Positions 1 through 44,976 of a DNA stretch of 44,976 bases are shown one piece after another. The DNA is from a virus. The position numbers were made by a program, and so were the translations under genes. A model generated the notes under the pieces. That model was not told the DNA's origin. It did not search any database and worked only from the letters and a program-made list of their open reading frames with translations. The stretch lies in the IMG/VR virus record IMGVR_UViG_3300027895_000002, positions 1 to 44,976 of that record. One strand, given 5' to 3'. Within the stretch, counting starts at the first letter, position 1. The number at the start of each line of letters is the position of its first letter.

Positions 1-127
1 CTTTGGCGATTACATCGCTTCGATACTGCCCTATGTTTTCCAGCTCACACGGGTAGCCAATCGTGAACATCAACCAAAGAAATTGCGAGTCTGGAAGAAT
101 CAAGCTAAACCGGATGAAATCCGATAC
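1..127. repeat. Terminal direct repeat, copy 1 (identical to 44850..44976); signature of a circularly closed or terminally redundant genome
   Basis: Direct comparison: 1..127 (ctttggcgattacatcgc...ggatgaaatccgatac) equals 44850..44976 base for base. Confidence 0.97.
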
Positions 128-628
128 CTATTCGGGCCGCAGTCTCCCGAGCGCGATATGTTGGTTGCGGTTCATGAAGCCGTGCCAAAGGGTGTTAATG
201 CAGCGATCCGTAATGATCTTTGCCAAGACTTGCTTTGTGAAATCATCGCTGGCGACCTGAAGCTAGAAAACGTCAGGGACGCCATAGGGGCTCGCTTGAG
301 AGCTGCAAAGGCTTTCATGCCGCATAGCATGGAGGACTTTGGACGGAAGCCTTGGACCGGCGATAAGGGCGCTGACGAATGGAAGGATTGGTATGTGCCG
401 CCGCCTGTTCCTCTTGCTGAAAAGGTCGAATGGCTGTCGGACCATTGGGGATGCGGGAACTTTGCCGCACCTCCCGCACCGCAAACCATCTTACCGAAAC
501 ACAAGATGGTGCATCGGACCGAGACGCGTCAGGATTTTGAGATCCGCGTGAAGCGCCGCCGCGCGCGTGAGATGGGGCTAATTCAGCCAGAACCGTTGAA
601 TGATCCTAGTGCGGGAGCGAGCACATAA
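2..628 (+). CDS. Hypothetical protein, C-terminal part of a gene that wraps around the window ends (N-terminal part at 44503..44976; bases 2..127 are the duplicated copy)
   Basis: The frame of track ORF 83..628 stays open back to base 2. It is the same frame as the stop-less ORF running off the right end, and the two join through the 127-nt repeat. Length is about 324 aa from ATG 44503 or 306 aa from ATG 44557. No family recognised. Confidence 0.6.
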   Translation, partial: FGDYIASILPYVFQLTRVANREHQPKKLRVWKNQAKPDEIRYLFGPQSPERDMLVAVHEAVPKGVNAAIRNDLCQDLLCEIIAGDLKLENVRDAIGARLRAAKAFMPHSMEDFGRKPWTGDKGADEWKDWYVPPPVPLAEKVEWLSDHWGCGNFAAPPAPQTILPKHKMVHRTETRQDFEIRVKRRRAREMGLIQPEPLNDPSAGAST

Positions 629-630
629 CG

Positions 631-1083
631 ATGCTTATATTTCCAAGCAAGCCGAAAGAGATCGAACTGGGGAAGGTTTGCGGAGGTGTATGGACATGTG
701 GCTGTGAAGGCCAGGATTGGGTTCTGTACGAAAATGGTGTTTGTCTTTGCCGGGGCTGTAATTGCATCAGCACTGTGCTCAAGGTCGTCCATGATCCTGT
801 GCCAGCGGAAACGGAGAAACGCCGTCTTGCGCGTATCGCAGAGTTAATGGAACGTGACCCCGCGTCAGACACCCTTGATGGGGAGCAATTACAGCAACTC
901 GCCTCGGAGCAAGAGGCATACGAGAAACTGACCTGTCCTGAATTTCAATCTAGCAAGGAGCACTGGCAAAATACCCCGCATTCGTTCTGCACGCGTGATG
1001 GGAGACTTTCCGGGGCGTGCTTCCAGTGCGGCCAGCCATTCAAGGCTGAGATACACGCTCCCAATGGAGAAACAGGCAAATGA
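631..1083 (+). CDS. Cys-rich hypothetical protein, putative zinc-binding
   Basis: ATG 2 nt after the upstream stop. Motifs WTCGCEGQDW, CLCRGCNC and CFQCG. Confidence 0.6.
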   Translation: MLIFPSKPKEIELGKVCGGVWTCGCEGQDWVLYENGVCLCRGCNCISTVLKVVHDPVPAETEKRRLARIAELMERDPASDTLDGEQLQQLASEQEAYEKLTCPEFQSSKEHWQNTPHSFCTRDGRLSGACFQCGQPFKAEIHAPNGETGK

Positions 1084-1502
1084 AGCTCTCAGACGCATTG
1101 CGTGATTTTGGCCCCTGTCGAGGTCAAACCAGCGTCATCGCCGCGTTGCTCGGCGGCGGAGATGTCAAGTCGGTTACGGGTGAACCCCGCAAAGGAGAAT
1201 CACTTAAGGAAGCTAGGGCGCAATTAGCGCGCTACGAGGAAGCTCAGGAAGCCTGTCGGAGCGACGCCGCATGGTGGGGATACATGGGAGACATTTCGTA
1301 CTGGCGGGCTGTCATCAGCCTGCTAGAAGCCGCTGAGCTTGTCGGCGCGGACAATCTGCCGGATCTGCCGTATACGGTTCAAGGCGGCTTCGTGATGGAT
1401 ATTTGTTCGCGGCAAGAGAGCTGGGGCAAAGAGGTACTTGAGGCCGCTAAGCGACGAGCAAGCGCAACGCCTGTTACCAGCGCAGGAACGGACAAAACAT
1501 GA
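1080..1502 (+). CDS. Hypothetical protein
   Basis: ATGA start/stop overlap with the upstream gene. Ordinary amino-acid composition. No family recognised. Confidence 0.55.
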   Translation: MKLSDALRDFGPCRGQTSVIAALLGGGDVKSVTGEPRKGESLKEARAQLARYEEAQEACRSDAAWWGYMGDISYWRAVISLLEAAELVGADNLPDLPYTVQGGFVMDICSRQESWGKEVLEAAKRRASATPVTSAGTDKT

Positions 1503-1723
1503 GGGAAACGGTGGAATGCTTTTTCTGCGCTCGTTCTCTAGCGGCTCATGCCAACAATCGGCAGCGCCACGTGTGGCGTCTTGGCCCGTGGGTAGAGCGG
1601 GACGACTTCGAGCTTAATGATGAAGCGACCAAAGCTATTCATCGGCGGGACCAAGAGAACCAATGGCGTTTGCGTGAGGAACGCTTACGCGCTCATAACT
1701 CAGGATGTAAGCCGGATGTGTAA
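1499..1723 (+). CDS. Hypothetical protein
   Basis: ATGA overlap with the upstream gene; 74 aa. Confidence 0.5.
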   Translation: MRETVECFFCARSLAAHANNRQRHVWRLGPWVERDDFELNDEATKAIHRRDQENQWRLREERLRAHNSGCKPDV

Positions 1724-1925
1724 GTGCGTTGAAACTATGGACGGGCATCTCGCCAAGGCGAACACGCGGATCGCGCTGGCGATGATGGTGAACGTCACAG
1801 GCAACGATGCCGAGATCAAACTACGCCCCATCGTCAGCACTGTGAAGGTTGACGAGAAAAGACGCGGTAAGCCAAAAACTGCGCTCGCCTCGTTCTGTCC
1901 ATTTTGCGGGAAGAAGCTGTCATGA
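1716..1925 (+). CDS. Small hypothetical protein with zinc-ribbon-like ends (N-terminal CKC, C-terminal CPFCG)
   Basis: Internal ATG of track ORF 1617..1925 that overlaps the upstream stop (ATGTGTAA). The N-terminal part of the longer track ORF overlaps the previous gene. Confidence 0.5.
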   Translation: MCKCVETMDGHLAKANTRIALAMMVNVTGNDAEIKLRPIVSTVKVDEKRRGKPKTALASFCPFCGKKLS

Positions 1926-2239
1926 CAAATGTGACAGCCGGACCTTGGAAACTAGGCGAAGGCGGCTTCATGCACGCTAATCGCGTGTGGACGCAAGACA
2001 TGCGGCCCGTAGCCAATCTGTGCTCTTTCGGCTCAAGTCCTGCAGACCTTGATCCTGTTGCGCAAGCCAACGGACGGTTGATCGCCGCTGCGCCTTCCCT
2101 CTTAGCAGCTTGCAAACGAGCCAAGAAATTGCTTGAGCCAGAAGTCACTAAAGAGCCTGACAGGACGATATTTTGGGAGCTGGTTGCGGCTATCCGTCGC
2201 GCGGAAGGCTCACCTCCAGAACCGGAGCACCGATCATGA
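1922..2239 (+). CDS. Hypothetical phage protein (GPW ... ANGRLIAAAPSLL motif)
   Basis: ATGA overlap with the upstream stop. The sequence pattern is common in small phage early proteins of unknown function. Confidence 0.55.
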   Translation: MTNVTAGPWKLGEGGFMHANRVWTQDMRPVANLCSFGSSPADLDPVAQANGRLIAAAPSLLAACKRAKKLLEPEVTKEPDRTIFWELVAAIRRAEGSPPEPEHRS

Positions 2240-2541
2240 CAAAGGAACGACTCGACTCCGGTTGGGTTGAAAAGTACGTGGTAGCAGCCGGACCTGACGG
2301 TTTTGAGGCTGTGCTCTGTGAATCGCTCACTGCTGCGCGTCGGCAGTTTATCGACTGTCATTTAATGGGCACACCGGACGCCGCCGAAGAGAAGCGGCTA
2401 GGTGAGCTCTTCGACGACGACGACAACTGGGTATTTTATGACGATACCCGCGTGAGTTTGGATTGCACGTATGAAGCGGATCGCGTGACAGTGACGCGCG
2501 TGACCCGAGTACGCGCTCCCGAGACGGGAACGGGCACGTGA
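2236..2541 (+). CDS. Hypothetical protein ending in PETGTGT
   Basis: ATGA overlap with the upstream stop. The 3' end carries the 19-nt motif that is also found at 43741. Confidence 0.5.
   Translation: MTKERLDSGWVEKYVVAAGPDGFEAVLCESLTAARRQFIDCHLMGTPDAAEEKRLGELFDDDDNWVFYDDTRVSLDCTYEADRVTVTRVTRVRAPETGTGT
2516..2534 (+). repeat. 19-nt boundary motif ctcccgagacgggaacggg, copy 1 (contains hairpin TCCCG-aga-CGGGA)
   Basis: Exact 19-nt match to 43741..43759. Both copies sit in the last codons of a plus-strand gene, just before the next start codon. Confidence 0.85.
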
Positions 2542-2771
2542 GTTGGGAAGATGATCACTTCGGCGCGACCGAGGCGGAAGTTATCGACTCCTTGGAGGAC
2601 GAGATAGCCTCTCAAGTGGAGCGTGTGAACTTCCTTTTGCGAGCTATGCGCCAGCAGCGAACGTGGATTGTCCTGCACCGAGCCGGCGAACTGTCCGCTG
2701 AGGCGACGTTGCGGGAGATCAGCACCGATATTGATCGCTGTATAGGTCCGTTACCCGTTCAGAAATCGTGA
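2538..2771 (+). CDS. Hypothetical protein (last gene of the plus-strand arm)
   Basis: GTG start overlapping the upstream TGA (GTGA). Its stop codon abuts the stop of the convergent minus-strand gene. Confidence 0.45.
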   Translation: MSWEDDHFGATEAEVIDSLEDEIASQVERVNFLLRAMRQQRTWIVLHRAGELSAEATLREISTDIDRCIGPLPVQKS

Positions 2772-3275
2772 CTACTTCAGTGGCACTTGTACGGGGTCCA
2801 CCGTAAAGCCTACAGCCTGTAGCAGCAACAGACATACGTTAGGCGTGATCTGGTGAGCTGGGATTGCCAGGGGAAAGGGAACTAGCTTGATGTGCTGCAT
2901 GGCATTGATGGCAAGCTCAGAGCAATCATAGGTTCCCATCTTGTGCCGGTCGCGATTAAAGATAAAGGTCTCGATATCCCCCCTGGCGTAAGGATCGGTG
3001 ATCTTCGCCCTTAAGTTCGCTTCCCAGTCGGCATACTGGGCGTCCGTGACTTCCTTCCAAGCCCTGCGCTTCCTGATCCACTTCTCCGTTGAGGGCAGGC
3101 GGATATGCACCCCTGCAGGGACACCTGCCAAAACATCGTTTCTGGCATCAAGATACCGCCCGTCGCTTAAGACACTGGCCGCGTGTGACCAACCGTTAGG
3201 CCCCTGACCGTAATAGCTGATGAGCCGCGAGAGCCAGTCTGGCCCCATCAGGAAATCAACGGCTACCTGAGCCAT
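2772..3275 (-). CDS. Candidate cell-wall peptidase/amidase, permuted papain-like (NlpC/P60, YiiX/C92-like)
   Basis: A GWSHAASV (His) motif is followed later by a YDCSELA (Cys) motif. This His-then-Cys order matches permuted papain-fold amidases. It is the last gene of a translationally coupled lysis cluster. Confidence 0.5.
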   Translation of the reverse strand: MAQVAVDFLMGPDWLSRLISYYGQGPNGWSHAASVLSDGRYLDARNDVLAGVPAGVHIRLPSTEKWIRKRRAWKEVTDAQYADWEANLRAKITDPYARGDIETFIFNRDRHKMGTYDCSELAINAMQHIKLVPFPLAIPAHQITPNVCLLLLQAVGFTVDPVQVPLK

Positions 3276-3550
3276 TAAGCGGGAGGAGTCAGCTTAGAGT
3301 TTAAGGTGCTGATCCACCCGTCGATCTTGGTATTGGCCTCAGTGATGATGGCTCCACCCTCAGACTGGGCGAGAGAAGGCACTAGAAGCTGTAACGAGCC
3401 CACGAGGACCAGGTTCGCCGCAGGGAAATTCAGAGCCCATTTAGCAGGGTCGGTTCCCATATTGGCGTTGAACTGCTGGACCGCTTTTAAGGCGGCAATG
3501 GCGGTCGGGATAGCCGCTTGTTCCAAAGCGGAAACGGTAGCGTCAGTCAT
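3275..3550 (-). CDS. Hypothetical protein in the lysis cluster
   Basis: TAATG overlap downstream and ATGA overlap upstream; 91 aa. Confidence 0.5.
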   Translation of the reverse strand: MTDATVSALEQAAIPTAIAALKAVQQFNANMGTDPAKWALNFPAANLVLVGSLQLLVPSLAQSEGGAIITEANTKIDGWISTLNSKLTPPA

Positions 3551-3858
3551 GGCGAAGGTCCTTTTGTCGGTAATGGGACGGGTGGAATAGCGGGAGTTCC
3601 TACTGCGTTAACTACATCGGCCTTAGCCTGAGTGATCGTCACAGTGGGTGTTGGATGTTGGGTTCTGGAATAGGCAGCATACCCTAACGAAGCAGCTCCT
3701 ATGGCATCCAAGACGTTATCGACGAAGAGCGCGATATCAGCGCTGCTGAAGGTATCTGCAATATGGAAGTGTACGAGTGCGCGGGTTACTGCTGCGACGC
3801 AGAGCATCTGCAGGATATGGGAGCGGTACCAAGGAATCGCAGATGGGGAATCATTCAT
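3547..3858 (-). CDS. Hypothetical protein with hydrophobic segments and a Pro-rich C-terminus (lysis accessory or spanin-like candidate)
   Basis: ATGA overlaps on both sides. Hydrophobic stretches ILQMLCVAAV and AIGAASLGYAAY; tail PAIPPVPLPTKGPSP. Confidence 0.45.
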   Translation of the reverse strand: MNDSPSAIPWYRSHILQMLCVAAVTRALVHFHIADTFSSADIALFVDNVLDAIGAASLGYAAYSRTQHPTPTVTITQAKADVVNAVGTPAIPPVPLPTKGPSP

Positions 3859-4247
3859 GCAAGTAAGATCCCTTGGTTTACCTGTGCGTCATTGTACGGG
3901 TTAGACCCGTTCTCATGAACTATGATTGCTGACACTAGAGGCAGCATCATGGCAGAGAACTGCACCACATCATCAGGTCCAATTGAGCATCGCTGACACA
4001 CGTCATTCACATAGGCGCTGGTGTCGTTCTCTGTCGAAGGTGCCCAGCGCGCTATCGCGTTCCTGATGGTGTCGATACCCTCACGTTCATAGCTCAGGAG
4101 GATCTTGGCAATAGCCCTGATGCCCCATTTCACGTCGGTGAACTGCACGAAGTCAGGATCAGTCTGTGTATCAGACTGGCCTTCCCAGGTCGCTCCCGGT
4201 ACTTTGCGGATATTACCGGGATTAAAATTAGATTCTCCGCGTGTCAA
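3855..4247 (-). CDS. Peptidoglycan hydrolase-like protein (endolysin candidate)
   Basis: N-terminal ESNFNPGNIR ... W.G ... F..F ... GIRA ... WAP..EN motif series. This resembles the phage muramidase-like family often annotated as structural protein P5. TTG start overlaps the upstream TGA. Confidence 0.55.
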   Translation of the reverse strand: MTRGESNFNPGNIRKVPGATWEGQSDTQTDPDFVQFTDVKWGIRAIAKILLSYEREGIDTIRNAIARWAPSTENDTSAYVNDVCQRCSIGPDDVVQFSAMMLPLVSAIIVHENGSNPYNDAQVNQGILLA

Positions 4248-4399
4248 ATGCGCCCCGTGAGTAGCAGAATGATAAGCACCAGAAGCAAGATGCCTCCAAT
4301 ACCAATGGGATACGGCCCGTTGTAGGAATGCAGCCCGCTTAAGCCTCCGAACAGGAATGCGACCAGGAGAACGATAATGATGATGGCGAGGATGCTCAC
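4244..4399 (-). CDS. Small 2-TM membrane protein (holin/antiholin candidate), 51 aa, below the ORF-track cutoff
   Basis: My own translation: MSILAIIIIVLLVAFLFGGLSGLHSYNGPYPIGIGGILLLVLIILLLTGRI. GTG overlaps the upstream TGA (GTGA), and its stop overlaps the start of the hydrolase gene. Confidence 0.55.
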   Translation of the reverse strand: MSILAIIIIVLLVAFLFGGLSGLHSYNGPYPIGIGGILLLVLIILLLTGRI

Positions 4400-4560
4400 C
4401 GTATCGCCGTCCCTAAATGCACGCCACCGAAGATGAGCGATGCGATGAAGAATGCAAACGCTGCCGCGAGAAGGTTAAAGCGTGGGGGTGCTGGCCACGG
4501 CCATGCCGCAAGACATGCGAGGACGAATGAGAATATTAAGAGGATCAATCCAAGTTCCAT
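4396..4560 (-). CDS. Small 2-TM membrane protein (holin candidate), 54 aa, below the ORF-track cutoff
   Basis: My own translation: MELGLILLIFSFVLACLAAWPWPAPPRFNLLAAAFAFFIASLIFGGVHLGTAIR. It is preceded by GTAAGGAGCTTTT-ATG, a strong SD. Confidence 0.6.
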   Translation of the reverse strand: MELGLILLIFSFVLACLAAWPWPAPPRFNLLAAAFAFFIASLIFGGVHLGTAIR

Positions 4561-4569
4561 AAAAGCTCC

Positions 4570-4929
4570 TTACTTTCTGAACGCTACGATGAGTAAGCCT
4601 ATCATTTGCAGAACAAACATACCGAAGGTCAAGAGCGTGGTGCGTAGAGAACTCTCACCACCCTTCTTCCCCTCAAGATTGGCAACCGCTGTCGTCACAG
4701 AGCCTCGCCACGCATTGACTTCACCCACAAAACCGTTGAACTTGTCATCGCTGATATAGGTCGATTGGTCCTTTACCTGTTTCTCGTGAGCATGATTCAG
4801 GTCCAGTAACCGTCGCTCGTACTCCTTGGCTTGCAGGATCTTCTCTCGTTCGGCTGCCTGAACCTTTTCCTCCAATACCGCAATGCGTACCGTGAGGTCG
4901 TGTTCGCGCGCAGATAAAGTATCCATCAA
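4570..4929 (-). CDS. Coiled-coil protein with a C-terminal transmembrane anchor
   Basis: Heptad-like charged N-terminal half; C-terminal LLTFGMFVLQMIGLLIVAF. ATGA overlap with the tailspike gene. Confidence 0.6.
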   Translation of the reverse strand: MMDTLSAREHDLTVRIAVLEEKVQAAEREKILQAKEYERRLLDLNHAHEKQVKDQSTYISDDKFNGFVGEVNAWRGSVTTAVANLEGKKGGESSLRTTLLTFGMFVLQMIGLLIVAFRK

Positions 4930-6674
4930 TATTCCACAATGCAGTCCACCGTCCCTGTATAGGTTCCGGCGTTCCCAATCGTAAATCCTCCAGTCCCGGC
5001 ACTCGTGTAGTAAAAGGCCGCAGGAGGAGGAGTGCCACGAGCGGTCAGGGCGACCTGATAGGTGGTTCCTGCCAAGGTAGCACCATTCGGGAAACCCACT
5101 GTGGCGGTTGCCGTGCCTCCAGTAGGAGTCACCGGCTGAAAAGCCCCGGCCATGAGCTGGGCGAACTTCAACTTGGTAAAGAGTTGCACTCCGGTTCCAC
5201 CTACTGTCAAGCCACCGGCAAATAAAGCCCCACCCGCCCCGCCTTTGTTGAGGAAGAGCTGCCCGTTACCGCTGTAGGAGCCACCGGAGAAGTTACCCCC
5301 GCACCACGTACCCGCATTGGCATCGAAGATGTTCTGATTCTGAATGAGGGGCGAGAGCTGCCAGTAAGTTGCATTCGGGGGCATTTGATTGACGTTTGCC
5401 AGAATGCAGTAATACTGCAAGCCCTCCTTGACGAGTGCTCCACTGCCATAGGTACTCGCAGAGTTCCACGCGGCTCCCTGAGCGGCATAGGGTTGAAACT
5501 GTCCTACCGAGACGATGGGAGCATTGGTTCCGGTGGTCATGATTTCAGGTACCACCGCACCGGCATTAAAACTTACAATGAGATAGTCGATGCGGGTATT
5601 GGCGGCGTAGTAAATGGGAACCGCTCCGGATACGGGAGCCTCGATCTCTATGAACCCGACATGCCCCTCACCGATATTCACGCAGACCGTCGCCCCGTTA
5701 GCCGCAAAGCCCAGAGGGCCTGTGACCTCCAGTTGGTTGATCGCAATGCCAGAACCTAGAATGGAGACCCCATCGGTATTCAGGTCCTGAATGAACCCCA
5801 TCTCACCGATGTTGCACGTCATCGTCACCCCTTTGCAGCCGAAGTCCCTGAAGGTGATGTCGTCCATCCACGCTTCTGTCCCGTAGACCGTGGTGTCTCC
5901 TGCCAGATACCCGTAGGAATATGCAGTGGGAGTAGAGGCAGAGATGTTCCCATACATGCTCCATCCGGTGAGACGGATCTTCTGGGCGTTGGTCGCGTAA
6001 AATGCGATCCCTGTCGCTCCTGGTTTGCAGACAAGATTAGATTCCCACCTCCCCTGTCCGATCAACTGTCCCCCGGCAGGGCAGACGAGTTCCGAGACGA
6101 GATAGTTAAAAGGTCCTAAATAAGCAGGCTGTCCTACCAAAGACATCGCAGTATTGATCGGGATCGTCATATCGGTTCCGGTGGAACCGTTGATCGAGGC
6201 GTAAATGACACCCGAAGAGATGTAGCGCTCGGGATATCCCGGAGGGAAGGCGGTATTGGTCGGCGTAACGCTGTCGTTCTTTTCGACCTGAGTTTGGGGA
6301 TAAAGAATAGACCCCAAATACTGTGCGGTGAGAAGCTCGGTGAGGTCTGACGTCGTAATGATGCCCTGAGCGTAGGTTACGGCCGACTGGATACCGTTCA
6401 CCGTCCTGATGGCACTCGTCGGAGGATTGGTGTCGTTCGGAGGCGAGTAGACGAAAGTGTAGGTGAGTGCGGGGTCGAGCCATACCGTCGCAGACCCGTT
6501 GGAATCAAGCACAATGGGATTGGTGTTGAGCGTGTCCTGTGTGCTGTCGGTCCACGTAGATTGGGGAGTGGTGGTTCCCGAGATGAAGGTGAATAGCAGA
6601 AACCCCACAGCAGGCTGACCCGTGGCAGGGTTCAGAAACTGCAACTGCATCGTCGGGGAGATCGTCACACTCAT
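4926..6674 (-). CDS. Tailspike / tail fibre (receptor-binding protein)
   Basis: The N-terminus (QFLNPATGQP..G.LLFTF.SGTTTPQSTWTD...NPIVLDSNG) matches the common tail-fibre N-terminal domain pattern. Ser/Thr/Gly-rich beta-rich body. Its position after the ejection genes matches P22 gp9. Confidence 0.7.
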   Translation of the reverse strand: MSVTISPTMQLQFLNPATGQPAVGFLLFTFISGTTTPQSTWTDSTQDTLNTNPIVLDSNGSATVWLDPALTYTFVYSPPNDTNPPTSAIRTVNGIQSAVTYAQGIITTSDLTELLTAQYLGSILYPQTQVEKNDSVTPTNTAFPPGYPERYISSGVIYASINGSTGTDMTIPINTAMSLVGQPAYLGPFNYLVSELVCPAGGQLIGQGRWESNLVCKPGATGIAFYATNAQKIRLTGWSMYGNISASTPTAYSYGYLAGDTTVYGTEAWMDDITFRDFGCKGVTMTCNIGEMGFIQDLNTDGVSILGSGIAINQLEVTGPLGFAANGATVCVNIGEGHVGFIEIEAPVSGAVPIYYAANTRIDYLIVSFNAGAVVPEIMTTGTNAPIVSVGQFQPYAAQGAAWNSASTYGSGALVKEGLQYYCILANVNQMPPNATYWQLSPLIQNQNIFDANAGTWCGGNFSGGSYSGNGQLFLNKGGAGGALFAGGLTVGGTGVQLFTKLKFAQLMAGAFQPVTPTGGTATATVGFPNGATLAGTTYQVALTARGTPPPAAFYYTSAGTGGFTIGNAGTYTGTVDCIVEY

Positions 6675-7993
6675 GAGTAACTCACGTCTTTCGCGTAGCC
6701 GTGCTTCTGCAATTCCGGCAACTCGCTTTCAAGCTTTTCACCAATATCGTCCCGGTACATCATGTTCGGGATGTGGAGTTCCTTAACGGTTGAATAAGCC
6801 CTGTCGCAAGCCTGCCTTACGGTCTTGCCCATGCCTGTCACAACAGCAATATAGTCCCCTGTAGTCGTCCACAGATCCCGCTCCACTACCGCATCCCCGT
6901 CCATATCAGGCATTTTCTCGATCTTCACCGATTGCGGGGCAAGATACTTTTTGTTGGCTTCAGTCACGCCATAGATCGGAATGTCCGAAACCTCGGCTTT
7001 GGTCAGTTTGCTATTGGGATAGTCTGGTTGTGCAATCACTACCCCGCAAGCCACAGCAGGAGAGGTCTGCAAGGTGTCTTCCCCCTCGCAGGCATCAAGC
7101 ATCCACTGAACGGGATCGCCTTTGTGGGCGGCCTGCATGATATTGAAGGCAGGCCAGCCAAGACGGGTGGTGAACTCAAGCGGCCAAGCCTTGCCTTGCT
7201 TGTCCACAATACAGTTCACGTCAATATCCCCAAGGTGCTGCATCTCTACCAGAGCATCCTCCAGAGGATCTAACACTTCCTCGGCAAGCTTGGACTCCTC
7301 GGTGTATTTTAGAACCGTACCGGCTTCTCCACAGTTGGGTCCACAGTCTCCAGATAAGAGCTTCTTGAACTCCCAATTAATGTTAGGAGGTCCAATGAAC
7401 CCATCCGCTCCCATCCATCTGCTGACACCTAACTCTATGCCGTCAATTACCTCTTGGAGCATCACAGGTCCTTTAGAAGCCATGCCTAGTTTCTGCCACC
7501 TCTGTAAGCGTGCCACCATGTCGGCAGCGGACTTACTGACGTAAGAGAGTGATTTATCGTCCTCACTGCCGAGGGTCTTAAAGACATAACGGTCGGGCTT
7601 TGATCTGACGTGCTCTTCAGCTTCTTTGAGATTGGCGAACTCCTCCCATTCGGGTACGTCGATGCCGTGATCCGTGAAGAATTTCATTCCTACTGCACGC
7701 TCAACTTCCAGCTCTGCGGACTTCTTCGAGGGGCCGAATACCTTGACGCCCTGCTTTCTCAAAGCATCTAGCTTCGGCACGAATTGGTGATTGCCAGAAG
7801 GCACCACGAGGTCCGCCCACTTGACTGAGGAAAGCCAGTTCTCCACCCGCTCCACACCTTTGAAACCTTTTCCGGTCTCCTTGTGGTTCTCGGGAGCCAT
7901 CCAGATCCGTACCGTATGACCTGCTTTGACGCAGCGGATTGCGAAGGGGAGCATCTCGCCTACAGAATCCATTGAGAGTAGAAGCACCTTCAC
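6671..7993 (-). CDS. ATP-grasp enzyme, phosphoribosylamine-glycine ligase (PurD/GARS)-like
   Basis: Collinear with PurD over the full length. MKVLLL start; KVFGPSKKSAELEVERAVGMKFF (PurD: K.FGP...AA.LE.SK.F.K.F). GPNCGEAG in place of the NTGGMG loop; LEFTTRLGWPAF (PurD: IEFN.RFGDPE). C-terminal GDYIAVVTGMGKTV..A...AY......YRDDIG. Confidence 0.85.
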   Translation of the reverse strand: MKVLLLSMDSVGEMLPFAIRCVKAGHTVRIWMAPENHKETGKGFKGVERVENWLSSVKWADLVVPSGNHQFVPKLDALRKQGVKVFGPSKKSAELEVERAVGMKFFTDHGIDVPEWEEFANLKEAEEHVRSKPDRYVFKTLGSEDDKSLSYVSKSAADMVARLQRWQKLGMASKGPVMLQEVIDGIELGVSRWMGADGFIGPPNINWEFKKLLSGDCGPNCGEAGTVLKYTEESKLAEEVLDPLEDALVEMQHLGDIDVNCIVDKQGKAWPLEFTTRLGWPAFNIMQAAHKGDPVQWMLDACEGEDTLQTSPAVACGVVIAQPDYPNSKLTKAEVSDIPIYGVTEANKKYLAPQSVKIEKMPDMDGDAVVERDLWTTTGDYIAVVTGMGKTVRQACDRAYSTVKELHIPNMMYRDDIGEKLESELPELQKHGYAKDVSYS

Positions 7994-9435
7994 TTACCTA
8001 GCCGGTCCTGATACATGTCCGATAGCAGCGCTTTACGTACAAGAGGGCGCGCGACCATCCCACCAATCAGAGGTACACCCACGTGTGGGCTGTGCATTGC
8101 AGTCGCAACCGCACCGCCGATTCCCATCATCCCCTCAACCGCCCCCGTGGGGGTTTTGTTCTTGACATCATGAGCATCTCGGGTCACTTCCTTAAACTCG
8201 GTTGCCACATCGGCAATGAGCTTCTGATTCCCGCTCAAGGGAACCCCGAGGCTCTGAAGTCTAGCGAGCTTCTTAGCGGATACGTCCTCGCCCACCAACA
8301 CGTCCTCAGTCGTGGCAATCTTAGCTAGGGCCTGCCGGGCAGCACGAAACTTGGGAATAAGATCGGTATAACCCATAACCTGTGCGTGTCGGTCGATCTG
8401 TTCCTCTAGTGCTGTAGCAACCTGCAAGCGTGCGGCCGCCATTGCATTGTCCTTGGGAAGATCGGACTTAAACTCTCGGCGCGCATCCGCCCGCAGTTGC
8501 CGTATATGCATCACGGCGTCCTTAGAATCGAACTGCTTCTCGCGATAGGCCCGGCGCAGTTTGGCAACATCAGGGGTAAGACGATCAGCTCCCTTAAAGC
8601 TCTTACCAGGAGTCCTACCTATCGCATTAATGGCAGATTTATAAGCAGCGTCCGTAGGAACTGAGCCTATACCCTCAACCACCTTGTAAATCTGCTGGTG
8701 AGGTTTCTTAGCGGCATCTAAGGTGGATTGCTTCAGCCTCTCTCCGGGCTTAACTCCGATATCCTGAGCATTGAGCTTGTTGGTCGTAACCTGATTCTTA
8801 ATAGAAGCCTCGCTAGACAGACGAGGTGATCCAGTAACCCCCTCCACGGCAGTTCCTATCTTCCCGCCCGCTTCAGAAGGTTTCAGCACATAGCCCGCCT
8901 GTCGCGCCTGTTTCACCATTTCTGCGCTGCGTGTTAGGGGGGAAACTACCGGAGGTTTCCTTGCCTCCAGAGCCTTCTTACCACCGGCTACGTCAATAGC
9001 TGCTCTAGCTGTCTGGCCCAAGATCGGATGGCCGCTTTCCTCAAGCTTGTGAGGAACGTAATCTAGGGCCTTGCCGAGAGGCTCAGTGAGCGCCCCGACA
9101 TAAGCCGAAGCCGCCTTACCCGTTTCAGTCCGAGGCTCGTAGGTCATCGCGCTACGGACCTTTTCGCCCTTCTTCGGGTCTTGGGTCGCAACAGAGGTCG
9201 CGGCACCCGCTACATCGCCTACGAGGCTGGAGCCCATCTGGGCCGCCACCTCACCCGCCGCTACGGCAGAGCGCCCCACGCCAGCTATACCCGTGCCTGC
9301 GGCCTTGTTAACCGCTTCCCCGAGGCGATGCTCCTTATCAAAATAACCCTCTTCTGCCTGAGGCTGATAGTTCTGCCAGGGACCGCTGTCGGCCTGTGCC
9401 TGAGGTTTGTAATTGACCCAAGGTCCGTCAGCCAC
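7990..9435 (-). CDS. Internal virion / ejection protein candidate (P22 gp16 position)
   Basis: Helical, Ala/Lys-rich, 481 aa. N-terminal tandem GPW.NY.PQA repeat. Assigned by synteny after the adaptor/nozzle genes. Confidence 0.45.
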   Translation of the reverse strand: MADGPWVNYKPQAQADSGPWQNYQPQAEEGYFDKEHRLGEAVNKAAGTGIAGVGRSAVAAGEVAAQMGSSLVGDVAGAATSVATQDPKKGEKVRSAMTYEPRTETGKAASAYVGALTEPLGKALDYVPHKLEESGHPILGQTARAAIDVAGGKKALEARKPPVVSPLTRSAEMVKQARQAGYVLKPSEAGGKIGTAVEGVTGSPRLSSEASIKNQVTTNKLNAQDIGVKPGERLKQSTLDAAKKPHQQIYKVVEGIGSVPTDAAYKSAINAIGRTPGKSFKGADRLTPDVAKLRRAYREKQFDSKDAVMHIRQLRADARREFKSDLPKDNAMAAARLQVATALEEQIDRHAQVMGYTDLIPKFRAARQALAKIATTEDVLVGEDVSAKKLARLQSLGVPLSGNQKLIADVATEFKEVTRDAHDVKNKTPTGAVEGMMGIGGAVATAMHSPHVGVPLIGGMVARPLVRKALLSDMYQDRLGK

Positions 9436-10936
9436 CGGATTTCTCCCATGATTCCTTCTTGGAGGGGTCGCCCCCCTTATACCGATAACCCTGCTCCACA
9501 GCCCCTACGGCTGGCGCACCTGAGGGCTGTGCGGGCGCTGAAGGGGTGGAGGCATCCTTCCCCGTCACCCCAGTAAGGCTCTCCTCCACGCCACCCTTAG
9601 AAGCTTCTATGCCCTGTAGGACGGTTTTCTTGATCTGCTGGAACTGATCCTTGGTAATAAGATCCGGGATAACCTGTGCGGACTCATGCCTGGCGGCATC
9701 TGTCACCTGTCCGCCCTTGGATAGCACGATGGAGTATTCGGCCCTAAGCTCTGCCACAGCAGCCTTGTAGGCTGATAGCTTGGGGTCCGACTCCTGCTCC
9801 TTGCCCCACTTCGAGAACTCACCCGCCGCTTTAAGAGTAGGAAAGTCCACCGCATTGACGGCTTTCTCGGCCTGATCCAGGAATCCACCCGGTTTAGTGA
9901 TGGACTTCTCGACCGGCAATATCGCAGCTTCCCTGCGGCCTAAGACGCTGGCCTCGGTCTTTTCAGCTCCAAGCGAGAGCTGACCGGACTTCACCATGTC
10001 TGCGATCTCATCGGGACTCTTGCCGGGATTACGCGACAGCAAGCCTTGGAATAGCGCCTGTTGCTGAGCCTTGGAACGCATACCTGCAGGAACAGAAACG
10101 CCCCTTTCAGCTAAAGCCCCCATGAGGTCTCCGATCTGCCCCCCGAAGGAACCGGCATTCTGCTTCGCGATGTTGATGCGCTCTTGGCCCTGCTGCTCCT
10201 CGACTTTACGGTGTTGCTGCTCGCCCCGAAGGTTAGCCGCCTGCAAGGGTTGATTGGCTATCTCACCCTTGGTCCTTAGAGCATCCAGAGCATCTTTAAT
10301 CTGCTTAGTCCCCTGAGGCATTGATTTCCACACATCGTTCAAACGATCAAACGTGATCGGCATAGGCTGTCCGTTGGGGCCTTTGGCCGAAGTAAACCGC
10401 CCGAGAGATTGCAGCAGAATCTCCTTTAGCTTCGGGTCCATGTTCGGGTCGTCCTTGATATCGGCGGTCTCCTTGGCAATTGCTCCAATCGTCATGGCAT
10501 CGCGTGTTTTGGCGTCATACTTGAGCGCCCCCGTGTCAGTAGTGGCACCGGCAGAGGCCACGATGGCACCGACTTTCTGCGCCTGAAAGTCATGTGCAGC
10601 GCTGTAGAGCTCTAATTGGGCCTGCTGTTTTGCAAGCTCTCCTGATGCTGCTTGCTGGGAGAATTTGAGTAACTCCATCCCTTTGTCGGGGGAGACCCTA
10701 GCCACCTCCCCTGCAAGCTTGGAGGCTCCCTCGGGGGTGGAAAGATCGGCCCCCTTCTGCTTGAAGATCTTCGAGACTTCCTGCTCTTCGGCTTCCTGCC
10801 TCTTAGCTCCCGCAAGCTTCAACTGGTTCAACTGGTTCGTGTCGATCAGGTCCTTTAACTGGAATCCTTTCGACACGGCACCCGTCATATCGGCGTTATC
10901 GCCAATAGAGGCTATGGGACTGGGATCGAAGGCCAT
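9428..10936 (-). CDS. Internal virion / ejection protein candidate (P22 gp20 position)
   Basis: 502 aa, Q/K/A/E-rich and helical. Assigned by synteny. Confidence 0.45.
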   Translation of the reverse strand: MAFDPSPIASIGDNADMTGAVSKGFQLKDLIDTNQLNQLKLAGAKRQEAEEQEVSKIFKQKGADLSTPEGASKLAGEVARVSPDKGMELLKFSQQAASGELAKQQAQLELYSAAHDFQAQKVGAIVASAGATTDTGALKYDAKTRDAMTIGAIAKETADIKDDPNMDPKLKEILLQSLGRFTSAKGPNGQPMPITFDRLNDVWKSMPQGTKQIKDALDALRTKGEIANQPLQAANLRGEQQHRKVEEQQGQERINIAKQNAGSFGGQIGDLMGALAERGVSVPAGMRSKAQQQALFQGLLSRNPGKSPDEIADMVKSGQLSLGAEKTEASVLGRREAAILPVEKSITKPGGFLDQAEKAVNAVDFPTLKAAGEFSKWGKEQESDPKLSAYKAAVAELRAEYSIVLSKGGQVTDAARHESAQVIPDLITKDQFQQIKKTVLQGIEASKGGVEESLTGVTGKDASTPSAPAQPSGAPAVGAVEQGYRYKGGDPSKKESWEKSGG

Positions 10937-11670
10937 TACTGCGTCCCTTGCAGGGGATTGTTATAGGTGTATCCGCCCCCTCCGCTGATGGCCGGAACGC
11001 CACCAGCAGCGTATGCGCCGGGATCTGAGGGTAAACTAGACCCTGTCAGCCCCGCTAGGGTATTCGCTGTAACCCCAGCACCTATGCCCCCAGTAATGGA
11101 CTTGTCGATTCCGGCAATGGTGTTGATGTCTATGCCAGCGATGTTGTTACCCTGACTGATGAGGGCATTGCTGATATTAGATGCGCCCTGACCTATGTTA
11201 GAGGCGGTGTTGGAGGCTGCGGCCTGACCGAAACCTACCGCCTGTGCGGCGTTTCCTACTGCGTTCTGGTAGGTCGAATCCGCCAATCCTGTGGAAAACT
11301 GGTCTAAAGCCTGTAAAGTGTTTCCTGAGAGACCTAAGCCTTGAGCGGTGGCAGCATTCTCGGTCGAGGTGAGGCCTTGAGACTTGGCAAACTGGTAGCC
11401 CGGGGTGGCTGCTAGAGTCTTCTGAATACCCGCGCTGCCTCCCTTACCTAAGCCCAGTAGAGCCTCGTACTGGGGGATAGCAGCCTTGCCGAGCGCGGTA
11501 TAAGGGGCCTCCTGTGCTTCCTGCTGCTGGATCGCCCACTGTTGCTCATTCACCGCAGCGTTGGTGGAGGATTCGGTAGCCTGTGCCGCTTCGTGACCAG
11601 CAACCGCAGAACCCACCCCAGAGAGCACCCCTCCGGCTACCGCCGCAACTGCTGTCCATATCCCGCTCAT
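10936..11670 (-). CDS. Internal virion / ejection protein candidate, Gly/Ala-rich with a hydrophobic N-terminus
   Basis: MSGIWTAVAAVAGGVLSGVGSAVAG N-terminus and Gly/Ala/Asn-rich repeats. Assigned by synteny (P22 gp7/gp14 region). Confidence 0.45.
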   Translation of the reverse strand: MSGIWTAVAAVAGGVLSGVGSAVAGHEAAQATESSTNAAVNEQQWAIQQQEAQEAPYTALGKAAIPQYEALLGLGKGGSAGIQKTLAATPGYQFAKSQGLTSTENAATAQGLGLSGNTLQALDQFSTGLADSTYQNAVGNAAQAVGFGQAAASNTASNIGQGASNISNALISQGNNIAGIDINTIAGIDKSITGGIGAGVTANTLAGLTGSSLPSDPGAYAAGGVPAISGGGGYTYNNPLQGTQ

Positions 11671-12107
11671 GCGACCTTCCTTAAGAGCCGCTGTGATACC
11701 TCCTCACCCAACCGTTCTAGTTCTTCCGTGGAGCCGAAAATATCATCTTCGGTGTACTGCCGGGGATGATACGTCGCCCCCAGAACGTCTGTCACGGCAT
11801 AGAGGACCATCTGATAGCCGGGAATGGTATGAAGGCTCTGCGGGGCTTTCAGGGTCGTCTGGGAGCCGTCTTCGAAGAGAATCACTTCTCCCTCCAGTAG
11901 AGAGCACCTGTGACCGTGCTTATGAGGTCGGCCGATGAATAGCGTATCTTTCGGCAGGCGCATCTTCCTGATGTAGGTGTCCTCGTCCCACGACTCCTCC
12001 ACCGGACACTGCCTCTGCGGACCTTTCCTGAACTGATACCCGAGATAGGCGAGTTTCTCCTTCCAGGAGAGGTTCGGGATATTCAAATACTCGACCATGC
12101 TCGTCAT
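11667..12107 (-). CDS. Hypothetical protein with a cupin-like His cluster
   Basis: GRPHKHGHRCSLLEGEV ... LHTIPGY resembles cupin motifs 1 and 2, but the match is weak. ATGA overlaps on both sides. Confidence 0.4.
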   Translation of the reverse strand: MTSMVEYLNIPNLSWKEKLAYLGYQFRKGPQRQCPVEESWDEDTYIRKMRLPKDTLFIGRPHKHGHRCSLLEGEVILFEDGSQTTLKAPQSLHTIPGYQMVLYAVTDVLGATYHPRQYTEDDIFGSTEELERLGEEVSQRLLRKVA

Positions 12108-12391
12108 GCCAGTGCTCCTGTGGCCGTAACCCAGTTAGTCCCGTTGTACCAGATCGGATGCCCCAGAGTGCCGTCAAAGAATACTTGCCCGATGTAAAGG
12201 TTTTTCGTGGGGCGGTTGGCCGTTAACCCGGTCTGTGCTAGGGGCGCAGTGACCCGATAGACCGATTGGAACCACGCCTGATAGTCGGGGGATAAATGTC
12301 CTGGTTTGCCTTTCTGATCGGGATGCAAAATACGAGGACTCTGAGGCACCGGCCCCAAGCCTTGAAGGATAGGATTGATATTGAAGGGCAC
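12104..12391 (-). CDS. Small tail protein (tail-fibre-like C-terminal motif), start re-assigned
   Basis: Track ORF 12104..12577 overlaps the upstream gene by 187 nt. A GTG at 12391 overlaps the upstream TAG and follows GAGG. The C-terminus LYIGQVFFDGTLGHPIWYNGTNWVTATG resembles a motif seen in phage fibre proteins. Confidence 0.45.
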   Translation of the reverse strand: MPFNINPILQGLGPVPQSPRILHPDQKGKPGHLSPDYQAWFQSVYRVTAPLAQTGLTANRPTKNLYIGQVFFDGTLGHPIWYNGTNWVTATGALA

Positions 12392-13827
12392 TAGCCTAAC
12401 CTCGCGGCGGGTTGTCTCTCGGAGAGCTTTATCGCCCCTTCGGTAATCACAAACTTCACAGGGTCGGTCATTCTGATCCTGAATACATGGTCTCTCGCAG
12501 AACCAAAGCGCCGCCAGCTCACCCGGTTCAAATACTGACCCTGTGCTCCCAATGGACACCATCTCTGTCCGCTCCACGTCCTGCCATTATCCCTGCTGTG
12601 CTCGCAGGAGACCATTGGATTGATCCCCTGACCCGTCGTAAGTCCTACCCCTGTCTCCATGTCGAGGTACAGAAGGTTGACCCGGATGCGGTTGAAGTTG
12701 GAGAGGACATGTCGAGTGACGATCTCCCTCACAATCATCTGGCCGTTATCCGTGTAAAGGCTCGAACTCATCTCATAAATCTGGTTCGTCTGGTAGTCGG
12801 ATATGAAGTTCTTTCCCGCCGCGTAGGTCGAGAGATTGCCCCAATGGCGGGTAGGGGAAAGAGAGTTGCCGGTCTGCACCTCGCTCAAAATCCCTGTTGA
12901 ATTATCGTAGATCCACGAACGGTTAGCAGTAGGAAAGGTGATCTGGTACATGATGTGGTGGTCCTGCTGGTAGGTCAGGCACACCGCATCGGAGACCGTT
13001 GAGAACCTGTTCCAGATGTACTCCGTATCGGCATCGGATATGACTTGTGGTGAGTAATTCGAGAGCTTGACGAGCTGCACAATCCCCTGCTTCGTAATGC
13101 CTAAAAAGATGATCGACTGATCCGCATGAGCACGGGAAAATACTGCCGCCAGTCCCCACTCGTTGTAAGCCGATAGAATGGGCTGAAACGGTTGGGGTGT
13201 TGCTCCGACGTTCTGCCAGAATTCCTGATGCTGACCCGCAAAGATGATGAGGATGCCGTTTAGTTCATCTGCCGCAAGGATCGTATCTTCGTTGGACGCC
13301 GCATCCGCAAAAGCAAGCGCATTCCACGTCGAGCCGTCAAAGGCATTCGACACCCAGAAGGTCTGCGTTCCGGGTTGTTCAGCGACGAAAAACCCCGAAC
13401 AGAAAGTGACAGTTCTCGCTCCTTGGGCCTGCCACGGGACAATCGGCTGAAAGGTCTGAGTCTTGATATTGAAGTAATATCCGGTAAGACCATCGACCAC
13501 CACCACCTGAGTAGGGGAGGTCTGTATCGTCGCAAGCGTTGCGGAGCTATTGACCGGACCACTCGCTAAAGTCGCTCCCGTTACAGGATTGACCTGAAGG
13601 AACTGATTATTTGCCACAGCATAGAGATAGTTAGCATCTCCCGATAGAGCGCGAAAGGGAGAGGTGCCTACCGTGAACATGGGGTTTAAACCAGGTGTCC
13701 CGTAGATCGCGACCTTGCTCTTATCCCCGTCAGGACGGTTCTCGTAGTAGACATTGAGGCGACGCTGACGGGTCACCACTCGGCTTTTACCCGTGGTGCC
13801 AGAGCCAAAGAGCGGAATGGATTTCAT
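12391..13827 (-). CDS. Tail nozzle / DNA-stabilisation protein (P22 gp10-like position and N-terminal pattern)
   Basis: N-terminus SRVVTRQRRLNVYYE...KVAIYGTPGL follows the pattern of gp10-type tail hub proteins. Beta-rich, 478 aa. Lies directly after the adaptor gene. Confidence 0.55.
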   Translation of the reverse strand: MKSIPLFGSGTTGKSRVVTRQRRLNVYYENRPDGDKSKVAIYGTPGLNPMFTVGTSPFRALSGDANYLYAVANNQFLQVNPVTGATLASGPVNSSATLATIQTSPTQVVVVDGLTGYYFNIKTQTFQPIVPWQAQGARTVTFCSGFFVAEQPGTQTFWVSNAFDGSTWNALAFADAASNEDTILAADELNGILIIFAGQHQEFWQNVGATPQPFQPILSAYNEWGLAAVFSRAHADQSIIFLGITKQGIVQLVKLSNYSPQVISDADTEYIWNRFSTVSDAVCLTYQQDHHIMYQITFPTANRSWIYDNSTGILSEVQTGNSLSPTRHWGNLSTYAAGKNFISDYQTNQIYEMSSSLYTDNGQMIVREIVTRHVLSNFNRIRVNLLYLDMETGVGLTTGQGINPMVSCEHSRDNGRTWSGQRWCPLGAQGQYLNRVSWRRFGSARDHVFRIRMTDPVKFVITEGAIKLSERQPAARLG

Positions 13828-14831
13828 GGCTCGTAGGGACTTCCAGAGTCCCTTTGAAAGTAGAACGATGTGACTTCCGCATCCTGCTGCTGGGCGAAGG
13901 CCAAGGCTTCTGAGAGGTTCTCCTTCATTTCATCGGTCCACGAGGCATCGAACATTCCGCAGATCTCTCTGGAAAGTCCCCAGCACAAAGGCCGATACCA
14001 CTGCTGGGGGTAAGCAGGATTATCGACGGGGTTCGTGATATCGGAGATGGGATTCAGGTAGACGATATGTAAGAGCTTCGTGACGTCCTGTGCTCCACCC
14101 ACATCGATATAAAGCTGACCGTTTGAGGTCGCGGTAGAGGTGCCGATCTGGCTTTCGTAATATATCGCGGTAGGATCGGACTGGAAAGTGTTGCTGGTCT
14201 TTGTCGGTAAGAGTTCATAGTCCTCCAGCGTCATTTTGTTCATCGGGGTATCGTTGGCGAAAGTATCCCTCAGAATACAGGTCTCGATCTGCAAGGGTCT
14301 TTGCTGTTTCGTCGTGTAGTTAAAGACCTGTGCATTGGCGTTCGCATTACCCGTAAGAGGTGCATTCAAGCCCACTAACCCGTTGCTATAAGAGCTGACA
14401 GTCGTCCAGAAGAGATCTGTTCCTATGAGGATGCCGATGTAGTCATTCTGATTCATGACGGTAGGAGTGTTGACCGAGATATTGGTCGCCCCCTGACCGG
14501 CATTGGAGGCTAAAGTCGTTGAGTTATAGGTGAGGTTCGGAGGGTTTCCGGTAGTAAAGCCCGCCCAGTTATCTCCTGTGGGTCCCAGTTGATACTGATA
14601 CTGAGTGAAGCCCAAGAAGAGATCTCCCCGGGCTCGGCTCCACATTTTAAGCCCCGGGGCGAAATCCTGCTTTGCCATCCACGATTTGACGAGGAGATTA
14701 AGCTTCCTCAGACAGTCGTTGAATTCCTGTGCCGTGGGAATTTCCGCTTCTCCAATGGCTCCGATATTCAACATGGCTTCATTGATGATATCGGTGGCCG
14801 TGACCGTGAAGATATAAGTGCCGGTAATCAC
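13824..14831 (-). CDS. Head-to-tail adaptor (P22 gp4-like)
   Basis: The N-terminal helix pattern DIINEAMLNIGAIGEAEIPTAQEFNDCLRKLNLLVKSWMAKQ matches the gp4-type adaptor signature (I..AL..LG......P.........L..M...W). Synteny supports the call. Confidence 0.6.
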   Translation of the reverse strand: MITGTYIFTVTATDIINEAMLNIGAIGEAEIPTAQEFNDCLRKLNLLVKSWMAKQDFAPGLKMWSRARGDLFLGFTQYQYQLGPTGDNWAGFTTGNPPNLTYNSTTLASNAGQGATNISVNTPTVMNQNDYIGILIGTDLFWTTVSSYSNGLVGLNAPLTGNANANAQVFNYTTKQQRPLQIETCILRDTFANDTPMNKMTLEDYELLPTKTSNTFQSDPTAIYYESQIGTSTATSNGQLYIDVGGAQDVTKLLHIVYLNPISDITNPVDNPAYPQQWYRPLCWGLSREICGMFDASWTDEMKENLSEALAFAQQQDAEVTSFYFQRDSGSPYEP

Positions 14832-16405
14832 GCCCTCAGTTCCTTCTTCGTGGCGTCAGTGATTAAATTCCACACTGGACGGTAGATCTGATCGAAGCTG
14901 ATGTCCTGCTGGCACTGTGCGGTCGAGGTTTCTGCTTTCTGGCAGTGCGACCAGTTGTAGTGCATTTGATGGCAGGCGGGAGCTTCGTTCCTACCCCTTC
15001 CCGGACAGTGAGTGTTCTCGCTCCAGATCGGATATACGTTCGTCCAGTCACGCGTGAGGTTCTCGTGGGTCGAGTGGGAAAGTAATACGACTTTGGGATA
15101 ATCGAATTGGGATGCGGCATTCATCAAACCCGTTTCGGGTCCTATCGCCATATCAACCGTTGCCATGAAGGCAAGCGACTGTCGGATAGACCACTGACCA
15201 CAGGTTCGGTGGACACGTTTCTCCTTCTCCCAGCCTTGTTCAAGAATCTTGGCCGCCTCTCCTCCCAGTAACACGACATCGACGTTGGGGAAGTCGAGCA
15301 TCAGGGATGCGATGACGTTATCCAAACAGGCATGTGTTTTGTGGACCGAGGAACCCGCAAGCGGCCACGCCACCACGTACTCGCCCATCTTCGCCCGTTG
15401 TTTCTTCGCCCACGTCCTCTCATCCTCGGTGGGGAAAAAGCGGATCTGAGGCTTATGGGGTACTTCTGCAATGGCATGCTGCAATTCCAGATAGTTCATG
15501 TTCATGATCTTGTGGCGGATCGCAGGAGGCCAGTGGTGCTGTGTTCTCCCGGGTATGGCGAGGAGCGACCCCTCCACGCTTTCCGACAGGTTCACCCATT
15601 TGTCGTATTTCTTCCGATGATAATCCCAATACTCACCCAGAAGATGATTAGGGACTTGGTCCTTGTCCTGATAGTAAAAAGCGTCGATGTTCGGGTCGTT
15701 ACGCACGACTTCATCACCCGGAGGAGAGGTGTAAAGCGTGACGTGGTAACCTTGGGCTTTGAGGCCCGCGAACACCGACGAAGCCTGAAGGAGATCCCCG
15801 AATGCCCCGTAGCGGACTAACCCACAGGACTTCTTAGGAGGCTCCTTCTTCTTCCAACTCTCCGTCTGTCCGGAGTTCATCTTCCTGAATACGAAGTAGA
15901 GAGAGTATTCCCTCTCCTGATTCCGTTTCTGAAAGTCCACAAGATCCCAGCTACCTGCCCCTCTCATGTACTGGATCACCCGTTCATAGTTCACGTTCCA
16001 CTTGTGATCGGGATTTGCCCCTTCCTCTCCCACCTTCGGGTACTCGTCCTCATCCGGAAGGTAGAGCGTCAAATATCCTTTTGGCTTGATGATCCTCATC
16101 CAATCCCTTAAAGCTCCTGTGACTCTTTCGGGTGCAATGTGCTCCAGCAAGTGAGAGGAAAAACAGAAGTCCATCGAATTAGAAGCGAACATCTCCATGC
16201 GCTCGGCGCTCGGAACGCAGATATCGGGTTTTATGGGATGACCGAAAAGAGCTTCATCGGCCTTGTTATCGACCCCGATGAAATGGGGATAGAGCTTCTC
16301 GATGCCACAGCCGATATCAAGTCCTCTGCCCCTTGTGTATTGCACGATTTCCCACTTCACTTTCGCGGATTCGTTGCACTGGGGGTCGGTTATTTTCCAA
16401 GTCAT
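14828..16405 (-). CDS. Fusion protein: N-terminal class I SAM-dependent methyltransferase + C-terminal glycosyltransferase family 9 (heptosyltransferase-like)
   Basis: MT domain (aa 1-185, about 15851..16405): LDIGCGIEKL (motif I), GVDN, MDFCFSSHLLEH, IIKPKGYL. GT9 domain (aa 190-525, about 14828..15850): LVRYGAFGDLLQASSVFAGLKAQGYHVTLYT, NDPNIDAF, VVAWPLAGSSVHKTH, VVLLGG, SLAFMATVDMAIGPETGLMNAA, then a Cys/His-rich tail. ATGA overlap with the adaptor gene. Confidence 0.85.
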   Translation of the reverse strand: MTWKITDPQCNESAKVKWEIVQYTRGRGLDIGCGIEKLYPHFIGVDNKADEALFGHPIKPDICVPSAERMEMFASNSMDFCFSSHLLEHIAPERVTGALRDWMRIIKPKGYLTLYLPDEDEYPKVGEEGANPDHKWNVNYERVIQYMRGAGSWDLVDFQKRNQEREYSLYFVFRKMNSGQTESWKKKEPPKKSCGLVRYGAFGDLLQASSVFAGLKAQGYHVTLYTSPPGDEVVRNDPNIDAFYYQDKDQVPNHLLGEYWDYHRKKYDKWVNLSESVEGSLLAIPGRTQHHWPPAIRHKIMNMNYLELQHAIAEVPHKPQIRFFPTEDERTWAKKQRAKMGEYVVAWPLAGSSVHKTHACLDNVIASLMLDFPNVDVVLLGGEAAKILEQGWEKEKRVHRTCGQWSIRQSLAFMATVDMAIGPETGLMNAASQFDYPKVVLLSHSTHENLTRDWTNVYPIWSENTHCPGRGRNEAPACHQMHYNWSHCQKAETSTAQCQQDISFDQIYRPVWNLITDATKKELRA

Positions 16406-16414
16406 CCGTTCTCC

Positions 16415-17722
16415 TTACGTGGTCGGCTGCACGATGAACCACGCCACCGTACTGGTGTCGTTGCTTTGGGATGCGAGAATCGTGAACGAGGTTCCGGGAG
16501 TTCTCGCGGAGACGCCAAGTGCCGAAGGGCTCGTAACGGTCCCAAGAGATTGCGCGGTCAGTTGAATGCGGGAATTGGCGGCTACTTGAGTATTATTAAC
16601 CGTTACCGTGCCAGCAACCAATGTTGCAATTCCGGAACTGCAGCCTCCAGTCCCCTCCGCTATATAAAGAGCGCCCCCCGGAGTCGATAGATACCAATTG
16701 CCGGTTTGATCTACGCCAACATTTCCATTTTGAGTGATTAAGCTGATTGATCCCGTGCCCAGCGCATTGATAAGGAGCGTGGCATTGGTTGCGGGACTTC
16801 CTCCGACACCAATAGCGTTAAGCATTACAGTGGGAGGAGTAGTGGCGGGAGTTGTTGTTATCTGCAAAGAACAATTTGGCGATGTCGGGGTTGCTGAGAC
16901 CTGGAATTGCGGCGTGATGATCTCATTGACCGAATACGTCCCGCGAAACCGCATGCCATACTGACAGGCGGTATTGAGGCTGGAATTAAGGAGCGAGCCG
17001 GTAACGGCTTTAGCACCTGAGGTCGAATTGAAGAAAATGCCATCGCCAAATGCAGCGGTGGGATTTCCCTGAATCTGCAACGCATTGACGGAAGGCTGCG
17101 TGCCGATTGCGACACAGACAACTCCATACGAAACACCTCCTGATGCAAGGCACACCGAATCGACTTCGATGGAGATGGAATTAGCCCCAGAAGCAGAAGC
17201 CACGCCAGATGAGTTCATGCCCCATGCGTGGGCACCCGAAGCGGCGGCTTCTCCTTGTGCAAAATCAGCTACGGTATTGCCCCCTCCGGTGACCTTGGCG
17301 TACTGCGCTCTTAAGAAGACGTTGTGATAGGAGCCGTAATTGCTCCCGTAGTTCATCGACAGGAGGTCGGTTGCGTAAACCGGAGGTACCGCATAAGAGA
17401 TGAGGTTATCTACGCGATAGAGCCCTCCGGTGAAGGACACCGAGGGATCGACATACGACCAGACATTCCCCGCTGGTAGGAAGTCATCGCCTGCAAGGGT
17501 AATGACGGTAGGAGAGTAGGGGGAGAGAGAGACAAGCGACCCCAGAACCCCGCCGAGGGGTGCCCACACCCCCGTCGCGGTGACGACCATGACGCCCTGA
17601 TCGGAAGTGATGCAGAGCTTGCCCGGAGCGTAGTTGGAGGCGGCGTACGCGCCGACTAGCTGACTGGAGAGGAATACTCCATTGCCTTGGGGGTTTCTGA
17701 GCCATGCCTCATCGTAGGCCAC
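16415..17722 (-). CDS. Ser/Thr/Gly-rich beta-rich virion surface protein (head or tail fibre-like)
   Basis: 435 aa. Repetitive G/S/T/N/A composition. The C-terminal GTVTVNNTQVAANSRIQLTAQ...FTILASQSNDTSTVAWFIVQP looks like an Ig-like terminal domain. Sits in the structural operon. Confidence 0.5.
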   Translation of the reverse strand: MAYDEAWLRNPQGNGVFLSSQLVGAYAASNYAPGKLCITSDQGVMVVTATGVWAPLGGVLGSLVSLSPYSPTVITLAGDDFLPAGNVWSYVDPSVSFTGGLYRVDNLISYAVPPVYATDLLSMNYGSNYGSYHNVFLRAQYAKVTGGGNTVADFAQGEAAASGAHAWGMNSSGVASASGANSISIEVDSVCLASGGVSYGVVCVAIGTQPSVNALQIQGNPTAAFGDGIFFNSTSGAKAVTGSLLNSSLNTACQYGMRFRGTYSVNEIITPQFQVSATPTSPNCSLQITTTPATTPPTVMLNAIGVGGSPATNATLLINALGTGSISLITQNGNVGVDQTGNWYLSTPGGALYIAEGTGGCSSGIATLVAGTVTVNNTQVAANSRIQLTAQSLGTVTSPSALGVSARTPGTSFTILASQSNDTSTVAWFIVQPTT

Positions 17723-17724
17723 AT

Positions 17725-17961
17725 TTAAGCTTCCTTGGCCTTGCGGATGCCTTCCTTGATCGCCTGAGACCTTCGGGCTTTATCAAGAGCTTTCTGCGCG
17801 GCGTCCATGCCTTCGGTGACTTCATCGGTGGCTTGGGCCTTCTGGGCCTCAAAATCAATCCACGTCCCATCGGGACGGAACTGCTCTCCGTCCTGCTCCC
17901 ATCTTGCCTCCGAGACTCCATAAACCGTCCCGTGCGGACGATGCCTGTCGAATTTCTTCAT
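17725..17961 (-). CDS. Small charged hypothetical protein, start re-assigned
   Basis: ATG at 17961 is preceded by TAGGAGGATCT. The longer track ORF (to 17994) would overlap the upstream gene. Confidence 0.5.
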   Translation of the reverse strand: MKKFDRHRPHGTVYGVSEARWEQDGEQFRPDGTWIDFEAQKAQATDEVTEGMDAAQKALDKARRSQAIKEGIRKAKEA

Positions 17962-17969
17962 AGATCCTC

Positions 17970-19151
17970 CTAGAAAGTTGTAATCACCACGCAATACCCT
18001 GCGCCTCCATTGCCTCCGTTACCCCCAGCCCCACCCGCGCCTGCTCCTCCGCCACCGCCGCCGGATCCAATCCCTCCATTTCCACCCACGCCCCCGGCTC
18101 CTGAAGCGTTAGCTCCACCACCAGAGCCACCGCTGCCTCCGAGATAAGGAGAGGTCTGCGCGCCTGGATTTCCATTGCCACCTCCGGTAGAGCCGCCTGA
18201 CGGAGATGCGTTCGCGAAGTTGTTGCCGCCTGCACCGCCTATAAAAGCCGTTGTGGCGCTAATGCCCCCTCCGGAACCGCCGCCGCCTGCTGCCAGATAA
18301 GCGGGTCCACCTTTTGTTCCGTTCGCTCCCTGTGGCCCGCCCGCACCCGCACCTCCTCCGACTCCGGTTCCAGCTCCCAAAGCTCCCGCGCCACCCGCAC
18401 TGCCACCCGCACTGCCACCCGTGGCACCCCCGGAGGCACTAGTGGACGAACCACCGGCTGCGATTGCGCTTGCCGCACCGCCGCCACCTGAATTTGTAGC
18501 CGCAACTTGCCCGCCCGCACCTCCGCCGCCGCCGAAGGCAGTGAAGTAGGGAGTGGTGCCAAAGCTTGAATTATTCCCAGCACTCGCGTTGCCCCCGGCA
18601 TTTCCCGCTCCAGAAGTCGCCCCCGAAGCTCCTGAGACCGCCGTAGCTACCGTCACGGTCTCGGTCGAATTGTAAGCCGAGGCAGGAGCCGTGGCGTCTA
18701 TGAGGAAACCCGCGCCTCCGCCACCGCCGCCCGAGACCGCAACACCGAGTGTTACCGAAGAGCCTCCTCCACCTGCTCCGCCCCCACCTATCAGAATCAC
18801 CCGGACACTCTGAGGAGTGCCAGAGGGCTTGGTCCAAGTACCGGAAGAGCCGAAGGTTTGTATGTTGATAGGAGCCGCTATTCCCCCAAGAGCAATCACA
18901 TCTGAGGCCGCTGCCGCTGAAATCGCTGTCCCGTTCCCCTTCAGAACTCCGGTAATAGTGGTGCTCAGCGTAATCGCAGGAGTCGTGGTTGCTGTAGCAA
19001 CAGTACCCGCAAGCCCGTTGGCACTGACGACAGAGACACTCGTGACCGTCCCTGCTCCGAGCCCGGCAGCGCTGTAGGCAAGCCCCGTGGCAGGATCTAT
19101 CAGTACAATCGCCTGTGGAGCATTGATATTAGGGATTGGGGGAGCGGCCAT
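17970..19151 (-). CDS. Glycine-rich fibre-like protein (N-terminal PNIxAP module, long GGxGG C-terminal region)
   Basis: N-terminus MAAPPIPNINAPQAIVLIDPATGLAYSA. About 250 aa of Gly/Ala/Ser repeats ending GGNGGNGGAGYCVVITTF, as in glycine-rich domains of phage fibres. Confidence 0.65.
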   Translation of the reverse strand: MAAPPIPNINAPQAIVLIDPATGLAYSAAGLGAGTVTSVSVVSANGLAGTVATATTTPAITLSTTITGVLKGNGTAISAAAASDVIALGGIAAPINIQTFGSSGTWTKPSGTPQSVRVILIGGGGAGGGGSSVTLGVAVSGGGGGGAGFLIDATAPASAYNSTETVTVATAVSGASGATSGAGNAGGNASAGNNSSFGTTPYFTAFGGGGGAGGQVAATNSGGGGAASAIAAGGSSTSASGGATGGSAGGSAGGAGALGAGTGVGGGAGAGGPQGANGTKGGPAYLAAGGGGSGGGISATTAFIGGAGGNNFANASPSGGSTGGGNGNPGAQTSPYLGGSGGSGGGANASGAGGVGGNGGIGSGGGGGGAGAGGAGGNGGNGGAGYCVVITTF

Positions 19152-19336
19152 CAGATCACGTACCCCACTCCAGTAGTCGGGTCTAGAGGGACCACCGCTA
19201 TGGGAGCAAAGATATTGGGAATCTGCACCACCGAGGCGATATCTGAATTGCCTAACGCGTAAGGTGTGCCGTTGGCAGGATCAATGAGAATCGCCGCAAC
19301 CGGAGCAAAGATGTTCGGCACCTGCGGTGCGGCCAC
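19151..19336 (-). CDS. 61-aa protein made of two PNIFAP...DP..G..Y modules
   Basis: VPNIFAPVAAILIDPANGTPYAL and IPNIFAPIAVVPLDPTTGVGYVI. Its stop overlaps the ATG of the Gly-rich gene (TGATG). Confidence 0.55.
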   Translation of the reverse strand: MAAPQVPNIFAPVAAILIDPANGTPYALGNSDIASVVQIPNIFAPIAVVPLDPTTGVGYVI

Positions 19337-19339
19337 GGG

Positions 19340-19753
19340 CTAACTCCGATCTAAGACGTTGTTCCTTTCCAGGAAGCCCGTAACACCGTCTACGGTGATC
19401 TCGTCATAAAATGCGTCTTGATGTTCGCGTGTGTACATGTCTTCAGTCGGAGACATCCTGAGCGGCACAAAGCCTCTGGTGAAATCACCCCCAGCAGGAT
19501 TATCCGTCACATCGTCCGTCCCTCCAGTCACAGTACGCATGGAGGGAATGTCTTTGACCGCCTGAGACTCGATCACCTCACCCGGGGGGAGATAATTCAT
19601 CCGGTAGCCATAGGACTGATACTTCCCGGACTCTTCATGCCGTGTCTGCAAGCCTTTGCGGGTACGGGCGGATGCGTCGGAGGCCCAAACATGGCTCTCC
19701 GACTGTGCTCGCGGAGCTACGACCTCCATCTTTTCCTGAACGATTCGGCTCAC
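19340..19753 (-). CDS. Hypothetical virion-module protein with an NYLPPG.VIE.QA motif (paralogue of 19750..20001)
   Basis: Shares RMNYLPPGEVIESQAVKDIPS with the upstream gene's MFNYLPPGMVIENQANADIRS. Confidence 0.55.
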   Translation of the reverse strand: MSRIVQEKMEVVAPRAQSESHVWASDASARTRKGLQTRHEESGKYQSYGYRMNYLPPGEVIESQAVKDIPSMRTVTGGTDDVTDNPAGGDFTRGFVPLRMSPTEDMYTREHQDAFYDEITVDGVTGFLERNNVLDRS

Positions 19754-20001
19754 GAGGACGCCCAGCCATCATCGGGATAGGAAATCCCACCCGAATAGTT
19801 TTTCATCTTCTGGGAGCGGATATCCGCATTGGCCTGATTCTCGATCACCATGCCCGGGGGCAGGTAATTGAACATGGCCTTGTTCCCTGAAGGAGTGCCT
19901 TTCTTGTCCAAATAGCCCGTGTCCTTGATGCCCGCATGATCGAGGGACTTGCCTTCTGAAGTCGGTAACACCTTGGTATCGGGTGCGCCTTCCTGTTCCA
20001 T
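19750..20001 (-). CDS. Hypothetical virion-module protein with an NYLPPG.VIE.QA motif
   Basis: See the paralogue; ATGA overlap with it. Confidence 0.55.
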   Translation of the reverse strand: MEQEGAPDTKVLPTSEGKSLDHAGIKDTGYLDKKGTPSGNKAMFNYLPPGMVIENQANADIRSQKMKNYSGGISYPDDGWASS

Positions 20002-20009
20002 AAATTCTC

Positions 20010-20456
20010 CTAGCTCAATACGGAAGCTAAATGCTGTAGTTCGTAGTCTACACTCACCACGACTTTTGCGGTCGCATCCGTCCCCAACTGCACGTAGAGT
20101 TCGGAGTACGCGGGGATCATGGCATTCGACAGGGAGAGCGCATCAGACCCTCCCGCCTGAGAGACAGTTCCCGCACCTCCCACGACATAAGGCCCGAAGG
20201 TCGTTGTGGTGAGAGCCACCGTGGTAGTCGTGCTCGTATTGCTTACGGCATAAAGACTCACGGTCTGCGCACTCGTCGTAGCACTGTAGGTCGAGGTGCC
20301 GATCGTATCCATGTAGGCGTTCAACGCCTTCAGGATGAAGTTGGCGTAGGTGACGTACTTGGAAACCGCTGCATTCCCGGACAGCATCCCGAAGTTGATC
20401 GAGTGCCGGATACGGTAGTTCTGGTCGTCGTACGTCGGGTAGGTTGAGTAAGGCAT
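20010..20456 (-). CDS. Thr/Ser-rich capsid accessory (decoration/cement) candidate, paralogue of 20457..21080
   Basis: Shares the YDD/YDNPTY start region and the IGTSTY core with its neighbour. Lies downstream of the major capsid gene. Confidence 0.5.
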   Translation of the reverse strand: MPYSTYPTYDDQNYRIRHSINFGMLSGNAAVSKYVTYANFILKALNAYMDTIGTSTYSATTSAQTVSLYAVSNTSTTTTVALTTTTFGPYVVGGAGTVSQAGGSDALSLSNAMIPAYSELYVQLGTDATAKVVVSVDYELQHLASVLS

Positions 20457-21080
20457 TTATGCCATTACCACGCCGTTCGGAGCCGCAACAGAATATTCGA
20501 TCACCGGAACCGTGGTGAAGGTCGCATCCGTCCCGCCGATGAAGGTGATGTAATCGCCGGGATTCATGTAAACCCCGCCCGAAGTCTGGCCGCCACCGGG
20601 CATTCCCAAGGAATAGGTGGCCGTCCCCCACGCCTGAGTCGTGTTCGTCCCTCCGAGAGTGTTAAAGCTGTAGCGCCAGTATCCACCTACTCCTCCGACC
20701 CCGGGGACGTTGACGTTGGTACCCGCAGCTCCCGTACCGCCGATGTAGAAGGGGCCTGTTGCGGCAGCTCCTAAGGTAGTGGTCGCCAGAGACACTGCCG
20801 TGCCAGTGGTATTGGTGTTCGCAACAAAGAGCGCGTAGTACGAACCACAGGAGGTCGTGGCGGTACCGTTCACCGTGTAGGTGGAGGTGCCAATCGCACC
20901 GACGTTAAAGGTCACACCACACAAAGTAAGCTGCGTCCACGCAAAGAACTTGCCAGTGGTCTGTGCAGACCCGGCAGAAGTCAAAGCCATTGCATAGGAC
21001 TGGCGGGTGAGATAGGTCGGATTGTCGTACCCCATCGAACGGGTGACGACGTTGGAATTACCTTGCTGCTGTGTAGCCAT
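20457..21080 (-). CDS. Thr/Gly-rich capsid accessory (decoration/cement) candidate
   Basis: 207 aa, beta-rich. GAIGTSTYTVNGTATT. Position immediately after the MCP gene. Confidence 0.5.
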   Translation of the reverse strand: MATQQQGNSNVVTRSMGYDNPTYLTRQSYAMALTSAGSAQTTGKFFAWTQLTLCGVTFNVGAIGTSTYTVNGTATTSCGSYYALFVANTNTTGTAVSLATTTLGAAATGPFYIGGTGAAGTNVNVPGVGGVGGYWRYSFNTLGGTNTTQAWGTATYSLGMPGGGQTSGGVYMNPGDYITFIGGTDATFTTVPVIEYSVAAPNGVVMA

Positions 21081-21108
21081 GTTACTTTCCTAGGCCCCTA
21101 GAACACAT

Positions 21109-21136
21109 GCTCAGCGGGAGGCCCTTTGTGCTGAGC
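21109..21136 (-). promoter_or_regulatory. Stem-loop (7-bp stem gctcagc/gctgagc, 14-nt loop) just downstream of the major capsid gene
   Basis: Read directly. There is no U-tract, so it is not a canonical intrinsic terminator; it could be an attenuator or an mRNA stabiliser. Confidence 0.3.
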
Positions 21137-21140
21137 TGGT

Positions 21141-22112
21141 TTATGCCGCAGAGTCCCATTTGACGATGCGGACGTTTATCGCGAGAGTATGGACGATCCC
21201 AAACCCGCCAAGGTAATACCAGGCGATACCTTTCGACCGCCCATAGTCGGTCGGGAGCTTGCCCCGCATTTCCTCAGGGATTGCAATCGCCTCTGCAACG
21301 GTGTCGTTGCCGAAGAAGAAAATCCAGTCCGATAGACCGTTCACCCACGGCAGGGTCGTGATGCCGTCGGTTCCCAATCCTTTGGCAATGTTGGTCTGCT
21401 CGATGTACCGGGTGTTCTCGTACCGTCCGATCTCACCGTTCATGATGAGATTAAAGCCGGTGTCGGAATACTGGTGGATCGATTCCAGGGCGTTCTTGAA
21501 GGTCCGTAGGGTCGTCGGCCACGCAATCGAGTAGTAATCATCCGCGATGTACGCCGGGATGTTGCGCTCCTTCATGCTGTCCACAATCGCCTTGGCGTGG
21601 TTGTTGTTGTAGGCGATGGAGTTCGTGCCCGTCACCGTGCCATTGGTGTAGAGCGTCACGGCGGTCGCGGAAGTACCCCCGGTGGGAATGACTCTCAAGA
21701 GCGTCTGGTTGAACTGGCCCCATGCAAGACGGTCAACCGACTTCACCGTGTCATTCTTAAGAGCTTTCTTGATGATGTCCTCAACGGGGAACTTCGACAG
21801 ATTGTCGAGCTTCCCGGAGTACGGTACCGAGTTACCGGCTTCCGTAATCGTCAGGGTGCCCTGAGTGATCGTGAAATTAGTTTCAGGCAGGGTATTGGTT
21901 TCAAGTAGGACCCCACCTGCCGTAGCAACGTCTGAGATGACGTCCCACGTGAAGGTATCGCCCTTCTTCTTGCCCTGCTGAGAGATGTCGTGAACGTCAG
22001 AGAACTGGCGGAATTTCACCAGCGGCTGAACATTCATGCGTAAGACGTTAGAAAGCTGCCGGGAGTAAAAATATCCTCCAAGCGAGTTTACTGCCCACAC
22101 CTGACCGGCCAT
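21141..22112 (-). CDS. Major capsid protein (HK97 fold)
   Basis: Typical MCP N-terminal series: VWAVNSLGGYFYSRQLS...QPLVKFRQF......GKKKGDTFTWDV...TLPE...T.GTLTITEAGNSVPYSGKL. 323 aa. Follows the scaffold gene. Confidence 0.9.
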   Translation of the reverse strand: MAGQVWAVNSLGGYFYSRQLSNVLRMNVQPLVKFRQFSDVHDISQQGKKKGDTFTWDVISDVATAGGVLLETNTLPETNFTITQGTLTITEAGNSVPYSGKLDNLSKFPVEDIIKKALKNDTVKSVDRLAWGQFNQTLLRVIPTGGTSATAVTLYTNGTVTGTNSIAYNNNHAKAIVDSMKERNIPAYIADDYYSIAWPTTLRTFKNALESIHQYSDTGFNLIMNGEIGRYENTRYIEQTNIAKGLGTDGITTLPWVNGLSDWIFFFGNDTVAEAIAIPEEMRGKLPTDYGRSKGIAWYYLGGFGIVHTLAINVRIVKWDSAA

Positions 22113-22113
22113 A

Positions 22114-22141
22114 GTGACTCCGAGGCGGTTCCCGGAGTCAC
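22114..22141 (-). promoter_or_regulatory. Perfect 9-bp hairpin (GTGACTCCG / CGGAGTCAC, 10-nt loop) whose 3' arm contains the capsid gene Shine-Dalgarno GGAG
   Basis: mRNA sense: TGA-caagtcg-GTGACTCCG-ggaaccgcct-CGGAGTCAC-t-ATG. The stem ends 1 nt before the MCP start codon. Confidence 0.55.
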
Positions 22142-22148
22142 CGACTTG

Positions 22149-23120
22149 TCATTCGGTCTTTCCGGATACCGGCGTGCTGCTGTTCCCGGGGTGGAAGTGA
22201 GACATTGAGCCTCTCGCCTTAGCCATCCGTTCAATGATGACTGAGTGATCTTCTTCCCCGGTCTCGTCAGGGTCCACTTGCTGCCGTGCAGCAGCGCTAG
22301 GAACCTGTGCGAGCTTCCGTTTCCGTTCCAGCTTCTCCTGAGTCGTGCCTTTGAGCATACTTCCGAAGTGTTCCCTCAAGTCCTTACCAATCGTCCGGTA
22401 AGCGGTCGCAAGGGGCGTGTTCGGATCTTTCTGCTTGAGTTCTTCAAGCTGGGTTCTGAACAGCTTTGCGAGATAAGGGTCTTCGAGTAGCTCTTTCTGC
22501 TCCGATTCAAGGGATGCCAGTTCGGTCCTGAAGGACAGCCTCTGATCGACGGCCCGCAACATGTCCGGAGTCACCTCGGATGGTGTTGCTGATAGGACCG
22601 ATGCCAGTTGCTCGATCGCTTCCTCGTCTCCCAGTGCAGCCGAAGCCAGGAGTTTCTTCAGCCCGTCTTTATCGGGCCTGCCGGGTACGTCTTTCGATAG
22701 TGCCAGCCGTGAGGCGTTTCTAACACTTTCGGAAGCTTGGCGCAAGTACTCGTCCGCCGACTCAACTTTCGCCGCATTGGCGCGAATCTCCTTCAACGTC
22801 TGCCACTTCTCGGCTCCATTGACGATCTGGCGGTAATAGACTTCACCATTGACGGTTTTGGTGTCTGAGTCCGTATCCGCTTCTACTTTCGTCTCTTCGG
22901 TGCCCTCCTCCTGCAGGCGTTTGGCTTCTGCCTGAGAGCGTGCGTCCTCTTCCGCCGCTAACCTTTCAGTGCGCTCGGCCTCATCTTCCTCTTCACGCAC
23001 TTCCTCTGAGGCATCGGCAATCTCTTCCATGCGCTCAAGGCGGGACTTGTTGAAGTTCTGATTAACCTCACGCGCCTTGGCGCGCTTCTCCTCGTCGGTC
23101 AGTTCTTTCTCGTCGCTCAT
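22149..23120 (-). CDS. Scaffolding protein
   Basis: Highly charged (E/K/R/A) predicted coiled coil, 323 aa, between the portal and MCP genes. Confidence 0.7.
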   Translation of the reverse strand: MSDEKELTDEEKRAKAREVNQNFNKSRLERMEEIADASEEVREEEDEAERTERLAAEEDARSQAEAKRLQEEGTEETKVEADTDSDTKTVNGEVYYRQIVNGAEKWQTLKEIRANAAKVESADEYLRQASESVRNASRLALSKDVPGRPDKDGLKKLLASAALGDEEAIEQLASVLSATPSEVTPDMLRAVDQRLSFRTELASLESEQKELLEDPYLAKLFRTQLEELKQKDPNTPLATAYRTIGKDLREHFGSMLKGTTQEKLERKRKLAQVPSAAARQQVDPDETGEEDHSVIIERMAKARGSMSHFHPGNSSTPVSGKTE

Positions 23121-23350
23121 GAAAGCACCGCTGCAATTGAGTTGTTAGCAGGTCCCAAGGAGCCCTTCAATGAATTGTTTCCGCACCATGTCTGCCCGTA
23201 CCAGTACGGCACAAAGTACTGTTGATAAGGGTATGGATATGCCGGGTACGGCTGAGGTATATAGACCGGAGGATACACATACACTGGTGGCCGTGTGTCC
23301 AGTTCCTTCACCTTGCGCTCTAACTCTTCCACTCTGTCTTTAAGTTTCAT
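23117..23350 (-). CDS. Small protein: N-terminal coiled coil + Pro/Tyr-rich segment
   Basis: MKLKDRVEELERKVKELD followed by RPPVYVYPPVYIPQPYPAYPYPYQQYFVPYWYG. ATGA overlaps on both sides. Confidence 0.5.
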   Translation of the reverse strand: MKLKDRVEELERKVKELDTRPPVYVYPPVYIPQPYPAYPYPYQQYFVPYWYGQTWCGNNSLKGSLGPANNSIAAVLS

Positions 23351-23634
23351 GCGTCCTCCCGCAATTGTTCGGTTGCCTGCAAGCCCCGGTCTACGACTTC
23401 GGCCACCCAGTCGATGAAATTCTCTGCAATCCTGAGCTTCTGGTGAATGGTCGCCACCTTGCGTGAAAGGTCGGGATCAAAAGGATCGAGTTGCTTCAGT
23501 TCTCGTATCGCAGCCTCGCTTTGCTGCTGAGCCCTAAGAGCGAGGTATTCCCCGAGATCGCTTTCCAGAAACTGCTGTACCTGACGGCCAAATACCGCAA
23601 CCCGCACGTTATCGTCACTTGGATTTAGTTGCAC
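23347..23634 (-). CDS. Hypothetical helical protein downstream of the portal gene
   Basis: 95 aa; overlaps the portal 3' end by 20 nt. Confidence 0.5.
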   Translation of the reverse strand: MQLNPSDDNVRVAVFGRQVQQFLESDLGEYLALRAQQQSEAAIRELKQLDPFDPDLSRKVATIHQKLRIAENFIDWVAEVVDRGLQATEQLREDA

Positions 23635-25756
23635 TCTTCGCCTTTAACTGTTTGTCGGCCATCTGGGATTCCTGTGCGGCACCGAAGTTTCGATCCTCCA
23701 CCTCTCCCTCGCGCTCGCCTTCGGCCTTCTCCATGTCCATCAAATGCTGCACGAGCATCTGACGAGCCTCGGAGACGTGCTTCTTGTCCATCTTCGCCAA
23801 TTCCGTGACGTTTTTCTCTCTCGAAGTCACGAGCTTCACCACGTTCCCTTCATGCGTAGCTTTGGCCTTCTCTCCCGGGCCTTTCTGCAAGGCCATCTGC
23901 AAGCCCTGAAGCTGCTTCATGAGGGACGCCACGGTGGGATCGGAACCGTCAACGATAAAACGCGCACCGTCCTGATAGCCTGACAGTGCACAGCCTTCCT
24001 TCCACAGTTCCTTCAAGTCTATGCCCGGAGGGGGCCTGACGCATATCTTGGTGAAACTGTCTACCCAGTAGATGAAGCGCTGCAATTTAGCAGTAGGATC
24101 GGTCGCCCCCATGCCGACGTTCACCGTCAGGGTCAATTCCTTGTCGAGCACCGCATCTGTAACTTGGGAGACCCCATACTTCTTGAAAGTCTCGGCCTTC
24201 TGGCCTGCGAGAGTCAAAATGGTGAGGTCCGTCTCGTAGTGCTGCTCCAGCATCACGAGTTGCCTTAAGACAGGTTCGACGAACGTCTCCGTATAAGTCT
24301 TGAGCATGTACTCGGTCAAGAGATTGGTCGGACCCTGAAGCATCCGCATGGTGTTGGTACTTTCCCTTCCGGTCCTTTGCGCCTGTACCTGCATGGGATT
24401 GAAGTTACCTACAAGGTCGGAAAAATCCCCGTCAATGCGATCCTGTTCTAGATAGGAGGATTGGGTGACGTCCTGCCACTCCTGCTCCTTGATGTCGAGT
24501 TCAGGATCATCCGCGAGAATGATCCGGCCCGGGACGTTACGCACCAAAGTGGCTAGATCAACATTCTTGCCCCGTTTGACGATCCAGCCCTTGTTCAAGA
24601 CGAACGAGACGTTATCAAGGCGCTGATTCCCCAAAGTGTTGGCTTCATCCTGTAACGGTTTAACCAGAGTCGGCACGGAGTTGGGCATGGGCTTATGCGT
24701 CTCGATCATGACGTTGCCCATGACATACGGCCTCTTGCCGTGCCATACCGTGTTCTTTAAAGGTTCGGGGTCGGTCAGCATCCGCTCGGAGGCAATCGTG
24801 TAAAACTCCCAATCCTGCGCATCCCATCTGTGGATATGCCGGTGTATCCACACGATGTCGTAATCACTGATATCCCGCTTCTGCTGCGTCGGATCTTCCG
24901 AGAGCTGGTTTCGAGCCTGACGGGTCGTATCATCGGCATTATCTGACTTCGCGAAGACGATGGAGGGTCCATATTTCTTCCACCTCTGCCCCTTGGGATT
25001 GGGGTAATTCATTCTCTCCTTGACCTCTCCCCAGTACATCGGAATGAGGTGTATGAAATAGGGCGAGGTATTGACGGGATCGACCCACGATGCCGAAGGA
25101 TCAAAGCGCACGGTCTCAATCGGCAGCAAATCAACGACCGGCTTATCTTCAACCGACTCACTCATTCCCTCATCATCGTGCCTCTCAAGGAACTTCCAGT
25201 AGACATGAGCGACCGCACACGCCTGTACCTGCGCATCCTGTATGCCTCCGATACAGGTCTGAAACCACGGAATCGTTTTCTTCAGGCGATACTGAAGAAG
25301 TTGCTTCGTCACATCGGCAGAGAGTAGCTCGGCTTTCTCCTGCTGGTTACTCGCGGCGACGTCAATCAAGTCCATGTTGGAGAAATAAGCAGCAGCAGCA
25401 GCGGCTTCATTCTTGCGGATGATCGCCCGGGTTTTAGGCCGGAAGAGACACGAGCGCTTCTTGAAGAGATCTGAATTGTATTTGGAATCTCCGGGGTGCT
25501 CGTTGTTGAACGCCTTGATGGAGTTGTCCCACTTTTGGCGATAGTTGGAATCCACATAGGAGGTGGAGAAGCGATAACTGTCCTTGGCGCGTTTAAGCCA
25601 GTTGGGAGGAGTTTTCTTCGGCTCATCCGGTGGCGTATCTCCTACTTCAGGAGACCCGTCGTCCACCTCCACCCCCATCTCCTCAAGATCAACGTCTCCT
25701 GCCTCGGGATCGGTAATGGAGGGAGGTTGCGGACGCCACTGAGTCGATTGGGCCAT
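23615..25756 (-). CDS. Portal protein, start re-assigned
   Basis: 713 aa. Acidic N-terminus, then SYRFSTSYVDSNYRQKWDNSIKAFNNEH...LFRPKTRA, which is typical of podovirus portals. Charged C-terminal tail. ATG 25756 overlaps the upstream TAA (TAATG), whereas the track ORF extends to 25846. Confidence 0.8.
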   Translation of the reverse strand: MAQSTQWRPQPPSITDPEAGDVDLEEMGVEVDDGSPEVGDTPPDEPKKTPPNWLKRAKDSYRFSTSYVDSNYRQKWDNSIKAFNNEHPGDSKYNSDLFKKRSCLFRPKTRAIIRKNEAAAAAAYFSNMDLIDVAASNQQEKAELLSADVTKQLLQYRLKKTIPWFQTCIGGIQDAQVQACAVAHVYWKFLERHDDEGMSESVEDKPVVDLLPIETVRFDPSASWVDPVNTSPYFIHLIPMYWGEVKERMNYPNPKGQRWKKYGPSIVFAKSDNADDTTRQARNQLSEDPTQQKRDISDYDIVWIHRHIHRWDAQDWEFYTIASERMLTDPEPLKNTVWHGKRPYVMGNVMIETHKPMPNSVPTLVKPLQDEANTLGNQRLDNVSFVLNKGWIVKRGKNVDLATLVRNVPGRIILADDPELDIKEQEWQDVTQSSYLEQDRIDGDFSDLVGNFNPMQVQAQRTGRESTNTMRMLQGPTNLLTEYMLKTYTETFVEPVLRQLVMLEQHYETDLTILTLAGQKAETFKKYGVSQVTDAVLDKELTLTVNVGMGATDPTAKLQRFIYWVDSFTKICVRPPPGIDLKELWKEGCALSGYQDGARFIVDGSDPTVASLMKQLQGLQMALQKGPGEKAKATHEGNVVKLVTSREKNVTELAKMDKKHVSEARQMLVQHLMDMEKAEGEREGEVEDRNFGAAQESQMADKQLKAKSATKSK

Positions 25757-26118
25757 TAGTGAAACGACCCCTCTTTGCGCCTCACCCACGAACGGGGGAC
25801 GACAGGTAAAGAGCCATCCCACGGACCCCTCTTTAAGCCAAAGCACTCAAGGAGCTGTCCTCCAAATTCGATTGCAGTATGCCGCACTGCATGGGGGGTA
25901 CCGAGCTTCTCACGGGGAAGTAGAGAGCTAAAGCCTTCACGTCCGATCACGCGGGCTACTTCGCTGGCAATGGCAAGATGCCTTACCACCAAACCTCTTC
26001 CTTGAAATCCAACGATCCAGGGATGGTTTGCGTACGCATCGTTGAGAGCCTTACCAATGTCCATTGCCAACTGAGCATCGGAAGCTTCATCCGCATCACC
26101 GATTTCAATGATGTTCAC
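25756..26118 (-). CDS. Hypothetical protein upstream of the portal gene
   Basis: 120 aa; ATGA overlap with the upstream gene. Confidence 0.5.
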   Translation of the reverse strand: MNIIEIGDADEASDAQLAMDIGKALNDAYANHPWIVGFQGRGLVVRHLAIASEVARVIGREGFSSLLPREKLGTPHAVRHTAIEFGGQLLECFGLKRGPWDGSLPVVPRSWVRRKEGSFH

Positions 26119-27182
26119 GCGCCACCCGCATTAGAACCTGGCTTCTGATAGATACCAGTATTGCCTTGATCCGTGCTGTCGAAGTAGCGCTTGCCCCCGC
26201 CAAAAGCATACACGCGATGATCGGGAGCTGAGTATTCTGAGCCCCACGCCCTCTCCACCATCTCCTGCAAGCTAAAATCCCGCATGGTGACTTTGAGGAT
26301 AGGTTGTACGGGAGGGGCGACTGATGCCTGATAGGCACCCTGAGAGACTCCTAGTGTAACGACAGAATTGAAAGCAACTGAAGTCCCGGCAGAAGGGCTC
26401 TGGTTCGCGACATACCCTGCGGCGTAGGTACTGCTGTAGACCGGAACGTCAAGGTACGAAAGCCCCGCCATGCTGATGAGGGTATTGGCGACAGCGGCAT
26501 TGTCTCCCGTCACGGAAGGGACCAGCACTCCGCTAACGATCATCTCCGCTTGTGTGGTGGTTCCCGTTCCTGTGGAGTCGTAAGCCGTGATCTGGAAGAT
26601 GAAATTGCCGAATGCCGTATAGGTCCCGGTGAACCAGTTGGTCGCGGACGAGAACTGAATCCCCGGAGGCAGATTTCCCCCGGTGATTGCAAAGGTCAGT
26701 GTGTCACCGGATGGGCTTGAGGCGTAGTTCGCAAGGTTCCCGGAAGGCACGGCAGAGCCGATGGTCTGGTTATTGAGAAAGAGGCTCGTCCCCCACACGG
26801 GACCTGCTTCATTGATGTAGACGACTCCCGGCCCATCGATGGTGTTCGAAAGATGCCGGAAGACGTAGTAGGAGAAACTCTGCCTTGAAGTATCCCCCCC
26901 AAAGAGAATCTCTCCCGTCCCGTCCCCGTTGACTTGCAGGGCATAGCCTCCAGGAAAGGACACGAGGGGCACGATGAATACATCGCCCACCAAAACGGCG
27001 GGGTTGGAGCCGGTCTCAAGAGAAAACCCCGAAGCAGGCGGAACGGTACTGGTGCAGTCCTGGTCCTGAAAACCGGCGGTCGCAGGAGAGGGCAGCGCCG
27101 TATAGGCTGCGAGCCCACCGCGCAGGCGATTGGCGGTGTCGCCTACTCTCAGGCCACGGTATACGAGGGTCGCGGCGCTCAC
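26115..27182 (-). CDS. Virion-associated protein with an Ig-like (putative Ig / cadherin-like) domain and a PASTA domain
   Basis: aa 155-215: GDTLTFAITGGNLPPGIQFSSATNWFTGTYTAFGNFIFQITAYDSTG. aa 220-282: VPSVTGDNAAVANTLISMAGLSYLDVPVYSSTYAAGYVANQSPSAGTSVAFNSVVTLGVSQG, which follows the PASTA consensus (vP.v.G....A...L...GL......s.....G.V..QsP.aGt.v...s.VtL.vS.G). Confidence 0.7.
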   Translation of the reverse strand: MSAATLVYRGLRVGDTANRLRGGLAAYTALPSPATAGFQDQDCTSTVPPASGFSLETGSNPAVLVGDVFIVPLVSFPGGYALQVNGDGTGEILFGGDTSRQSFSYYVFRHLSNTIDGPGVVYINEAGPVWGTSLFLNNQTIGSAVPSGNLANYASSPSGDTLTFAITGGNLPPGIQFSSATNWFTGTYTAFGNFIFQITAYDSTGTGTTTQAEMIVSGVLVPSVTGDNAAVANTLISMAGLSYLDVPVYSSTYAAGYVANQSPSAGTSVAFNSVVTLGVSQGAYQASVAPPVQPILKVTMRDFSLQEMVERAWGSEYSAPDHRVYAFGGGKRYFDSTDQGNTGIYQKPGSNAGGA

Positions 27183-27760
27183 GTCGTCTGCGTCACCTTG
27201 CTGGCATTGGTGATGGCATTGGAAGTCAAACCAATCGCCGTAGAGGTGTTGTTGCGCTTGTAAACCGTCCCGGCAGTACCGGACCAGCTAATCCCTACCA
27301 GAGTCTGCAGAGCCATCTGCATCGCCTGCGCCGGTGTGGGGACCACTGTGGCAGCCGCGTAAGACTCTGCCATCTGTCCCAGAAATAGCTGCTGGGTCGG
27401 GATGATCTTGACCGTATGCGTGGCAAGATTGGCCGCTCCGTTAAAGACGACGTTCATCTCCCCGCTTGCAGGTACGAGACCGTTCGGCAGATCAAACCTG
27501 TAGGAGCCCGGCATATTCGTGCCGTCTACAGCTACAAAACCTCCTGAAGAGTAAGCACCGCCTACCGTCTGGGTAGCTAAGGTAATGGCGGTCGAGGTTC
27601 CTGTAGGGCTATTTCTGTAGTAACACGTGAGACTCGAGGTGTTGTAAGCAAGTCCCGTAATGGGATTTCCGGGAGAGGTGGCCCCTGCATTTTGCACCAG
27701 AGCGACGTCTATCGTGACGGAAATGGCACCCGAGGGGACAAAGACGGTTTGAGTAGTCAT
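27179..27760 (-). CDS. Hypothetical beta-rich virion-module protein
   Basis: 193 aa. The pattern ITGLAYN...CYYR......GGFVAVDGTNMPGSYRFDLPNGL recurs in podovirus accessory proteins of unknown role. Confidence 0.5.
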   Translation of the reverse strand: MTTQTVFVPSGAISVTIDVALVQNAGATSPGNPITGLAYNTSSLTCYYRNSPTGTSTAITLATQTVGGAYSSGGFVAVDGTNMPGSYRFDLPNGLVPASGEMNVVFNGAANLATHTVKIIPTQQLFLGQMAESYAAATVVPTPAQAMQMALQTLVGISWSGTAGTVYKRNNTSTAIGLTSNAITNASKVTQTT

Positions 27761-28465
27761 TTAGAAGCCCTGATTTTCAAAGAGTAGAAGCCCACTCGAA
27801 GCGGCTGATGCTGGGAGATAGGTAGATACATTAGCCACCCACTCCCCTGCCGTGGCCAGAGTGCCGAAGTTAGCCGTTACTGCCGCATTCGATGCCAACT
27901 GCTTATACGCCACTGAGGTCGGAAAGTGATTATTGGTCGTGTCCTGATAGATATTCGTCCACCCCGAAGGGGTACCCCATCCACCGACAGGATAGGTACC
28001 ACTCTGATCTCCCAAGCACGATACGGCAATGGCTAGGTCGGTGGAGCTTCCTAAAGTACCTGTAGCTCCGCTAGAAACAGGACCTGTGTTCTGAGTGGAT
28101 TCCTGATCCACTCCCGTTCCGGTATCAAAGGTATTCAAACCGGACCATTCGGTGAGGATCGCCTGCCCGTAGGAGTTAGCCGAAGTGCCGTACTGTGCGG
28201 TTGCGGTAACGGTATGTGTTCCGGCATTCGCGGTGGAGAGTCTCATAATGTCGCAGGAGAACCGTGAACCGCCATTCTCCTGATCGATGCCGTAAGTACC
28301 CTGAGAGTCAGAGGCCACGATGATGGTACTGCCGTTCGTGGCGTCGAAATTTGCATGCGTGACGAGAAGGATCAACGTGTTTCCTGATGCCACTCCCGAT
28401 AGCGTCACGGTCGTTGCGAGAGTGGCGGCAAAATACCCGACGGCAGAGGTTTGAATCAGGCTCAC
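27761..28465 (-). CDS. Hypothetical jelly-roll/lectin-like protein, start re-assigned
   Basis: GTG at 28465 overlaps the TGA of the giant gene (GTGA). The track ORF extends to 28501 inside the upstream gene. Confidence 0.5.
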   Translation of the reverse strand: MSLIQTSAVGYFAATLATTVTLSGVASGNTLILLVTHANFDATNGSTIIVASDSQGTYGIDQENGGSRFSCDIMRLSTANAGTHTVTATAQYGTSANSYGQAILTEWSGLNTFDTGTGVDQESTQNTGPVSSGATGTLGSSTDLAIAVSCLGDQSGTYPVGGWGTPSGWTNIYQDTTNNHFPTSVAYKQLASNAAVTANFGTLATAGEWVANVSTYLPASAASSGLLLFENQGF

Positions 28466-31400
28466 GGGCTGTAGCCGATTTGCGTCACGGTCCCGTCCCA
28501 CGCACCCATGTTGCAGACGGTTCCTGTGGAAACTCCTCCCACCCGGCCCTTGCCTAAGAGCGGGGAGTTACTCGCCGGGACGAAGTTTGCAGGATTATTC
28601 CCCGCTCCTCCTACGAAGGAAGGCGGCCCGACAATCGAATGCGCATCCTTACCAGAAACCCCCTGCCAGGTTGCTAGAGTCGTGTATTGAGAGCCTACAG
28701 GATTGTTGTTCCAGGTGGAGTTAGCCGCCCAGCAGTTGTAATCCATTGTGCCGATGTTGGCGATTGCACAGGTAGAAGCTCCCAGTCCTCCCACAGATGC
28801 CGTGCTGATAAAGACGTTGTTCCAGAAACCTAAGGGAGCAGAAGACTGGTATTCGTTGATGACCCATCCCCCATTGATCGCTCCTGCCATGCTCACGGTG
28901 TTGTTGAAGCAGTTTACCGTAGAAGGTACGGCTTGATACGTCGTATTGGTCGGGTAGTACAGCGTCCCTAAATCCGCCTGCAACAAAGCCTTTACCTGAC
29001 TTCCAAGATCGATGATGTTGTGATGGATCTGATACGGTGTAAGAGCGGTGGAGGATGAGGGATGAGTCGCCTGTGCGTTCTCCCAACCCGTGAAAGGACC
29101 TCCGTCAGAGCCGTTCATCTGGTAGATGTAGTTATAACGAGCAATCGTGCCTTGGTTAGGTCCGTGGCCGTTCAGCTCGTACTTGTCGTAAATCGCCGTA
29201 TTGGCGTTGTAGAGCGTGCAGTATTCGATGACAGTGTTGATGTTCGAGTAGAGCTGAATGCAGGCGGCATTATGGGTGGCTTGAGCGTTCTGCATGCCGT
29301 GAATCAGGCAGTTGTGTACCAAAGCCCCATTGACGCATTCGAGCGAGATGCCGAGCACGTTGTCGCCCTCGGCCGCCGCCGTCCCGGTGATATTGGAGAT
29401 CTGGCAGTTCAGGATCTGCGGACCCGATCCCGCAACCGTATTGCCCGACATGTAGAAACTAATGGCCCCATACACCTGTCCTGTGGAGGAGGGATTGGAG
29501 ATGTTCTGCACTACAATTCCATCGAGCGTGCAGTAGCACACGTTCCCCGCCCCGTACTGGGTGTTCATGCCGATGATGGGATAGGGGGTGAGAGTTCCTC
29601 CTCCTGTGGGAGCACCATTTAAGACCGCTAGGCCGGGTGAATAGACCCCAGCAGAGTTACAGGATGCGATGTAGGTCGGATTACCCGCAGTGCCGGGAGG
29701 GATCTTGAGGAGCAATGCGGCAGTTCCGACCTGTCCACCGGATGAGAAGCCCGAAACGTCGTAATTGCCTCCTATGAGGCCCACACTCGCCCCTGCCATC
29801 AGGGCGAAGTTGGTCGCATTGCCTCCTGTTGTGGCAAGACTTGTGATTGCCCACGCCTGAGAGGGTGAGGTGCCGGAATTTGAATCATTCCCTGTCGATG
29901 AGATGAAATACTGAAACTCCACCTGACCGTAGACACTCGGCAATTGGGTGTTGAGCGGCATCGAGGGGATTGCGGCTGAGACCTGAGCGATACTGACACC
30001 TGATCCCGTGGTGTTGTCGAACCAGAACATCTTGTTGGGCTTGGTAGAACCGCCATTTGCAAGAGCGCCGTTAAAGGCGAAGTTGTAGTACTGCTGAGGG
30101 GTGTAGTTACCCCACTGTCCTGTCGCATCCGGATACTGCATTTCGTTAATGCAGGGGAGGACGTTCACATAGCTCGTGCCTCCGATGTTACCGTTATGCA
30201 CCATGTTGGACGTGAGCTGGGTCAAACCGGGAGAGTCATCCGGTCCTAACCCGCAACACGCATTCGCCTTCATTGCGGCGAATATGGCTTGCATCTGTGC
30301 ATTCGAGCCGAAGTAGTTCGGGGATATCCCTACCTCCGAGGCTTTGAACCCTCCCGTTCCCCTCACCTGGTTGAAGAAACTTACGATCTGATTGGCGTAG
30401 TTCTGATCGTTGATCCCTGAAGAGCCTGCTACGGCGGTTTCAGGACCTCTAATTCCCTCGAAGGTGAGATTGGCGTCGTACTGCGCGGCATAGGCATTGT
30501 GCATCGCAAGGATAATGGTGGTGTTGAAGCTCTGATCCACCTGCGCAATCATCGCGAGTTCCCCATCCCACTGTGTTCCGGAAGGTGCGTAGTTGAATCC
30601 CAGTCCTCCTCCATTGGCGGTGTTGTAGAGATCGGGAAGTACTCCGAAAGTCGCAGCCGTGGGAGTGCCGGAGAAGGTCTGTGCAACGAACTGCCGGTCC
30701 TCCCACCCCAACTCGAACTGTATCCCGGCGTTCTTACATGCAGTTAAGAACCAGTCCACGAGGTTAAAGCCACCCCCATTCGGACCTAATGTTCCGAATC
30801 GATACACGACATTGTTAAGGCTCGTGCCCTGCATCAACTGGCGAAGATTCACAATGATGAATACGCCAACGAACCCCATTGCTTTGGCGTTATTGATTCG
30901 GGAGAGCCAGTTCGCACCATTCGTACCGGAGTTGTTCTGATCCAGCTCGATCCAGTGGCCGGGAGTGAATTTATAAGCTCCTGTCGCCTGCTGGGCGGTG
31001 GTGAAGCTATAGGTGGTAGAGGCCGCAGAGATATTGAGGTCGGTGTCCTGAGCCGTTGCGGTGACGTTGTAATGAGTATTGGGAATGAGGTTGGAGAGCG
31101 TCAGAGTCCAGTTAGCCAGAGTCTGAATGTTCGTCTGGGTCAGCGTGGCGGTGATCGATACCCCGGCATTGGTGTTCCCTGTAAATCCTACATACAGGGC
31201 GTTGCCCATGTTCTGCGTCAGCGTGCCGACTGGTGTTGAGCCATTGAAGAATGTATAGCTGCTGCCGTTCTTGATGAGAATCAGCGTCGTGGGTCCGCTG
31301 TTCGCTACGGTTTGCAGAACCGTGGAGTTCCCCCCTGTACTGGGACGGTAGTAGCTCGAAACCCCTTTGCCACCTGAGAACGACGTGCACTGCATCCCGA

Positions 31401-33108
31401 CAAAAGCACTGTTGTTCGCCAAGGAGACACGTGCCTGGATACCTACATTTGAGTATGGATTGGCCGGATTGAAGCCCGATATCTGAAAAGTCAAGACACA
31501 ATAGGCGCTGTTGATCTGCTGGTAAGCAAAAGCGAGTGCATCGGTCAGCGGGTAACTGGGGTCTAAAGCGGTAGTCGTGATCGTGACAGAGGAGCCAGTC
31601 TGGGTGAAGACCGAGGTCTGAGTTCCTATATCTGCAAAGGTGAGCGTGGGCTTGTTACCAGCTGCGCTTGAGACGACCTGTGTACCTATCCCCGAGACCG
31701 TCACGTTGTACTGCTGCATCCCGCCCCAGAGGTATCCGGCAGGATTGGGGTCGGATGAAGGTAATCCTTGAACTAGTGCAGAAGTGGTGAGGATATTGGT
31801 TGCCGAGATGCCTACCGGGATCGTAGGAGGATAGGGGTCGGTAACTCCCGAGCCATTGCCGCGCACGCTGAACGTGTTGGAATTCGCCGAGAGACCGGAG
31901 GAGGTTAAGGTCGCGGTGAAGTAAAGCCCAGAAACCTCAGGAGCTACAGTGACCCCGTCATAAGTTAAGTACGTCCCATCGAATGCAAAACCAGTCGTTC
32001 CCGTCCACACACGCCACTGCTGCATCGACCAGCCGAGCGTTGCAATACCACCCGAGTCATTCCCATTGCCCGTGTAGGCGAGTTCCGCGTTGCCGTGTAC
32101 CGTCTGTAGCGTGTACTGCGTAGGGTCGGTCGAGATCGCAGGACCCACGGAGGCTGCGTTAATCGCTATTAGAGCGGCCTGGAACTGCGCCTGAGTCGTA
32201 ACCCACGAGAATGGCAGAAAGCCGCTCCACGGCGTTCCTGTCGAGAGGGTGCTGTGAGGCAGGGGTGTGACATAAAGCCCTGCACCCGTTCCCGATCCTC
32301 CTAGAGGGCAGTTGATCTGATAGGTTCCGCTCGGACTGTCGTAGCTGATTCCTACAGGCTGATTGGTCTCTCCCACCCCGGGGAAGATCTTGACCCCAAG
32401 GCTTACGAAAATCCCTCCGGGGCCTGCAAAGCGCGCATCCGCCAGCCAATATGCCAAACCGCCCATAGAGGCCGTTGCTACGGGAATCTGCAAGAGCATT
32501 GACTGGTAGAACGAGGAACCAGAAAAAACTGAAGGTAAAACTCCTCCCAAGCTGTAGTTAGGAAAGCCGCTGTACTTGCCATCGGGAGAGGTGCCAAGTT
32601 CCGCCGAACTCATGTAACCGCCCACAACCGGGCCTTCCATCTGAAAGCCGCTAGAGTTTGCGGTAGATTGTAGGCAAAGCTGCGCGGTAGCCGGATTGAT
32701 TGCGGTGTATCCGGTCAGTGCCCCCATGCTGTTCAAGTTAGAAACCAGGGTGCCGCTCGGACTGTTGTACGGGTTGGGCTCCCACTGCAGCAGCACTAAC
32801 TTACCCGTCGGGATGCTCTGCGAAGGGGTAGCCAGGGGCACGATCATGTTTCCCGCTATTCCGGTCTCTACCGGCTGCGAGAAGATGCTGGATTGGACTT
32901 TCCCCGTGGGGTCGTTAAGAACGCACGTACAACCCGTTGTGGGGGTGATATAGGTCGTGAGAATGTCAACCGACAGGGAACCTGTCTGATTGATGAAATT
33001 CGGTACGCTCGTCCACTGCGGCTGTGGGGGAGTACCACCAGGATAGCCCCAGTATCCAATGCCGTTACCAGCAGGCGTGACAGGCCAGAAATCAGTAGCG
33101 AGTGTCAA
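28462..33108 (-). CDS. Giant (1548 aa) multi-domain depolymerase-like protein: unknown N-terminal region, lectin/jelly-roll-like region, FN3-like module, TIM-barrel glycosidase-like region, right-handed beta-helix (pectin-lyase fold) C-terminal domain
   Basis: FN3-like LSNLIPNTHYNVTATAQDTDLNISAASTTYSFTT (about 30990..31150). Alternating beta/alpha region with ELGWEDR and EGIRGPE (about 29930..30985). PbH1-type repeats NCQISNITG...LVHNCLIHGM...IEYCTLYN (about 28700..29925) ending SGKDAHSIVGPPSFVGG...PASNSPLLGKG. Confidence 0.7.
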   Translation of the reverse strand: MTLATDFWPVTPAGNGIGYWGYPGGTPPQPQWTSVPNFINQTGSLSVDILTTYITPTTGCTCVLNDPTGKVQSSIFSQPVETGIAGNMIVPLATPSQSIPTGKLVLLQWEPNPYNSPSGTLVSNLNSMGALTGYTAINPATAQLCLQSTANSSGFQMEGPVVGGYMSSAELGTSPDGKYSGFPNYSLGGVLPSVFSGSSFYQSMLLQIPVATASMGGLAYWLADARFAGPGGIFVSLGVKIFPGVGETNQPVGISYDSPSGTYQINCPLGGSGTGAGLYVTPLPHSTLSTGTPWSGFLPFSWVTTQAQFQAALIAINAASVGPAISTDPTQYTLQTVHGNAELAYTGNGNDSGGIATLGWSMQQWRVWTGTTGFAFDGTYLTYDGVTVAPEVSGLYFTATLTSSGLSANSNTFSVRGNGSGVTDPYPPTIPVGISATNILTTSALVQGLPSSDPNPAGYLWGGMQQYNVTVSGIGTQVVSSAAGNKPTLTFADIGTQTSVFTQTGSSVTITTTALDPSYPLTDALAFAYQQINSAYCVLTFQISGFNPANPYSNVGIQARVSLANNSAFVGMQCTSFSGGKGVSSYYRPSTGGNSTVLQTVANSGPTTLILIKNGSSYTFFNGSTPVGTLTQNMGNALYVGFTGNTNAGVSITATLTQTNIQTLANWTLTLSNLIPNTHYNVTATAQDTDLNISAASTTYSFTTAQQATGAYKFTPGHWIELDQNNSGTNGANWLSRINNAKAMGFVGVFIIVNLRQLMQGTSLNNVVYRFGTLGPNGGGFNLVDWFLTACKNAGIQFELGWEDRQFVAQTFSGTPTAATFGVLPDLYNTANGGGLGFNYAPSGTQWDGELAMIAQVDQSFNTTIILAMHNAYAAQYDANLTFEGIRGPETAVAGSSGINDQNYANQIVSFFNQVRGTGGFKASEVGISPNYFGSNAQMQAIFAAMKANACCGLGPDDSPGLTQLTSNMVHNGNIGGTSYVNVLPCINEMQYPDATGQWGNYTPQQYYNFAFNGALANGGSTKPNKMFWFDNTTGSGVSIAQVSAAIPSMPLNTQLPSVYGQVEFQYFISSTGNDSNSGTSPSQAWAITSLATTGGNATNFALMAGASVGLIGGNYDVSGFSSGGQVGTAALLLKIPPGTAGNPTYIASCNSAGVYSPGLAVLNGAPTGGGTLTPYPIIGMNTQYGAGNVCYCTLDGIVVQNISNPSSTGQVYGAISFYMSGNTVAGSGPQILNCQISNITGTAAAEGDNVLGISLECVNGALVHNCLIHGMQNAQATHNAACIQLYSNINTVIEYCTLYNANTAIYDKYELNGHGPNQGTIARYNYIYQMNGSDGGPFTGWENAQATHPSSSTALTPYQIHHNIIDLGSQVKALLQADLGTLYYPTNTTYQAVPSTVNCFNNTVSMAGAINGGWVINEYQSSAPLGFWNNVFISTASVGGLGASTCAIANIGTMDYNCWAANSTWNNNPVGSQYTTLATWQGVSGKDAHSIVGPPSFVGGAGNNPANFVPASNSPLLGKGRVGGVSTGTVCNMGAWDGTVTQIGYSP

Positions 33109-34730
33109 CTCGCGTACTCAGGCTCTAGAGCCGTGTAGTCCACTACCTCGGGCGTAACCGGTTCTAAGTCGTAAATGCGGCTTAAAGCGTCTGGGAGGTC
33201 TTTCAACCCCCCAAACGGGAAAAAGCTCAATTCAAGCTTGAGCCTGTCAGCTAAATCGTACTTCTGGTCGTTCTCGTCCTTTCTCGTGATGGGACGCGAG
33301 AGACGGTATTCATATCCCGAAGCAATCATGTTTCTCTGGGTTCTCGTAAGGGCTTTGTCGTCAGTTGGATATGGCAGGTAGAGTCGGTGACCTCGCACGT
33401 CAGGGACCAGTCTCTGTACTCGATCCACTTTGCTTCTCTCTCCATCTCGCGACCATTCAAGCTCAGCAATTTCAAAACTGCGTCGCTCGATGCGCTGCCT
33501 TTCATGAAAGTAGTCGATATCCGCTTGGGCACCATATTTCTCATACCCCACGTGTAAACCTACCACTCCGGGTGCTGATCTCCACTTGGCCCACAAGTCC
33601 CGCATCCACTTCCAGCGGTCCATGAGATCCATCTTGTGATCTACACCGTCGAGGAGATACTTGTTCCCTGCTGAGTCTACGCCCACCACCACCATAGCGG
33701 TATTCGCAGAGTCTTTCTTCATCGATCTGGCAGGATCGACCATCAGGTAGGCCATCAGGGTTAAAGGGCGGACCTCGTAGACTTGGAGGTCTTCGACGTG
33801 GAACATGCGCTGATGTCCGGCAAGAGGGTTTGCAAGTAATTGGCAAGCAACTGTTGCTTCACCCTGATCCCGGATTCGACGAGCCCACTCAGTTGCACTA
33901 AAGAGAACAGGTACACCGTCAAGCGTTCCGTCATCGGTGGCAGGATAGATTCGTGCCTTCGCAGCTCCGCGCTTAATGATCTCGGCGTAAGTGTCTGCAT
34001 AGTGATACCTCGTGCCTATGATCCATTTGCGGCCATTCATCGTGCCCAAATTGTCTGAGAGTTCCCACGCTTCTGTAGTCTTAGTGATCTGCTCAGGAGT
34101 ATTCACACTCTCCCGTGTCACGACGTCGTCATAGATCATCAGGGCAAAGTGTTTGGAGGTAGGCTGTCCGTCTACCAATCCGTGTGCTTCTATAGTCGCT
34201 TCCTTGGGATTCCCCTCACGCTTGCAGATGAGGCCAGCATCCAGTGACCAGCTAGGGGATTCAAACTCAGGATTGGCGTACAGCACGTCAGGGAAGGCAG
34301 CCTTCAGGTTCTCATTGGCCTCCAGCTCCCGCTTGATCTGCGCCAAAAACCCTTTGGCAATCGGCTTCGTATGGCTGAAGATTGCCTTGGGGCTCTCTTG
34401 GTCTTTCAGGATCTCCTGCGTCCCACCGGCAAACGTAATAATGGTCGATTTGTAATGCTCGCGTGCCCAGATGTCGCAGTACCCGTCAGGATTGGCTTCG
34501 ACTTCTCTGCAGCGCTCGTAGACCCAAGTGTTCCACGCGTCATAACGCCTAAGCATTTTGATGAGTAGGTAGTATCGGTCGTTAAGACAAAGCCACCGTA
34601 CCCCTTCGTGGTCTCTGCCACGATTGTCAATCTCGTCCCATACGGTCAATACTTCATTGAACGGTAGGGCGTGTACGCGCATCGAGAGCGCTTTGAATCT
34701 TTGCTGCAAGAGACTCGGAGCCGCCAACAT
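33105..34730 (-). CDS. terL: Terminase large subunit
   Basis: Walker-A-like DIWAREHYKSTIIT, MIYDDV Walker-B-like, and a C-terminal nuclease region with VDPA and GVD acidic motifs. ATGA overlap with the giant gene. The start could be ATG 34682 instead of 34730. Confidence 0.9.
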   Translation of the reverse strand: MLAAPSLLQQRFKALSMRVHALPFNEVLTVWDEIDNRGRDHEGVRWLCLNDRYYLLIKMLRRYDAWNTWVYERCREVEANPDGYCDIWAREHYKSTIITFAGGTQEILKDQESPKAIFSHTKPIAKGFLAQIKRELEANENLKAAFPDVLYANPEFESPSWSLDAGLICKREGNPKEATIEAHGLVDGQPTSKHFALMIYDDVVTRESVNTPEQITKTTEAWELSDNLGTMNGRKWIIGTRYHYADTYAEIIKRGAAKARIYPATDDGTLDGVPVLFSATEWARRIRDQGEATVACQLLANPLAGHQRMFHVEDLQVYEVRPLTLMAYLMVDPARSMKKDSANTAMVVVGVDSAGNKYLLDGVDHKMDLMDRWKWMRDLWAKWRSAPGVVGLHVGYEKYGAQADIDYFHERQRIERRSFEIAELEWSRDGERSKVDRVQRLVPDVRGHRLYLPYPTDDKALTRTQRNMIASGYEYRLSRPITRKDENDQKYDLADRLKLELSFFPFGGLKDLPDALSRIYDLEPVTPEVVDYTALEPEYAS

Positions 34731-34950
34731 CTAATCGGTGCTCCACGGTTGCATTAAGCGTCTGTGTTGCCTTGCCATCAAGCCGGTCAGCCACCTCACG
34801 AATGGCGAACATATCCCCTTGCTCAGCCCTGTCCAGAAGCTTCTCAGCGATCTTCCTAAGCCTGTCAGGCCCCTGTGCAACGGCTTTCTCTAGCTCGTGC
34901 AGGAAAAGCTTTGATTTAGCCCCGAGCGTGTTGCCTTTCTCAAAGGGCAT
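34654..34950 (-). CDS. terS: Terminase small subunit candidate
   Basis: 98 aa. N-terminal PFEKGNTLGAKSK motif typical of small DNA-binding terminase subunits. Immediately upstream of, and overlapping, terL. Confidence 0.6.
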   Translation of the reverse strand: MPFEKGNTLGAKSKLFLHELEKAVAQGPDRLRKIAEKLLDRAEQGDMFAIREVADRLDGKATQTLNATVEHRLDVGGSESLAAKIQSALDARTRPTVQ

Positions 34951-34961
34951 GAGTCCATCCG

Positions 34962-35213
34962 TTAATCTTCTGATTCTACGATTGTTTCATCTGTGAAACA
35001 GGGCCTTGAGTCCTCATCGTCATCGGGCTCAGTTATCTCCGTGATAACCCGAATAGGCGTCATAACCTGTAAGAGGTCCGTAGGCGTCTCTACTGGTGTA
35101 TAGCTCAAGCCTTGCCGGGAGATTGGCATTGGAGCGATGAGCGATAGTAGCGTCTGTATCGTAGTCGCCTGAAACGATAGGTACATCACGCCATGCCTTT
35201 GGAGCGCATACAT
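34962..35213 (-). CDS. Hypothetical protein with an acidic C-terminus (frame choice uncertain)
   Basis: This frame fills the hldC-terS gap (8-nt and 11-nt spacers). The competing ORF 35029..35256 in another frame would leave a 78-nt gap. Confidence 0.35.
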   Translation of the reverse strand: MYALQRHGVMYLSFQATTIQTLLSLIAPMPISRQGLSYTPVETPTDLLQVMTPIRVITEITEPDDDEDSRPCFTDETIVESED

Positions 35214-35221
35214 GATTCCCG

Positions 35222-35626
35222 CTATGGGCTAACGCCCTCATGGCTTTGGGTTTCATTCGCCTTGAGTGTAGCCGTGGTGCTAAAGCCAGGCAAGCGCCCG
35301 ATGATCTCCAATCCTCCTGCCCACTTGTAGCCGTTGAACTCCTGATCCTGTCCCCTGAAGAGGACGTCAGGCTTTATCGAGCGGATGAGATCTGCTACCC
35401 GGCCATCAAAAGGGATGCACGAGTCTGCAAACGTGTTCACCCTCATCATTCGATCAGAGAGCCCTTCAGAGGGTCTACCCACCCCTTTGAGGCGAAGCAC
35501 TGACGCATCTGTGTTAACCGCGACGATGAGCCAGTCACACCTCTTCCTTGCTTCTCTGAGGAAGTATCGGTGGCCGTCGTGGAATGCGTCGAAGCATCCG
35601 TTTGCAAAGCCAATGCGCATAACCAT
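35222..35626 (-). CDS. hldC: D-glycero-beta-D-manno-heptose 1-phosphate adenylyltransferase (RfaE/HldE domain II type cytidylyltransferase fold)
   Basis: RIGFANGCFDAFHDGHRYFLREARKRCDWLIVAVNTDASVLRLKGVGRP aligns with E. coli HldE domain II [45 protein letters not shown]. Confidence 0.9.
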   Translation of the reverse strand: MVMRIGFANGCFDAFHDGHRYFLREARKRCDWLIVAVNTDASVLRLKGVGRPSEGLSDRMMRVNTFADSCIPFDGRVADLIRSIKPDVLFRGQDQEFNGYKWAGGLEIIGRLPGFSTTATLKANETQSHEGVSP

Positions 35627-35651
35627 AACAATTCCTCTTTCGAAATTCTCA

Positions 35652-35801
35652 TCAGTACGGTTCTCCCCAATACGGACGGTTCACCGCCATCCATACTATG
35701 CCGCCCACCACCAAAGCCACAACACCAGCAACAACCAACACGACCTTGGGCAAAGATGAAATCGCCAAAGCCGCCATAACCCAAACAGCAATTAGAATCA
35801 T
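35652..35801 (-). CDS. 49-aa 2-TM membrane micro-protein between hldA and hldC (below the ORF-track cutoff)
   Basis: My own translation: MILIAVWVMAALAISSLPKVVLVVAGVVALVVGGIVWMAVNRPYWGEPY. Its ATG overlaps the hldA TGA (ATGA) and is preceded by GGAGG. Confidence 0.55.
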   Translation of the reverse strand: MILIAVWVMAALAISSLPKVVLVVAGVVALVVGGIVWMAVNRPYWGEPY

Positions 35802-36586
35802 AATGCCTCCAGAAGCTCATTCTTTGAACATGTAGCTGTTCCTGTCTTTCGGACCACAACACCAGCAGCATGGTTCGCAAGACGCGCGGCCTCTTCAATC
35901 CTCATGCCGCCGCATCCCAATACCGCCGCAACCACGGCAACCACCGTATCTCCCGCTCCGGTCACATCGAATACCTCTCGTGCAACAGCGGGGTAATTAA
36001 CCTTGGCATTCTCCTTCCAGAGAGTGATCCCCTCAGGTCCCCTCTTTTCCATGATTACCGGAAACTCCTTCCGTGCGGAGACTACCCCGGACAATTCCTT
36101 TGCGTTTGGGCAAATAACCATTGCCCCTCGATACTTATCCCAATGAGTTCCCTTGGGATCGACAACTACCAAGCGCCGGTATTTCCTCGCTGCAGAACAC
36201 ATCTCCGGCGTCAGCATCCCCTTGGCGTAGTCCGAAAAAACAATCACATCGCTTTGCGATTCACGCGCTGCTTGCAGCTGTTCTTCCGTAGGACTCGCAA
36301 GGATATCTTTATCTACCCTGAATAACTGCTGATGCCCCACCATGTAGCGATGCTTGGTGGATATCTCCTTGGCGAAGATCGTGTCTACCTGACAGCCTAA
36401 TGCCTCTAAATTAGCCGCGACATTCGCAGCACCACCCGGACGGGCTTTCTGTGAATCCTCTATGAATATCGGCACCGGAGCTTCAGGACTCAATCGGTCC
36501 ACATGGCCGAAATGGTACAGATCCCTTAATGCGTCACCAATGACGAGTACCCGCACGTTTTTGAACTTTTCGATTAGGTCTCGCAT
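35798..36586 (-). CDS. hldA: D-glycero-beta-D-manno-heptose 7-phosphate kinase (RfaE/HldE domain I, PfkB-type sugar kinase)
   Basis: VLVIGDALRDLYHFGHVDRLSPEAPVPIF....ARPGGAANVAANLEALG, FSDYAKG, VVVDPKG..W.KYRGA, DVTGAGDTVVAVVAAVL and ANHAAGVVVRKTGTAT are all collinear with E. coli HldE domain I. It is shorter than the E. coli domain (262 aa). Confidence 0.9.
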   Translation of the reverse strand: MRDLIEKFKNVRVLVIGDALRDLYHFGHVDRLSPEAPVPIFIEDSQKARPGGAANVAANLEALGCQVDTIFAKEISTKHRYMVGHQQLFRVDKDILASPTEEQLQAARESQSDVIVFSDYAKGMLTPEMCSAARKYRRLVVVDPKGTHWDKYRGAMVICPNAKELSGVVSARKEFPVIMEKRGPEGITLWKENAKVNYPAVAREVFDVTGAGDTVVAVVAAVLGCGGMRIEEAARLANHAAGVVVRKTGTATCSKNELLEAL

Positions 36587-36602
36587 CGATTAGGTCTCGC
36601 AT
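36571..36602. repeat. Perfect 16-bp tandem duplication (cgattaggtctcgcat x2) spanning the hldA start codon
   Basis: 36571..36586 equals 36587..36602. In mRNA sense this reads ATGCGAGACCTAATCG twice. The downstream copy starts hldA, and the upstream copy supplies the last codons and stop of the 54-aa ORF. Confidence 0.95.
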
Positions 36603-36754
36603 TTACGATAGTAAGTATCTTCTCTATGCCCGTAGAAGTCTCTGGAACCAAACCTAGCTCTCTCAACACGGCTAAGCCAAACCCATTCGTTGTTAATCGT
36701 CTTAACCGGGAACCACGCAAACCAAACCCACCATGTCCTCCCGCCTCTTGCCAT
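36590..36754 (-). CDS. 54-aa Trp-rich hypothetical protein (below the ORF-track cutoff)
   Basis: My own translation: MARGGRTWWVWFAWFPVKTINNEWVWLSRVERARFGSRDFYGHREDTYYRKCET. The ATG is 1 nt after the cupin stop, and GAGG lies 7 nt upstream. Confidence 0.5.
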   Translation of the reverse strand: MARGGRTWWVWFAWFPVKTINNEWVWLSRVERARFGSRDFYGHREDTYYRKCET

Positions 36755-36755
36755 G

Positions 36756-37079
36756 TCAAGCCTCTGATGGGATCAGCCTCACACAATCTTCAGGATCATC
36801 GTGGCTTGACGCTTCAACCACTGTACCGGGCACCAAACATCTCAATCTGTGGCATCGGCCAGAAGGAATAATAGCATGTGAACCGGCTTTCAGCTCCAGT
36901 GTTTTACCCTGCATTTCAAGCATAAAGTGACCGCTTGAGACGTAGAAGCACTCGTGTTTGAGTTCGTGGAAATGCAGGCTTGAGGCGATAGGTTTCTCGT
37001 AGACCAGAAGCTTCATGCAGTAACTTTTGTTGTGGATCAAGAGCTCGTGCCCCCAAGATTTGTCTACTCGCTCAACCAC
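36756..37079 (-). CDS. Cupin-fold protein, phosphosugar (mannose-6-phosphate type) isomerase-like
   Basis: KSWGHELLI..KSYCMKLLVYEKPIASSLHFHELKHECFYVSSGHFMLEMQGKTLELKAGSHAIIPSGRCHRL fits the cupin pattern WG.E......Y..K.L......S.H.H..K.E...V..G..........L..G....IP....H. GTG start. Confidence 0.65.
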   Translation of the reverse strand: MVERVDKSWGHELLIHNKSYCMKLLVYEKPIASSLHFHELKHECFYVSSGHFMLEMQGKTLELKAGSHAIIPSGRCHRLRCLVPGTVVEASSHDDPEDCVRLIPSEA

Positions 37080-38212
37080 GCCTTAAGTTCCTTGACGTGC
37101 TTTGACCATGTGCGCTCTCTTCTCAAGAATTGCGTATCAGAGTTTTCAAAGTTGCCGTATGGGTCGGCGTACCTTAAAGCTCGCACGTAGCGATGCACAT
37201 GCTCCAGAATTTCATCAATTTCATCCGGATCGGACTCATACCATTCCAAGCTCGTATCTGGGAAAAAGTACTCGCTCGATGCTGGGATAGGGGTCTGTCT
37301 GGTCAAACAGTGTCCTAACTGGGCCAAATCCTTCATCCCTGTGTGATAGCCGTAAATAACAGGCACCCCACAGGCCATAGCCTCCATCACCGGCAGGCTC
37401 TGACAGCTCTCACACCTCGAAGGGGCTAACATGACGTCCATCTCCCTCAAGATAGGAGGTAAGCAGTAATTCGGCACCACCCCCAGATCAATGACTTTAG
37501 CGGGGTCTATGCCGTTATCGTCTGCCCATCTCGAAATGTCTAATCCCTTCTCGTTAAGCCACAGGGGAGCGTCTGTGAGCCCTTTAAACCCGTTAGCCAT
37601 GTCCGCATGAGGGCTCTGCCATAGGGTCACCAGACGCGCCTCCGGGTGCTTTTGGACGAAGCGCTTGAATGCAAGCAAAACCACATCTTGGGCCTTGCGG
37701 TACTCGACTTTCCCAGCAGAGTAGATGTAGAAAGCCTCCGGCAAAGCTCCTGACTTAGATCCGGGACAGAATAGGTTCGGGTCAATGCCCTCATGAATAA
37801 CTTTGACCTCTCGCCCTGTGGCATTTTCGAGTATCTCCTTGTTCCACGATGAACCTGTTAACAAGTGGGTGTAGCGGGAGAGTTTATCAATGGCATCCCG
37901 GGTGTCTGGTTTCTCCACGATCACCCTTCCGACAAGAGTTTTAGGGCCTTCCTTCGAGCCCTGAAGGTCATTCCCCACAGGATCTATCCACACACAGTCG
38001 TCCGTGTACTCGTACTTCCTGGAAATGGCTTTGAGGACACTCCTGTAATGCAAGGCATCCATCCCCATGAAATGACCGTGTTCCAAGGGATATGGGGTGT
38101 GAACCTCATAGTCGGGATCATTGGCTAGTTGGGCAATGAGATTGCTTCCCACCACCCCCCAGCCTCCATAGGCGTGGACGCCCCAGTTAAGGATTAGTTG
38201 TTTCTTAGCCAC
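37064..38212 (-). CDS. GT-B fold glycosyltransferase (family 1/4-like)
   Basis: C-terminal signature MLAPSRCESCQSLPVMEAMACGVPVIYG (E..........EAMA.G.PVI). 382 aa. Confidence 0.75.
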   Translation of the reverse strand: MAKKQLILNWGVHAYGGWGVVGSNLIAQLANDPDYEVHTPYPLEHGHFMGMDALHYRSVLKAISRKYEYTDDCVWIDPVGNDLQGSKEGPKTLVGRVIVEKPDTRDAIDKLSRYTHLLTGSSWNKEILENATGREVKVIHEGIDPNLFCPGSKSGALPEAFYIYSAGKVEYRKAQDVVLLAFKRFVQKHPEARLVTLWQSPHADMANGFKGLTDAPLWLNEKGLDISRWADDNGIDPAKVIDLGVVPNYCLPPILREMDVMLAPSRCESCQSLPVMEAMACGVPVIYGYHTGMKDLAQLGHCLTRQTPIPASSEYFFPDTSLEWYESDPDEIDEILEHVHRYVRALRYADPYGNFENSDTQFLRRERTWSKHVKELKAWLSE

Positions 38213-38484
38213 GCAATCGCCTCATCCAACGATAAAACGACAGGTGTTTCAGTGTCCTCTAGAAACAGATCCTGATCGGCCTGATCCTTCCTTTTGCGCC
38301 TCTTACCTGTTTTCGTAGGCGTCTTACACTCCATCGTGCCGAGCCTGAAGGTCTGGTGAAGGTTTGACCAGTAGAGGAGCAATAGGTCACAGGGCCAGCC
38401 TATGATCCAGACCCTGACTCCCATCTTTCTCAGGCCATCTACGATGTCCTGCTGGCTGGAATCTACTTTACGGGCGTAAGCCAT
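38194..38484 (-). CDS. PD-(D/E)XK-type nuclease (VRR-NUC / resolvase-like), start re-assigned
   Basis: MAYARKVDSSQQDIVDGLRKMGVRV...GWPCDLLLLYW....LGTMECKTP gives a D...E.K motif. Track ORF start is 38511; ATG 38484 is preferred. Confidence 0.6.
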   Translation of the reverse strand: MAYARKVDSSQQDIVDGLRKMGVRVWIIGWPCDLLLLYWSNLHQTFRLGTMECKTPTKTGKRRKRKDQADQDLFLEDTETPVVLSLDEAIAWLRNN

Positions 38485-38573
38485 ACTTCCCTTCGACCAC
38501 AGGCAATGCACTTCAAGATGGTGCGTAGCCTCTTAACCTTGATCTTCACCTTTCCACCGCAGGGACAAATCAT
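38463..38573 (-). CDS. 36-aa zinc-ribbon micro-ORF (CPCG ... CIACG)
   Basis: My own translation: MICPCGGKVKIKVKRLRTILKCIACGRREVWLTPVK. GGAGA lies 8 nt upstream, and the ORF starts immediately after the TGA of another micro-ORF. Confidence 0.35.
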   Translation of the reverse strand: MICPCGGKVKIKVKRLRTILKCIACGRREVWLTPVK

Positions 38574-38836
38574 TCAGGCATTCTCCAACCCCTTTCCCTC
38601 TTGATCCTGATCATAGAGGTACTGAGGTCCCCTCCCCTGTCCGGGGTAATCCGTAGTTTCACAGCTCATAGCGACCGGGAAGGAATGTGGGACACCTGAA
38701 CCCGGAATAACGGTTTGTGAGCGACTGGACCCGTTTCGGCCGACATACTCAGGCGGCTCTGGCCGCCACTGACCACGGGATTTTGAGAATTACACAACTT
38801 CATGTACGATCTACCCGTGTCTGTAGCAAGCACAAC

Positions 38837-38983
38837 TTAAATCAGCTCCCCGCTGTACGTCAAGGGCTCCGAAAGGGGCTCTTTTCGTTTGCGCTTCATT
38901 GCCGCTAAACGCTCGTAGTGGGCTGCAGGCCGACGCTTACTCTTACCAGTGGCCTGACCGCCCTTGCTACCGATCCTCGCCAT
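38837..38983 (-). CDS. 48-aa basic micro-ORF with a KGG-like motif
   Basis: My own translation: MARIGSKGGQATGKSKRRPAAHYERLAAMKRKRKEPLSEPLTYSGELI. No clear SD. Confidence 0.3.
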   Translation of the reverse strand: MARIGSKGGQATGKSKRRPAAHYERLAAMKRKRKEPLSEPLTYSGELI

Positions 38984-39012
38984 ATAGTCCGACACGGCTT
39001 TAGGGGAGCGAC

Positions 39013-39405
39013 TCACGGAGTGGGGTCCAATGCATCGTTAGCAATATCGCAGCATACTCCGCAGAAAGTCTTAGACTCTCCAATTCGGCGCAATGCTTCC
39101 CGAAATCTATCCGATTGATATTGAAGCAATTTGTAATCGTTAAATCTAACAAGTTCTCCCTCCGGATGGGGTCTCAAATATTCTTTGCCACCAGAGAACG
39201 CCGGCGAACCTGAATCGCCGCCCTCATATGAGAGGGTAAAACGCGGTATCCCCTTCTTCCGGATAATCTCCTCGACCTTCGCATCATGTTTTTGAGATAG
39301 CTCTAGCATCATAGCCGCTTCTGCCATCACGAGCTTAGCAGCACCGTCCAATGTACTATCCTGCCAGCCGCGCAACTGTGAGATGAGGTCTCTTAACGGT
39401 TTCAT
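39013..39405 (-). CDS. Hypothetical protein
   Basis: 130 aa; its ATG overlaps the stop of the 54-aa ORF (ATGA). Confidence 0.55.
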   Translation of the reverse strand: MKPLRDLISQLRGWQDSTLDGAAKLVMAEAAMMLELSQKHDAKVEEIIRKKGIPRFTLSYEGGDSGSPAFSGGKEYLRPHPEGELVRFNDYKLLQYQSDRFREALRRIGESKTFCGVCCDIANDALDPTP

Positions 39406-39566
39406 GTTAAAATATGAATCAGTTTAGAGGCACCACAACGAGAGCACTGCTTCCATGCGATGAGCACAATGATCCAGGGAGGGCCTGCATCATCTGTCCT
39501 AAAGCCGTGCTGGTATACCTGCCAGAGATGCTTGAACCAGCATCCCGGGTTCATTACTCGCTTCAT
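39402..39566 (-). CDS. 54-aa hypothetical protein (below the ORF-track cutoff)
   Basis: My own translation: MKRVMNPGCWFKHLWQVYQHGFRTDDAGPPWIIVLIAWKQCSRCGASKLIHILT. ATGA overlaps at both ends. Confidence 0.45.
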   Translation of the reverse strand: MKRVMNPGCWFKHLWQVYQHGFRTDDAGPPWIIVLIAWKQCSRCGASKLIHILT

Positions 39567-39769
39567 GCCTCTAGAACCACGTCAGCCAGTTTTGCAGCGG
39601 TGGTGCAGCTATGAACTACAAAACTCTTACTCCATTTGTCCATTACTTCGGTCGTCTGGATACTCGCGAAGCCGTTTCGGATCTCCGTCACGGAGCCAAT
39701 TACTTGCTTGTAGAAGCTGTCAGAAGCCATTTTCACTGCCTTAACCTTGCCGCCAACTTGGATATTCAT
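39563..39769 (-). CDS. Hypothetical protein, first gene of the leftward early operon, start re-assigned
   Basis: ATG 39769 is preceded by GGTTAAGGAGATCGAC. The track ORF starts at a TTG at 39823, inside the predicted promoter. Confidence 0.55.
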   Translation of the reverse strand: MNIQVGGKVKAVKMASDSFYKQVIGSVTEIRNGFASIQTTEVMDKWSKSFVVHSCTTAAKLADVVLEA

Positions 39770-39823
39770 GTCGATCTCCTTAACCAGTGATGTTAGTAGA
39801 TCACAAGCCGCTTGAGATGTCAA
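39766..39823 (-). promoter_or_regulatory. Leftward promoter-leader cassette: TTGACA (39823..39818), 17 nt, TCTACT (39800..39795), 6 nt, then the 23-mer ACTGGTTAAGGAGATCGACATGA
   Basis: Read directly. It has the same 58-nt geometry as 40242..40299 on the other strand, and the 23-mer differs at 1 position. The -35 overlaps the inverted repeat CTTGA-n4-TCAAG. Confidence 0.55.
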
Positions 39824-39989
39824 GGCTCTTCGTAAGCCCTCCCACCTGCAAGCAATTCTCTACAAGTCGCATGAGAGAGAATTACTCGCTAGGTGGGGGG
39901 CATTCTTTGCGGCTGCAAGCATCAATAGCTGCCTGCCACACCAGATATCCTGCTCATAAGATTCAAGACATAGGTATCCATCGGCGTAT

Positions 39990-40211
39990 TCACCGAGGAG
40001 CACTCCGTCTTGATAGAGCTTTGCCATTTCCGTAGTACGTGATCCGCTTCTCGATTCCGAGAGCTTTCAAAAGTTGTGGGGGTGGTTGCCTCTCGCCGTT
40101 CACCACGAGACTTAATACGCTCGCGGATACCTTCAGGTCCTTGCTCACGGCTGATTGCGTCTTAGCAAGTATCAGACCCTTGAGCACTTCCACCGGATTC
40201 ACTTCTTCCAT
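39990..40211 (-). CDS. HTH transcriptional regulator (Cro/CI / XRE-like)
   Basis: AKTQSAVSKDLKVSASVLSLVVNGERQP is a helix-turn-helix pattern. It lies between the two divergent promoter cassettes, as lambda cI does. Confidence 0.65.
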   Translation of the reverse strand: MEEVNPVEVLKGLILAKTQSAVSKDLKVSASVLSLVVNGERQPPPQLLKALGIEKRITYYGNGKALSRRSAPR

Positions 40212-40218
40212 GTTCCCT

Positions 40219-40299
40219 ATGATATATTTTCGTTTAAGCTATTGCAATCTATTTTCAGATGCGCTAAGGTATGTCAACTGGTTAAGGAGATAGACATGA
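40219..40299. promoter_or_regulatory. Divergent promoter region. Rightward: TTGCAA (40242..40247), 17 nt, TAAGGT (40265..40270), 6 nt, 23-mer ACTGGTTAAGGAGATAGACATGA. Leftward: the same palindromic TTGCAA, 17 nt, TATCAT (40224..40219), ending 7 nt before the HTH ATG.
   Basis: Read directly. AT-rich 84-nt intergenic region with the 8-bp palindrome ATTGCAAT centred on the shared -35. Confidence 0.5.
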
Positions 40300-40484
40300 G
40301 CAGAAAGATCGAGGTGACCCCGGAATTCCTACTGACGATGGAACAGGCTTCGGACTTCCTAAGCCGCCTCGCGGTTCACCTGGAGGCCTCTGACATGTTG
40401 GGTAAAGCAGGCGACTGCCTGATACAGGCTCGAAAAGTACGGTGCGCTCTCAATGAGGTTGATCCGCCAGGAAAGATCTCATGA
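40296..40484 (+). CDS. Hypothetical protein, first gene of the rightward operon (cro position)
   Basis: The ATG is preceded by TTAAGGAGATAGAC. 62 aa. Confidence 0.6.
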   Translation: MSRKIEVTPEFLLTMEQASDFLSRLAVHLEASDMLGKAGDCLIQARKVRCALNEVDPPGKIS

Positions 40485-40702
40485 GCCTCGCAGACCTCTA
40501 CTCCGACGCCTACCTGCAGGGCTTGGCAGCACAATGCAAGCCTCAGGAGATCCCCACCGGCTATACGAAAGAGCAGTGGAGAGCGGTTCTGGACAAACTG
40601 AATCGTCGCCTGCCCGACAGAAATGACGGGGAGGAACGGCAGTATCCGCAGGAGAAGTCAGACGGGCCTTATGAGGCTCCCGAGCCGTGGGTGGAGATGT
40701 AA
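40481..40702 (+). CDS. Hypothetical protein
   Basis: ATGA overlap upstream; 73 aa. Confidence 0.55.
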   Translation: MSLADLYSDAYLQGLAAQCKPQEIPTGYTKEQWRAVLDKLNRRLPDRNDGEERQYPQEKSDGPYEAPEPWVEM

Positions 40703-41251
40703 ATGGGCTGCGATATCCACCCTTACGCAGAAGTCCGGGTCAATGGACGCTGGCAGAGGTCTTACATCAAGGTTCCTCGGGACCGCAACTACTGGGCCTT
40801 TGGCGTTCTCGCCAATGTGCGGAACGGCTATGGTGTTGCAGGCTCCTACACTGGAGAGCCTGTGACGCCCATCTCAGAGCCTCGCGGGTTGCCTGCCGAT
40901 TGCGTGACTCGGGAAAACTTCATCGAAGATTACGAATCGCCAGACTACGTGAACCTTGGGGATCACTCATTTTCGTGGGTCACTCTTGCTGAGCTTTTGG
41001 CGCTGGATCTGGATACCCCAGTTACAGAGGGCGGAGTCATCAATACGGCGCAAAAAGCAGCCCTAGACACGCAAGGAATTTTACCAGATCGTTGGTGTTC
41101 CATGAAGTCGCCAATGACCAAGGACGATGTTCATGCGACGTGGAAACGTCCTCTGCGCGAGAGCGCTTGGCTGCTCTCTGAAATCATCGAAGCACTAAAG
41201 CCACTGGGAGCGCCTGACGATGTAAGAATCGTTTTCGGCTTTGATTCCTGA
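40703..41251 (+). CDS. Conserved phage protein of unknown function (MGCDIH N-terminus)
   Basis: MGCDIHPYAEV...NYWAFGVLANVRNGYG...RGLPAD...GDHSFSWVTLAEL. I recognise this pattern from many phage genomes, but no function is known to me. Confidence 0.6.
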   Translation: MGCDIHPYAEVRVNGRWQRSYIKVPRDRNYWAFGVLANVRNGYGVAGSYTGEPVTPISEPRGLPADCVTRENFIEDYESPDYVNLGDHSFSWVTLAELLALDLDTPVTEGGVINTAQKAALDTQGILPDRWCSMKSPMTKDDVHATWKRPLRESAWLLSEIIEALKPLGAPDDVRIVFGFDS

Positions 41252-41451
41252 TGGATGAGATCGACACCAAAGCCCACCGTCTCGCCCTGCTGCTAGAGAT
41301 CAGGCGCGAGCAGAAACTCCAGCAAGACTCCAAGGGGAGAGAAAATGCACTTCGTACTCAGTTGGATTTCATCGACGAGCAACTCAATCTGGACGCTCTA
41401 TACAAGCTGGCGCAATCGACGCGAAATCATGAAAAGCCGACGCTGGCGTAA
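41251..41451 (+). CDS. Hypothetical helical protein
   Basis: TGATG overlap upstream; 66 aa. Confidence 0.5.
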   Translation: MDEIDTKAHRLALLLEIRREQKLQQDSKGRENALRTQLDFIDEQLNLDALYKLAQSTRNHEKPTLA

Positions 41452-41487
41452 AGCGAACAAGGTCTATCACCTTCCCACGCATAGGCA

Positions 41488-41679
41488 GTGGCCGAAGCCT
41501 TGGAGTCACCATTGAGAGATCCCGCTATAGATTACGACGATGACCAGCCCGACCCCCCAGAGGAGATCGACCCTCCCGACTGGCAACGGCTCCTCTCGGA
41601 GGACAGGGATTACGAGCGCTGGGTGGAGACGAGTTATGGACTACATCGCGAGGAACAGGGTGCCGAGCATGAAGGGTAA
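41488..41679 (+). CDS. Acidic hypothetical protein (frame uncertain)
   Basis: GTG start, D/E/P-rich. The competing frame (41540..) has higher third-position GC but a junk-like composition until about 41636. Confidence 0.35.
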   Translation: MAEALESPLRDPAIDYDDDQPDPPEEIDPPDWQRLLSEDRDYERWVETSYGLHREEQGAEHEG

Positions 41680-42085
41680 AGTCCAAGAGCTAGGCACCAC
41701 CCAAAAAGGGTCTCCCAAGGTCAAGATTGACGGTGAGTGGCTCTATCCCGGTCGCTGTCCGATTCAGGGCATGAGCGTAGGGATGATGGTCGAATACTTC
41801 ACCTCACCCTTCCAGGCTGGCAATAAGACCCTCTTAGGACTTGAGAGCTGGGCTCCAGCGAAGGAAGGGGTGACGCATACCCCTTCCCCTAGCGGGGCTG
41901 CTGCGGTTCAGGAGCGCGCAGCCCCCGAGTATACGGAGGCCGAGATGCGCTTTATCTCGAACTGCGTCGGCAGCGCCATTACAGCCGGAGCCTGCAAAGC
42001 ACCGGCCGATATCGCTCAGTGGTTCAGGTCAGCTCGGGCTGCGGTGAAAGCGGACTACTTTGATGACGACTCGACGATCCCTTAG
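41636..42085 (+). CDS. Hypothetical protein (alternative start ATG 41669)
   Basis: GGAGA lies 6 nt upstream of ATG 41636. The plausible protein sequence begins around MKGKVQELGTTQKGSPKVKIDGEWLYPG. Confidence 0.5.
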   Translation: MDYIARNRVPSMKGKVQELGTTQKGSPKVKIDGEWLYPGRCPIQGMSVGMMVEYFTSPFQAGNKTLLGLESWAPAKEGVTHTPSPSGAAAVQERAAPEYTEAEMRFISNCVGSAITAGACKAPADIAQWFRSARAAVKADYFDDDSTIP

Positions 42086-42413
42086 CGACGTAATCCCTGA
42101 GGAACGCGTGACTAGAGCTTTAACCTATCTGGCCGAGTCCGATGTATCTGTGGCTAACCTCAAGGCCGAGGTCTCGCGCAAGGAATATCTGGGGAAGGTC
42201 GCCAGAGCTAAAGCTTACCTTGGAGGGGAAGGCTCCGTCGAATCACGAAAAGCACAGGCGGAGCTCTCCCCGGGAGTCTCTCAGGCCGAGGAAGAACTCT
42301 CACAGGCGACAGCAGAATACGAGAAGTGCCGAGCCAAGCGGGCGACGGAGGAACTCATCGTGAGAATCTGGCAGACCGTTGAGGCAAGCCGCAGACAAGG
42401 AGTCCTGACATGA
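42063..42413 (+). CDS. Hypothetical coiled-coil protein
   Basis: ATG one codon inside track ORF 42060..42413. Confidence 0.5.
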   Translation: MTTRRSLSDVIPEERVTRALTYLAESDVSVANLKAEVSRKEYLGKVARAKAYLGGEGSVESRKAQAELSPGVSQAEEELSQATAEYEKCRAKRATEELIVRIWQTVEASRRQGVLT

Positions 42414-42751
42414 ACGAACTGATGTATTCCTGTCCGAAGTATGAAGCCTGCAACGCTCCAGTCTGTCCGCTGTGGCCGGATTGGAGAAAACTCTCATTCC
42501 TGAAAGGAGACCGAACGTGCTTCTACCTGAGGGAGGTCGGTAAAGCTGGCGGGGAGCAACGCGTGAGAGCGCGCCTGCCTGAGAACCTAGCGACCCCTAT
42601 AGTGGAGGTCTGCCGTGAGATAGTCACGCAGGCGCGTAACACCGGCAGGGGCTATTGCGAACATCAGCACGTACTCATGGAGTCGCATAAGAGCACCTCC
42701 AAACTCGCAGCAGGAGACAAGCTCTGTGCCAAATCTTCGCAGAGCCGCTAA
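42410..42751 (+). CDS. Cys-rich hypothetical protein
   Basis: YSCPKYEACNAPVCPLWP motif; ATGA overlap upstream. Confidence 0.55.
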   Translation: MNELMYSCPKYEACNAPVCPLWPDWRKLSFLKGDRTCFYLREVGKAGGEQRVRARLPENLATPIVEVCREIVTQARNTGRGYCEHQHVLMESHKSTSKLAAGDKLCAKSSQSR

Positions 42752-43010
42752 AGGTCAGATCTGCATGGTTAGGTTGCCTTCAGTTTGTAACTTCAACCGG
42801 GAGACGACCGTTCTGGCCCATTACCGCTTAGCTGGCGTCTCAGGCATAGGCATGAAATCTCCCGACTGGATGGGGGCGTGGGCGTGCTCCGACTGCCACA
42901 GGGCCATAGATTCCGGAAGCTCTCTCTACAGCCGCGAGCAATTGAAGCTTGCTCATGCAGAAGGGATATTCAGGACTTTAGCTGCAATGCAGGAAGTGAT
43001 TTTCAAATGA
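42726..43010 (+). CDS. YbcO-like (DUF1364) putative zinc-binding nuclease of lambdoid prophages
   Basis: LRRAAKGQICMVRLPSVCNFNRETTVLAHYR..G.GMKSPD..GAWACSDCHRAID follows the YbcO pattern C..R....C......VLAH.....G.G.K..D.....AC..CH..D. Confidence 0.65.
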   Translation: MPNLRRAAKGQICMVRLPSVCNFNRETTVLAHYRLAGVSGIGMKSPDWMGAWACSDCHRAIDSGSSLYSREQLKLAHAEGIFRTLAAMQEVIFK

Positions 43011-43561
43011 TCCCATCGAATGAGCTAATCTGGGTCATAGCCTTCCTGAAAGAAGGTGACCTAATCGCTGTTCCCTCGGGAAATATGGCAGGTCTGTATC
43101 GCATTAAAAATGATGCTGTGCTCGGCGCTGCCGCCTTGGAGTACGAGGGGGTAGCGGCCATCACCGGCGCTAGTAACGTCGTGCGAAGAGTGAGCATTCC
43201 AGAGGCGCATCCGAATAAGTGTCCAATGTCTCAAAGCCCTCATCAGGGTGAAAGTTCCACCGTCCAAGTCGCGGAGCCTACGAGCGAACCGGTCGTCACA
43301 GAGCCGCAAGGCAACGCCGGTGAGAGCCCTGCACTTTCTGCACTAATTGACTGCCTGCGTTACCGCCCAGTCGCTACGACAGCCGCACAGATGCGCGAAG
43401 CGGCAGATCGCATGGAAATGATGCGCGCAGCGCTACTGCACATCGCAGAAGGCCGTGGAGCTTATAGCCGCGATCAACACGAGTTCGCCTGTAATGTGAT
43501 CGAAGAGGCTAAGAGGACGGCTACGGCAGCACTTGAGGGGCGCTATGAATACAAAGACTGA
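43007..43561 (+). CDS. Hypothetical protein, start re-assigned
   Basis: ATGA overlap with the ybcO-like stop. The track ORF begins at 42878, inside the upstream gene. Confidence 0.5.
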   Translation: MIPSNELIWVIAFLKEGDLIAVPSGNMAGLYRIKNDAVLGAAALEYEGVAAITGASNVVRRVSIPEAHPNKCPMSQSPHQGESSTVQVAEPTSEPVVTEPQGNAGESPALSALIDCLRYRPVATTAAQMREAADRMEMMRAALLHIAEGRGAYSRDQHEFACNVIEEAKRTATAALEGRYEYKD

Positions 43562-43766
43562 AGCGCTTCCCTCAAAGGATCGTGGCTACGATGGGCTTAT
43601 CCATTACGGGCCTATTACCTTTGACGTTAATAACTACGGAGCTTTGTGTGGTGTTTCAGCAGTACCCCACGATATTCCAAGAACACTGACAACACATATA
43701 CCTTGGGTCAATTGCGAGCATTGTAAAAAGACGTTACCCACTCCCGAGACGGGAACGGGGAAGTAA
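43545..43766 (+). CDS. Hypothetical protein ending in PETGTGK
   Basis: ATG 43545. The 3' end carries the second copy of the 19-nt motif. Confidence 0.45.
   Translation: MNTKTEALPSKDRGYDGLIHYGPITFDVNNYGALCGVSAVPHDIPRTLTTHIPWVNCEHCKKTLPTPETGTGK
43741..43759 (+). repeat. 19-nt boundary motif ctcccgagacgggaacggg, copy 2
   Basis: Exact match to 2516..2534. Confidence 0.85.
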
Positions 43767-44140
43767 TGCTGAAGATACCCTTAGATCTGGAGTGCTACCG
43801 CCGCCCGCATTGGGCAGACCCCAAGGATATGGGCGACAGATTTAACGGCTGTTTCCAGATTCCGAAGCGGGCAATGGTAATCGTGGTGAGTTCGGGCGAA
43901 GGCTGGGAGCACGTATCGGTCAGCATCCGAGGCCGATGCCCAACTTGGGACGAAATGGAATGGGTGAAGCGCAAGCTGTGGGAGGACGCAGACACGGTGA
44001 TGCAACTCCACGTTCCAGTGAGCGAGCACCGAAGTTTCCATCCCTATTGCCTGCACTTATGGAGACCGCTGAATGCAGAGATCCCACGCCCGCCAGGTAT
44101 CTTTGTCGCGCCAAAAGTTGGCGAGCTATGCACGCTCTGA
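43766..44140 (+). CDS. Conserved phage protein of unknown function (GWEHVSVS ... PTW.EM ... CLHLWRP pattern)
   Basis: The motif series VVSSGEGWEHVSVSIRGRCPTWDEMEWVKRKLW and HPYCLHLWRP is one I recognise from many phages; the function is not known to me. Confidence 0.6.
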   Translation: MLKIPLDLECYRRPHWADPKDMGDRFNGCFQIPKRAMVIVVSSGEGWEHVSVSIRGRCPTWDEMEWVKRKLWEDADTVMQLHVPVSEHRSFHPYCLHLWRPLNAEIPRPPGIFVAPKVGELCTL

Positions 44141-44164
44141 GCGAGGAATCGAGTACAATATGAC

Positions 44165-44401
44165 GTGCCCCTCACACACGAAAGAGTCCATATTCTCAGG
44201 ACTTCGCGCTGGTCCGACGCCTACTATGCAAGGCTGTGGGGAGTGCGCCCGACCACCGTTTCGTTCGCCCGCAGAGGGCTTTCGTGGCGCGACCATCCGA
44301 CCCCACCGGACACCGCGCCGCGCGTCAGTGGCGGCCGGTACTGCGGGGTTAGGGCGTACTCGATTACCAGAAATCAGGAGGAGCTTTCGGCCATCACATA
44401 G
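44165..44401 (+). CDS. Small HTH-like protein
   Basis: WSDAYYARLWGVRPTTVSFARRGLSWRDH looks like an HTH. Third-position GC is about 73 percent in this frame versus about 56 percent in the competing long frame 44160..44729. GTG start with a poor SD. Confidence 0.4.
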   Translation: MPLTHERVHILRTSRWSDAYYARLWGVRPTTVSFARRGLSWRDHPTPPDTAPRVSGGRYCGVRAYSITRNQEELSAIT

Positions 44402-44502
44402 GACTTATCCGGCTAAGGTAGTCCGAGCGTACGGCGTCCTTCATCCGCAATCCTTCGCGGACGTAGGAAAATCCCAACTACGTGGATGCCAGATGATGGC
44501 GA

Positions 44503-44976
44503 ATGAAAAAAACCAGCACGGCCGGGGGCTGGCCTCCGAATGTCCCGGCCACTTCTATGAATCTGGACGCGCTAAAACAGGAAATGTTGCGCCCTGCTAT
44601 CCAGCTTGCGCCTCTCATGGAGTTTCGCGGCCAAAAGAATCCAGCGCGCATTCATGCGCTTTGGAATTGGTCCTACGCAGCCTATCTCAACGAATGCGAG
44701 GATATAGGCGCGATAACGAAGCTCTATAGGGAAGGCGGAGAACTGCCGCACTTCTGCGGACTACACGCAAAATATCTTGATTACCTCTCAGTGAGGAGTT
44801 TTTTTAGTCGAGTCGTGTTGTCTCCCAAGGTCAAAGCGTTGGTGCCAGACTTTGGCGATTACATCGCTTCGATACTGCCCTATGTTTTCCAGCTCACACG
44901 GGTAGCCAATCGTGAACATCAACCAAAGAAATTGCGAGTCTGGAAGAATCAAGCTAAACCGGATGAAATCCGATAC
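44503..44976 (+). CDS. N-terminal part of the wrap-around gene (continues at base 128 after removing the duplicated 127 nt); alternative start ATG 44557
   Basis: The ORF is open to the last base of the window. It is not in the supplied track because it has no stop codon inside the window. It is in frame with 2..628. Confidence 0.6.
   Translation, partial: MKKTSTAGGWPPNVPATSMNLDALKQEMLRPAIQLAPLMEFRGQKNPARIHALWNWSYAAYLNECEDIGAITKLYREGGELPHFCGLHAKYLDYLSVRSFFSRVVLSPKVKALVPDFGDYIASILPYVFQLTRVANREHQPKKLRVWKNQAKPDEIRY
44850..44976. repeat. Terminal direct repeat, copy 2 (identical to 1..127)
   Basis: See copy 1. Confidence 0.97.

Follow-up and report, generated by a model that had tools for sequence, protein, structure and literature searches.

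A head-linked methyltransferase::GT9-like gene and an accessory heptose cassette as candidate glycosylation genes of an uncultured podophage family

Introduction

Glycans on the virion have been proven experimentally for mycobacteriophages. In the Cluster O mycobacteriophage Corndog, an O-methyltransferase and glycosyltransferases (gp35-gp38) lie inside the head-gene block, and the Cluster O products are expressed in infected cells, are absent from virions and have been suggested to modify the capsid with methyl groups and glycans (PMC4351075). These siphoviruses of actinobacterial hosts resemble the phage described here in having such genes embedded among head genes, but they use other glycosyltransferase families and sugars and have neither a GT9 gene nor a heptose pathway. 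A heptose cassette, in turn, is annotated in the T4-like cyanophages S-CAM1 (SXBG_00217-00220), S-CAM3, S-T4, S-SSM7 and P-TIM68 (PHROGs 8133/7878/7851) and consists of kinase, adenylyltransferase, mini-HAD and cupin genes without a SIS gene. Its short HldA-type kinase, its HldC-type adenylyltransferase and its small cupin (31-38% identity) have counterparts in our locus, and it also adjoins tail fibre genes. However, it goes beyond our locus by a sugar epimerase and the mini-HAD phosphatase, whose deposited name is 'phosphoheptose isomerase'; it lacks a GT9/MT gene, and its function is putative. In a third system, 'contig 53', a sugar kinase, a nucleotidyltransferase and a BshA/MshA-like GT-B enzyme install heptose on 5hmC-DNA (bioRxiv 10.1101/2023.12.21.572611).

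Among bacterial GT9 enzymes, WaaC, WaaF and WaaQ are the best sequence-level relatives of the phage domain, with the same fold and the same catalytic motif positions, and by this likeness ADP-heptose is its expected donor. The phage domain differs from them by a Cys4 insertion, a fused methyltransferase and a non-basic N-lobe, and its gene lies in a head module and not in an LPS core cluster. The autotransporter heptosyltransferases (BAHT; TibC, AAH; PDB 4rap/4rb4) also have a GT9-type GT-B catalytic core and share with the phage domain i) the G-x-x-G-D-L-L motif with the catalytic Asp (TibC D110), ii) a Lys-x-Trp motif and iii) a Cys4 insertion in the C-lobe in alignable register. Like them, the phage enzyme would work in the cytoplasm, and a folded protein rich in Ser/Thr could be its substrate. 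In contrast to them, it carries a methyltransferase domain or nothing in place of the N-terminal beta-barrel, has no NCBIfam BAHT match and no nearby autotransporter substrate, and is closer to WaaF in overall sequence; the dodecamer and the iron are features of TibC, whereas the phage domain is known here from sequence and predicted fold.

The original prediction had joined six enzymes of one phage genome into a single heptose glycosylation system without a described counterpart. This novelty is not supported in view of the systems above, as the same kinase/adenylyltransferase/cupin cassette is already known from T4-like cyanophages and methyltransferase and glycosyltransferase genes in a head module from Cluster O mycobacteriophages (PMC4351075).

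Results

The window, which is the whole stretch of 44,976 nt that was analysed, is a complete and circular genome (127-bp terminal overlap, ~44.85 kb) of a member of a large, uncultured podophage family. All six ORFs lie on the minus strand at exactly the coordinates predicted, and their domain calls hold by profile and fold matches. The start/stop overlaps claimed for them are present at the fusion, PurD-like, cupin and GT4 genes (4 to 19 bp), but not at HldA and HldC, which are flanked by spacers of 169-171 bp. Instead of one spliced-in system, the six enzymes form three units of differing conservation: the MT::GT9-like fusion, the GT4-cupin-HldA-HldC group and the PurD-like gene. The fusion and the PurD-like gene, formerly regarded as non-standard inserts, are no foreign elements but fixed parts of the structural module of the phage family. 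The gene order suggests that the operon is expressed late.

The N-terminal domain of the fusion (15866..16405, minus strand, ~residues 1-180) is a class I SAM methyltransferase (Methyltransf_11, E 1.5e-7), which matches PDB SAM methyltransferases by profile and by fold and is a separate gene adjoining the GT gene in split relatives. The C-terminal GT-B domain (14828..15853, minus strand, ~residues 185-525) matches Pfam GT9 weakly (E 1e-3, under the gathering score); by its predicted fold it clearly belongs to GT9. The predicted structure (pLDDT 90.5) has its best PDB matches in 3tov, WaaF, WaaC and TibC, and Foldseek with the GT9-like domain gave E-values of 2e-14 for 3tov and 3e-12 for WaaF, besides matches to WaaC and TibC. 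A full-length profile alignment with WaaF (hhalign, E 1.2e-4, 297 columns) brings the GD, K.W and E-T-G catalytic motifs into line, and the invariance of the GT9 catalytic motifs in 24 diverse family members argues for catalysis. Weak matches to heptosyltransferases I/II/III (TIGR02193/02195/02201), far under the family cut-offs, were found for 10 of 24 family members, and no family member reached the autotransporter-heptosyltransferase model (NCBIfam BAHT). The four cysteines of the insertion (C467, C478, C488, C498) align with the iron-finger cysteines C339/C342/C358/C370 of TibC, and the insertion is missing in WaaC and WaaF. The alignment with TibC is weak and restricted to the C-lobe (E 0.021), the TibC-type N-terminal beta-barrel is absent from the fusion, and the shared cysteine pattern could be a convergence. 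The N-lobe has a median charge of -1 and a pI of 6.6, compared with +5 and 9.2-9.5 in WaaC and WaaF (three reference proteins).

Within the podophage family, the MT::GT9-like fusion is a near-universal core gene. In 36 of 38 independently sampled loci (MCP-anchored, unbiased), the MT/GT9 pair is encoded downstream of the major head protein, and in 40 of 42 GT-anchored loci this protein is encoded upstream of the pair. This head protein gene (21141..22112, minus strand, phrog_1357) is the one most tightly linked to the pair, and the placement is kept even with different tail genes. On its other side, the fusion gene overlaps a downstream adaptor-like gene by 4 bp. Methyltransferase and GT9 are fused or adjoining in nearly all relatives, with GT|MT|GT as a further arrangement, and additional sugar-modifying genes accumulate nearby: a TylF-type sugar O-methyltransferase adjoins the pair in seven loci from accessory-gene clustering and in L202 and L205, and an extra Methyltransf_11, a GT2 and a gene of sugar C-methyltransferase architecture also recur. 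All this is in line with the predicted methyl-heptose.

Two small Thr/Ser/Gly-rich proteins encoded directly after the major head protein gene (20010..21080, minus strand; 31% Ser/Thr/Asn compared with a window mean of 20%) are candidate glycan acceptors. Similar small proteins follow the major head protein in nearly all relatives, and in L243 a comparable 256-aa protein is encoded directly upstream of the methyltransferase gene. The neighbours of the fusion gene, described before as unusually Ser/Thr/Asn-rich, are indeed enriched, but only moderately (25-31% versus 20%). Moderate richness of this kind is ordinary for surface proteins.

Upstream of TerL, the genome carries the accessory cassette GT4-cupin-HldA-HldC (35222-38212). 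The HldA-type kinase (35798..36586, minus strand; PfkB/rfaE_dom_I, TIGR02198, 242 bits, E 6.5e-72) is homologous to Burkholderia HldA (PDB 4e84, E 7e-51), keeps the GAGD motif and has a deletion of ~35 aa; this short form corresponds to phrog_8133 and is also found in cyanophages. The HldC-type heptose-1-phosphate adenylyltransferase (35222..35626, minus strand; cytidylyltransferase-like/rfaE_dom_II, TIGR02199, E 2.8e-24) matches the B. pseudomallei cytidylyltransferase 5x9q and phrog_7878 and keeps the HxGH (as FHDGH) and GFSTT motifs. The small metal-binding cupin (36756..37079, minus strand; Cupin_2, E 1.3e-9; phrog_7851), a conserved member of phage heptose cassettes, has intact HxH..E and G..P.G..H motifs; its matches to mannose-6-P-isomerase models are weak and under cut-off, and no characterised isomerase is specifically similar to it. 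The GT4-family GT-B glycosyltransferase (37064..38212, minus strand; Glyco_trans_1_4, E 3.9e-11) overlaps the cupin gene by 16 bp. A 105-aa ORF without a family match (38194..38511, minus strand) travels with the cassette, and its homologue in L242 (44% identity) sits between GT4 and cupin. Compared with the bacterial GmhA-HldA(HldE)-GmhB-HldC-HldD pathway, the HldA and HldC homologues keep the catalytic motifs and relatives add a SIS (GmhA-like) gene. In contrast, we found no GmhA- or GmhB-type gene in the complete window genome and HldD is absent from it, the cupin occupies the isomerase slot, the kinase is shortened, and the HldA and HldC scores stay under the equivalog cut-offs.

At least 13 related loci carry the cassette upstream of TerL, with the identical GT4-cupin-HldA-HldC set in L242; GT4 stands alone at this site in L086, the closest relative. 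In a small unbiased sample, about one in nine family members with a readable TerL-upstream region has it. The relatives' cassettes are either SIS(GmhA-like)-HldA-HldC or cupin-HldA-HldC (six with SIS only, seven with cupin only, none with both; Fisher p 0.005, phylogeny not corrected for), a mutual exclusion that fits the earlier guess of an isomerase-like cupin. The predicted tie between heptose-nucleotide genes and the GT9/MT pair is borne out by this recurrence at TerL and by three verified cases of both on one contig (the window, L205/L233 and L036/L236). In L243/L245, one contiguous cluster has the order MT, C-methyltransferase, GT9, HldA, cupin, HldC, and this adjacency links donor synthesis to the GT9/MT pair. 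The cassette is not specific to GT9, as it also occurs in cyanophages that have no GT9 gene.

Discussion

As the best explanation, we tentatively prefer a two-part glycosylation pathway of the late operon, whose acceptor most likely would be a phage virion protein. The accessory cassette in front of the terminase gene would supply the donor: the cupin, as a proposed substitute for GmhA, would isomerise sedoheptulose-7-P, HldA would phosphorylate C1, host GmhB would take off the 7-phosphate, as a phosphatase is missing from the phage, and GT4 would probably add a second sugar. Family members without the cassette, i.e. most of them, would draw on host ADP-heptose. Transfer would be performed by the family core gene, with the GT9-like domain moving heptose and the fused SAM methyltransferase methylating the sugar or the product. 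As acceptor, a virion protein encoded in the same head-gene block is most likely; it would receive the sugar in the cytoplasm, either ahead of assembly or in the course of it. The data above show which genes are present, their motifs and fold, their synteny and their co-occurrence, whereas donor identity, the role of the cupin, the methylation target and, above all, the acceptor are inferred. At the sequence level, head-module linkage, Cys4 finger and non-basic N-lobe favour a phage-protein acceptor, whereas HMM similarity favours LPS-type enzymes.

The latter similarity leads to a rather unlikely alternative, in which the host envelope (the inner or outer core of the LPS, or another glycoconjugate) is remodelled by the GT9/MT enzyme, alone or together with cassette and GT4, and the virion stays unmodified; the benefit could be lysogenic conversion, superinfection exclusion or keeping progeny off debris. 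The closest sequence-level relatives are the LPS heptosyltransferases WaaF, WaaC and RfaQ, the hosts are Gram-negative Betaproteobacteria, and some family members are prophages, with copies of the MT::GT9-like gene in Paraburkholderia and Aromatoleum prophages. Burkholderia-type LPS cores contain heptose. However, the gene is enclosed by head and adaptor genes, with an overlap of 4 bp, and is kept there in ~95% of the family, while known conversion genes lie towards the ends of prophages. Expression only shortly before lysis would leave little time for new surface LPS, and both the basic N-lobe of WaaC and WaaF and their lack of a Cys4 insertion set these enzymes apart from the phage domain. 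Published readings of phage rfaE and glycosyltransferase genes nevertheless favour LPS modification (PMC7029224).

We consider it improbable that the units are unrelated, with the cassette as a general auxiliary metabolic module for raising the supply of a host precursor and the GT9-like/MT protein using another donor or acceptor or having a non-catalytic role in assembly. Cyanomyoviruses with the cassette but without this GT9 gene, the majority of family members, which have GT9/MT but no cassette, and the remote GT9 membership would fit such a separation; the direct adjoining of both in L243, the repeated recurrence of the cassette in exactly this phage family and the invariant catalytic motifs speak against it.

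Very unlikely, too, is a place in the same pathway for the PurD-like ATP-grasp protein (6671..7993, minus strand; TIGR00877, E 1.2e-33, under cut-off), which would amidate or aminoacylate the sugar. Campylobacter ATP-grasp amidoligases act on capsular sugars, and the gene belongs to the same co-directional operon, overlaps both neighbours by 4 bp and lies downstream in 18 of 30 GT9 loci that extend far enough. Yet the complete genome MW202796.1 has this gene but no MT/GT9, GT9 loci whose tail modules differ (L100, L108, L110, L111, L115) lack it, and its occurrence follows the ejection-protein block and not GT9. Moreover, GGREH, GxGKG, GDPE and the Asn of the ExN Mg motif are lost consistently across the phage family, so that even a ligase activity is uncertain. 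We therefore rejected it as a member of the glycosylation unit, contrary to its predicted place in the toolkit.

Least probable of all is a glycosylation of phage DNA by the kinase/nucleotidyltransferase/GT4 cassette, e.g. as heptosyl-5hmC against restriction: the component types are those of 'contig 53' (bioRxiv 10.1101/2023.12.21.572611) and the best NCBIfam matches of the window GT4 include BshA and MshA, but that system has a kinase of HAD/APH and not PfkB type and depends on a cytosine methyltransferase together with a TET-like dioxygenase for its 5hmC, and the complete genome has no detectable cytosine C5-methyltransferase, TET-like dioxygenase, hmC/hmU synthase or replication enzyme, while the neighbours of the cassette are the terminase gene and, in L243, GT9/MT instead of DNA-metabolism genes.

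Returning to the two-part pathway, attachment of methylated heptose, most likely to a virion protein, has to our knowledge no demonstrated case among phages that infect Gram-negative bacteria. The modification would resemble the autotransporter heptosylation by TibC/AAH or the capsid glycosylation of mycobacteriophages by phage enzymes. Within this podophage family, the GT9/MT enzyme together with the optional heptose cassette probably attaches methylated heptose, and its target would most likely be a protein of the virion itself.

Genome and operon layout

The first and last 127 bases of the window (1-127 and 44850-44976) are identical, and it therefore represents a complete circular assembly of ~44.85 kb. 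All six ORFs that the original prediction had combined into a toolkit for (methyl-)heptose glycosylation are present on the minus strand, and the domain assignments made there were borne out by profile search in each case. The start/stop overlaps said to join these genes exist for four of them, whereas HldA and HldC are flanked by spacers of 169-171 bp. The two ~170 bp spacers around HldA are not repeats and gave no Rfam or tRNA matches, and promoters and terminators are predicted in them about as often as in shuffles; the one between HldA and HldC (35627-35797, minus strand) holds an ORF of ~41 codons for a hydrophobic, membrane-like peptide (MAALAISSLPKVVLVVAGVVALVVGGIVWMAVNRPYWGEPY).

The remainder of the minus-strand block is a morphogenesis module of podovirus type that contains TerL, portal, major head protein, a P22 gp10-like Hc3 and an ejection protein. 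As the portal follows almost directly after TerL in relatives, the stretch between these two genes (26115-33108, minus strand) represents an insertion of ~7 kb and a second variable cargo site, comprising a 1548-aa ORF, two Ser/Thr-rich unknown ORFs and a He_PIG + PASTA protein. The 1548-aa ORF lacks tandem repeats and matched nothing in PDB, Pfam or PHROG; in the related locus L081 the same site is occupied by two ORFs of ~550 aa. The early region on the plus strand (1-2400 and 39400-44976, ~8 kb) contains small ORFs only, none with a Pfam function, and neither DNA polymerase, primase, helicase nor integrase was recognised in the complete genome of the window. MW202796.1, a related complete phage genome, has a full replication module.

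A methyltransferase fused to a GT9-like glycosyltransferase

The protein encoded at 14828-16405 (minus strand) combines an N-terminal Methyltransf_11 domain with a weak C-terminal GT9 match, which scores 18.8 bits against PF01075 and stays below the Pfam cut-off of 22. Sequence alone cannot place this GT domain. Among the matches listed, 5 of 120 homologues have a precomputed PF01075 match; the best NCBIfam heptosyltransferase model among GT domains reaches E 1.9e-5, far below cut-off; PDB profile searches yielded no more than a marginal match, to 3tov in the N-terminal part, and an hhalign comparison of the GT domain with WaaC was uninformative. The AlphaFold (AF2) model, based on an alignment with 47 homologues (pLDDT 90.5), shows a class I SAM methyltransferase-like fold in the N-terminal half, and the top Foldseek matches of the C-terminal half are 3tov (2e-14), WaaF (1psw, 3e-12), WaaC and TibC. 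The GT domain is thus predicted to adopt a GT-B fold nearest to the solved GT9 enzymes.

A profile of 24 diverse GT domains aligns with E. coli WaaF over 297 columns (E 1.2e-4). In this alignment RYGAFGD, GSSVHKxW and GPETG, which are invariant or nearly so in the 24 members, fall on the GT9 motifs G-D, K-x-W-P and D-S-G, the third with Glu for Asp; the roles used here are general base for the N-terminal G-D, phosphate for K-x-W-P and heptose for D/E-S/T-G. The fusion has 2628 homologues, more than 120 of them full length at 59-79% identity and many on contigs of 38-47 kb. Neither the operon nor the fusion was matched when deposited phages were searched at the DNA and protein level, and there is no PHROG family for either the fusion or the PurD-like protein.

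The MT/GT9 pair belongs to the head module

In relatives, methyltransferase (MT) and GT occur fused, as adjacent split genes, with a small ORF or a homing endonuclease between them, in swapped order or as GT, MT and GT; a distant clade has the GT alone, without the MT. Because they are fused, split and rearranged together, we regard both as a functional pair. The gene order around them is kept: portal, scaffold, major head protein, small proteins, a variable insert, MT/GT9, an adaptor-like gene, Hc3, the ejection block, the PurD-like gene and a fibre. Counting only loci that were fetched via the GT gene and extend far enough, a homologue of the head protein lies upstream of the GT in 40 of 42, the adaptor-like gene downstream in 57 of 70 and Hc3 downstream in 48 of 59. 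An independent sample fetched via the head protein (loci with at least 4 kb of sequence) gave the same picture, with MT and GT downstream of the head protein in 36 of 38 loci and both exceptions ending inside long inserted fibre genes. Even in distant loci, where the tail genes differ, the pair still follows the head protein. This kept position identifies it as a core gene of the head module, and resembles mycobacteriophage-type virion glycosylation, where MT and GT genes likewise lie inside the head-gene block (Corndog gp35-38).

Several genes recurring beside the pair are glycan-tailoring enzymes: i) a TylF-type O-methyltransferase (7 loci in the clustering, plus L202 and L205), ii) a second Methyltransf_11 and iii) a GT2. 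At locus L243 there is a methyltransferase with PF08421 and PF08484, which we take to be the architecture of NDP-sugar C-methyltransferases. The glycosylation genes are also interrupted by mobile elements. A GIY-YIG/NUMOD3 homing endonuclease separates MT from GT in L101 (5031-5582), an HNH-like ORF lies between GT9 and HldA in L243 (4474-4890), and a conserved 88-aa ORF is found between MT and GT in 13 loci (L045-L056).

The major head protein (21141-22112) stands out from its neighbours by much stronger conservation: in related contigs (L004, L006, L101, L085) it reaches 82-94% identity, against 30-78% for portal, TerL and tail proteins. It is also 54% identical to head proteins of Vibrio phages, which have no GT9 gene. 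The slot upstream of the fusion (16415-17722 and 17970-19151) is variable and holds receptor-binding-type proteins, among them a fibre with a K1-lyase_C intramolecular chaperone domain and a protein with 31% Gly (Gly_rich_2) of a kind that recurs there in ~10 relatives; in L004 (8435-9691) it contains a fibre with a GDSL esterase domain. These neighbours had been described as unusually rich in Ser, Thr and Asn, but they are only modestly enriched, as surface proteins typically are, and we set this aside as evidence for glycosylation. Two adjacent small, paralogue-like ORFs at 19340-20001 (o19750 and o19340) have an NYLPPG-VIE-Q motif in common. Their homologues occur in 37-51 related loci, but conservation does not extend to the exact motif, which was therefore rejected as a marker of a conserved acceptor.

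Full-length homologues of the fusion are embedded in large contigs from Paraburkholderia sp. C35, P. rhynchosiae WSM 3937 and Aromatoleum anaerobium, and further ones in MAGs of Polaromonas, Janthinobacterium, Rhodocyclaceae and Accumulibacter. From these contigs and MAGs we conclude that the hosts are Gram-negative Betaproteobacteria and that cultured lysogens exist. One 942-kb contig labelled as a Thermoplasmata archaeon MAG (L096, CAVVLX010000006.1) carries the block from head to PurD-like gene with a fusion of 60% identity; this label is at odds with betaproteobacterial hosts and may reflect mis-binning, a chimeric contig or a wrong label.

An optional cassette for a proposed ADP-heptose supply

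The heptose cassette recurs in relatives at one site, upstream of TerL; the first search found it at 3 loci, and divergent HldC and cupin queries added more. In the window, the PfkB kinase of HldA type (35798-36586, minus strand) matches TIGR02198 with E 6.5e-72 (242 bits vs. an equivalog cut-off of 345) and the Burkholderia HldA structure 4e84 with E 7e-51, and keeps DVTGAGDTV with the GAGD motif. It has a deletion of ~35 residues which is also present in phrog_8133 and in cyanophage kinases, and the short HldA is therefore a stable form and no pseudogene. The nucleotidyltransferase of HldC type (35222-35626, minus strand) matches TIGR02199 with E 2.8e-24 (85.6 bits vs. an equivalog cut-off of 181.5) and keeps HxGH (FHDGH) and GFSTT. 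The GT-B glycosyltransferase of GT4 type (37064-38212, minus strand) exceeds the Pfam thresholds (Glyco_trans_1_4, 43.8 bits vs. 27; Glycos_transf_1, 37.8 bits vs. 26.4) and has no close relative among deposited phages. The remaining member is a Cupin_2 protein (36756-37079, minus strand) with intact metal motifs, sub-threshold similarity to mannose-6-phosphate isomerase and generic cupins as PDB relatives.

No gene for an SIS (GmhA) or HAD (GmhB) enzyme was found among the scanned ORFs of the complete window genome, and tblastn of the window with the SIS protein of a relative gave no match. Across the family, an SIS protein of GmhA fold precedes HldA and HldC in L081, L082 and L236-L239, and the cupin accompanies them in the window, L233, L235, L240, L242, L243 and L244; L234 has neither, and no cassette has both (Fisher p 0.005, without correction for phylogeny). 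T4-like cyanophages have the same short kinase, adenylyltransferase and cupin annotated, adjoining tail fibre genes, and all three families exist as PHROGs. The 'phosphoheptose isomerase' of the Synechococcus phage S-CAM1 (SXBG_00218; L157, 7719-8042) has only 108 aa, starts with DxDGT and matches the HAD fold 1xpj (E 1.5e-6). Judged from its sequence, it is probably a mini-HAD phosphatase instead of an SIS isomerase, and the deposited label would be wrong; the adjacent cupin is labelled 'cysteine dioxygenase'. As SXBG_00218 is HAD-like, a cyanophage cassette with cupin and SIS together was rejected, and the set consists of kinase, adenylyltransferase, phosphatase, cupin and epimerase without SIS. 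Both the SIS/cupin alternation and this cyanophage cassette without an SIS gene suggest that the cupin may perform the isomerase step in place of SIS, which stays an inference because its relatives in the PDB are generic cupins.

The same set of GT4, cupin, HldA and HldC as in the window is found in L242, and the closest relative, L086, has GT4 only. Unknown ORFs in the cassettes of relatives (253 aa in L233, 363 aa in L236) gave no sugar enzymes, with weak ankyrin-like and ParB-like matches only. Cassette and MT/GT9 occur on one contig in the window, L205/L233 and L036/L236. In L243/L245, a Thr/Ser-rich protein, MT, the C-methyltransferase, GT9, the small HNH-like ORF, HldA, cupin and HldC follow each other contiguously; this adjacency argues more strongly than any other observation that the product of the cassette is used by the GT9 enzyme and that methylation concerns the sugar. 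From the adjacency to HldA/HldC in L243 and from recurrent co-occurrence, we consider it fairly probable that the GT9 enzyme is linked to an ADP-heptose donor. In a small unbiased sample only ~1/9 of the family members carry the cassette, which is therefore an optional supply line, and otherwise the host must provide ADP-heptose.

The PurD-like protein follows the ejection block

The sixth enzyme of the original prediction, the PurD-like ATP-grasp protein (6671-7993, minus strand), reaches 116.6 bits against TIGR00877 (equivalog cut-off 288) and aligns with PurD structures at ~25% identity over the ATP-grasp and C domains, its first ~75 residues staying unaligned. In at least 90% of the phage homologues (window plus 15), four PurD hallmarks are altered, namely the GGREH loop, the GxGKG loop, the Asn of the E-x-N Mg site (ExN to ExT) and GDPE (to GWPA), while the PurD scaffold is kept. 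The gene lies downstream in 18 of 30 GT9 loci that extend far enough and is missing where GT9 loci have a different tail module; the complete genome MW202796.1 has it at the same slot and no MT/GT9 gene. This distribution shows that it tracks the ejection-protein block and not the glycosylation genes. With the PurD motifs lost and no tie to a glycan found, we removed the protein from the proposed toolkit; it could be a ligase that acts on new substrates, or else a pseudoenzyme that the virion module has taken up.

Acceptor and proposed pathway

The best-supported reading of our data is a phage-encoded pathway for methyl-heptose glycosylation. An optional supply module, in which cupin or SIS, HldA, a host GmhB and HldC act in turn, would provide ADP-heptose; the core GT9/MT enzyme would transfer and methylate the heptose; and GT4 together with other accessory enzymes would extend or tailor the glycan.

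Concerning the acceptor, we favour a virion protein, based on the head-module linkage, the 4-bp overlap of the fusion with the adaptor-like gene, a TibC-like Cys4 insertion and a non-basic N-lobe. The Cys-rich insertion near the C-terminus of the GT domain (C-x2-C-x9/10-C-x8-17-C or a long-loop variant) has no counterpart in WaaC/WaaF, and its four Cys align, in a weak hhalign match (E 0.021), with C339, C342, C358 and C370 of the TibC iron finger, through which TibC dimerises and recognises its protein substrate (PMC4358343). The likeness to TibC/AAH (BAHT) has its limits. The phage enzyme lacks the N-terminal beta-barrel that these enzymes require for activity; what precedes its GT core is a class I methyltransferase domain in fusions and nothing in split versions. 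Neither the fusion nor the 24 GT domains match the NCBIfam model of autotransporter heptosyltransferases, and no autotransporter substrate gene adjoins the fusion, its neighbours being head and adaptor genes.

The alternative that GT9/MT remodels host LPS rather than the virion retains weight through the closer sequence resemblance to enzymes of the WaaF/WaaC type, with the NCBIfam matches of the 24 GT domains confined to LPS heptosyltransferase models, all far below cut-off, and by temperate members in the family. The N-lobe of the phage enzymes (median charge -1, pI 6.6) is non-basic like that of TibC (charge 0), in contrast to WaaC/WaaF (+5, pI 9.2-9.5), and this weak indicator points away from a lipid A-type acceptor. 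Heptosylation of phage DNA, as described for a kinase/cytidylyltransferase/GT-B cluster (bioRxiv 10.1101/2023.12.21.572611), is unlikely since no route to 5hmC was recognised in the complete window genome.

Returning to virion glycosylation, our most specific proposal is a tentative one, rather doubtful in its full extent: the members of a widespread podophage family of Betaproteobacteria might O-heptosylate and methylate their own virion surface proteins in the cytoplasm via a core enzyme of MT and a GT9 with TibC-like Cys4 finger, some of them adding an ADP-heptose supply in which a metal cupin replaces GmhA. If true, neither virion heptosylation nor a virion glycosylation system in phages of Gram-negative bacteria would have a precedent, and the cupin would represent a new class of sedoheptulose-7-phosphate isomerase. 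Earlier work counts rfaE-type genes of phages among the auxiliary metabolic genes (PMC7029224). Proteomes of uncultured phages include annotated GT9-like proteins, and in the literature searched no study dealt with a heptosyltransferase gene located in the head module of a phage. Possibly new are heptose/GT9 chemistry as a core head-module function and the cupin as a substitute for GmhA.

Besides, the alternation of SIS and cupin suggests that the first step of heptose biosynthesis has an enzyme not recognised so far, and the 'phosphoheptose isomerase' label is a likely mis-annotation in cyanophage genomes. In animals ADP-heptose acts as an innate-immune agonist, which makes phage genes that increase its level interesting by themselves. 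Prophage relatives in cultured Paraburkholderia and Aromatoleum strains make these questions directly testable. If the acceptor is a virion protein, phage-directed glycosylation of capsid or fibre would extend from mycobacteriophages to phages of Gram-negative bacteria, with a different sugar (methylated heptose) and a different enzyme family (GT9), and with consequences for how stable the phage is, how it binds its receptor and how host defences or antibodies recognise it.

Follow-up and report, generated by a model that had tools for sequence, protein, structure and literature searches.

What does a ligase resembling the purine enzyme PurD do in a phage, when its gene lies between the DNA-ejection genes and the tailspike gene? 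The gene is found in a stretch of viral DNA of 44,976 nucleotides (hereafter the window), where an open reading frame of 440 codons fills its interval exactly (Table 1). An earlier note on this DNA gave no strand for the interval; the reading frame is on the minus strand. The GTG initiation codon is also used by the closest homologues of the gene. The note had described ATGA overlaps with both neighbouring genes, and in the case of the downstream neighbour this is the arrangement found. The upstream overlap reads GTGA, because the ligase gene starts with GTG, and the four-nucleotide coupling is nevertheless present on both sides.

Table 1. Positions in the window of the ligase gene, its notable residues and its neighbours.
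Feature	Position	Strand	Basis
Tail hub (P22 gp10 / 'Phage_stabilise' / tail tubular B type)	12391..13827	minus	PHROG 578, E 7.9e-85
gp7-like ejection protein	10936..11670	minus	PHROG 598 'DNA ejection', E 9.5e-23
Internal (ejection) protein B-position gene, 502 aa	9428..10936	minus	synteny only
Internal (ejection) protein C homologue, coupled to the ligase gene	7990..9435	minus	PBR31 'putative internal protein C'
GTGA start/stop overlap with the upstream internal-protein gene	7990..7993	minus	direct sequence reading
PurD-derived ATP-grasp ligase gene	6671..7993	minus	440 aa, GTG start, TGA stop; ORF list and translation
N-domain loop DSVGEMLP (residues 9-16), in place of PurD GxGGREHA	7946..7969	minus	PurD alignment
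ATP-binding Lys139 and B-loop GSEDDKSL (residues 142-149; PurD GLAAGKGV)	7547..7579	minus	alignment, conservation
Hinge/adenosine motif QEVIDGIE (residues 180-187; PurD EEFLxGxE)	7433..7456	minus	PurD alignment
Phosphate/carboxylate-substrate loop E208-F-K-K ... G218-P-N-C-G-E223-A-G225	7319..7372 (GPNCGEAG, 7319-7342)	minus	alignment, conservation
Family-specific D258-V-N260 (PurD Y-A-G)	7214..7222	minus	conservation
Catalytic motif E273-F-T275-T-R277-L-G-W280-P-A282-F, including RLGWPAF; replaces PurD ExNxRxGDPE	7145..7177	minus	alignment
Tyr381, replaces PurD Arg383 (human Arg385)	6851..6853	minus	alignment
Family-specific C-terminal extension, residues 421-440 (helix and G-[YFW]-A motif)	6674..6733	minus	conservation, AF2
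ATGA stop/start overlap with the downstream tail fibre/spike gene	6671..6674	minus	direct sequence reading
Tail fibre/spike gene, downstream of the ligase	4926..6674	minus	PBR31 tailspike N-terminus

Homology of the ligase to phosphoribosylamine-glycine ligase is far beyond chance. The Pfam profiles GARS_A (E 1.1e-9; 38.9 bits, gathering 27) and GARS_C (E 3.9e-11; 43.6 bits, gathering 34.8) are matched above their gathering thresholds and GARS_N below its own (E 0.0023; 19.1 bits, gathering 29.5), while PurD sequences in the PDB are matched with E values of 1e-25 to 1e-9. An AF2 model (pLDDT 95.9) has as its 15 best PDB matches in Foldseek nothing but PurD structures (E 4e-33 to 3e-26; TM 0.70-0.77, normalised to the ligase model as query), and in this model the four-domain N-B-A-C fold of PurD is complete. 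The full-length collinearity claimed in the earlier note is borne out by the PDB sequence and structural matches. Relative to PurD (EC 6.3.4.13; PDB 2YW2, 1GSO, 2QK4), the ligase has the same ATP-grasp fold (TM ~0.75) at ~20-25% identity, with a 13-residue insert (residues 357-369), and the two have in common the ATP-binding Lys, the hinge, the ribose Glu, a basic pair equivalent to K216/R217, E286, R290 and the RxDIG motif. The next ATP-grasp families follow in Foldseek at E ~1e-17. PurT, PurK and biotin carboxylase share ATP-grasp chemistry by way of an acyl- or carboxy-phosphate, but their structural similarity is much weaker (E ~1e-17, TM 0.55-0.63), with no sequence-level match to the ligase in the PDB sequence search.

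For the positions that distinguish a PurD from other ligases, the four PurDs aligned with the ligase provide the reference, with residue roles from PMC2978367, and conservation was counted over 59 phage family members (28-74% identity) and 30 CPR members. Invariant or nearly so in the 59 are E96, K139, E208, G225, R277, R414, K210, E223, D258, E273, T275, P281 and D416. The residues that would bind ATP and Mg and stabilise the acyl-phosphate (K139, K147, Q180/E181, E187, K210, E273, R277, R414 and D416) make up an invariant or nearly invariant core, and the ATP-grasp set K139, Q180/E181, E187 and R277, aligned with its PurD equivalents, is invariant or at least 95% conserved. For instance, K139 is present in all 59 members and in PurD, and Q180, G185 and E187, the counterparts of PurD E187, G192 and E194, are each conserved at 95% or more. 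The B-loop departs from the PurD GLAAGK consensus, of which Gly and Lys (K147) alone survive; here the pLDDT falls to 64, as expected of a mobile B-loop.

The substrate pocket has fared differently from this core. In human PurD, glycine and phosphoribosylamine (PRA) are contacted by Arg13, Asp217, Arg292, Asp295, Glu297 and Arg385 (PMC2978367). Arg292 is kept as R277 and Asp217 is still acidic as E208, whereas Arg13, Asp295, Glu297 and Arg385 correspond to E13, W280, A282 and Y381. The Arg of the PurD GGREH motif, R11 in E. coli numbering, aligns with E13, and a phosphate-binding Arg is thereby lost, its role being that of the human Arg13 equivalent (PMC2978367). In the catalytic motif E273 and R277 are kept, N288 of PurD has become T275 (56 of 59 members), the general base D293 is replaced by Trp, Tyr or Phe, and the E295 position is variable. 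The substitution of N288 also changes the metal-ligand E-x-N motif, in which Thr275 stands for Asn, and a conserved Asn260 occupies the first-metal-ligand position of other ATP-grasp enzymes (Glu267 in PurT; Gly in PurD). Of the altered loops singled out in the earlier note, GPNCGEAG and RLGWPAF are found where it had placed them, at residues 218-225 and 277-283. Within the first of these, G229 of PurD has given way to the family-specific E223, present in 55 of 59 phage and 30 of 30 CPR members; nearby, E208 (PurD Asp214) is invariant and K210 is found in 58 of 59. Likewise, D258 and N260 are conserved in 55 and 53 of the 59, and each in 29 of the 30 CPR members. Position 381, where PurD R383 would lie, is Tyr in 45 of 59 phage members and Phe or Tyr in CPR members. 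The ligase also extends 20 residues beyond the point where PurD ends, with a predicted helix (residues 421-430) and conserved residues L428 (55 of 59) and G432 (58 of 59), both of which are conserved in the CPR clade too. The comparison proposed in the note, of PRA- and glycine-contacting residues with those of PurDs, thus finds most of them replaced or deleted and the ATP/acyl-phosphate machinery kept.

Could the gene nonetheless be what automated annotation and some virome papers take it for, a genuine purine-biosynthesis AMG encoding a PurD that makes glycinamide ribonucleotide (GAR)? The homologues are named 'phosphoribosylamine--glycine ligase' by JGI, GARS_A and GARS_C do exceed gathering, and purD genes, which may belong to this family, are counted among viral AMGs in PMC11097641 and PMC12647753, but the odds against this reading are very long. 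The score against TIGR00877, the curated PurD equivalog of NCBIfam, is 116.6 bits where the cutoff is 288, and a Paraburkholderia prophage copy and the distant member P0216 reach 110 and 121 bits. The GARS signature PS00184, R-[LF]-G-D-P-E-x-[EQIM] (as quoted in PMC3261824), is broken in the ligase, which reads R-L-G-W-P-A-F-N with Trp for Asp and Ala for Glu, and the signature Asp is missing from all motif-spanning members among the top 150 family representatives. In addition, PurD R11, D293, E295 and R383 have been replaced and the PGN motif (residues 32-34) deleted, the neighbourhood has no further pur genes, and the ligase lies within a tail/ejection operon. Judged from its sequence, the ligase is almost certainly a descendant of PurD that no longer makes GAR, in agreement with the note, which had doubted a plain purine AMG. 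A different carboxylate-amine ligation, also suggested there, is the natural reading of a protein in which substrate contacts are lost and the ATP/acyl-phosphate machinery is kept. The same seems to hold for the whole family: automatic annotation has given the name 'phosphoribosylamine-glycine ligase' to 597 or more viral contigs and to protein clusters in the hundreds, and where virome studies count purD as a purine AMG, that reading is almost certainly wrong for this family. A purine-pathway fold taken by phages for another reaction, and readily mis-annotated as a housekeeping enzyme, has an analogue in PurZ, a homologue of PurA that phages with Z genomes have repurposed. PurZ differs in that it acts on nucleotides and is encoded among genes for nucleotide metabolism and replication, whereas the ligase gene is part of a structural/ejection operon, in phages that may have no replication module of their own, and nothing ties it to DNA modification.

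We therefore favour, with a probability of roughly 60%, a PurD-derived and catalytically competent ATP-grasp carboxylate-amine ligase that no longer makes GAR. A carboxylate would be phosphorylated by ATP, and this acid is probably still amino-acid-like, because the acidic residue that holds the amino group of glycine survives as the invariant E208. The acyl-phosphate would then be attacked by an amine other than a sugar phosphate, in a remodelled pocket lined with aromatic residues. The PurD contacts for glycine and phosphoribosylamine have been exchanged for a set that is itself conserved, namely E208, E223, D258, N260, T275, W280 and Y381, with H26, W53 and W59 in the N domain. The change of a Mg-ligand Asn to Thr, together with a B-loop rewritten but for its Lys, could mean that catalysis is reduced or altered. 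Carried further, these same changes (GLAAGKG to GSEDDKSL in the B-loop), and the position of the gene among structural genes, would fit a dead pseudoenzyme recruited as a structural or chaperone part of the ejection apparatus. This is highly unlikely, given that the ATP-grasp catalytic residues are invariant over 28-74% identity, that the replacement residues are conserved as well and common to the cellular homologues, and that inteins interrupt precisely the catalytic loops. These LAGLIDADG inteins are found at three sites in the family, sites a and b in the loop E208...G225 and site c after T275.

The ligase is one of many. The family comprises 255 clusters at 50% identity (E<1e-30) and at least 597 IMG/VR loci, and by its motifs, ExTxRxG[WYF]P and GPxTGExG, it is one coherent family of its own. 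The first motif is found in all region-spanning members of the top 150 representatives, a few divergent ones differing at the aromatic position. All full-length representatives either stand alone, at ~420-450 aa, or bear inteins, and the 150 yielded no reliable case of fusion to an internal, MuF or portal protein. One apparent fusion, in P0179, was rejected, its contig being an error-prone long-read assembly with a frameshifted C-terminus. No cultured phage with the gene was found in INPHARED, where tblastn returned only the uncultured MW202796 and bacterial purD in contaminated records; prophages with the gene are present in two cultured Paraburkholderia isolates and in a Rhodanobacteraceae isolate. 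The ligase is under strong constraint: in all loci compared, it is better conserved than the tail hub (49 of 49 loci), the gp7-like protein (46 of 46) and the two other internal proteins (37 of 37 and 26 of 26), and it is probably important for infection by widespread uncultured podoviruses of soil and freshwater.

Chromosomal relatives with the same family-specific pocket residues are found in CPR bacteria, Bacteroidota, alphaproteobacteria and haloarchaea. The CPR clade is encoded on contigs of up to 970 kb, and CPR bacteria typically lack de novo purine synthesis; further homologues lie on replicons of Chondrinema, Roseomonas, Sphingomonas and Halarchaeum. Since these relatives keep the same pocket in non-viral settings, the most likely substrate is a metabolite or macromolecule general to cells, and not a structure found in phages only. 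At ~28-33% identity, the cellular homologues could nonetheless use another substrate despite the common pocket residues. In Chondrinema and two CPR loci (L113 and L114), a GNAT gene follows the ligase homologue, overlapping it or close by, and a GNAT gene is also found in 16 of 47 phage loci; similarity between the GNATs of phages and of cells is only generic. The 44,976-nt window has no sequence-detectable GNAT homologue. Pairs of ATP-grasp and GNAT enzymes that build or modify small peptides or protein tails include RimK with RimI/J/L and Ngg of NAGGN synthesis; they resemble the ligase family in this gene adjacency, but belong to the RimK branch, whereas the ligase is of the PurD branch. 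A remodelled pocket across CPR, Bacteroidota and haloarchaea, often with a GNAT, may thus represent an undescribed ligation reaction of general cell biology.

In the phages, the location between ejection genes and tailspike described in the earlier note is confirmed by PHROG 598 and by matches to Xanthomonas phage PBR31. The gene directly upstream encodes a homologue of PBR31 internal protein C (31.5% identity over 311 aa, E 3e-32) and has no Pfam or PHROG match. The gene before it occupies second place among the three that lie between gp7-like gene and ligase, with homologues in the same position in 29 of 47 loci. The tail hub (32% identity to PBR31 tail tubular protein B), the anchor of the cassette, lies upstream of the ligase in 42 of 47 loci, and the ligase gene is thus located, between tail hub and tailspike, within a podovirus cassette of internal/ejection proteins of the P22 gp7/gp20/gp16 and T7 gp14-16 class. 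Downstream, the fibre/spike protein shares 41% identity with the N-terminus of the PBR31 tailspike over its own first 75 residues (E 5e-13), and homologous N-termini follow the ligase in 53 of 77 loci. In PBR31, a cultured relative, internal protein C is followed directly by the tailspike gene, with no ligase gene between them. The order of hub, gp7-like protein, a protein of ~500 aa, one of 500-1500 aa and ligase recurs in the Paraburkholderia and Rhodanobacteraceae-isolate prophages and in many viral contigs of ~40-45 kb, and the search of related phages for the same gene position finds it kept, from ejection genes to fibre/spike, in dozens of genomes. The ligase gene is a strongly conserved fixture beside the DNA-ejection genes in hundreds of uncultured short-tailed phages. 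To our knowledge, ejection modules were not previously known to contain a comparable ATP-dependent ligase. Cassettes of related phages also hold genes for a GNAT and an Asp/Arg hydroxylase. In one locus (L090), the ligase and fibre genes are on the strand opposite to the ejection genes, and in another (L071) the counterpart of the downstream fibre/spike gene bears Peptidase_S74.

The favoured ligase would accordingly be encoded by one of the core late genes in the cassette of tail hub and ejection proteins and be translated together with the last internal virion protein; where it acts is a separate matter. We lean slightly towards the cytoplasm of the infected cell and a host-derived substrate. 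Modification of the virion during assembly, whereby an amino acid or amine is ligated onto an ejection or tail protein, or a sugar acid is amidated on a glycosylated virion protein, is quite improbable, although the ligase is co-expressed with structural genes and the window also encodes, besides a methyltransferase-GT9 fusion (MT-GT9) within the tail operon, a GT4 and a heptose kinase of HldE type. For sugar-acid amidation in itself, the evidence points neither way. The fit to glycosylation genes that the earlier note had seen is not supported, as MT-GT9 is upstream in only 31 of the 47 loci with enough upstream sequence and was not found in the distant carriers MW202796, L006, L101 and L108. 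Its suggestion of a modified virion protein is weakened too, by chromosomal homologues with the same pocket where no virion exists; moreover, neither a conserved acidic C-terminal tail nor any other evident acceptor motif was seen in the neighbouring proteins.

Alternatively, the ligase may be packaged in the capsid with the internal proteins, ejected with the DNA, and used to modify a host target covalently with host ATP at the start of infection, a possibility that we consider rather unlikely. The gene directly follows internal protein C, with a four-nucleotide overlap in 50 of 71 related loci whatever gene comes next, the related cassettes encode the other enzymes mentioned above, and the C-terminal extension could act as a docking element. 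In L006 the adjacent internal protein bears an ART-PolyVal domain, a hallmark of injected effectors (PMC5512222). Overlap coupling and the ART-PolyVal neighbour are explained by packaged cargo as readily as by a late enzyme of the cytoplasm, if not more so. T4 Alt and the ART and other domains of polyvalent proteins (Iyer et al. 2017, PMC5512222) are likewise enzymes encoded among virion or ejection genes, and as cargo the ligase would resemble them in modifying host targets covalently. However, four-nucleotide overlaps are common throughout phage late operons, the lack of a reliable fusion among the 150 representatives speaks against cargo, and a ligase more conserved than the structural genes would be unusual for a host-takeover or anti-defence effector. 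The ligase also differs from polyvalent proteins in being stand-alone rather than a domain of a giant protein, and in being far more conserved than typical effectors. A term search of the polyvalent-protein survey (PMC5512222) finds only ATP-grasp RNA ligases and no PurD-type ATP-grasp amidoligase. A more specific proposal, itself unlikely, is that of a fourth 'ejection protein', injected with the DNA, that uses host ATP to couple an amino acid or amine covalently to some conserved component of the host, such as one of the ribosome, the nucleoid or the envelope precursors, which the cellular homologues would modify too. If this is true, no earlier example of an ATP-dependent amide ligase injected by a phage would be known, and host takeover would have gained a new type of chemistry. 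What the enzyme family does can be tested directly in cultured carriers of the gene, namely the two Paraburkholderia isolates with prophages, Chondrinema and Halarchaeum.

The window is a nearly complete podovirus genome of ~45 kb with 55% G+C, and the ORF list and translation place the ligase in a single ORF. A protein of identical sequence is on record from a contig of 44,990 bp. The ORF starts with a GTG at position 7993 that shares the sequence GTGA with the TGA of the upstream gene, and its own TGA shares ATGA with the ATG of the downstream gene. The coupling to both neighbours and the downstream ATGA described in the earlier note are borne out by this reading, with the correction that the upstream overlap is GTGA. 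The GTG start, giving a protein that begins VKVL, is common to the closest homologues. The proposed homology to phosphoribosylamine-glycine ligase (PurD) is unambiguous, as the protein matches the Pfam models GARS_A and GARS_C above the gathering threshold (GARS_N falls below it) and PDB PurD chains in a sequence search (E 1e-25 to 1e-9). The AlphaFold2 model, with a mean pLDDT of 95.9, shows a PurD fold; its best 15 PDB structural matches are all PurD (E 4e-33 to 3e-26, query-normalised TM 0.70-0.77), and biotin carboxylase, PurK and PurT follow at ~1e-17 only. The protein has no family match in PHROGs and no close viral structural relative in BFVD (best E 3e-10, TM 0.46).

Coordinates of the genes discussed, in the window unless another locus is named
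Feature	Locus	Position	Strand	Length or match
PurD-like ligase	window	6671-7993	(-)	440 codons
Fibre/spike	window	4926-6674	(-)	582 aa
Internal protein C homologue	window	7990-9435	(-)	481 aa
Methyltransferase-GT9 (MT-GT9) fusion, heptosyltransferase-like, inside tail operon	window	14828-16405	(-)	
HldE-domain-I-like heptose-7-phosphate kinase	window	35798-36586	(-)	TIGR02198, 242 bits, below cutoff
GT4 glycosyltransferase	window	37064-38212	(-)	
Lytic-domain protein	window	3855-4247	(-)	130 aa
K1-lyase_C-domain protein and glycine-rich fibre-like protein	window	16415-17722, 17970-19151	(-)	
He_PIG and PASTA domain protein	window	26115-27182	(-)	355 aa
ORF between large terminase and portal region	window	28462-33108	(-)	1548 aa
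Third internal protein with ART-PolyVal domain	L006	5391-10004		1537 aa
YkgJ-type protein, PurD-like ligase, GNAT	L120	8301-10733		
YkgJ-ligase pair	L020	8163-10207		

That the ligase is not a plain PurD, as its altered substrate loops had suggested, is upheld by its score of 116.6 bits against the curated PurD equivalog model TIGR00877 (cutoff 288), by a broken PROSITE signature, and by the replacement of substrate residues. Where the GARS signature, quoted as R[LF]GDPEx[EQIM] in PMC3261824, is expected, the ligase reads RLGWPAFN. For the residue map, 59 family members were aligned with four bona fide PurDs, and residue roles were carried over from the human GARS paper (PMC2978367); PurD residues are in E. 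coli numbering. In this alignment, the ATP-grasp core is intact. The kept residues (PurD = ligase) are E102 = E96, K145 = K139, the B-loop lysine K153 = K147, the hinge pair E187/E188 = Q180/E181, the ribose-binding E194 = E187, K216 = K210, R217 = K211, N226 = N220, E286 = E273, R290 = R277, and R416/D418 = R414/D416. The substrate site, in turn, is remodelled. The phosphate-binding arginine of the PurD GGREH motif is gone (R11 to E13), residues 32-34 with the PGN motif are deleted, and the B-loop GLAAGKG has become GSEDDKSL. The glycine-amine ligand D214 is replaced by Glu208, invariant in the family, G229 by Glu223, Y271/G273 by Asp258/Asn260, the metal ligand N288 by Thr275, and R383 by Tyr381. 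D293, the proposed general base, corresponds to Trp280 (W, Y or F across the family), and the E295 position is variable. Relative to PurD, the family has gained an insert of 13 residues (357-369) and, at the C-terminus, a conserved extension of 20 residues with a G-[YFW]-A motif at its end. An acidic shift of the N domain, as a means of binding a cationic amine, was considered and dropped, as the net charge of residues 1-100 shows no difference from PurD.

The residues that replace PurD substrate contacts are themselves conserved within the family, and on this alignment the active site is therefore re-specified rather than decayed; both a pseudoenzyme and a true PurD are unlikely. The distribution of inteins bears on the same question. 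Inteins with LAGLIDADG homing-endonuclease domains are found in ~10% of family representatives (lengths 757-816 aa; carriers P0123, P0133, P0140, P0144, P0146, P0147, P0153, P0154, P0157, P0163, P0221, P0230 and P0243), at three sites (following GPN, following GExG and following ExT), each of them within one of the two catalytic loops. Inteins favour conserved functional sites of important genes, and their position in the catalytic loops argues that the loops are functional and that the ligase gene matters.

The family is large. A word-indexed search brought up over 120 clusters with identities of 63-78%, for the most part on contigs of 30-45 kb, and JGI gives many of them the name 'phosphoribosylamine--glycine ligase'. 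At E<1e-30, an exhaustive search of representatives gave 255 clusters (at the 50% identity level), and IMG/VR contains no fewer than 597 loci. The motif E-x-T/S-x-R-x-G-[WYF]-P is present in all top-150 representatives that span it, with a few divergent members differing at the aromatic position, and GPxTGExG is present in most of the top 150. INPHARED contributes a single true member, the uncultured MW202796 (40% identity, ORF unannotated). The remaining INPHARED matches are bacterial purD genes in contaminated records, and megablast of the 8-kb region against INPHARED gave no match. Two fusions were set aside: P0179, a Gly/Ala-rich N-terminal stretch of 390 aa joined to the ligase, is an artefact of a long-read contig in which genes are fragmented and the C-terminus is frameshifted, and the ~110-aa C-terminal extension of P0234, with a DxDxT-like motif and no Pfam or PDB match, is uninformative, having stand-alone homologues in unrelated contexts. 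Literature searches turned up nothing relevant on ejection modules with an enzyme of the PurD-like or ATP-grasp type, nor any account of the family in the searchable literature; the ATP-grasp genes of LUZ24-like phages belong to early-gene amidoligase clusters unrelated to the ligase. Viral 'purD' has been counted as a purine AMG in virome papers (PMC11097641, PMC12647753). We would class the enzyme as an ATP-grasp ligase of PurD lineage whose specificity is new and which occupies a new and conserved place in phage genomes.

That place is the ejection cassette. On the minus strand of the window, the order is portal (SU10 type), scaffold, MCP, MT-GT9 fusion, adaptor-like gene, P22 gp10-type tail hub, two small genes, gp7-like ejection protein (PHROG 598), a 502-aa gene, a 481-aa gene, ligase, fibre/spike gene, and lysis genes. 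The 481-aa protein has a homologue in 'internal protein C' of the cultured Xanthomonas phage PBR31 (E 3e-32), and the N-terminus of the fibre/spike protein is homologous to that of the PBR31 tailspike (E 5e-13). In PBR31 these two genes adjoin with nothing between, whereas in the window the ligase lies between them. The N-terminus of the window's internal protein C carries a tandem motif, GPWVNYKPQA...GPWQNYQPQA.

The earlier note had proposed a search of related phages for the same gene position, and the ligase does recur after hub, gp7-like and internal-protein genes in prophages and contigs alike. The recurrent order, hub, gp7-like, ~500 aa, 500-1537 aa, ligase, is found in prophages (Paraburkholderia sp. 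C35, P. rhynchosiae WSM 3937 and the Rhodanobacteraceae isolate ZG21-1), in contigs of ~40-45 kb assigned by binning to Acidobacteriota, Acetobacteraceae, Methylococcaceae and other groups, and in lytic-looking genomes with quite different replication modules (MW202796 and L006). At loci with a clear ligase start, the upstream ORF is on the same strand in 68 of 71, with an exact 4-nt overlap in 50 of 71. Where at least 9 kb of upstream sequence is available, a hub is present in 42 of 47 loci and a gp7-like gene in 37. In sequence conservation the ligase exceeds the hub at 49/49 loci, the gp7-like protein at 46/46, the adaptor at 39/39, and the remaining two internal proteins at 37/37 and 26/26. 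The gene downstream varies, being a fibre/spike gene, a small ORF or opposite-strand replication genes, and at the locus L090 the ligase and fibre genes lie on the strand opposite the ejection genes. The ligase is a core gene of the ejection cassette and has cellular homologues. A complete podovirus cassette of this bacterial type, with a ligase 60% identical, was also seen in a 942-kb contig labelled Thermoplasmata archaeon and belonging to an archaeal MAG (L009, CAVVLX010000006.1), which could reflect mis-binning, a chimeric assembly or an unexpected host.

The MT-GT9 fusion, the heptose-7-phosphate kinase and the GT4 glycosyltransferase suggest that the phage encodes a system for heptose glycosylation, whose targets may be virion proteins or host LPS. 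The link of the ligase to these genes, drawn in the earlier note, is not supported: no more than 31 of 47 loci have MT-GT9 alongside the ligase, and it was not found in carriers further removed, among them MW202796, whose genome is fully annotated. What the ligase follows is the ejection cassette rather than the sugar genes.

That ejection cassettes house enzymes seems to be a recurrent pattern. In L006, a 44.5-kb circular viral contig, the ligase gene is overlapped by the gene directly upstream, which encodes a third internal protein with an ART-PolyVal ADP-ribosyltransferase domain, typical of injected effectors (PMC5512222). A GNAT is found in 16 of 47 related cassettes and an Asp/Arg beta-hydroxylase-like cupin in 18 of 47, one or both lying between hub and ejection genes in L001, L002, L006, L008-L012 and L028; for neither does the window have a homologue detectable by sequence. 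The GNAT count, together with the presence of the GNAT but no ligase in PBR31, led to the rejection of GNAT as an obligate partner in phages. No LysW/S6-like carrier or acceptor with a conserved acidic C-terminus was seen among the ligase neighbours. Terminal Gln, Lys or Glu is frequent in neighbouring proteins because the ATGA/GTGA overlap and the Shine-Dalgarno sequence force an NNA/NNG codon. In one subclade (L098-L103, L108, L109), a conserved 121-aa ORF with 4-nt overlaps on both sides and no Pfam match lies between internal protein C and the ligase; it has a HELVEAYLC motif, and was rejected as a carrier. In L032 the same slot holds a 154-aa ORF with a Cys/His-rich (HHCDN) motif, HNH-endonuclease-like by eye.

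The family's motifs and specific residues recur in chromosomal genes, which share R99, Y151, D158, Q180, N206, E208, E223, D258, N260, T275, an aromatic residue at 280 and 381, W53, W59 and the C-terminal L428/G432. A large Moranbacteria (CPR) clade, on contigs of up to 970 kb and among housekeeping genes, is monophyletic and nested among distant family members in an NJ tree, and further copies lie on large replicons of Chondrinema litorale, Roseomonas haemaphysalidis, Sphingomonas daechungensis (split) and Halarchaeum sp. A recurrent neighbour of the cellular copies is a GNAT immediately downstream, overlapping in Chondrinema and the CPR locus L114 and close in L113. On the Chondrinema litorale plasmid, a YkgJ-type CxxCxxCC protein, the ligase and the GNAT form a compact operon, and the YkgJ-ligase pair recurs on a DPANN-binned contig. 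An EamA permease and, twice, a SET-domain protein are recurrent neighbours of cellular copies. In all four CPR loci examined (L022, L112, L113, L114), a GNAT, EamA permease or SET-domain protein is nearby, and upstream of the ligase, adjoining or one gene off, is a conserved protein of ~205-245 aa that is membrane-anchored at the N-terminus and combines a Cys-rich domain with an extremely acidic tail of Glu/Asp/Cys repeats.

Chemically, the ligase would form an acyl-phosphate on a carboxylate, probably that of an amino-acid-like acid, since in place of the Asp that holds the amino group of glycine the family has the invariant E208. The acyl group would then be transferred to an amine other than a ribose phosphate, as all phosphate contacts of PRA are gone, and this amine would sit in a pocket of W280, Y381, E223 and D258. 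Where the reaction takes place can be read in several ways. The gene lies among ejection proteins, and the ligase may be packaged and ejected as cargo, or may modify parts of the virion. Pocket residues are common to phage and chromosomal copies, so the chemistry probably has no need of a virion, and we slightly prefer a late cytoplasmic enzyme acting on a host-derived substrate over both alternatives.

Of the other window genes, the 1548-aa ORF, which has no Pfam or PHROG match, is unusual in position and size for a ~45-kb podovirus. The 355-aa protein, encoded just upstream of the portal gene, combines Ig-like (He_PIG) and PASTA domains, and PASTA domains are mainly found in penicillin-binding proteins and Ser/Thr kinases. 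The K1-lyase_C-domain and glycine-rich fibre-like proteins, encoded upstream of the hub, are second receptor-binding candidates besides the fibre/spike. The 130-aa protein is homologous to the central region (residues 264-359) of PBR31 internal protein B, a region matching PHROG 873 'endolysin' and also 'tail injection transglycosylase'; in the window phage, this lytic domain has a small gene to itself, which lies outside the ejection cassette.

Follow-up and report, generated by a model that had tools for sequence, protein, structure and literature searches.

Glycosylation of virions by virus-encoded enzymes is already known. A064R of the chlorovirus PBCV-1 is a GT-GT-MTase that acts on the capsid protein glycan; its methyltransferase (MTase) domain methylates the sugar added by the glycosyltransferase (GT) part, with a further methyl group supplied by a distinct second MTase (PMC9614988). 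In cluster O mycobacteriophages, an O-methyltransferase gene is followed by three glycosyltransferase genes, and the capsid and the tail-tube are modified, according to the passage of PMC11600133 that cites Freeman et al. 2023. Heptosylation of 5hmC by phage GT-B enzymes has been reported too (Burke et al., bioRxiv 2023.12.21.572611); the phages concerned also code for a cytidylyltransferase and for a bifunctional HAD-like/aminoglycoside-phosphotransferase-like enzyme. In the heptosyltransferase TibC, an N-terminal β-barrel precedes the catalytic domain, which has a four-Cys finger and a four-stranded N-lobe (PMC4358343). The gene described here, a fusion of a methyltransferase and a GT9-type domain (MT-GT) in a phage head module, may be a further case of virus-encoded virion glycosylation.

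The window, namely the whole 44,976-nt stretch of DNA that was analysed, holds a phage genome rated complete at 44.8 kb. The MT-GT gene occupies positions 14828..16405, stop codon included, and encodes a 525-aa predicted bifunctional SAM methyltransferase and GT9-type heptosyltransferase, as judged from the ORF, its translation, Pfam and an AF2 model. A previous sequence-only reading had claimed an ORF of this length at this place without giving the strand, which is minus. The start codon is an ATG at 16405..16403, and a Shine-Dalgarno sequence, AAGGAG (16411..16416, minus strand), can be read directly off the sequence 5 nt 5' of it. All motifs quoted in that reading are found in the translation, namely LDIGCG (residues 29–34), DFCFSSHLLEH (79–89) and IKPKGYL (106–112) in the methyltransferase part, and GAFGDLLQ (200–207), NDPNIDAF (236–243) and GPETGLMNAA (422–431) in the glycosyltransferase part, as are the residues of the claimed Cys/His-rich tail (Cys467, Cys478, Cys488, Cys498 and His479). 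The full-length protein was modelled with a pLDDT of 88.6 and a pTM of 0.84, and this pTM suggests that the two halves form a fixed two-domain unit. The domain signal is well above chance. A domain search and structure prediction gave Methyltransf_11 above its cut-off and GT9 enzymes as the best structural matches, and the claimed fusion of a SAM-methyltransferase to a GT9-type heptosyltransferase is borne out by fold, profile and catalytic motifs.

The C-terminal domain (residues 190–525; 14831..15838, minus strand) is a GT9-like GT-B domain, modelled with a pLDDT of 97.5 and a pTM of 0.93. Its best Foldseek matches are 3tov (E 2.5e-14), WaaF (8.3e-13), WaaC (~1e-8) and TibC (1e-7). Other, non-heptosyl GT-B structures have a TMq of at most 0.43, and heptosyltransferases are the sole close folds, with sequence identity to the LPS GT9 enzymes of only ~12–15%. 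Pfam Glyco_transf_9 (PF01075) scores 18.8 bits on MT-GT, below its gathering score of 22, and is matched in 12 of 34 close relatives (best E 2.5e-9). A family profile search finds the GT9 structure 3tov with an E of 4.3e-6 and WaaF with an E of 2.4e-4. Using hhalign, E. coli WaaF is aligned over 300 columns (93% probability, E 2.5e-7) and WaaU with 87% probability, and WaaC gives a local match only. Ranked by E-value, both in profile searches and with Foldseek, its nearest relatives act on the LPS core and are not protein glycosyltransferases, a point that counts against the protein acceptor that we favour below.

The residues expected of a GT9 active site are in place, as counted in 109 sequences reaching down to ~30% identity. 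Asp204 of the G-D motif (codon 15794..15796, minus strand) is the predicted catalytic base; it aligns with Asp13 of WaaF and WaaC and is invariant, as is Gly203. Lys356 (codon 15338..15340, minus strand), the predicted ADP-phosphate-binding Lys, aligns with WaaF Lys195 in GPAKRW, equivalent to WaaC Lys192, and is also invariant. Glu424-Thr425-Gly426 (codons 15128..15136, minus strand) represents the GT9 D-[ST]-G sugar-nucleotide motif; it aligns with WaaF D269-S-G and is nearly invariant (at least 90%). Within D-[ST]-G-x-x-H, the Asp is conservatively replaced by Glu and the His by Asn429. The question raised by the sequence-only reading, whether the GT9 catalytic Asp and Lys positions are present, is answered by D204 and K356, together with E424-T-G for D-S/T-G. 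By fold, profile and catalytic motifs, the C-terminal domain belongs with the ADP-heptose heptosyltransferases (GT9). Its N-lobe, on the acceptor side, is neutral to acidic (family median pI 6.5, net charge −2), whereas the N-lobes of E. coli WaaC and WaaF are basic (pI 9.8 and 9.4, net charge +7 and +5, respectively), which disfavours an anionic lipid or DNA as acceptor.

The N-terminal domain (residues 1–185; 15851..16405, minus strand) is a class I SAM-methyltransferase. With Pfam Methyltransf_11 it reaches 32.3 bits, the cut-off being 21.2, and this model is matched in all 34 of the 34 family members; the domain has a Rossmann fold, a Gly-rich motif I and an acidic residue after β2. Specifically, motif I is LDIGCG; no variation occurs at L29, G32 or D46, D30 and G34 show conservation of at least 90%, and D79/F80 and SSHxLEH (83–89) are conserved. 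The fold matches small-molecule MTases and O-MTases, e.g. 2p8j, 3e23, 1vlm and TehB. A Methyltransf_11 domain is present in 77 of the 150 cluster representatives of the family, and other representatives have FkbM, FkbM plus MT11, or MT11-GT9-GT-A-FkbM architectures. In two relatives (L004 and L219), TylF-like MTase genes adjoin the MT-GT family gene. This recurrence of the GT domain, fused to or beside several unrelated MTase types (Methyltransf_11, FkbM and TylF), supports the proposal that glycosyl transfer and methylation are functionally coupled. Methyltransf_11 is a broad family, and the MTase domain could have a non-sugar target, which would speak against the sugar methylation proposed below.

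The tail of the protein contains a Cys4(+His) knuckle (C467-x10-C478-H479-x8-C488-x9-C498; 14912..15007, minus strand), a predicted structural metal site modelled at a pLDDT of ~97–98. In the 109 sequences, C478 and C498 never vary, and C467, C488 and H479 are conserved to at least 90%. The consensus of the wider family is C-x2-C-H-x9-C-x10-C; the clade of the window has a 10-residue first loop. A CxxC...C...C motif before the last helix is a feature of many, not all, GT9 enzymes: it is found at the same place in N. gonorrhoeae WaaF, a Fusobacterium GT9 and a Paraburkholderia GT9, and is absent from E. coli WaaF and WaaU and from a Salinivibrio GT9. The sequence-only reading had proposed comparing the tail with the 'iron finger' of autotransporter heptosyltransferases and with LPS heptosyltransferases. 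The idea that the tail indicates such a finger, and through it a protein substrate, is not supported; because ordinary LPS-type GT9 enzymes share the motif, the tail is uninformative on a protein substrate, even though its four conserved Cys are at a place comparable to the TibC finger. TibC gave no match at E ≤ 10 by single sequence, by two family profiles or by a C-terminal profile, an NCBIfam search of MT-GT returned no TibC/AAH-type family, and no autotransporter gene was found in the genome neighbourhood. The N-terminal β-barrel of TibC is absent, residues 1–185 forming the α/β Rossmann methyltransferase.

MT-GT lies inside the late structural operon, between the major capsid protein (MCP) gene (21141..22112, minus strand; phrog_1357; median identity across the clade 86%) and an adaptor-like gene (13824..14831, minus strand; 335 aa; phrog_12985, E 1e-18, with a weak match to head-tail adaptor phrog_637). 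The adaptor-like gene accompanies MT-GT in 80 of 86 loci and is directly upstream of a gene for a P22 gp10-like tail hub or 'packaged DNA stabilisation' protein (12391..13827, minus strand; phrog_578, E 8e-85; PF11134 Phage_stabilise; tblastn matches to podophages). Just after the MCP gene, two Ser/Thr-rich proteins of 207 and 148 aa are encoded (20010..21080, minus strand; 25–26% S+T by composition), the larger of which has homologues in 31–40 related loci; speculatively, these are candidate decoration proteins and candidate acceptors. The structural block of relatives contains further genes, for Asp/Asn β-hydroxylase-like, GNAT and PurD-like ATP-grasp proteins, the last of which is 64% conserved.

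The gene order given by the sequence-only reading holds in outline (MCP, accessory/fibre-like, MT-GT, adaptor-like, gp10-like), but the fibre-like gene (16415..17722) and the Gly-rich gene (17970..19151) are peculiar to this phage and do not recur as partners of MT-GT. The overlap that it noted between the MT-GT stop and the adaptor start is also real (4 nt, with independent gene callers in agreement), but the sequence is GTGA, with a GTG start, rather than ATGA. Translational coupling to the adaptor is unproven as a clue, in that the overlap is not universal (there is none in L004) and the adaptor and tail genes are replaced in distant relatives. Because MT-GT stays beside the capsid gene while adaptor and tail genes are swapped, what is conserved is its linkage to the head module.

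Relatives of MT-GT are found on 403 IMG/VR contigs and define a large uncultivated phage clade. The clade includes prophages in Paraburkholderia and Aromatoleum isolates, from which we infer that the hosts are Gram-negative Proteobacteria. A virus-encoded glycosyltransferase and methyltransferase are located within the structural genes, and this position is kept in hundreds of contigs: MT-GT always follows the capsid gene at a distance of 2–6 kb, also where the tail genes are different ones. In one prophage (L185) the tail genes differ and MT-GT still follows the MCP gene, and in a distant phage with another terminase type (L220/L221) MCP and MT-GT are adjacent and are the sole window proteins recognisable. 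All nine terminase-anchored loci that reach 4.2 kb or more beyond the start of the MCP contain MT-GT. Its median identity is 57%, against 56% for the portal, and it is more conserved than the adaptor or the hub. MT-GT is a core gene of the clade. No tblastn match to MT-GT was found in 50,697 phage records; the carriers in cultured strains are prophages. Vibrio phage D65 has a capsid protein of 54% identity but not the enzyme, so a capsid of this type can do without MT-GT.

The phage also carries genes for ADP-heptose synthesis, which the sequence-only reading had missed, in a cassette just upstream of the terminase. An HldA-like heptose-7-phosphate kinase (35798..36586, minus strand; PfkB) matches TIGR02198 rfaE_dom_I with an E of 6.5e-72 and 242 bits, below the equivalog cut-off of 345, and an HldC-like heptose-1-phosphate adenylyltransferase (35222..35626, minus strand; CTP_transf_like) matches TIGR02199 rfaE_dom_II with an E of 2.8e-24. 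The same cassette encodes a 107-aa cupin (36756..37079, minus strand; Cupin_2) and a 382-aa GT4 glycosyltransferase (37064..38212, minus strand; Glyco_trans_1_4 and NCBIfam GT4 families). The HldA-like and HldC-like genes lend independent support to ADP-heptose as the donor, and the phage probably makes its own ADP-heptose for a methylated heptose glycan. Both genes lie upstream of the terminase in seven of the seven relatives in which both regions are readable. Neither was found within 3–10 kb upstream of the terminase in four MT-GT-bearing relatives, so the cassette is not obligatory. Homologues of the cupin are found in L096, L097, L117 and L157, and of the GT4 in L096 and L097. The HldA/HldC genes adjoin the GT4 gene, not the GT9 gene, and could primarily serve GT4.

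Our best-supported guess, to which as a whole we give an even chance, is that MT-GT combines GT9-type heptosyl transfer with O-methylation on a virion protein of the capsid module. What the analysis shows directly is the identity of the domains, the conservation of the catalytic residues, the presence of ADP-heptose genes, core-gene status and the link to the capsid; we infer which donor is used, in what order the two reactions run, what is methylated and, most of all, which acceptor is glycosylated. On this view, late expression of the structural operon would yield MT-GT as a soluble enzyme of two domains in the cytoplasm. Its GT-B domain would be an inverting heptosyltransferase of the GT9 type that holds ADP-heptose in the C-lobe (Lys356 and Glu424-Thr-Gly) and, with Asp204 as the general base, transfers heptose to a hydroxyl of an acceptor held by the N-lobe; the Cys4 knuckle would be a legacy of ordinary GT9 enzymes, a metal site with a structural role. 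The N-terminal methyltransferase would then O-methylate the glycan with SAM, most likely on the newly added heptose, by a logic like that of the A064R MTase domain, which methylates a sugar from the neighbouring GT domain. The HldA-like kinase and the HldC-like adenylyltransferase would raise the donor supply, and a further sugar is probably attached or modified by the GT4 and the cupin of the cassette. The acceptor is most likely a head-module protein, either MCP or the Ser/Thr-rich proteins encoded after it, and the product would be a glycosylated virion surface. The case for a virion-protein acceptor, which is unproven, is positional only: core-gene status, the tie to the capsid module and the late operon.

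MT-GT might instead act at the inner membrane on a lipid-linked or LPS-core acceptor and add a methylated heptose that changes the surface of the host cell, which we consider unlikely. The purpose could, with the same low likelihood, for example be to keep other phages from adsorbing, or progeny from binding to debris, or to provide a receptor-masking glycan. The best sequence and fold matches (3tov, WaaF and WaaC) and a Cys4 motif as in WaaF-type enzymes would suit such a role, and so would the inferred hosts, since LPS cores of Gram-negative Proteobacteria usually contain heptose. Temperate phages are known for surface conversion, and the related phages are temperate, being prophages in isolates; the GT4 of the phage is of a type typical of LPS/EPS pathways. 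However, MT-GT is in the middle of the late structural operon, where it should be silent in lysogens, and not near an integration or immunity region. Core-gene status, conservation on a par with the portal and a steady place next to the capsid gene in different lineages set MT-GT apart from conversion morons. Its N-lobe is without the basic character of the WaaC and WaaF acceptor domains, and the neighbouring genes showed neither a membrane segment nor a partner of the flippase/Wzx type.

We give still less credence to a different protein target, in which MT-GT would modify a non-virion protein (a host factor or a phage non-structural protein), its MTase would act on a protein residue, or the enzyme would be packaged or ejected and be active in the next host. 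Consistent with this, protein-modifying genes are found in the structural block of relatives, Methyltransf_11 is broad, and TibC is as close as the LPS enzymes by TM-score and rmsd (TMq 0.59–0.62, rmsd 5.6–6.0). Nothing indicates a particular non-virion target, however, and the recurrent pairing with sugar-type O-methyltransferases (TylF and FkbM) and extra GT domains points to glycan building. Hypermodification of phage DNA, with phage ADP-heptose glycosylating modified bases and MT-GT as part of the pathway, is very improbable: phage GT-B heptosylation of 5hmC has been reported (bioRxiv 10.1101/2023.12.21.572611), and the cassette combines a kinase, a nucleotidyltransferase and a GT4 that resembles BshA/MshA, as do the reported DNA glycosyltransferases, but no cytosine methyltransferase, TET/5mYOX dioxygenase or ThyS-like hydroxymethylase is among the precomputed Pfam matches of the non-structural genome half, the GT9 domain matches heptosyltransferases with T4 β-glucosyltransferase not among the best 50 structural matches listed, the N-lobe is not basic, the MTase is of the Methyltransf_11 type and not a DNA methyltransferase, and MT-GT is in the head module, so that this pathway, if anything, suits the GT4 cassette rather than MT-GT.

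With modification of a virion protein as the preferred reading, MT-GT can be set against the known systems. The LPS GT9 enzymes (WaaF/RfaF, WaaC/RfaC and Veillonella 3tov) are its best Foldseek and profile matches. They share with it the GT-B fold, the catalytic Asp of the G-D motif, the phosphate-motif Lys, D/E-[ST]-G and the C-terminal CxxC...C...C, and probably the ADP-heptose donor. In contrast to them, MT-GT has an attached methyltransferase and comes from the head module of a phage, its N-lobe is smaller (four strands, in the models) and non-basic, and its Cys4 spacing is expanded (x10/x9/x9 versus x2/x4/x6).

The bacterial autotransporter heptosyltransferases (BAHT) TibC and AAH have a GT-B core that compares with that of MT-GT at a TM-score of 0.59–0.62 and the lowest rmsd among the matches. 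They use ADP-heptose, their N-lobe has four strands, and four Cys form a metal finger towards the end of the C-lobe (PMC4358343); a protein acceptor would be shared with MT-GT only if our main hypothesis holds. Other than that, there is no detectable sequence similarity between TibC and MT-GT, a Rossmann methyltransferase replaces the β-barrel of TibC, no autotransporter gene is nearby, and the Cys spacing differs (339/342/358/370 in TibC). Enzymes of the TibC/AAH type form a dodecameric ring, carry a β-hairpin thumb and have their gene beside that of the autotransporter substrate.

Heptose transfer, predicted for this phage, and phage-encoded sugar-activating enzymes are common to it and the phages that heptosylate 5hmC. 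The glycosyltransferases of the latter, however, resemble T4 β-glucosyltransferase, BshA and MshA, while the domain described here is GT9-like, and they are encoded near 5mC-methyltransferase/TET genes, which are not among the Pfam matches of the non-structural half of this genome. The mycobacteriophage clusters likewise pair phage glycosyltransferases with an O-methyltransferase, but as separate genes and in actinobacteriophages, while the hosts of MT-GT phages appear to be Gram-negative Proteobacteria. To our knowledge, neither heptose nor GT9 has been reported for the mycobacteriophage virion glycosylation clusters.

A064R, together with A061L, comes from a eukaryotic virus with N-linked glycans, and its folds and sugars are unrelated to those of MT-GT (GT-A-type rhamnosyltransferases using UDP-rhamnose). 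The likeness is by architecture only: both are virus-encoded, soluble, multidomain proteins that join a glycosyltransferase to a class I SAM-methyltransferase, and the separate second MTase of the A064R system is paralleled by the TylF-like and FkbM MTases that accompany MT-GT in relatives.

MT-GT, the 525-aa protein with methyltransferase and GT9-type heptosyltransferase domains, is encoded by a single ORF (14828..16405, minus strand) with an ATG start and AAGGAG ahead of it. All motifs quoted for it in the earlier, sequence-only reading are found in this ORF. The overlap of its stop with the start of the adaptor-like gene (13824..14831) is also real, with a TGA stop and four shared bases, but these are GTGA rather than ATGA. 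The same two genes were called independently on identical contigs from three metagenomes. The ends of the window carry an exact 127-bp repeat (1..127 = 44850..44976), indicating a complete circular assembly with a unit genome of 44,849 bp. Contigs of ~44.9 kb recur across several samples, and an ORF of ~324 aa crosses the junction of the circular genome.

The C-terminal domain of MT-GT qualifies as a divergent GT9 member by its fold, catalytic residues and Cys4 motif, although the single sequence lies below the Pfam threshold. Specifically, Glyco_transf_9 matches aa 304-465 just under the curated cut-off, and 12 of 34 relatives match the Pfam family, with a best E of 2.5e-9. Single-sequence searches with phmmer against PDB and against PHROGs were uninformative. 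With a 109-sequence profile, 3tov, a GT9 crystal structure, is matched at E 4.3e-6 and E. coli WaaF at 2.4e-4, and hhalign aligns the family with E. coli WaaF over 300 columns at 93% probability. AlphaFold gives a confident full-length model (pLDDT 88.6, pTM 0.84) and, for the GT domain with a deeper alignment, a very confident one (pLDDT 97.5, pTM 0.93). Among the matches listed, the solved structures nearest to the GT domain are heptosyltransferases or their derivatives: 3tov, WaaF, the chloroplast NDH subunit (GT9-like) and WaaC, followed by TibC. The remaining GT-B enzymes listed reach a TM-score of at most 0.43. Loss of the GT9 catalytic Asp or Lys, which the sequence-only reading had named as fatal to its proposal, is not seen: G203 and D204 are invariant, with D204 aligned to Asp13, and the invariant K356 aligns with WaaF Lys195 (WaaC Lys192). 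E424-T-G corresponds to D269-S-G in the alignment, with Asp conservatively replaced by Glu.

The family is very large. A clustered protein search returned 2,628 matches, the best 120 of which are full-length with 59-100% identity, and an exhaustive search with the GT domain alone returned 749 clusters at 50% identity, 319 of them at E <= 1e-30. MT-GT is absent from the cultured phages in INPHARED, as tblastn against 50,697 records gave no match. A tblastn search of the phage records with E. coli WaaF yielded nothing beyond apparent contamination by host DNA and a single weak metagenomic match. The E. coli-type waaF genes (85-100% identity) in MG065686.1, MG065691.1 and OR845414.1, records named as Campylobacter or Escherichia phages, are probably host DNA contaminating the deposited sequences.

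Across the phage family, the four Cys residues and His479 in the tail of MT-GT vary little or not at all. In the wider family, the most frequent pattern is C-x2-C-H-x9-C-x10-C, and in the clade of the window the first knuckle contains a 10-residue loop. The iron ligands of TibC, Cys339, 342, 358 and 370, are located in a C-lobe insertion (PMC4358343). The tail had been proposed for comparison with this iron finger; it matches instead the Cys4 motif of ordinary GT9 enzymes. The N. gonorrhoeae WaaF tail reads CSPCFKRECPLGHTDC. A Fusobacterium and a Paraburkholderia GT9 protein likewise have a CxxC...C...C motif in this position, immediately ahead of the last helix; E. coli WaaF and WaaU and a Salinivibrio GT9 protein have none. 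Because ordinary GT9 enzymes carry the motif, the MT-GT tail is an expanded generic GT9 feature. The tail supports GT9 membership and is uninformative about the acceptor. With the same-place Cys4 motif in ordinary enzymes and no detectable sequence link to TibC, we discarded the idea that a TibC-type iron finger points to a protein substrate. MT-GT is not a member of the bacterial autotransporter heptosyltransferases (TibC, AAH), as it has neither a sequence link to them nor an associated beta-barrel or autotransporter.

The N-terminal domain matches Methyltransf_11 (aa 57-113) above the curated cut-off, retains motif I (L29, D30, G32, G34) and the acidic D46, and resembles small-molecule methyltransferases and O-methyltransferases in fold. 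Among 150 cluster representatives, 77 have Methyltransf_11, a different or unrecognised N-terminal extension occurs in 19, and 54 lack any extension. Some members join the GT9-like domain to an FkbM-type methyltransferase, or to both types. In one related locus (L219), a TylF-like methyltransferase, a stand-alone GT, a Methyltransf_11 protein and a second GT are encoded in this order by separate adjacent ORFs; in another (L004), a TylF-like methyltransferase gene lies immediately upstream of MT-GT. Thus, unrelated methyltransferase folds have been recruited repeatedly to the GT9-like domain. TylF and FkbM are O-methyltransferase families for sugars or natural products, and this together with the repeated recruitment supports a methylated glycan as the predicted product of MT-GT.

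The window phage combines a P22-like tail hub (gp10-like gene, 12391..13827) with an SU10-type portal, and relatives of MT-GT occur on 403 IMG/VR contigs. We compared 86 loci, comprising the best 80 IMG/VR loci around MT-GT matches and six from exact look-ups. Downstream of MT-GT, the adaptor-like gene is present in 80/86 loci and the gp10-like gene in 74/86. In an independent sample, MT-GT is present in all nine terminase-anchored loci that reach at least 4.2 kb past the start of the major capsid protein (MCP) gene (21141..22112). The median identity within the clade is 57% for MT-GT, 56% for portal, 51% for adaptor and 50% for hub; only MCP (86%), a PurD-like ATP-grasp protein (64%) and terminase (62%) are more conserved. 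From this pattern of presence and identity, MT-GT behaves as a core gene of the morphogenetic module, not as a moron.

Prophage-like copies of the clade are found in cultured Paraburkholderia sp. C35 (NZ_QBUY01000010.1, ~48-70 kb), P. rhynchosiae WSM 3937 (NZ_PNXY01000026.1) and Aromatoleum anaerobium LuFRes1 (NZ_WTVG02000039.1), and further members in MAGs of Polaromonas, Janthinobacterium, Nevskia, Rhodocyclaceae and others, indicating Gram-negative hosts, mainly Beta- and Gammaproteobacteria. The host label of one contig is surprising for a P22-like prophage: an MT-GT of 61% identity and a full head and tail block (L170; CAVVLX010000006.1, 521374..542954 of a 942,606-bp contig) lie on 0.94 Mb labelled as a Thermoplasmata archaeon MAG, which could reflect mis-binning, misclassification or something more interesting.

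In more distant prophages, the order TerL, portal, MCP, MT-GT is preserved, but adaptor and hub no longer lie downstream of MT-GT, and one of them (L185) has a run of small ORFs (120-220 aa) there. A still more distant lineage (L220/L221) has a Terminase_3-type terminase and an adaptor of the Pfam SU10_adaptor family; of the window proteins, none but MCP and MT-GT can be recognised there. Directly after its MCP gene is encoded a 1,038-aa protein with the domain order MT11-GT9-(GT-A-like)-FkbM. Because the adjacency of MCP and MT-GT outlasts replacement of the adaptor and tail genes, the conserved linkage is to the capsid gene. The coupling to the adaptor gene that the sequence-only reading took as a clue is weakened, as is the adaptor as a conserved partner or substrate; the 4-nt overlap is not universal. 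Some core genes are split: MT-GT by ~580 bp in L175 (4498..6609), and the MCP gene by ~1 kb in three prophages or MAG contigs (L181, L185, L188). In L219, an HNH endonuclease gene (233..736) adjoins MCP. These suggest mobile introns, inteins or homing endonucleases.

Two genes separate MT-GT from the head genes on the minus strand: a Ser/Thr/Gly-rich, fibre-like gene (16415..17722, 435 aa) with a terminal K1-lyase_C match (E 5.6e-23), and a Gly-rich gene (17970..19151, 393 aa, 31% glycine). Both are confined, among the 86 loci, to the window phage and near-identical copies; they thus look like a lineage-specific insertion and are unlikely as a general target. Two adjacent small proteins (137 and 83 aa; 19340..20001, minus strand) look like paralogues from their common NYLPPGxVIExQA motif, and are kept between MCP and MT-GT in ~65-68 of the 86 loci; no family match was found for either. 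The PurD-like ATP-grasp gene (6671..7993, minus strand; GARS_A/GARS_C; TIGR00877, E 1e-33) is placed among presumed ejection and tail genes, is more conserved across the clade than portal, and may encode a protein-ligating enzyme. A 1,548-aa ORF (28462..33108, minus strand) between the large terminase and the portal region had no tblastn match in any of 169 related loci, and is thus a large lineage-specific gene. Further modifying enzymes in the structural block of relatives are a TylF-like O-methyltransferase, an Asp/Asn beta-hydroxylase-like cupin (PF05118) and a GNAT acetyltransferase (L004, 9522..10001 and 15245..16287; L005, 14941..15531).

A sugar cassette (35222..38212), a donor pathway that the sequence-only reading missed, is encoded immediately upstream of the terminase genes, on the strand that also carries MT-GT. 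It encodes an HldC-like heptose-1-phosphate adenylyltransferase (35222..35626; TIGR02199, E 2.8e-24), an HldA-like heptose-7-phosphate kinase (35798..36586; TIGR02198, E 6.5e-72), a cupin (36756..37079; Cupin_2) and a GT4 glycosyltransferase (37064..38212; Glyco_trans_1_4 and NCBIfam GT4 families), all on the minus strand. HldE combines these kinase and adenylyltransferase activities, which are the committed steps to ADP-heptose. Counterparts of GmhA and GmhB were not seen. Linkage was measured by a terminase-anchored scan and local tblastn, as a single-protein viral scan with HldA gave only three loci. HldA and HldC are upstream of terminase in 7/7 relatives present in both the MT-GT-anchored and the terminase-anchored sets, and neither is found within 3-10 kb upstream of terminase in four other relatives with MT-GT. 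The cassette is therefore common without being required, in keeping with hosts that make ADP-heptose themselves.

For the acceptor of MT-GT, a virion protein has about an even chance. The late-operon position, core-gene status and capsid linkage of MT-GT argue for it, as do the Ser/Thr-rich proteins (25-26% S+T) encoded directly after MCP and the protein-modifying enzymes (Asp/Asn hydroxylase-like, GNAT, ATP-grasp) in the same block of relatives. The neutral to acidic acceptor lobe of MT-GT (family median pI 6.5) also speaks for it: in E. coli WaaF and WaaC, whose substrate is the anionic Kdo2-lipid A, the pI is 9.4-9.8. On the other side, the nearest homologues of MT-GT are LPS enzymes, and Vibrio phage D65, with a 54% identical MCP, has no MT-GT. 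An envelope glycan, the kind of acceptor those homologues use, is an unlikely alternative; if MT-GT does remodel LPS during lytic growth, a surface-modifying function behaving as a core gene of a structural operon would still be unusual. Some other protein-related role is improbable. Transfer to DNA is very improbable, because, despite a real precedent for phage heptose transfer to DNA (bioRxiv 2023.12.21.572611), the precomputed Pfam matches of the window genome (non-structural half) include no 5mC-methyltransferase, TET or ThyS, and such a role suits the GT4 cassette better than the GT9 gene. For a virion acceptor there is also precedent in mycobacteriophages (PMC11600133) and in chloroviruses.

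The domain composition of MT-GT is not itself new: the automatic annotation of IMG already labels the pair 'ADP-heptose:LPS heptosyltransferase / predicted SAM-dependent methyltransferase', and BFVD holds structurally similar stand-alone GT9-like proteins from uncultured phages. In the literature searched, no paper turned up that describes a phage fusion of GT9 and methyltransferase, linked phage ADP-heptose genes, heptosylated virions or methyl-heptose glycosylation of phage particles; the reported cases of virion glycosylation found are from mycobacteriophages and giant viruses. MT-GT and its associated genes are a widespread, strongly conserved, predicted glycan-building machinery that is virus-encoded beside structural genes. 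We tentatively propose, at somewhat less than an even chance, heptose-based virion glycosylation in Gram-negative phages, in which the capsid-linked MT-GT would heptosylate and O-methylate capsid or decoration proteins with phage-made ADP-heptose, GT9 having been recruited to a protein acceptor independently of the autotransporter enzymes in hundreds of soil and freshwater phage genomes. If virions are so decorated, this would be a widespread chemistry of phage-particle glycosylation, with methyl-heptose made from a phage-encoded ADP-heptose supply, and a second route besides TibC/AAH for an LPS-type heptosyltransferase to gain a protein acceptor. It would bear on virion stability, on how hosts and predators recognise the particles, and on immunogenicity of Burkholderiales phages. 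Since ADP-heptose activates innate immunity in animals, phage genes that boost its production may have notable side effects. The prophages in cultured Paraburkholderia and Aromatoleum strains make the acceptor question experimentally answerable.

With its kinase, nucleotidyltransferase and BshA/MshA-like GT-B, the sugar cassette loosely recalls the reported 5hmC-heptosylating phage clusters, which combine sugar-activating enzymes, a nucleotidyltransferase and a BshA/MshA-like GT-B. For MT-GT, with its coupled methylation and glycosyl transfer, the closest functional precedent is chlorovirus A064R, whose methyltransferase domain methylates O-2 of the rhamnose placed by the neighbouring GT domain, a further methyl being added by a second enzyme (PMC9614988).

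Follow-up and report, generated by a model that had tools for sequence, protein, structure and literature searches.

In bacteria, ADP-L-glycero-beta-D-manno-heptose is produced by GmhA, HldA (or HldE domain I), GmhB, HldC (or HldE domain II), and HldD. Parts of this pathway are also carried by viruses. Split hldA and hldC genes have already been annotated in cyanomyophages and have PHROGs of their own, and more than 580 IMG/VR contigs carry such pairs. According to Tang et al. (Science 2024), as summarised in PMC11461863 and PMC11573728, ADP-heptose is the in vitro product of viral enzymes of this pathway, including phage-encoded monodomain kinases and nucleotidyltransferases (NTases) like those described here, and a phosphatase is reported to be generally missing in viruses; in contrast, some viral cassettes in our comparison carry GmhB-like or 1xpj-like HAD phosphatases. 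A phage NDP-heptose gene set is therefore of a known kind, and the impression in the initial annotation that nucleotide-sugar genes in a late operon are unusual does not hold, since in this phage family the slot before the terminase genes routinely contains glycosyltransferase (GT) genes, heptose genes, or both. In the window, by which we mean the whole 44,976-nt stretch analysed, the kinase and NTase are homologous to the bacterial enzymes and the predicted intermediates are the same, but the two halves of HldE are separate genes and the kinase is ~50 residues shorter than bacterial HldA. Among the closest known systems are the "LPS gene" clusters of the cyanomyophages P-SSM2, S-CAM1, and P-TIM68, in which the same cupin adjoins the kinase and NTase, although the window phage, with its SU10-type portal and ~45-kb genome, is not a T4-like myovirus. 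What is new is that, in this phage and in numerous other phages and microbes, a small cupin seemingly takes the place of the enzyme that normally opens the pathway. Reading from sequence, we think it fairly likely that these genes form a cargo module with which the phage makes nucleotide-activated heptose in the infected cell, with the cupin as isomerase and a GT4-like enzyme as a possible user.

All of the ORFs described initially are present on the minus strand, and their junctions are as tight as had been noted, ranging from a 16-nt overlap to a 25-nt gap. The GT-B, GT4-like glycosyltransferase (37064..38212, 382 aa) overlaps the small metal-binding cupin, a predicted sedoheptulose-7-phosphate isomerase (36756..37079, 107 aa), by 16 nt. 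A Trp-rich micro-ORF (36590..36754, 54 aa), with GAGG at -10, begins 1 nt beyond the cupin, ends 3 nt before the HldA-like kinase (35798..36586, 262 aa), and thus exactly fills the space between them. The kinase stop overlaps the start of a hydrophobic micro-ORF (35652..35801, 49 aa) in an ATGA, with GGAGG at -9, and 25 nt then separate this ORF from the HldC-like heptose-1-phosphate NTase (35222..35626, 134 aa). The Trp-rich ORF has a weak match to phrog_18133 (2.7e-5); the 49-aa ORF, whose hydropathy reaches 2.8 over 19 residues and which probably spans the membrane twice, matches no family in Pfam, NCBIfam, or PHROG. Neither is conserved in related loci, and both are plausibly genes. In the related locus L011, ORFs of 60 and 42 aa likewise lie between kinase and NTase. 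Downstream, also on the minus strand, are an 83-aa ORF (34962..35213) with no match in the same three collections and no homologue in related loci, and a 98-aa protein (34654..34950), a "small terminase" by position only, which matches no family and has 29-37% identical homologues at the same position, directly upstream of TerL, in L001, L002, L003, and L005. The large terminase TerL itself (33105..34730, minus strand; phrog_38, 2.7e-36) bounds the cargo slot on its downstream side. Upstream of the GT, a 105-aa minus-strand ORF (38194..38511) shares 44% identity with the ORF that immediately precedes the GT of L009 and 27% with one in L005. The description of this strand as late stands only insofar as the genes share the orientation of the structural genes; promoter and terminator scans gave results at chance level.

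The kinase and NTase are, at the family level, of the HldA and HldC types, as first proposed. The kinase scores 242 bits (6.5e-72) against the NCBIfam model TIGR02198 (rfaE_dom_I), below the equivalog cut-off of 345 bits, compared with 36.6 bits for the ribokinase model, and matches Burkholderia HldA (PDB 4e84) at 7.4e-51, compared with ~1e-4 for other PfkB kinases. It also matches Pfam PfkB (7e-21) and phrog_8133 (8.8e-44), is 41% identical to E. coli HldE domain I, and contains the HldA-specific N-terminal motifs; it lacks two segments of bacterial HldA, and these deletions are shared by the phage forms. The NTase scores 85.6 bits (2.8e-24) against TIGR02199 (rfaE_dom_II), below the cut-off of 181.5 bits, with the next specific NCBIfam family at ~22 bits, and matches Pfam CTP_transf_like (1.7e-10) and phrog_7878 (4.9e-19). 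It is 38% identical to E. coli HldE domain II and retains the motifs HxGH, VNxDxSxxxLKGxxRP, and STT, and its match to HldC in the PDB (5x9q, 1e-11) is equalled by that to an ethanolamine-phosphate cytidylyltransferase. These scores, identities, and retained motifs mark the pair as neither a ribokinase nor a generic cytidylyltransferase. Searches with PfkB, cytidylyltransferase-like, Glycos_transf_1, and cupin models, suggested at the outset as a check on the four enzymes, returned matches to all four families, well above what chance would give. The C-terminal motif of the NTase is RLPGFSTT, not the (F/L)XXGRSTT or "STTR5" form (PMC11573728).

The cupin, whose assignment to that fold is borne out by Pfam (Cupin_2, 1.3e-9; MannoseP_isomer, 1.1e-4), is probably a cupin-type sedoheptulose-7-phosphate isomerase, a nonhomologous stand-in for GmhA. 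Across 81 homologues, H36, H38, E43, and H77 of a canonical HxH...E...H metal site are invariant, as are K7, W9, E12, K23, K41, E89, S91, D98, and R101. Its AF2 model (pLDDT 92.2) resembles the ~110-aa Thermococcus phosphomannose isomerases (PMIs) in Foldseek searches, among other small cupins, including KdgF, oxalate decarboxylase, the CapF cupin (epimerase) domain, and an "RmlC-like cupin", that structure does not separate. The single small barrel and His/His/Glu/His site are shared with the cupin phosphoglucose isomerase (PGI) of Pyrococcus and Thermococcus, type II/small archaeal PMI (PDB 7zvy/7zvm), and D-lyxose isomerase, and the chemistry needed, ketose phosphate to manno-aldose phosphate, is the PMI reaction plus one carbon. 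Similarity to these enzymes is nevertheless weak (family members match the Pfam MannoseP_isomer and Lyx_isomer models, with ~17-20% identity), the substrate is a prediction, and the setting is heptose activation rather than glycolysis or GDP-mannose synthesis. The published viral scheme (Tang et al. 2024, as summarised in PMC11461863 and PMC11573728) uses GmhA-type isomerases; among 56 distinct, phylogenetically non-independent viral kinase and NTase loci, however, we found the cupin in 40, a true GmhA whose catalytic and Zn residues are all intact in 12, neither in 4, and both in none. The two occupy the identical position, directly upstream of the kinase, and a rough neighbor-joining kinase tree, built without branch support, requires at least five switches between them. 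The window's own kinase clade is interleaved, with the cupin in the window, L009, and L011 and GmhA in L001, L095, L015, L016, and L020. Gene order is cupin-HldA-HldC-GmhB-like HAD in L011 and L012. Among cellular cases, judged from operon neighbourhood, a Saccharibacteria MAG (L102) has cupin-HldA-GmhB-HldC-HldD, its HldD scoring 344.9 bits against a curated cut-off of 274.6, and the cupin and HldA genes of a Thermoplasmata MAG overlap. NTase-cupin, kinase-cupin, and kinase-NTase-cupin fusions also occur, the last mirroring the known GmhA-HldA-HldC tridomain enzymes (PMC11573728). Cyanophage ORFs beside the cupin that are annotated as "phosphoheptose isomerase", a potential counterexample, proved to be HAD-like mini-phosphatases and not SIS proteins.

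Because the window has identical ends of 127 bp, we regard the genome as complete. Its 65 ORFs, all scanned against Pfam, matched only 19 families, none of them a SIS, HAD, or SDR epimerase family, which confirms the earlier reading that no GmhA, GmhB, or HldD homologue is encoded. That the product would be the D-glycero isomer is a logical consequence of the missing HldD and GmhB. The accompanying suggestion that the isomerase step is left to the host or bypassed fares less well: the cupin, which had been taken as an extra gene, is most likely the isomerase itself, so the phage would probably not be short of that step. In the proposed pathway, comparative genomics suggests that the cupin would act as a metal-dependent aldose-ketose isomerase, yielding D-glycero-D-manno-heptose-7-phosphate from sedoheptulose-7-phosphate and replacing the unrelated SIS enzyme GmhA. 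The kinase, assigned at the family level, would phosphorylate C1. Host GmhB or another phosphatase would remove the 7-phosphate, since the phage encodes none. The activated product would most likely be ADP-heptose because the motif tied to CTP/UTP promiscuity is absent, the sugar would keep its D-glycero form, and the GT4-like enzyme may then build a glycoconjugate from it, the whole module occupying a variable slot preceding the terminase genes.

The GT-B/GT4 assignment was upheld by Pfam (Glyco_trans_1_4, 3.9e-11; Glycos_transf_1, 1.8e-9) and by the best Foldseek matches of its AF2 model (pLDDT 91.9), which are the retaining GT4 enzymes PimA, a chlorovirus NY2A GT, BshA, MshA, and WaaG; neither a GT9 heptosyltransferase nor T4 beta-GT is among the top 50. 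GT4 enzymes normally retain configuration and take alpha-linked donors, and the only ADP-heptose users known to us are GT9 or BAHT enzymes. The window phage belongs to an uncultured family with TerL 62-74% identical in L001-L007 and at most 24% identical to that of any isolate, in which sugar genes regularly fill the slot before the terminase. The GT4-like gene is the constant element of this slot: many contigs of ~40 kb have a homologue with 50-60% identity just before TerL, whether or not heptose genes are present, and the slot of relatives holds the GT by itself, a GmhA-type heptose module by itself, or the two together. GT and module adjoin each other in three distinct arrangements (window and L009; L095/L096). 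On the other hand, heptose genes are missing from five of the eight GT-bearing relatives, and at least eight heptose-bearing relatives have no GT within the sequenced flank, so the GT may use another donor. Within this genome the adjacent GT is the leading candidate to use the sugar, at about even odds. As acceptor we rank a virion or other protein above a host envelope glycan, and DNA last. Virion glycosylation is known from the chlorovirus capsid and from mycobacteriophage capsids and tails, which are modified by the products of GT and O-methyltransferase genes; we know of no report of heptose on phage virions. Virus-encoded cytoplasmic GTs of such systems are often paired with methyltransferases, and relatives of the window phage have Methyltransf_24-GT pairs in front of packaging and structural genes.

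Modification of DNA would be the outcome if the GT-B moved heptose onto a hydroxymethylated pyrimidine of the phage genome, thereby blocking restriction. A metagenomic phage cluster comprising a HAD/APH-like enzyme, a cytidylyltransferase, and a GT-B attached one or two heptose units to 5hmC in E. coli; its GT-B enzymes, like the window GT, are structurally similar to BshA and MshA, and such clusters can lie close to terminase genes (bioRxiv 10.1101/2023.12.21.572611). However, their kinase is of an APH/HAD-fusion type, and the route needs a C5-methyltransferase with a TET-like oxygenase, or a dCMP/dUMP hydroxymethylase (ThyS), none of which is recognisable among the 65 ORFs; with T4 beta-GT also missing from the top structural matches, we consider hypermodification very improbable. 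A more credible, though still unlikely, alternative is that host GmhA supplies heptose-7-phosphate and the cupin acts later, as an epimerase, anomerase, or modifier of heptose phosphate or NDP-heptose like the CapF cupin domain or RmlC-type epimerases; the CapF domain and an "RmlC-like cupin" appear among its Foldseek matches. Most viral cupin cassettes have an adjoining SDR "epimerase", as in cupin-SDR sugar-modifying pairs, and L010 holds a cupin with no kinase or NTase nearby, but no SDR accompanies the cupin in the window, L009, or L011. RmlC-type epimerases require a 4-keto substrate and no metal, unlike this family with its invariant 3His-1Glu site. A downstream modifier should sometimes accompany GmhA, yet the cupin does so in 0 of 52 loci, and the Saccharibacteria and cyanophage operons supply a separate enzyme for each of the remaining steps, leaving the isomerase step and the cupin unpaired. 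These points favor the cupin as isomerase, but it could in principle be PGI-like rather than PMI-like, with the kinase and NTase activating a hexose or another heptose epimer. The subequivalog scores, the two kinase deletions, and the ethanolamine-phosphate cytidylyltransferase match of the NTase would fit such a substrate, which we nonetheless think improbable: the HldA/HldE models exceed every other PfkB model by ~200 bits, the kinase retains its HldA-specific motifs, and related viral enzymes made ADP-heptose (PMC11461863). Cellular operons with the same type of cupin, moreover, encode GmhB and a bona fide ADP-glyceromanno-heptose 6-epimerase.

The 44,976-bp window has identical 127-bp ends (1-127 and 44850-44976), either a terminal repeat or the mark of a circular assembly, and is thus a complete phage genome. 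Between ~40.2 kb and ~1.8 kb the genes form a long minus-strand array, and every ORF that the initial annotation had placed in the heptose region exists there at its coordinates: the glycosyltransferase (GT; 37064-38212), a 107-aa cupin (36756-37079), a Trp-rich 54-aa micro-ORF (36590-36754), the HldA-like kinase (35798-36586), a hydrophobic 49-aa micro-ORF (35652-35801) and the HldC-like nucleotidyltransferase (NTase; 35222-35626), all on the minus strand. The tight packing described for these genes is likewise seen, the junctions being overlaps or gaps of 1-25 nt. The GT, cupin, kinase and NTase have highly significant Pfam, NCBIfam and PHROGs matches, and no conservation of the micro-ORFs was seen in relatives. 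An 83-aa ORF and a conserved 98-aa ORF lead from the cassette to TerL (33105-34730, minus strand); the 98-aa ORF overlaps the longest TerL ORF by 77 nt (34654-34730), and translation of TerL may really begin at a site further downstream. A promoter and terminator scan gave signal at chance level. A nucleotide search against known phages returned no match for the window, no isolate has a TerL more than 24% identical to that of the window, and no tRNA gene, integrase or DNA polymerase was recognised in it.

Both nucleotide-sugar enzymes are assigned at the family level. The kinase was proposed to be HldA-like and not a ribokinase, and this is borne out by its best NCBIfam model, TIGR02198 (rfaE domain I; 242 bits against a cut-off of 345), compared with 36.6 bits for ribokinase, and by a PDB profile match to Burkholderia HldA at 7e-51 compared with ~1e-4 for other PfkB kinases. 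It is 41% identical to domain I of E. coli HldE, keeps the PfkB GAGD and the HldA-type N-terminal motif GDxxxDxY...R(I/L)SPEAPVP, and can be aligned with E. coli HldE and B. cenocepacia HldA over VIGDALRDLYHFGHVDRLSPEAPVP and DVTGAGDTV. The window kinase and all phage forms (phrog_8133, 246 residues) are without two segments that bacterial HldA has. The NTase, 38% identical to HldE domain II, also resembles HldC more than a generic cytidylyltransferase, as had been claimed, in that TIGR02199 (rfaE domain II) scores 85.6 bits (cut-off 181.5) and other specific families ~22; against the PDB, HldC and ethanolamine-phosphate cytidylyltransferase tie at 1e-11. It contains FHDGH, VNTDASVLRLKGVGRP and GFSTT, found in a test for HxGH and STT. 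Because the scores fall below the NCBIfam equivalog cut-offs and the kinase lacks the two HldA segments, membership in HldA and HldC is claimed for the family, at which level the hldA and hldC calls are supported. The kinase would accordingly act on D-glycero-D-manno-heptose-7-P, at O1, and the NTase would be a heptose-1-phosphate adenylyltransferase. The STTR5 motif, (F/L)XXGRSTT, marks NTases that are promiscuous for CTP and UTP (PMC11573728). The corresponding sequence is RLPGFSTT in the window and FEDGCSTT in E. coli, so that promiscuity is not predicted for the window NTase, though the motif is not strictly required, and ADP-heptose is the expected product by default.

The initial annotation had also found no homologue of GmhA, GmhB or HldD, and in this it was correct, since a Pfam scan of all 65 ORFs, in which 19 families matched, returned no SIS, HAD or SDR epimerase domain. 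Specifically, the window has no SIS domain with the test residues H61, E65, Q172 and H180 (E. coli numbering), no GmhB of the HAD or 1xpj-like phosphatase type, and no HldD with an NAD-dependent epimerase domain. The conclusion that the isomerase is missing fared less well. Scanning ~90 fetched loci with locally built profiles, we obtained 56 distinct viral loci with kinase and NTase, of which 40 carry the cupin, 12 carry GmhA, none carries both, and four carry neither (one of these being cut by a contig end); GmhA was counted where all of H61, E65, D94, T120, S121, S124, Q172 and H180, or the E65D/Q172E variant, were present. The phage probably does have an isomerase, one of non-homologous type, in the cupin, and the cassette would then probably be the known pathway with that one step substituted. 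The window cupin stands outside the GmhA family and is proposed only to fill the same role. A rough neighbour-joining tree of the kinases implies at least five switches between cupin and GmhA, with the window's own clade interleaved.

Gene fusions and cellular genomes follow the same association. The cupin is fused to the NTase in 4 of the 40 cupin loci, and metagenomic proteins (P0169, P0199, P0249, P0220 and P0214) are natural fusions of cupin with NTase, with PfkB kinase or with both; the kinase-NTase-cupin tridomain protein, 535 aa long, is the counterpart of known GmhA-HldA-HldC tridomain enzymes. A Saccharibacteria MAG (L102) has the order cupin-HldA-GmhB-HldC-HldD, its HldD scoring 344.9 bits, above the curated cut-off, and among related phage cassettes L011 has a GmhB-like protein at 130.8 bits. 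The cupin and HldA genes overlap in a Thermoplasmata MAG, and a Bacteroides contig has cupin-NTase-kinase. At E <= 1e-10 the cupin family comprises 1,501 clusters at 50% identity. The two cupin motifs, S-L-H36-F-H38-x4-E43-x6-G50 and G66-x5-P72-x-G74-x2-H77, are invariant across 81 homologues, and the protein, modelled confidently as a single barrel, keeps the canonical metal ligands H36, H38, E43 and H77 together with invariant Lys, Arg and Glu residues. The window cupin reaches 22.8 bits (1.1e-4) against MannoseP_isomer, whose cut-off is 23.6, and its fusion homologues reach 32.9-37.3 bits against that family and 36.6 bits against Lyx_isomer. Foldseek and PDB profile matches are generic small metallocupins and do not discriminate, so the function is taken from genomic context. 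Cupin phosphomannose isomerases of ~110 residues exist among the structure matches (7zvy, 7zvm), and the GmhA step is phosphomannose isomerase chemistry with one extra carbon. Our search of a literature library returned no paper tying GmhA to a cupin, or a cupin to sedoheptulose and heptose.

On this basis we regard the cupin as a likely sedoheptulose-7-phosphate (S7P) isomerase. The main alternative is that it acts downstream as a sugar-modifying enzyme, which would better accommodate L010, a locus whose cupin homologue (6001-6372; 53% identity) lies within 6 kb of neither a kinase nor an NTase and is unexplained by the isomerase model; L010 comes from a related phage whose portal is of SU10 type. 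A different difficulty for an S7P isomerase seemed to come from four loci and from cultured cyanophages in which the cupin lies beside an annotated 'phosphoheptose isomerase', but this apparent co-occurrence was dropped because those ORFs are not SIS proteins. The cyanophage ORFs, 107-114 aa long, are PSSM2_311 of P-SSM2 (L119, 4719-5063), SXBG_00218 of S-CAM1 (L118, 4719-5042) and gp195 of P-TIM68 (L004, 6757-7095). All GmhA residues are missing from them, hhalign against GmhA gives a probability of 0.2%, and a Pfam search found no match; they have invariant DxDxT, T..R, GKP and DD motifs and match the HAD-like 9iqw at 1e-19 and 1xpj at 6e-15. We suggest that these mini-HAD proteins are probably sugar-bisphosphate phosphatases, which would make the cyanophage cassette NTase-kinase-phosphatase-cupin-epimerase. 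The cupins beside the heptose genes in the same phages (L119, 5044-5400; L118, 5026-5379; L004, 6326-6757) are annotated as 'cysteine dioxygenase' (phrog_7851), a label that is probably wrong given that they belong to the family of the window cupin. Viral isomerases, kinases and NTases have been found and shown to make ADP-heptose, as described for Tang et al. (Science 2024) in PMC11461863 and PMC11573728, and these commentaries give the phosphatase as absent from viruses and the viral role as unknown; contrary to such reports, the mini-HAD proteins mean that viruses may have the phosphatase step.

Heptose genes beside packaging genes were initially considered unusual, a view that gains no support here; the cassette is not very unusual. 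P-SSM2, S-CAM1, S-T4, S-SSM7 and P-TIM68 already have annotated split kinase and NTase pairs, at 30-38% identity, and a degenerate-pattern scan of IMG/VR found at least 582 contigs encoding a relative. Among TerL relatives at 62-74% identity, none of them cultured, the slot that immediately precedes the small ORFs and TerL serves as a cargo site. Its content is GmhA-kinase-NTase in L001, L002 and L014-L020; GmhA-kinase-NTase-methyltransferase-GT in L095/L096; GT-(small ORF)-cupin-kinase-NTase in the window and L009; cupin-kinase-NTase-GmhB-like phosphatase in L011/L012; and, in L005, L115, L116, L117 and one further contig, a GT homologue (50-57% identity) that has no heptose genes with it and in most cases follows a Methyltransf_24 protein. 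The GmhA of L001, L002, L014-L020 and L095 is full, with H61, E65, Q172 and H180. This varied cargo makes adjacency to packaging genes a trait of the family and not a peculiarity of the window, and the occurrence of GT, heptose and combined variants at one locus in one family provides a natural comparison set for phage glycosylation targets. L011/L012, carriers of the cupin-type cassette, also encode an Acb2/Tad1-hairpin protein of the anti-CBASS/anti-Thoeris sponge family (4309-4695) 1.3 kb upstream.

Why viruses make NDP-heptoses is an open question (PMC11573728). The window GT is confidently a GT4-like enzyme of GT-B fold with a Glycos_transf_1 C-terminal domain, both by Pfam matches above cut-off and by its model (pLDDT 91.9, pTM 0.92), whose best structural matches are PimA, BshA, MshA and WaaG, with a chlorovirus GT also among them. 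It has no Glyco_transf_9 match, no GT9 or BAHT heptosyltransferase appears in its top 50 structural matches, and it does not resemble T4 beta-GT; searches against structures and viral structures gave only generic GT4 enzymes, and a PDB profile search gave no match. Against Pfam 'GT4-conflict' it scores 15.6 bits, the cut-off being 26 (cf. PMC8195603); many of its homologues also match this family. We infer its use of an NDP-heptose from gene adjacency. The GT repeatedly adjoins heptose modules, and does so in more than one gene order, which hints that the two are functionally linked; this is weakened by the GT-only and heptose-only relatives, in which each part can work alone, and by the fact that GT4 enzymes are not known to be heptosyltransferases.

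Weak clues point to protein or virion glycosylation as the destination of the sugar: a GT-methyltransferase pair heads the packaging and structural genes, the cyanophage cassette abuts tail-fibre genes, and bacterial GT homologues have a TPR/GT41-type protein and a methyltransferase as neighbours. In one such case, a 4.3-Mb bacterial contig (L094, 6411-11380), two GT paralogues with ~40% identity flank the methyltransferase after a TPR/Glyco_transf_41 protein, an arrangement that suggests protein-directed glycosylation. Transfer to phage DNA, as heptosylated 5hmC, has precedent (bioRxiv 10.1101/2023.12.21.572611), but the 65 ORFs of the window include no recognisable enzyme making a hydroxymethylated base, and no DNA-modification genes were found in it. 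Taking cassette and destination together, we lean, with somewhat less assurance than for the enzymatic step itself, towards the following reading: the 107-aa cupin would represent an undescribed and widespread S7P isomerase family standing in for GmhA in CPR bacteria, in some archaea and in the majority of phage heptose cassettes, among them those of the cultured P-SSM2, S-CAM1 and P-TIM68; counting the mislabelled mini-HAD phosphatases as well, a complete NDP-heptose pathway would be encoded by many phages; and the window phage would place its sugar on a glycoconjugate that the phage itself specifies, for example the virion. The LPS core of Gram-negative bacteria is built from NDP-heptoses as essential precursors, and these sugars are also strong agonists of innate immunity (ALPK1). 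If the cupin, a directly testable enzyme prediction, is the isomerase, surveys based on GmhA undercount the organisms and viruses capable of making heptose nucleotides, inhibitors directed at GmhA miss the cupin route, and annotations of reference cyanophage genomes need correction.

Several other minus-strand genes of the window merit mention. A 440-aa PurD-like ATP-grasp protein with GARS_A and GARS_C domains (6671-7993) lies among tail and structural genes, and the window is otherwise without purine genes. The structural-gene region encodes a protein of 525 aa (14828-16405) whose N-terminal domain is a SAM-methyltransferase; it might have to do with the modification of glycans or of the virion. 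A tailspike-type K1-lyase_C domain forms the end of a 435-aa protein (16415-17722), a 355-aa protein has He_PIG and PASTA domains (26115-27182), and a 1,548-aa ORF (28462-33108) directly follows TerL, where relatives have ORFs of 1,277-1,294 aa with a faint cellulase match; together, these three suggest a virion that targets capsule or glycan.
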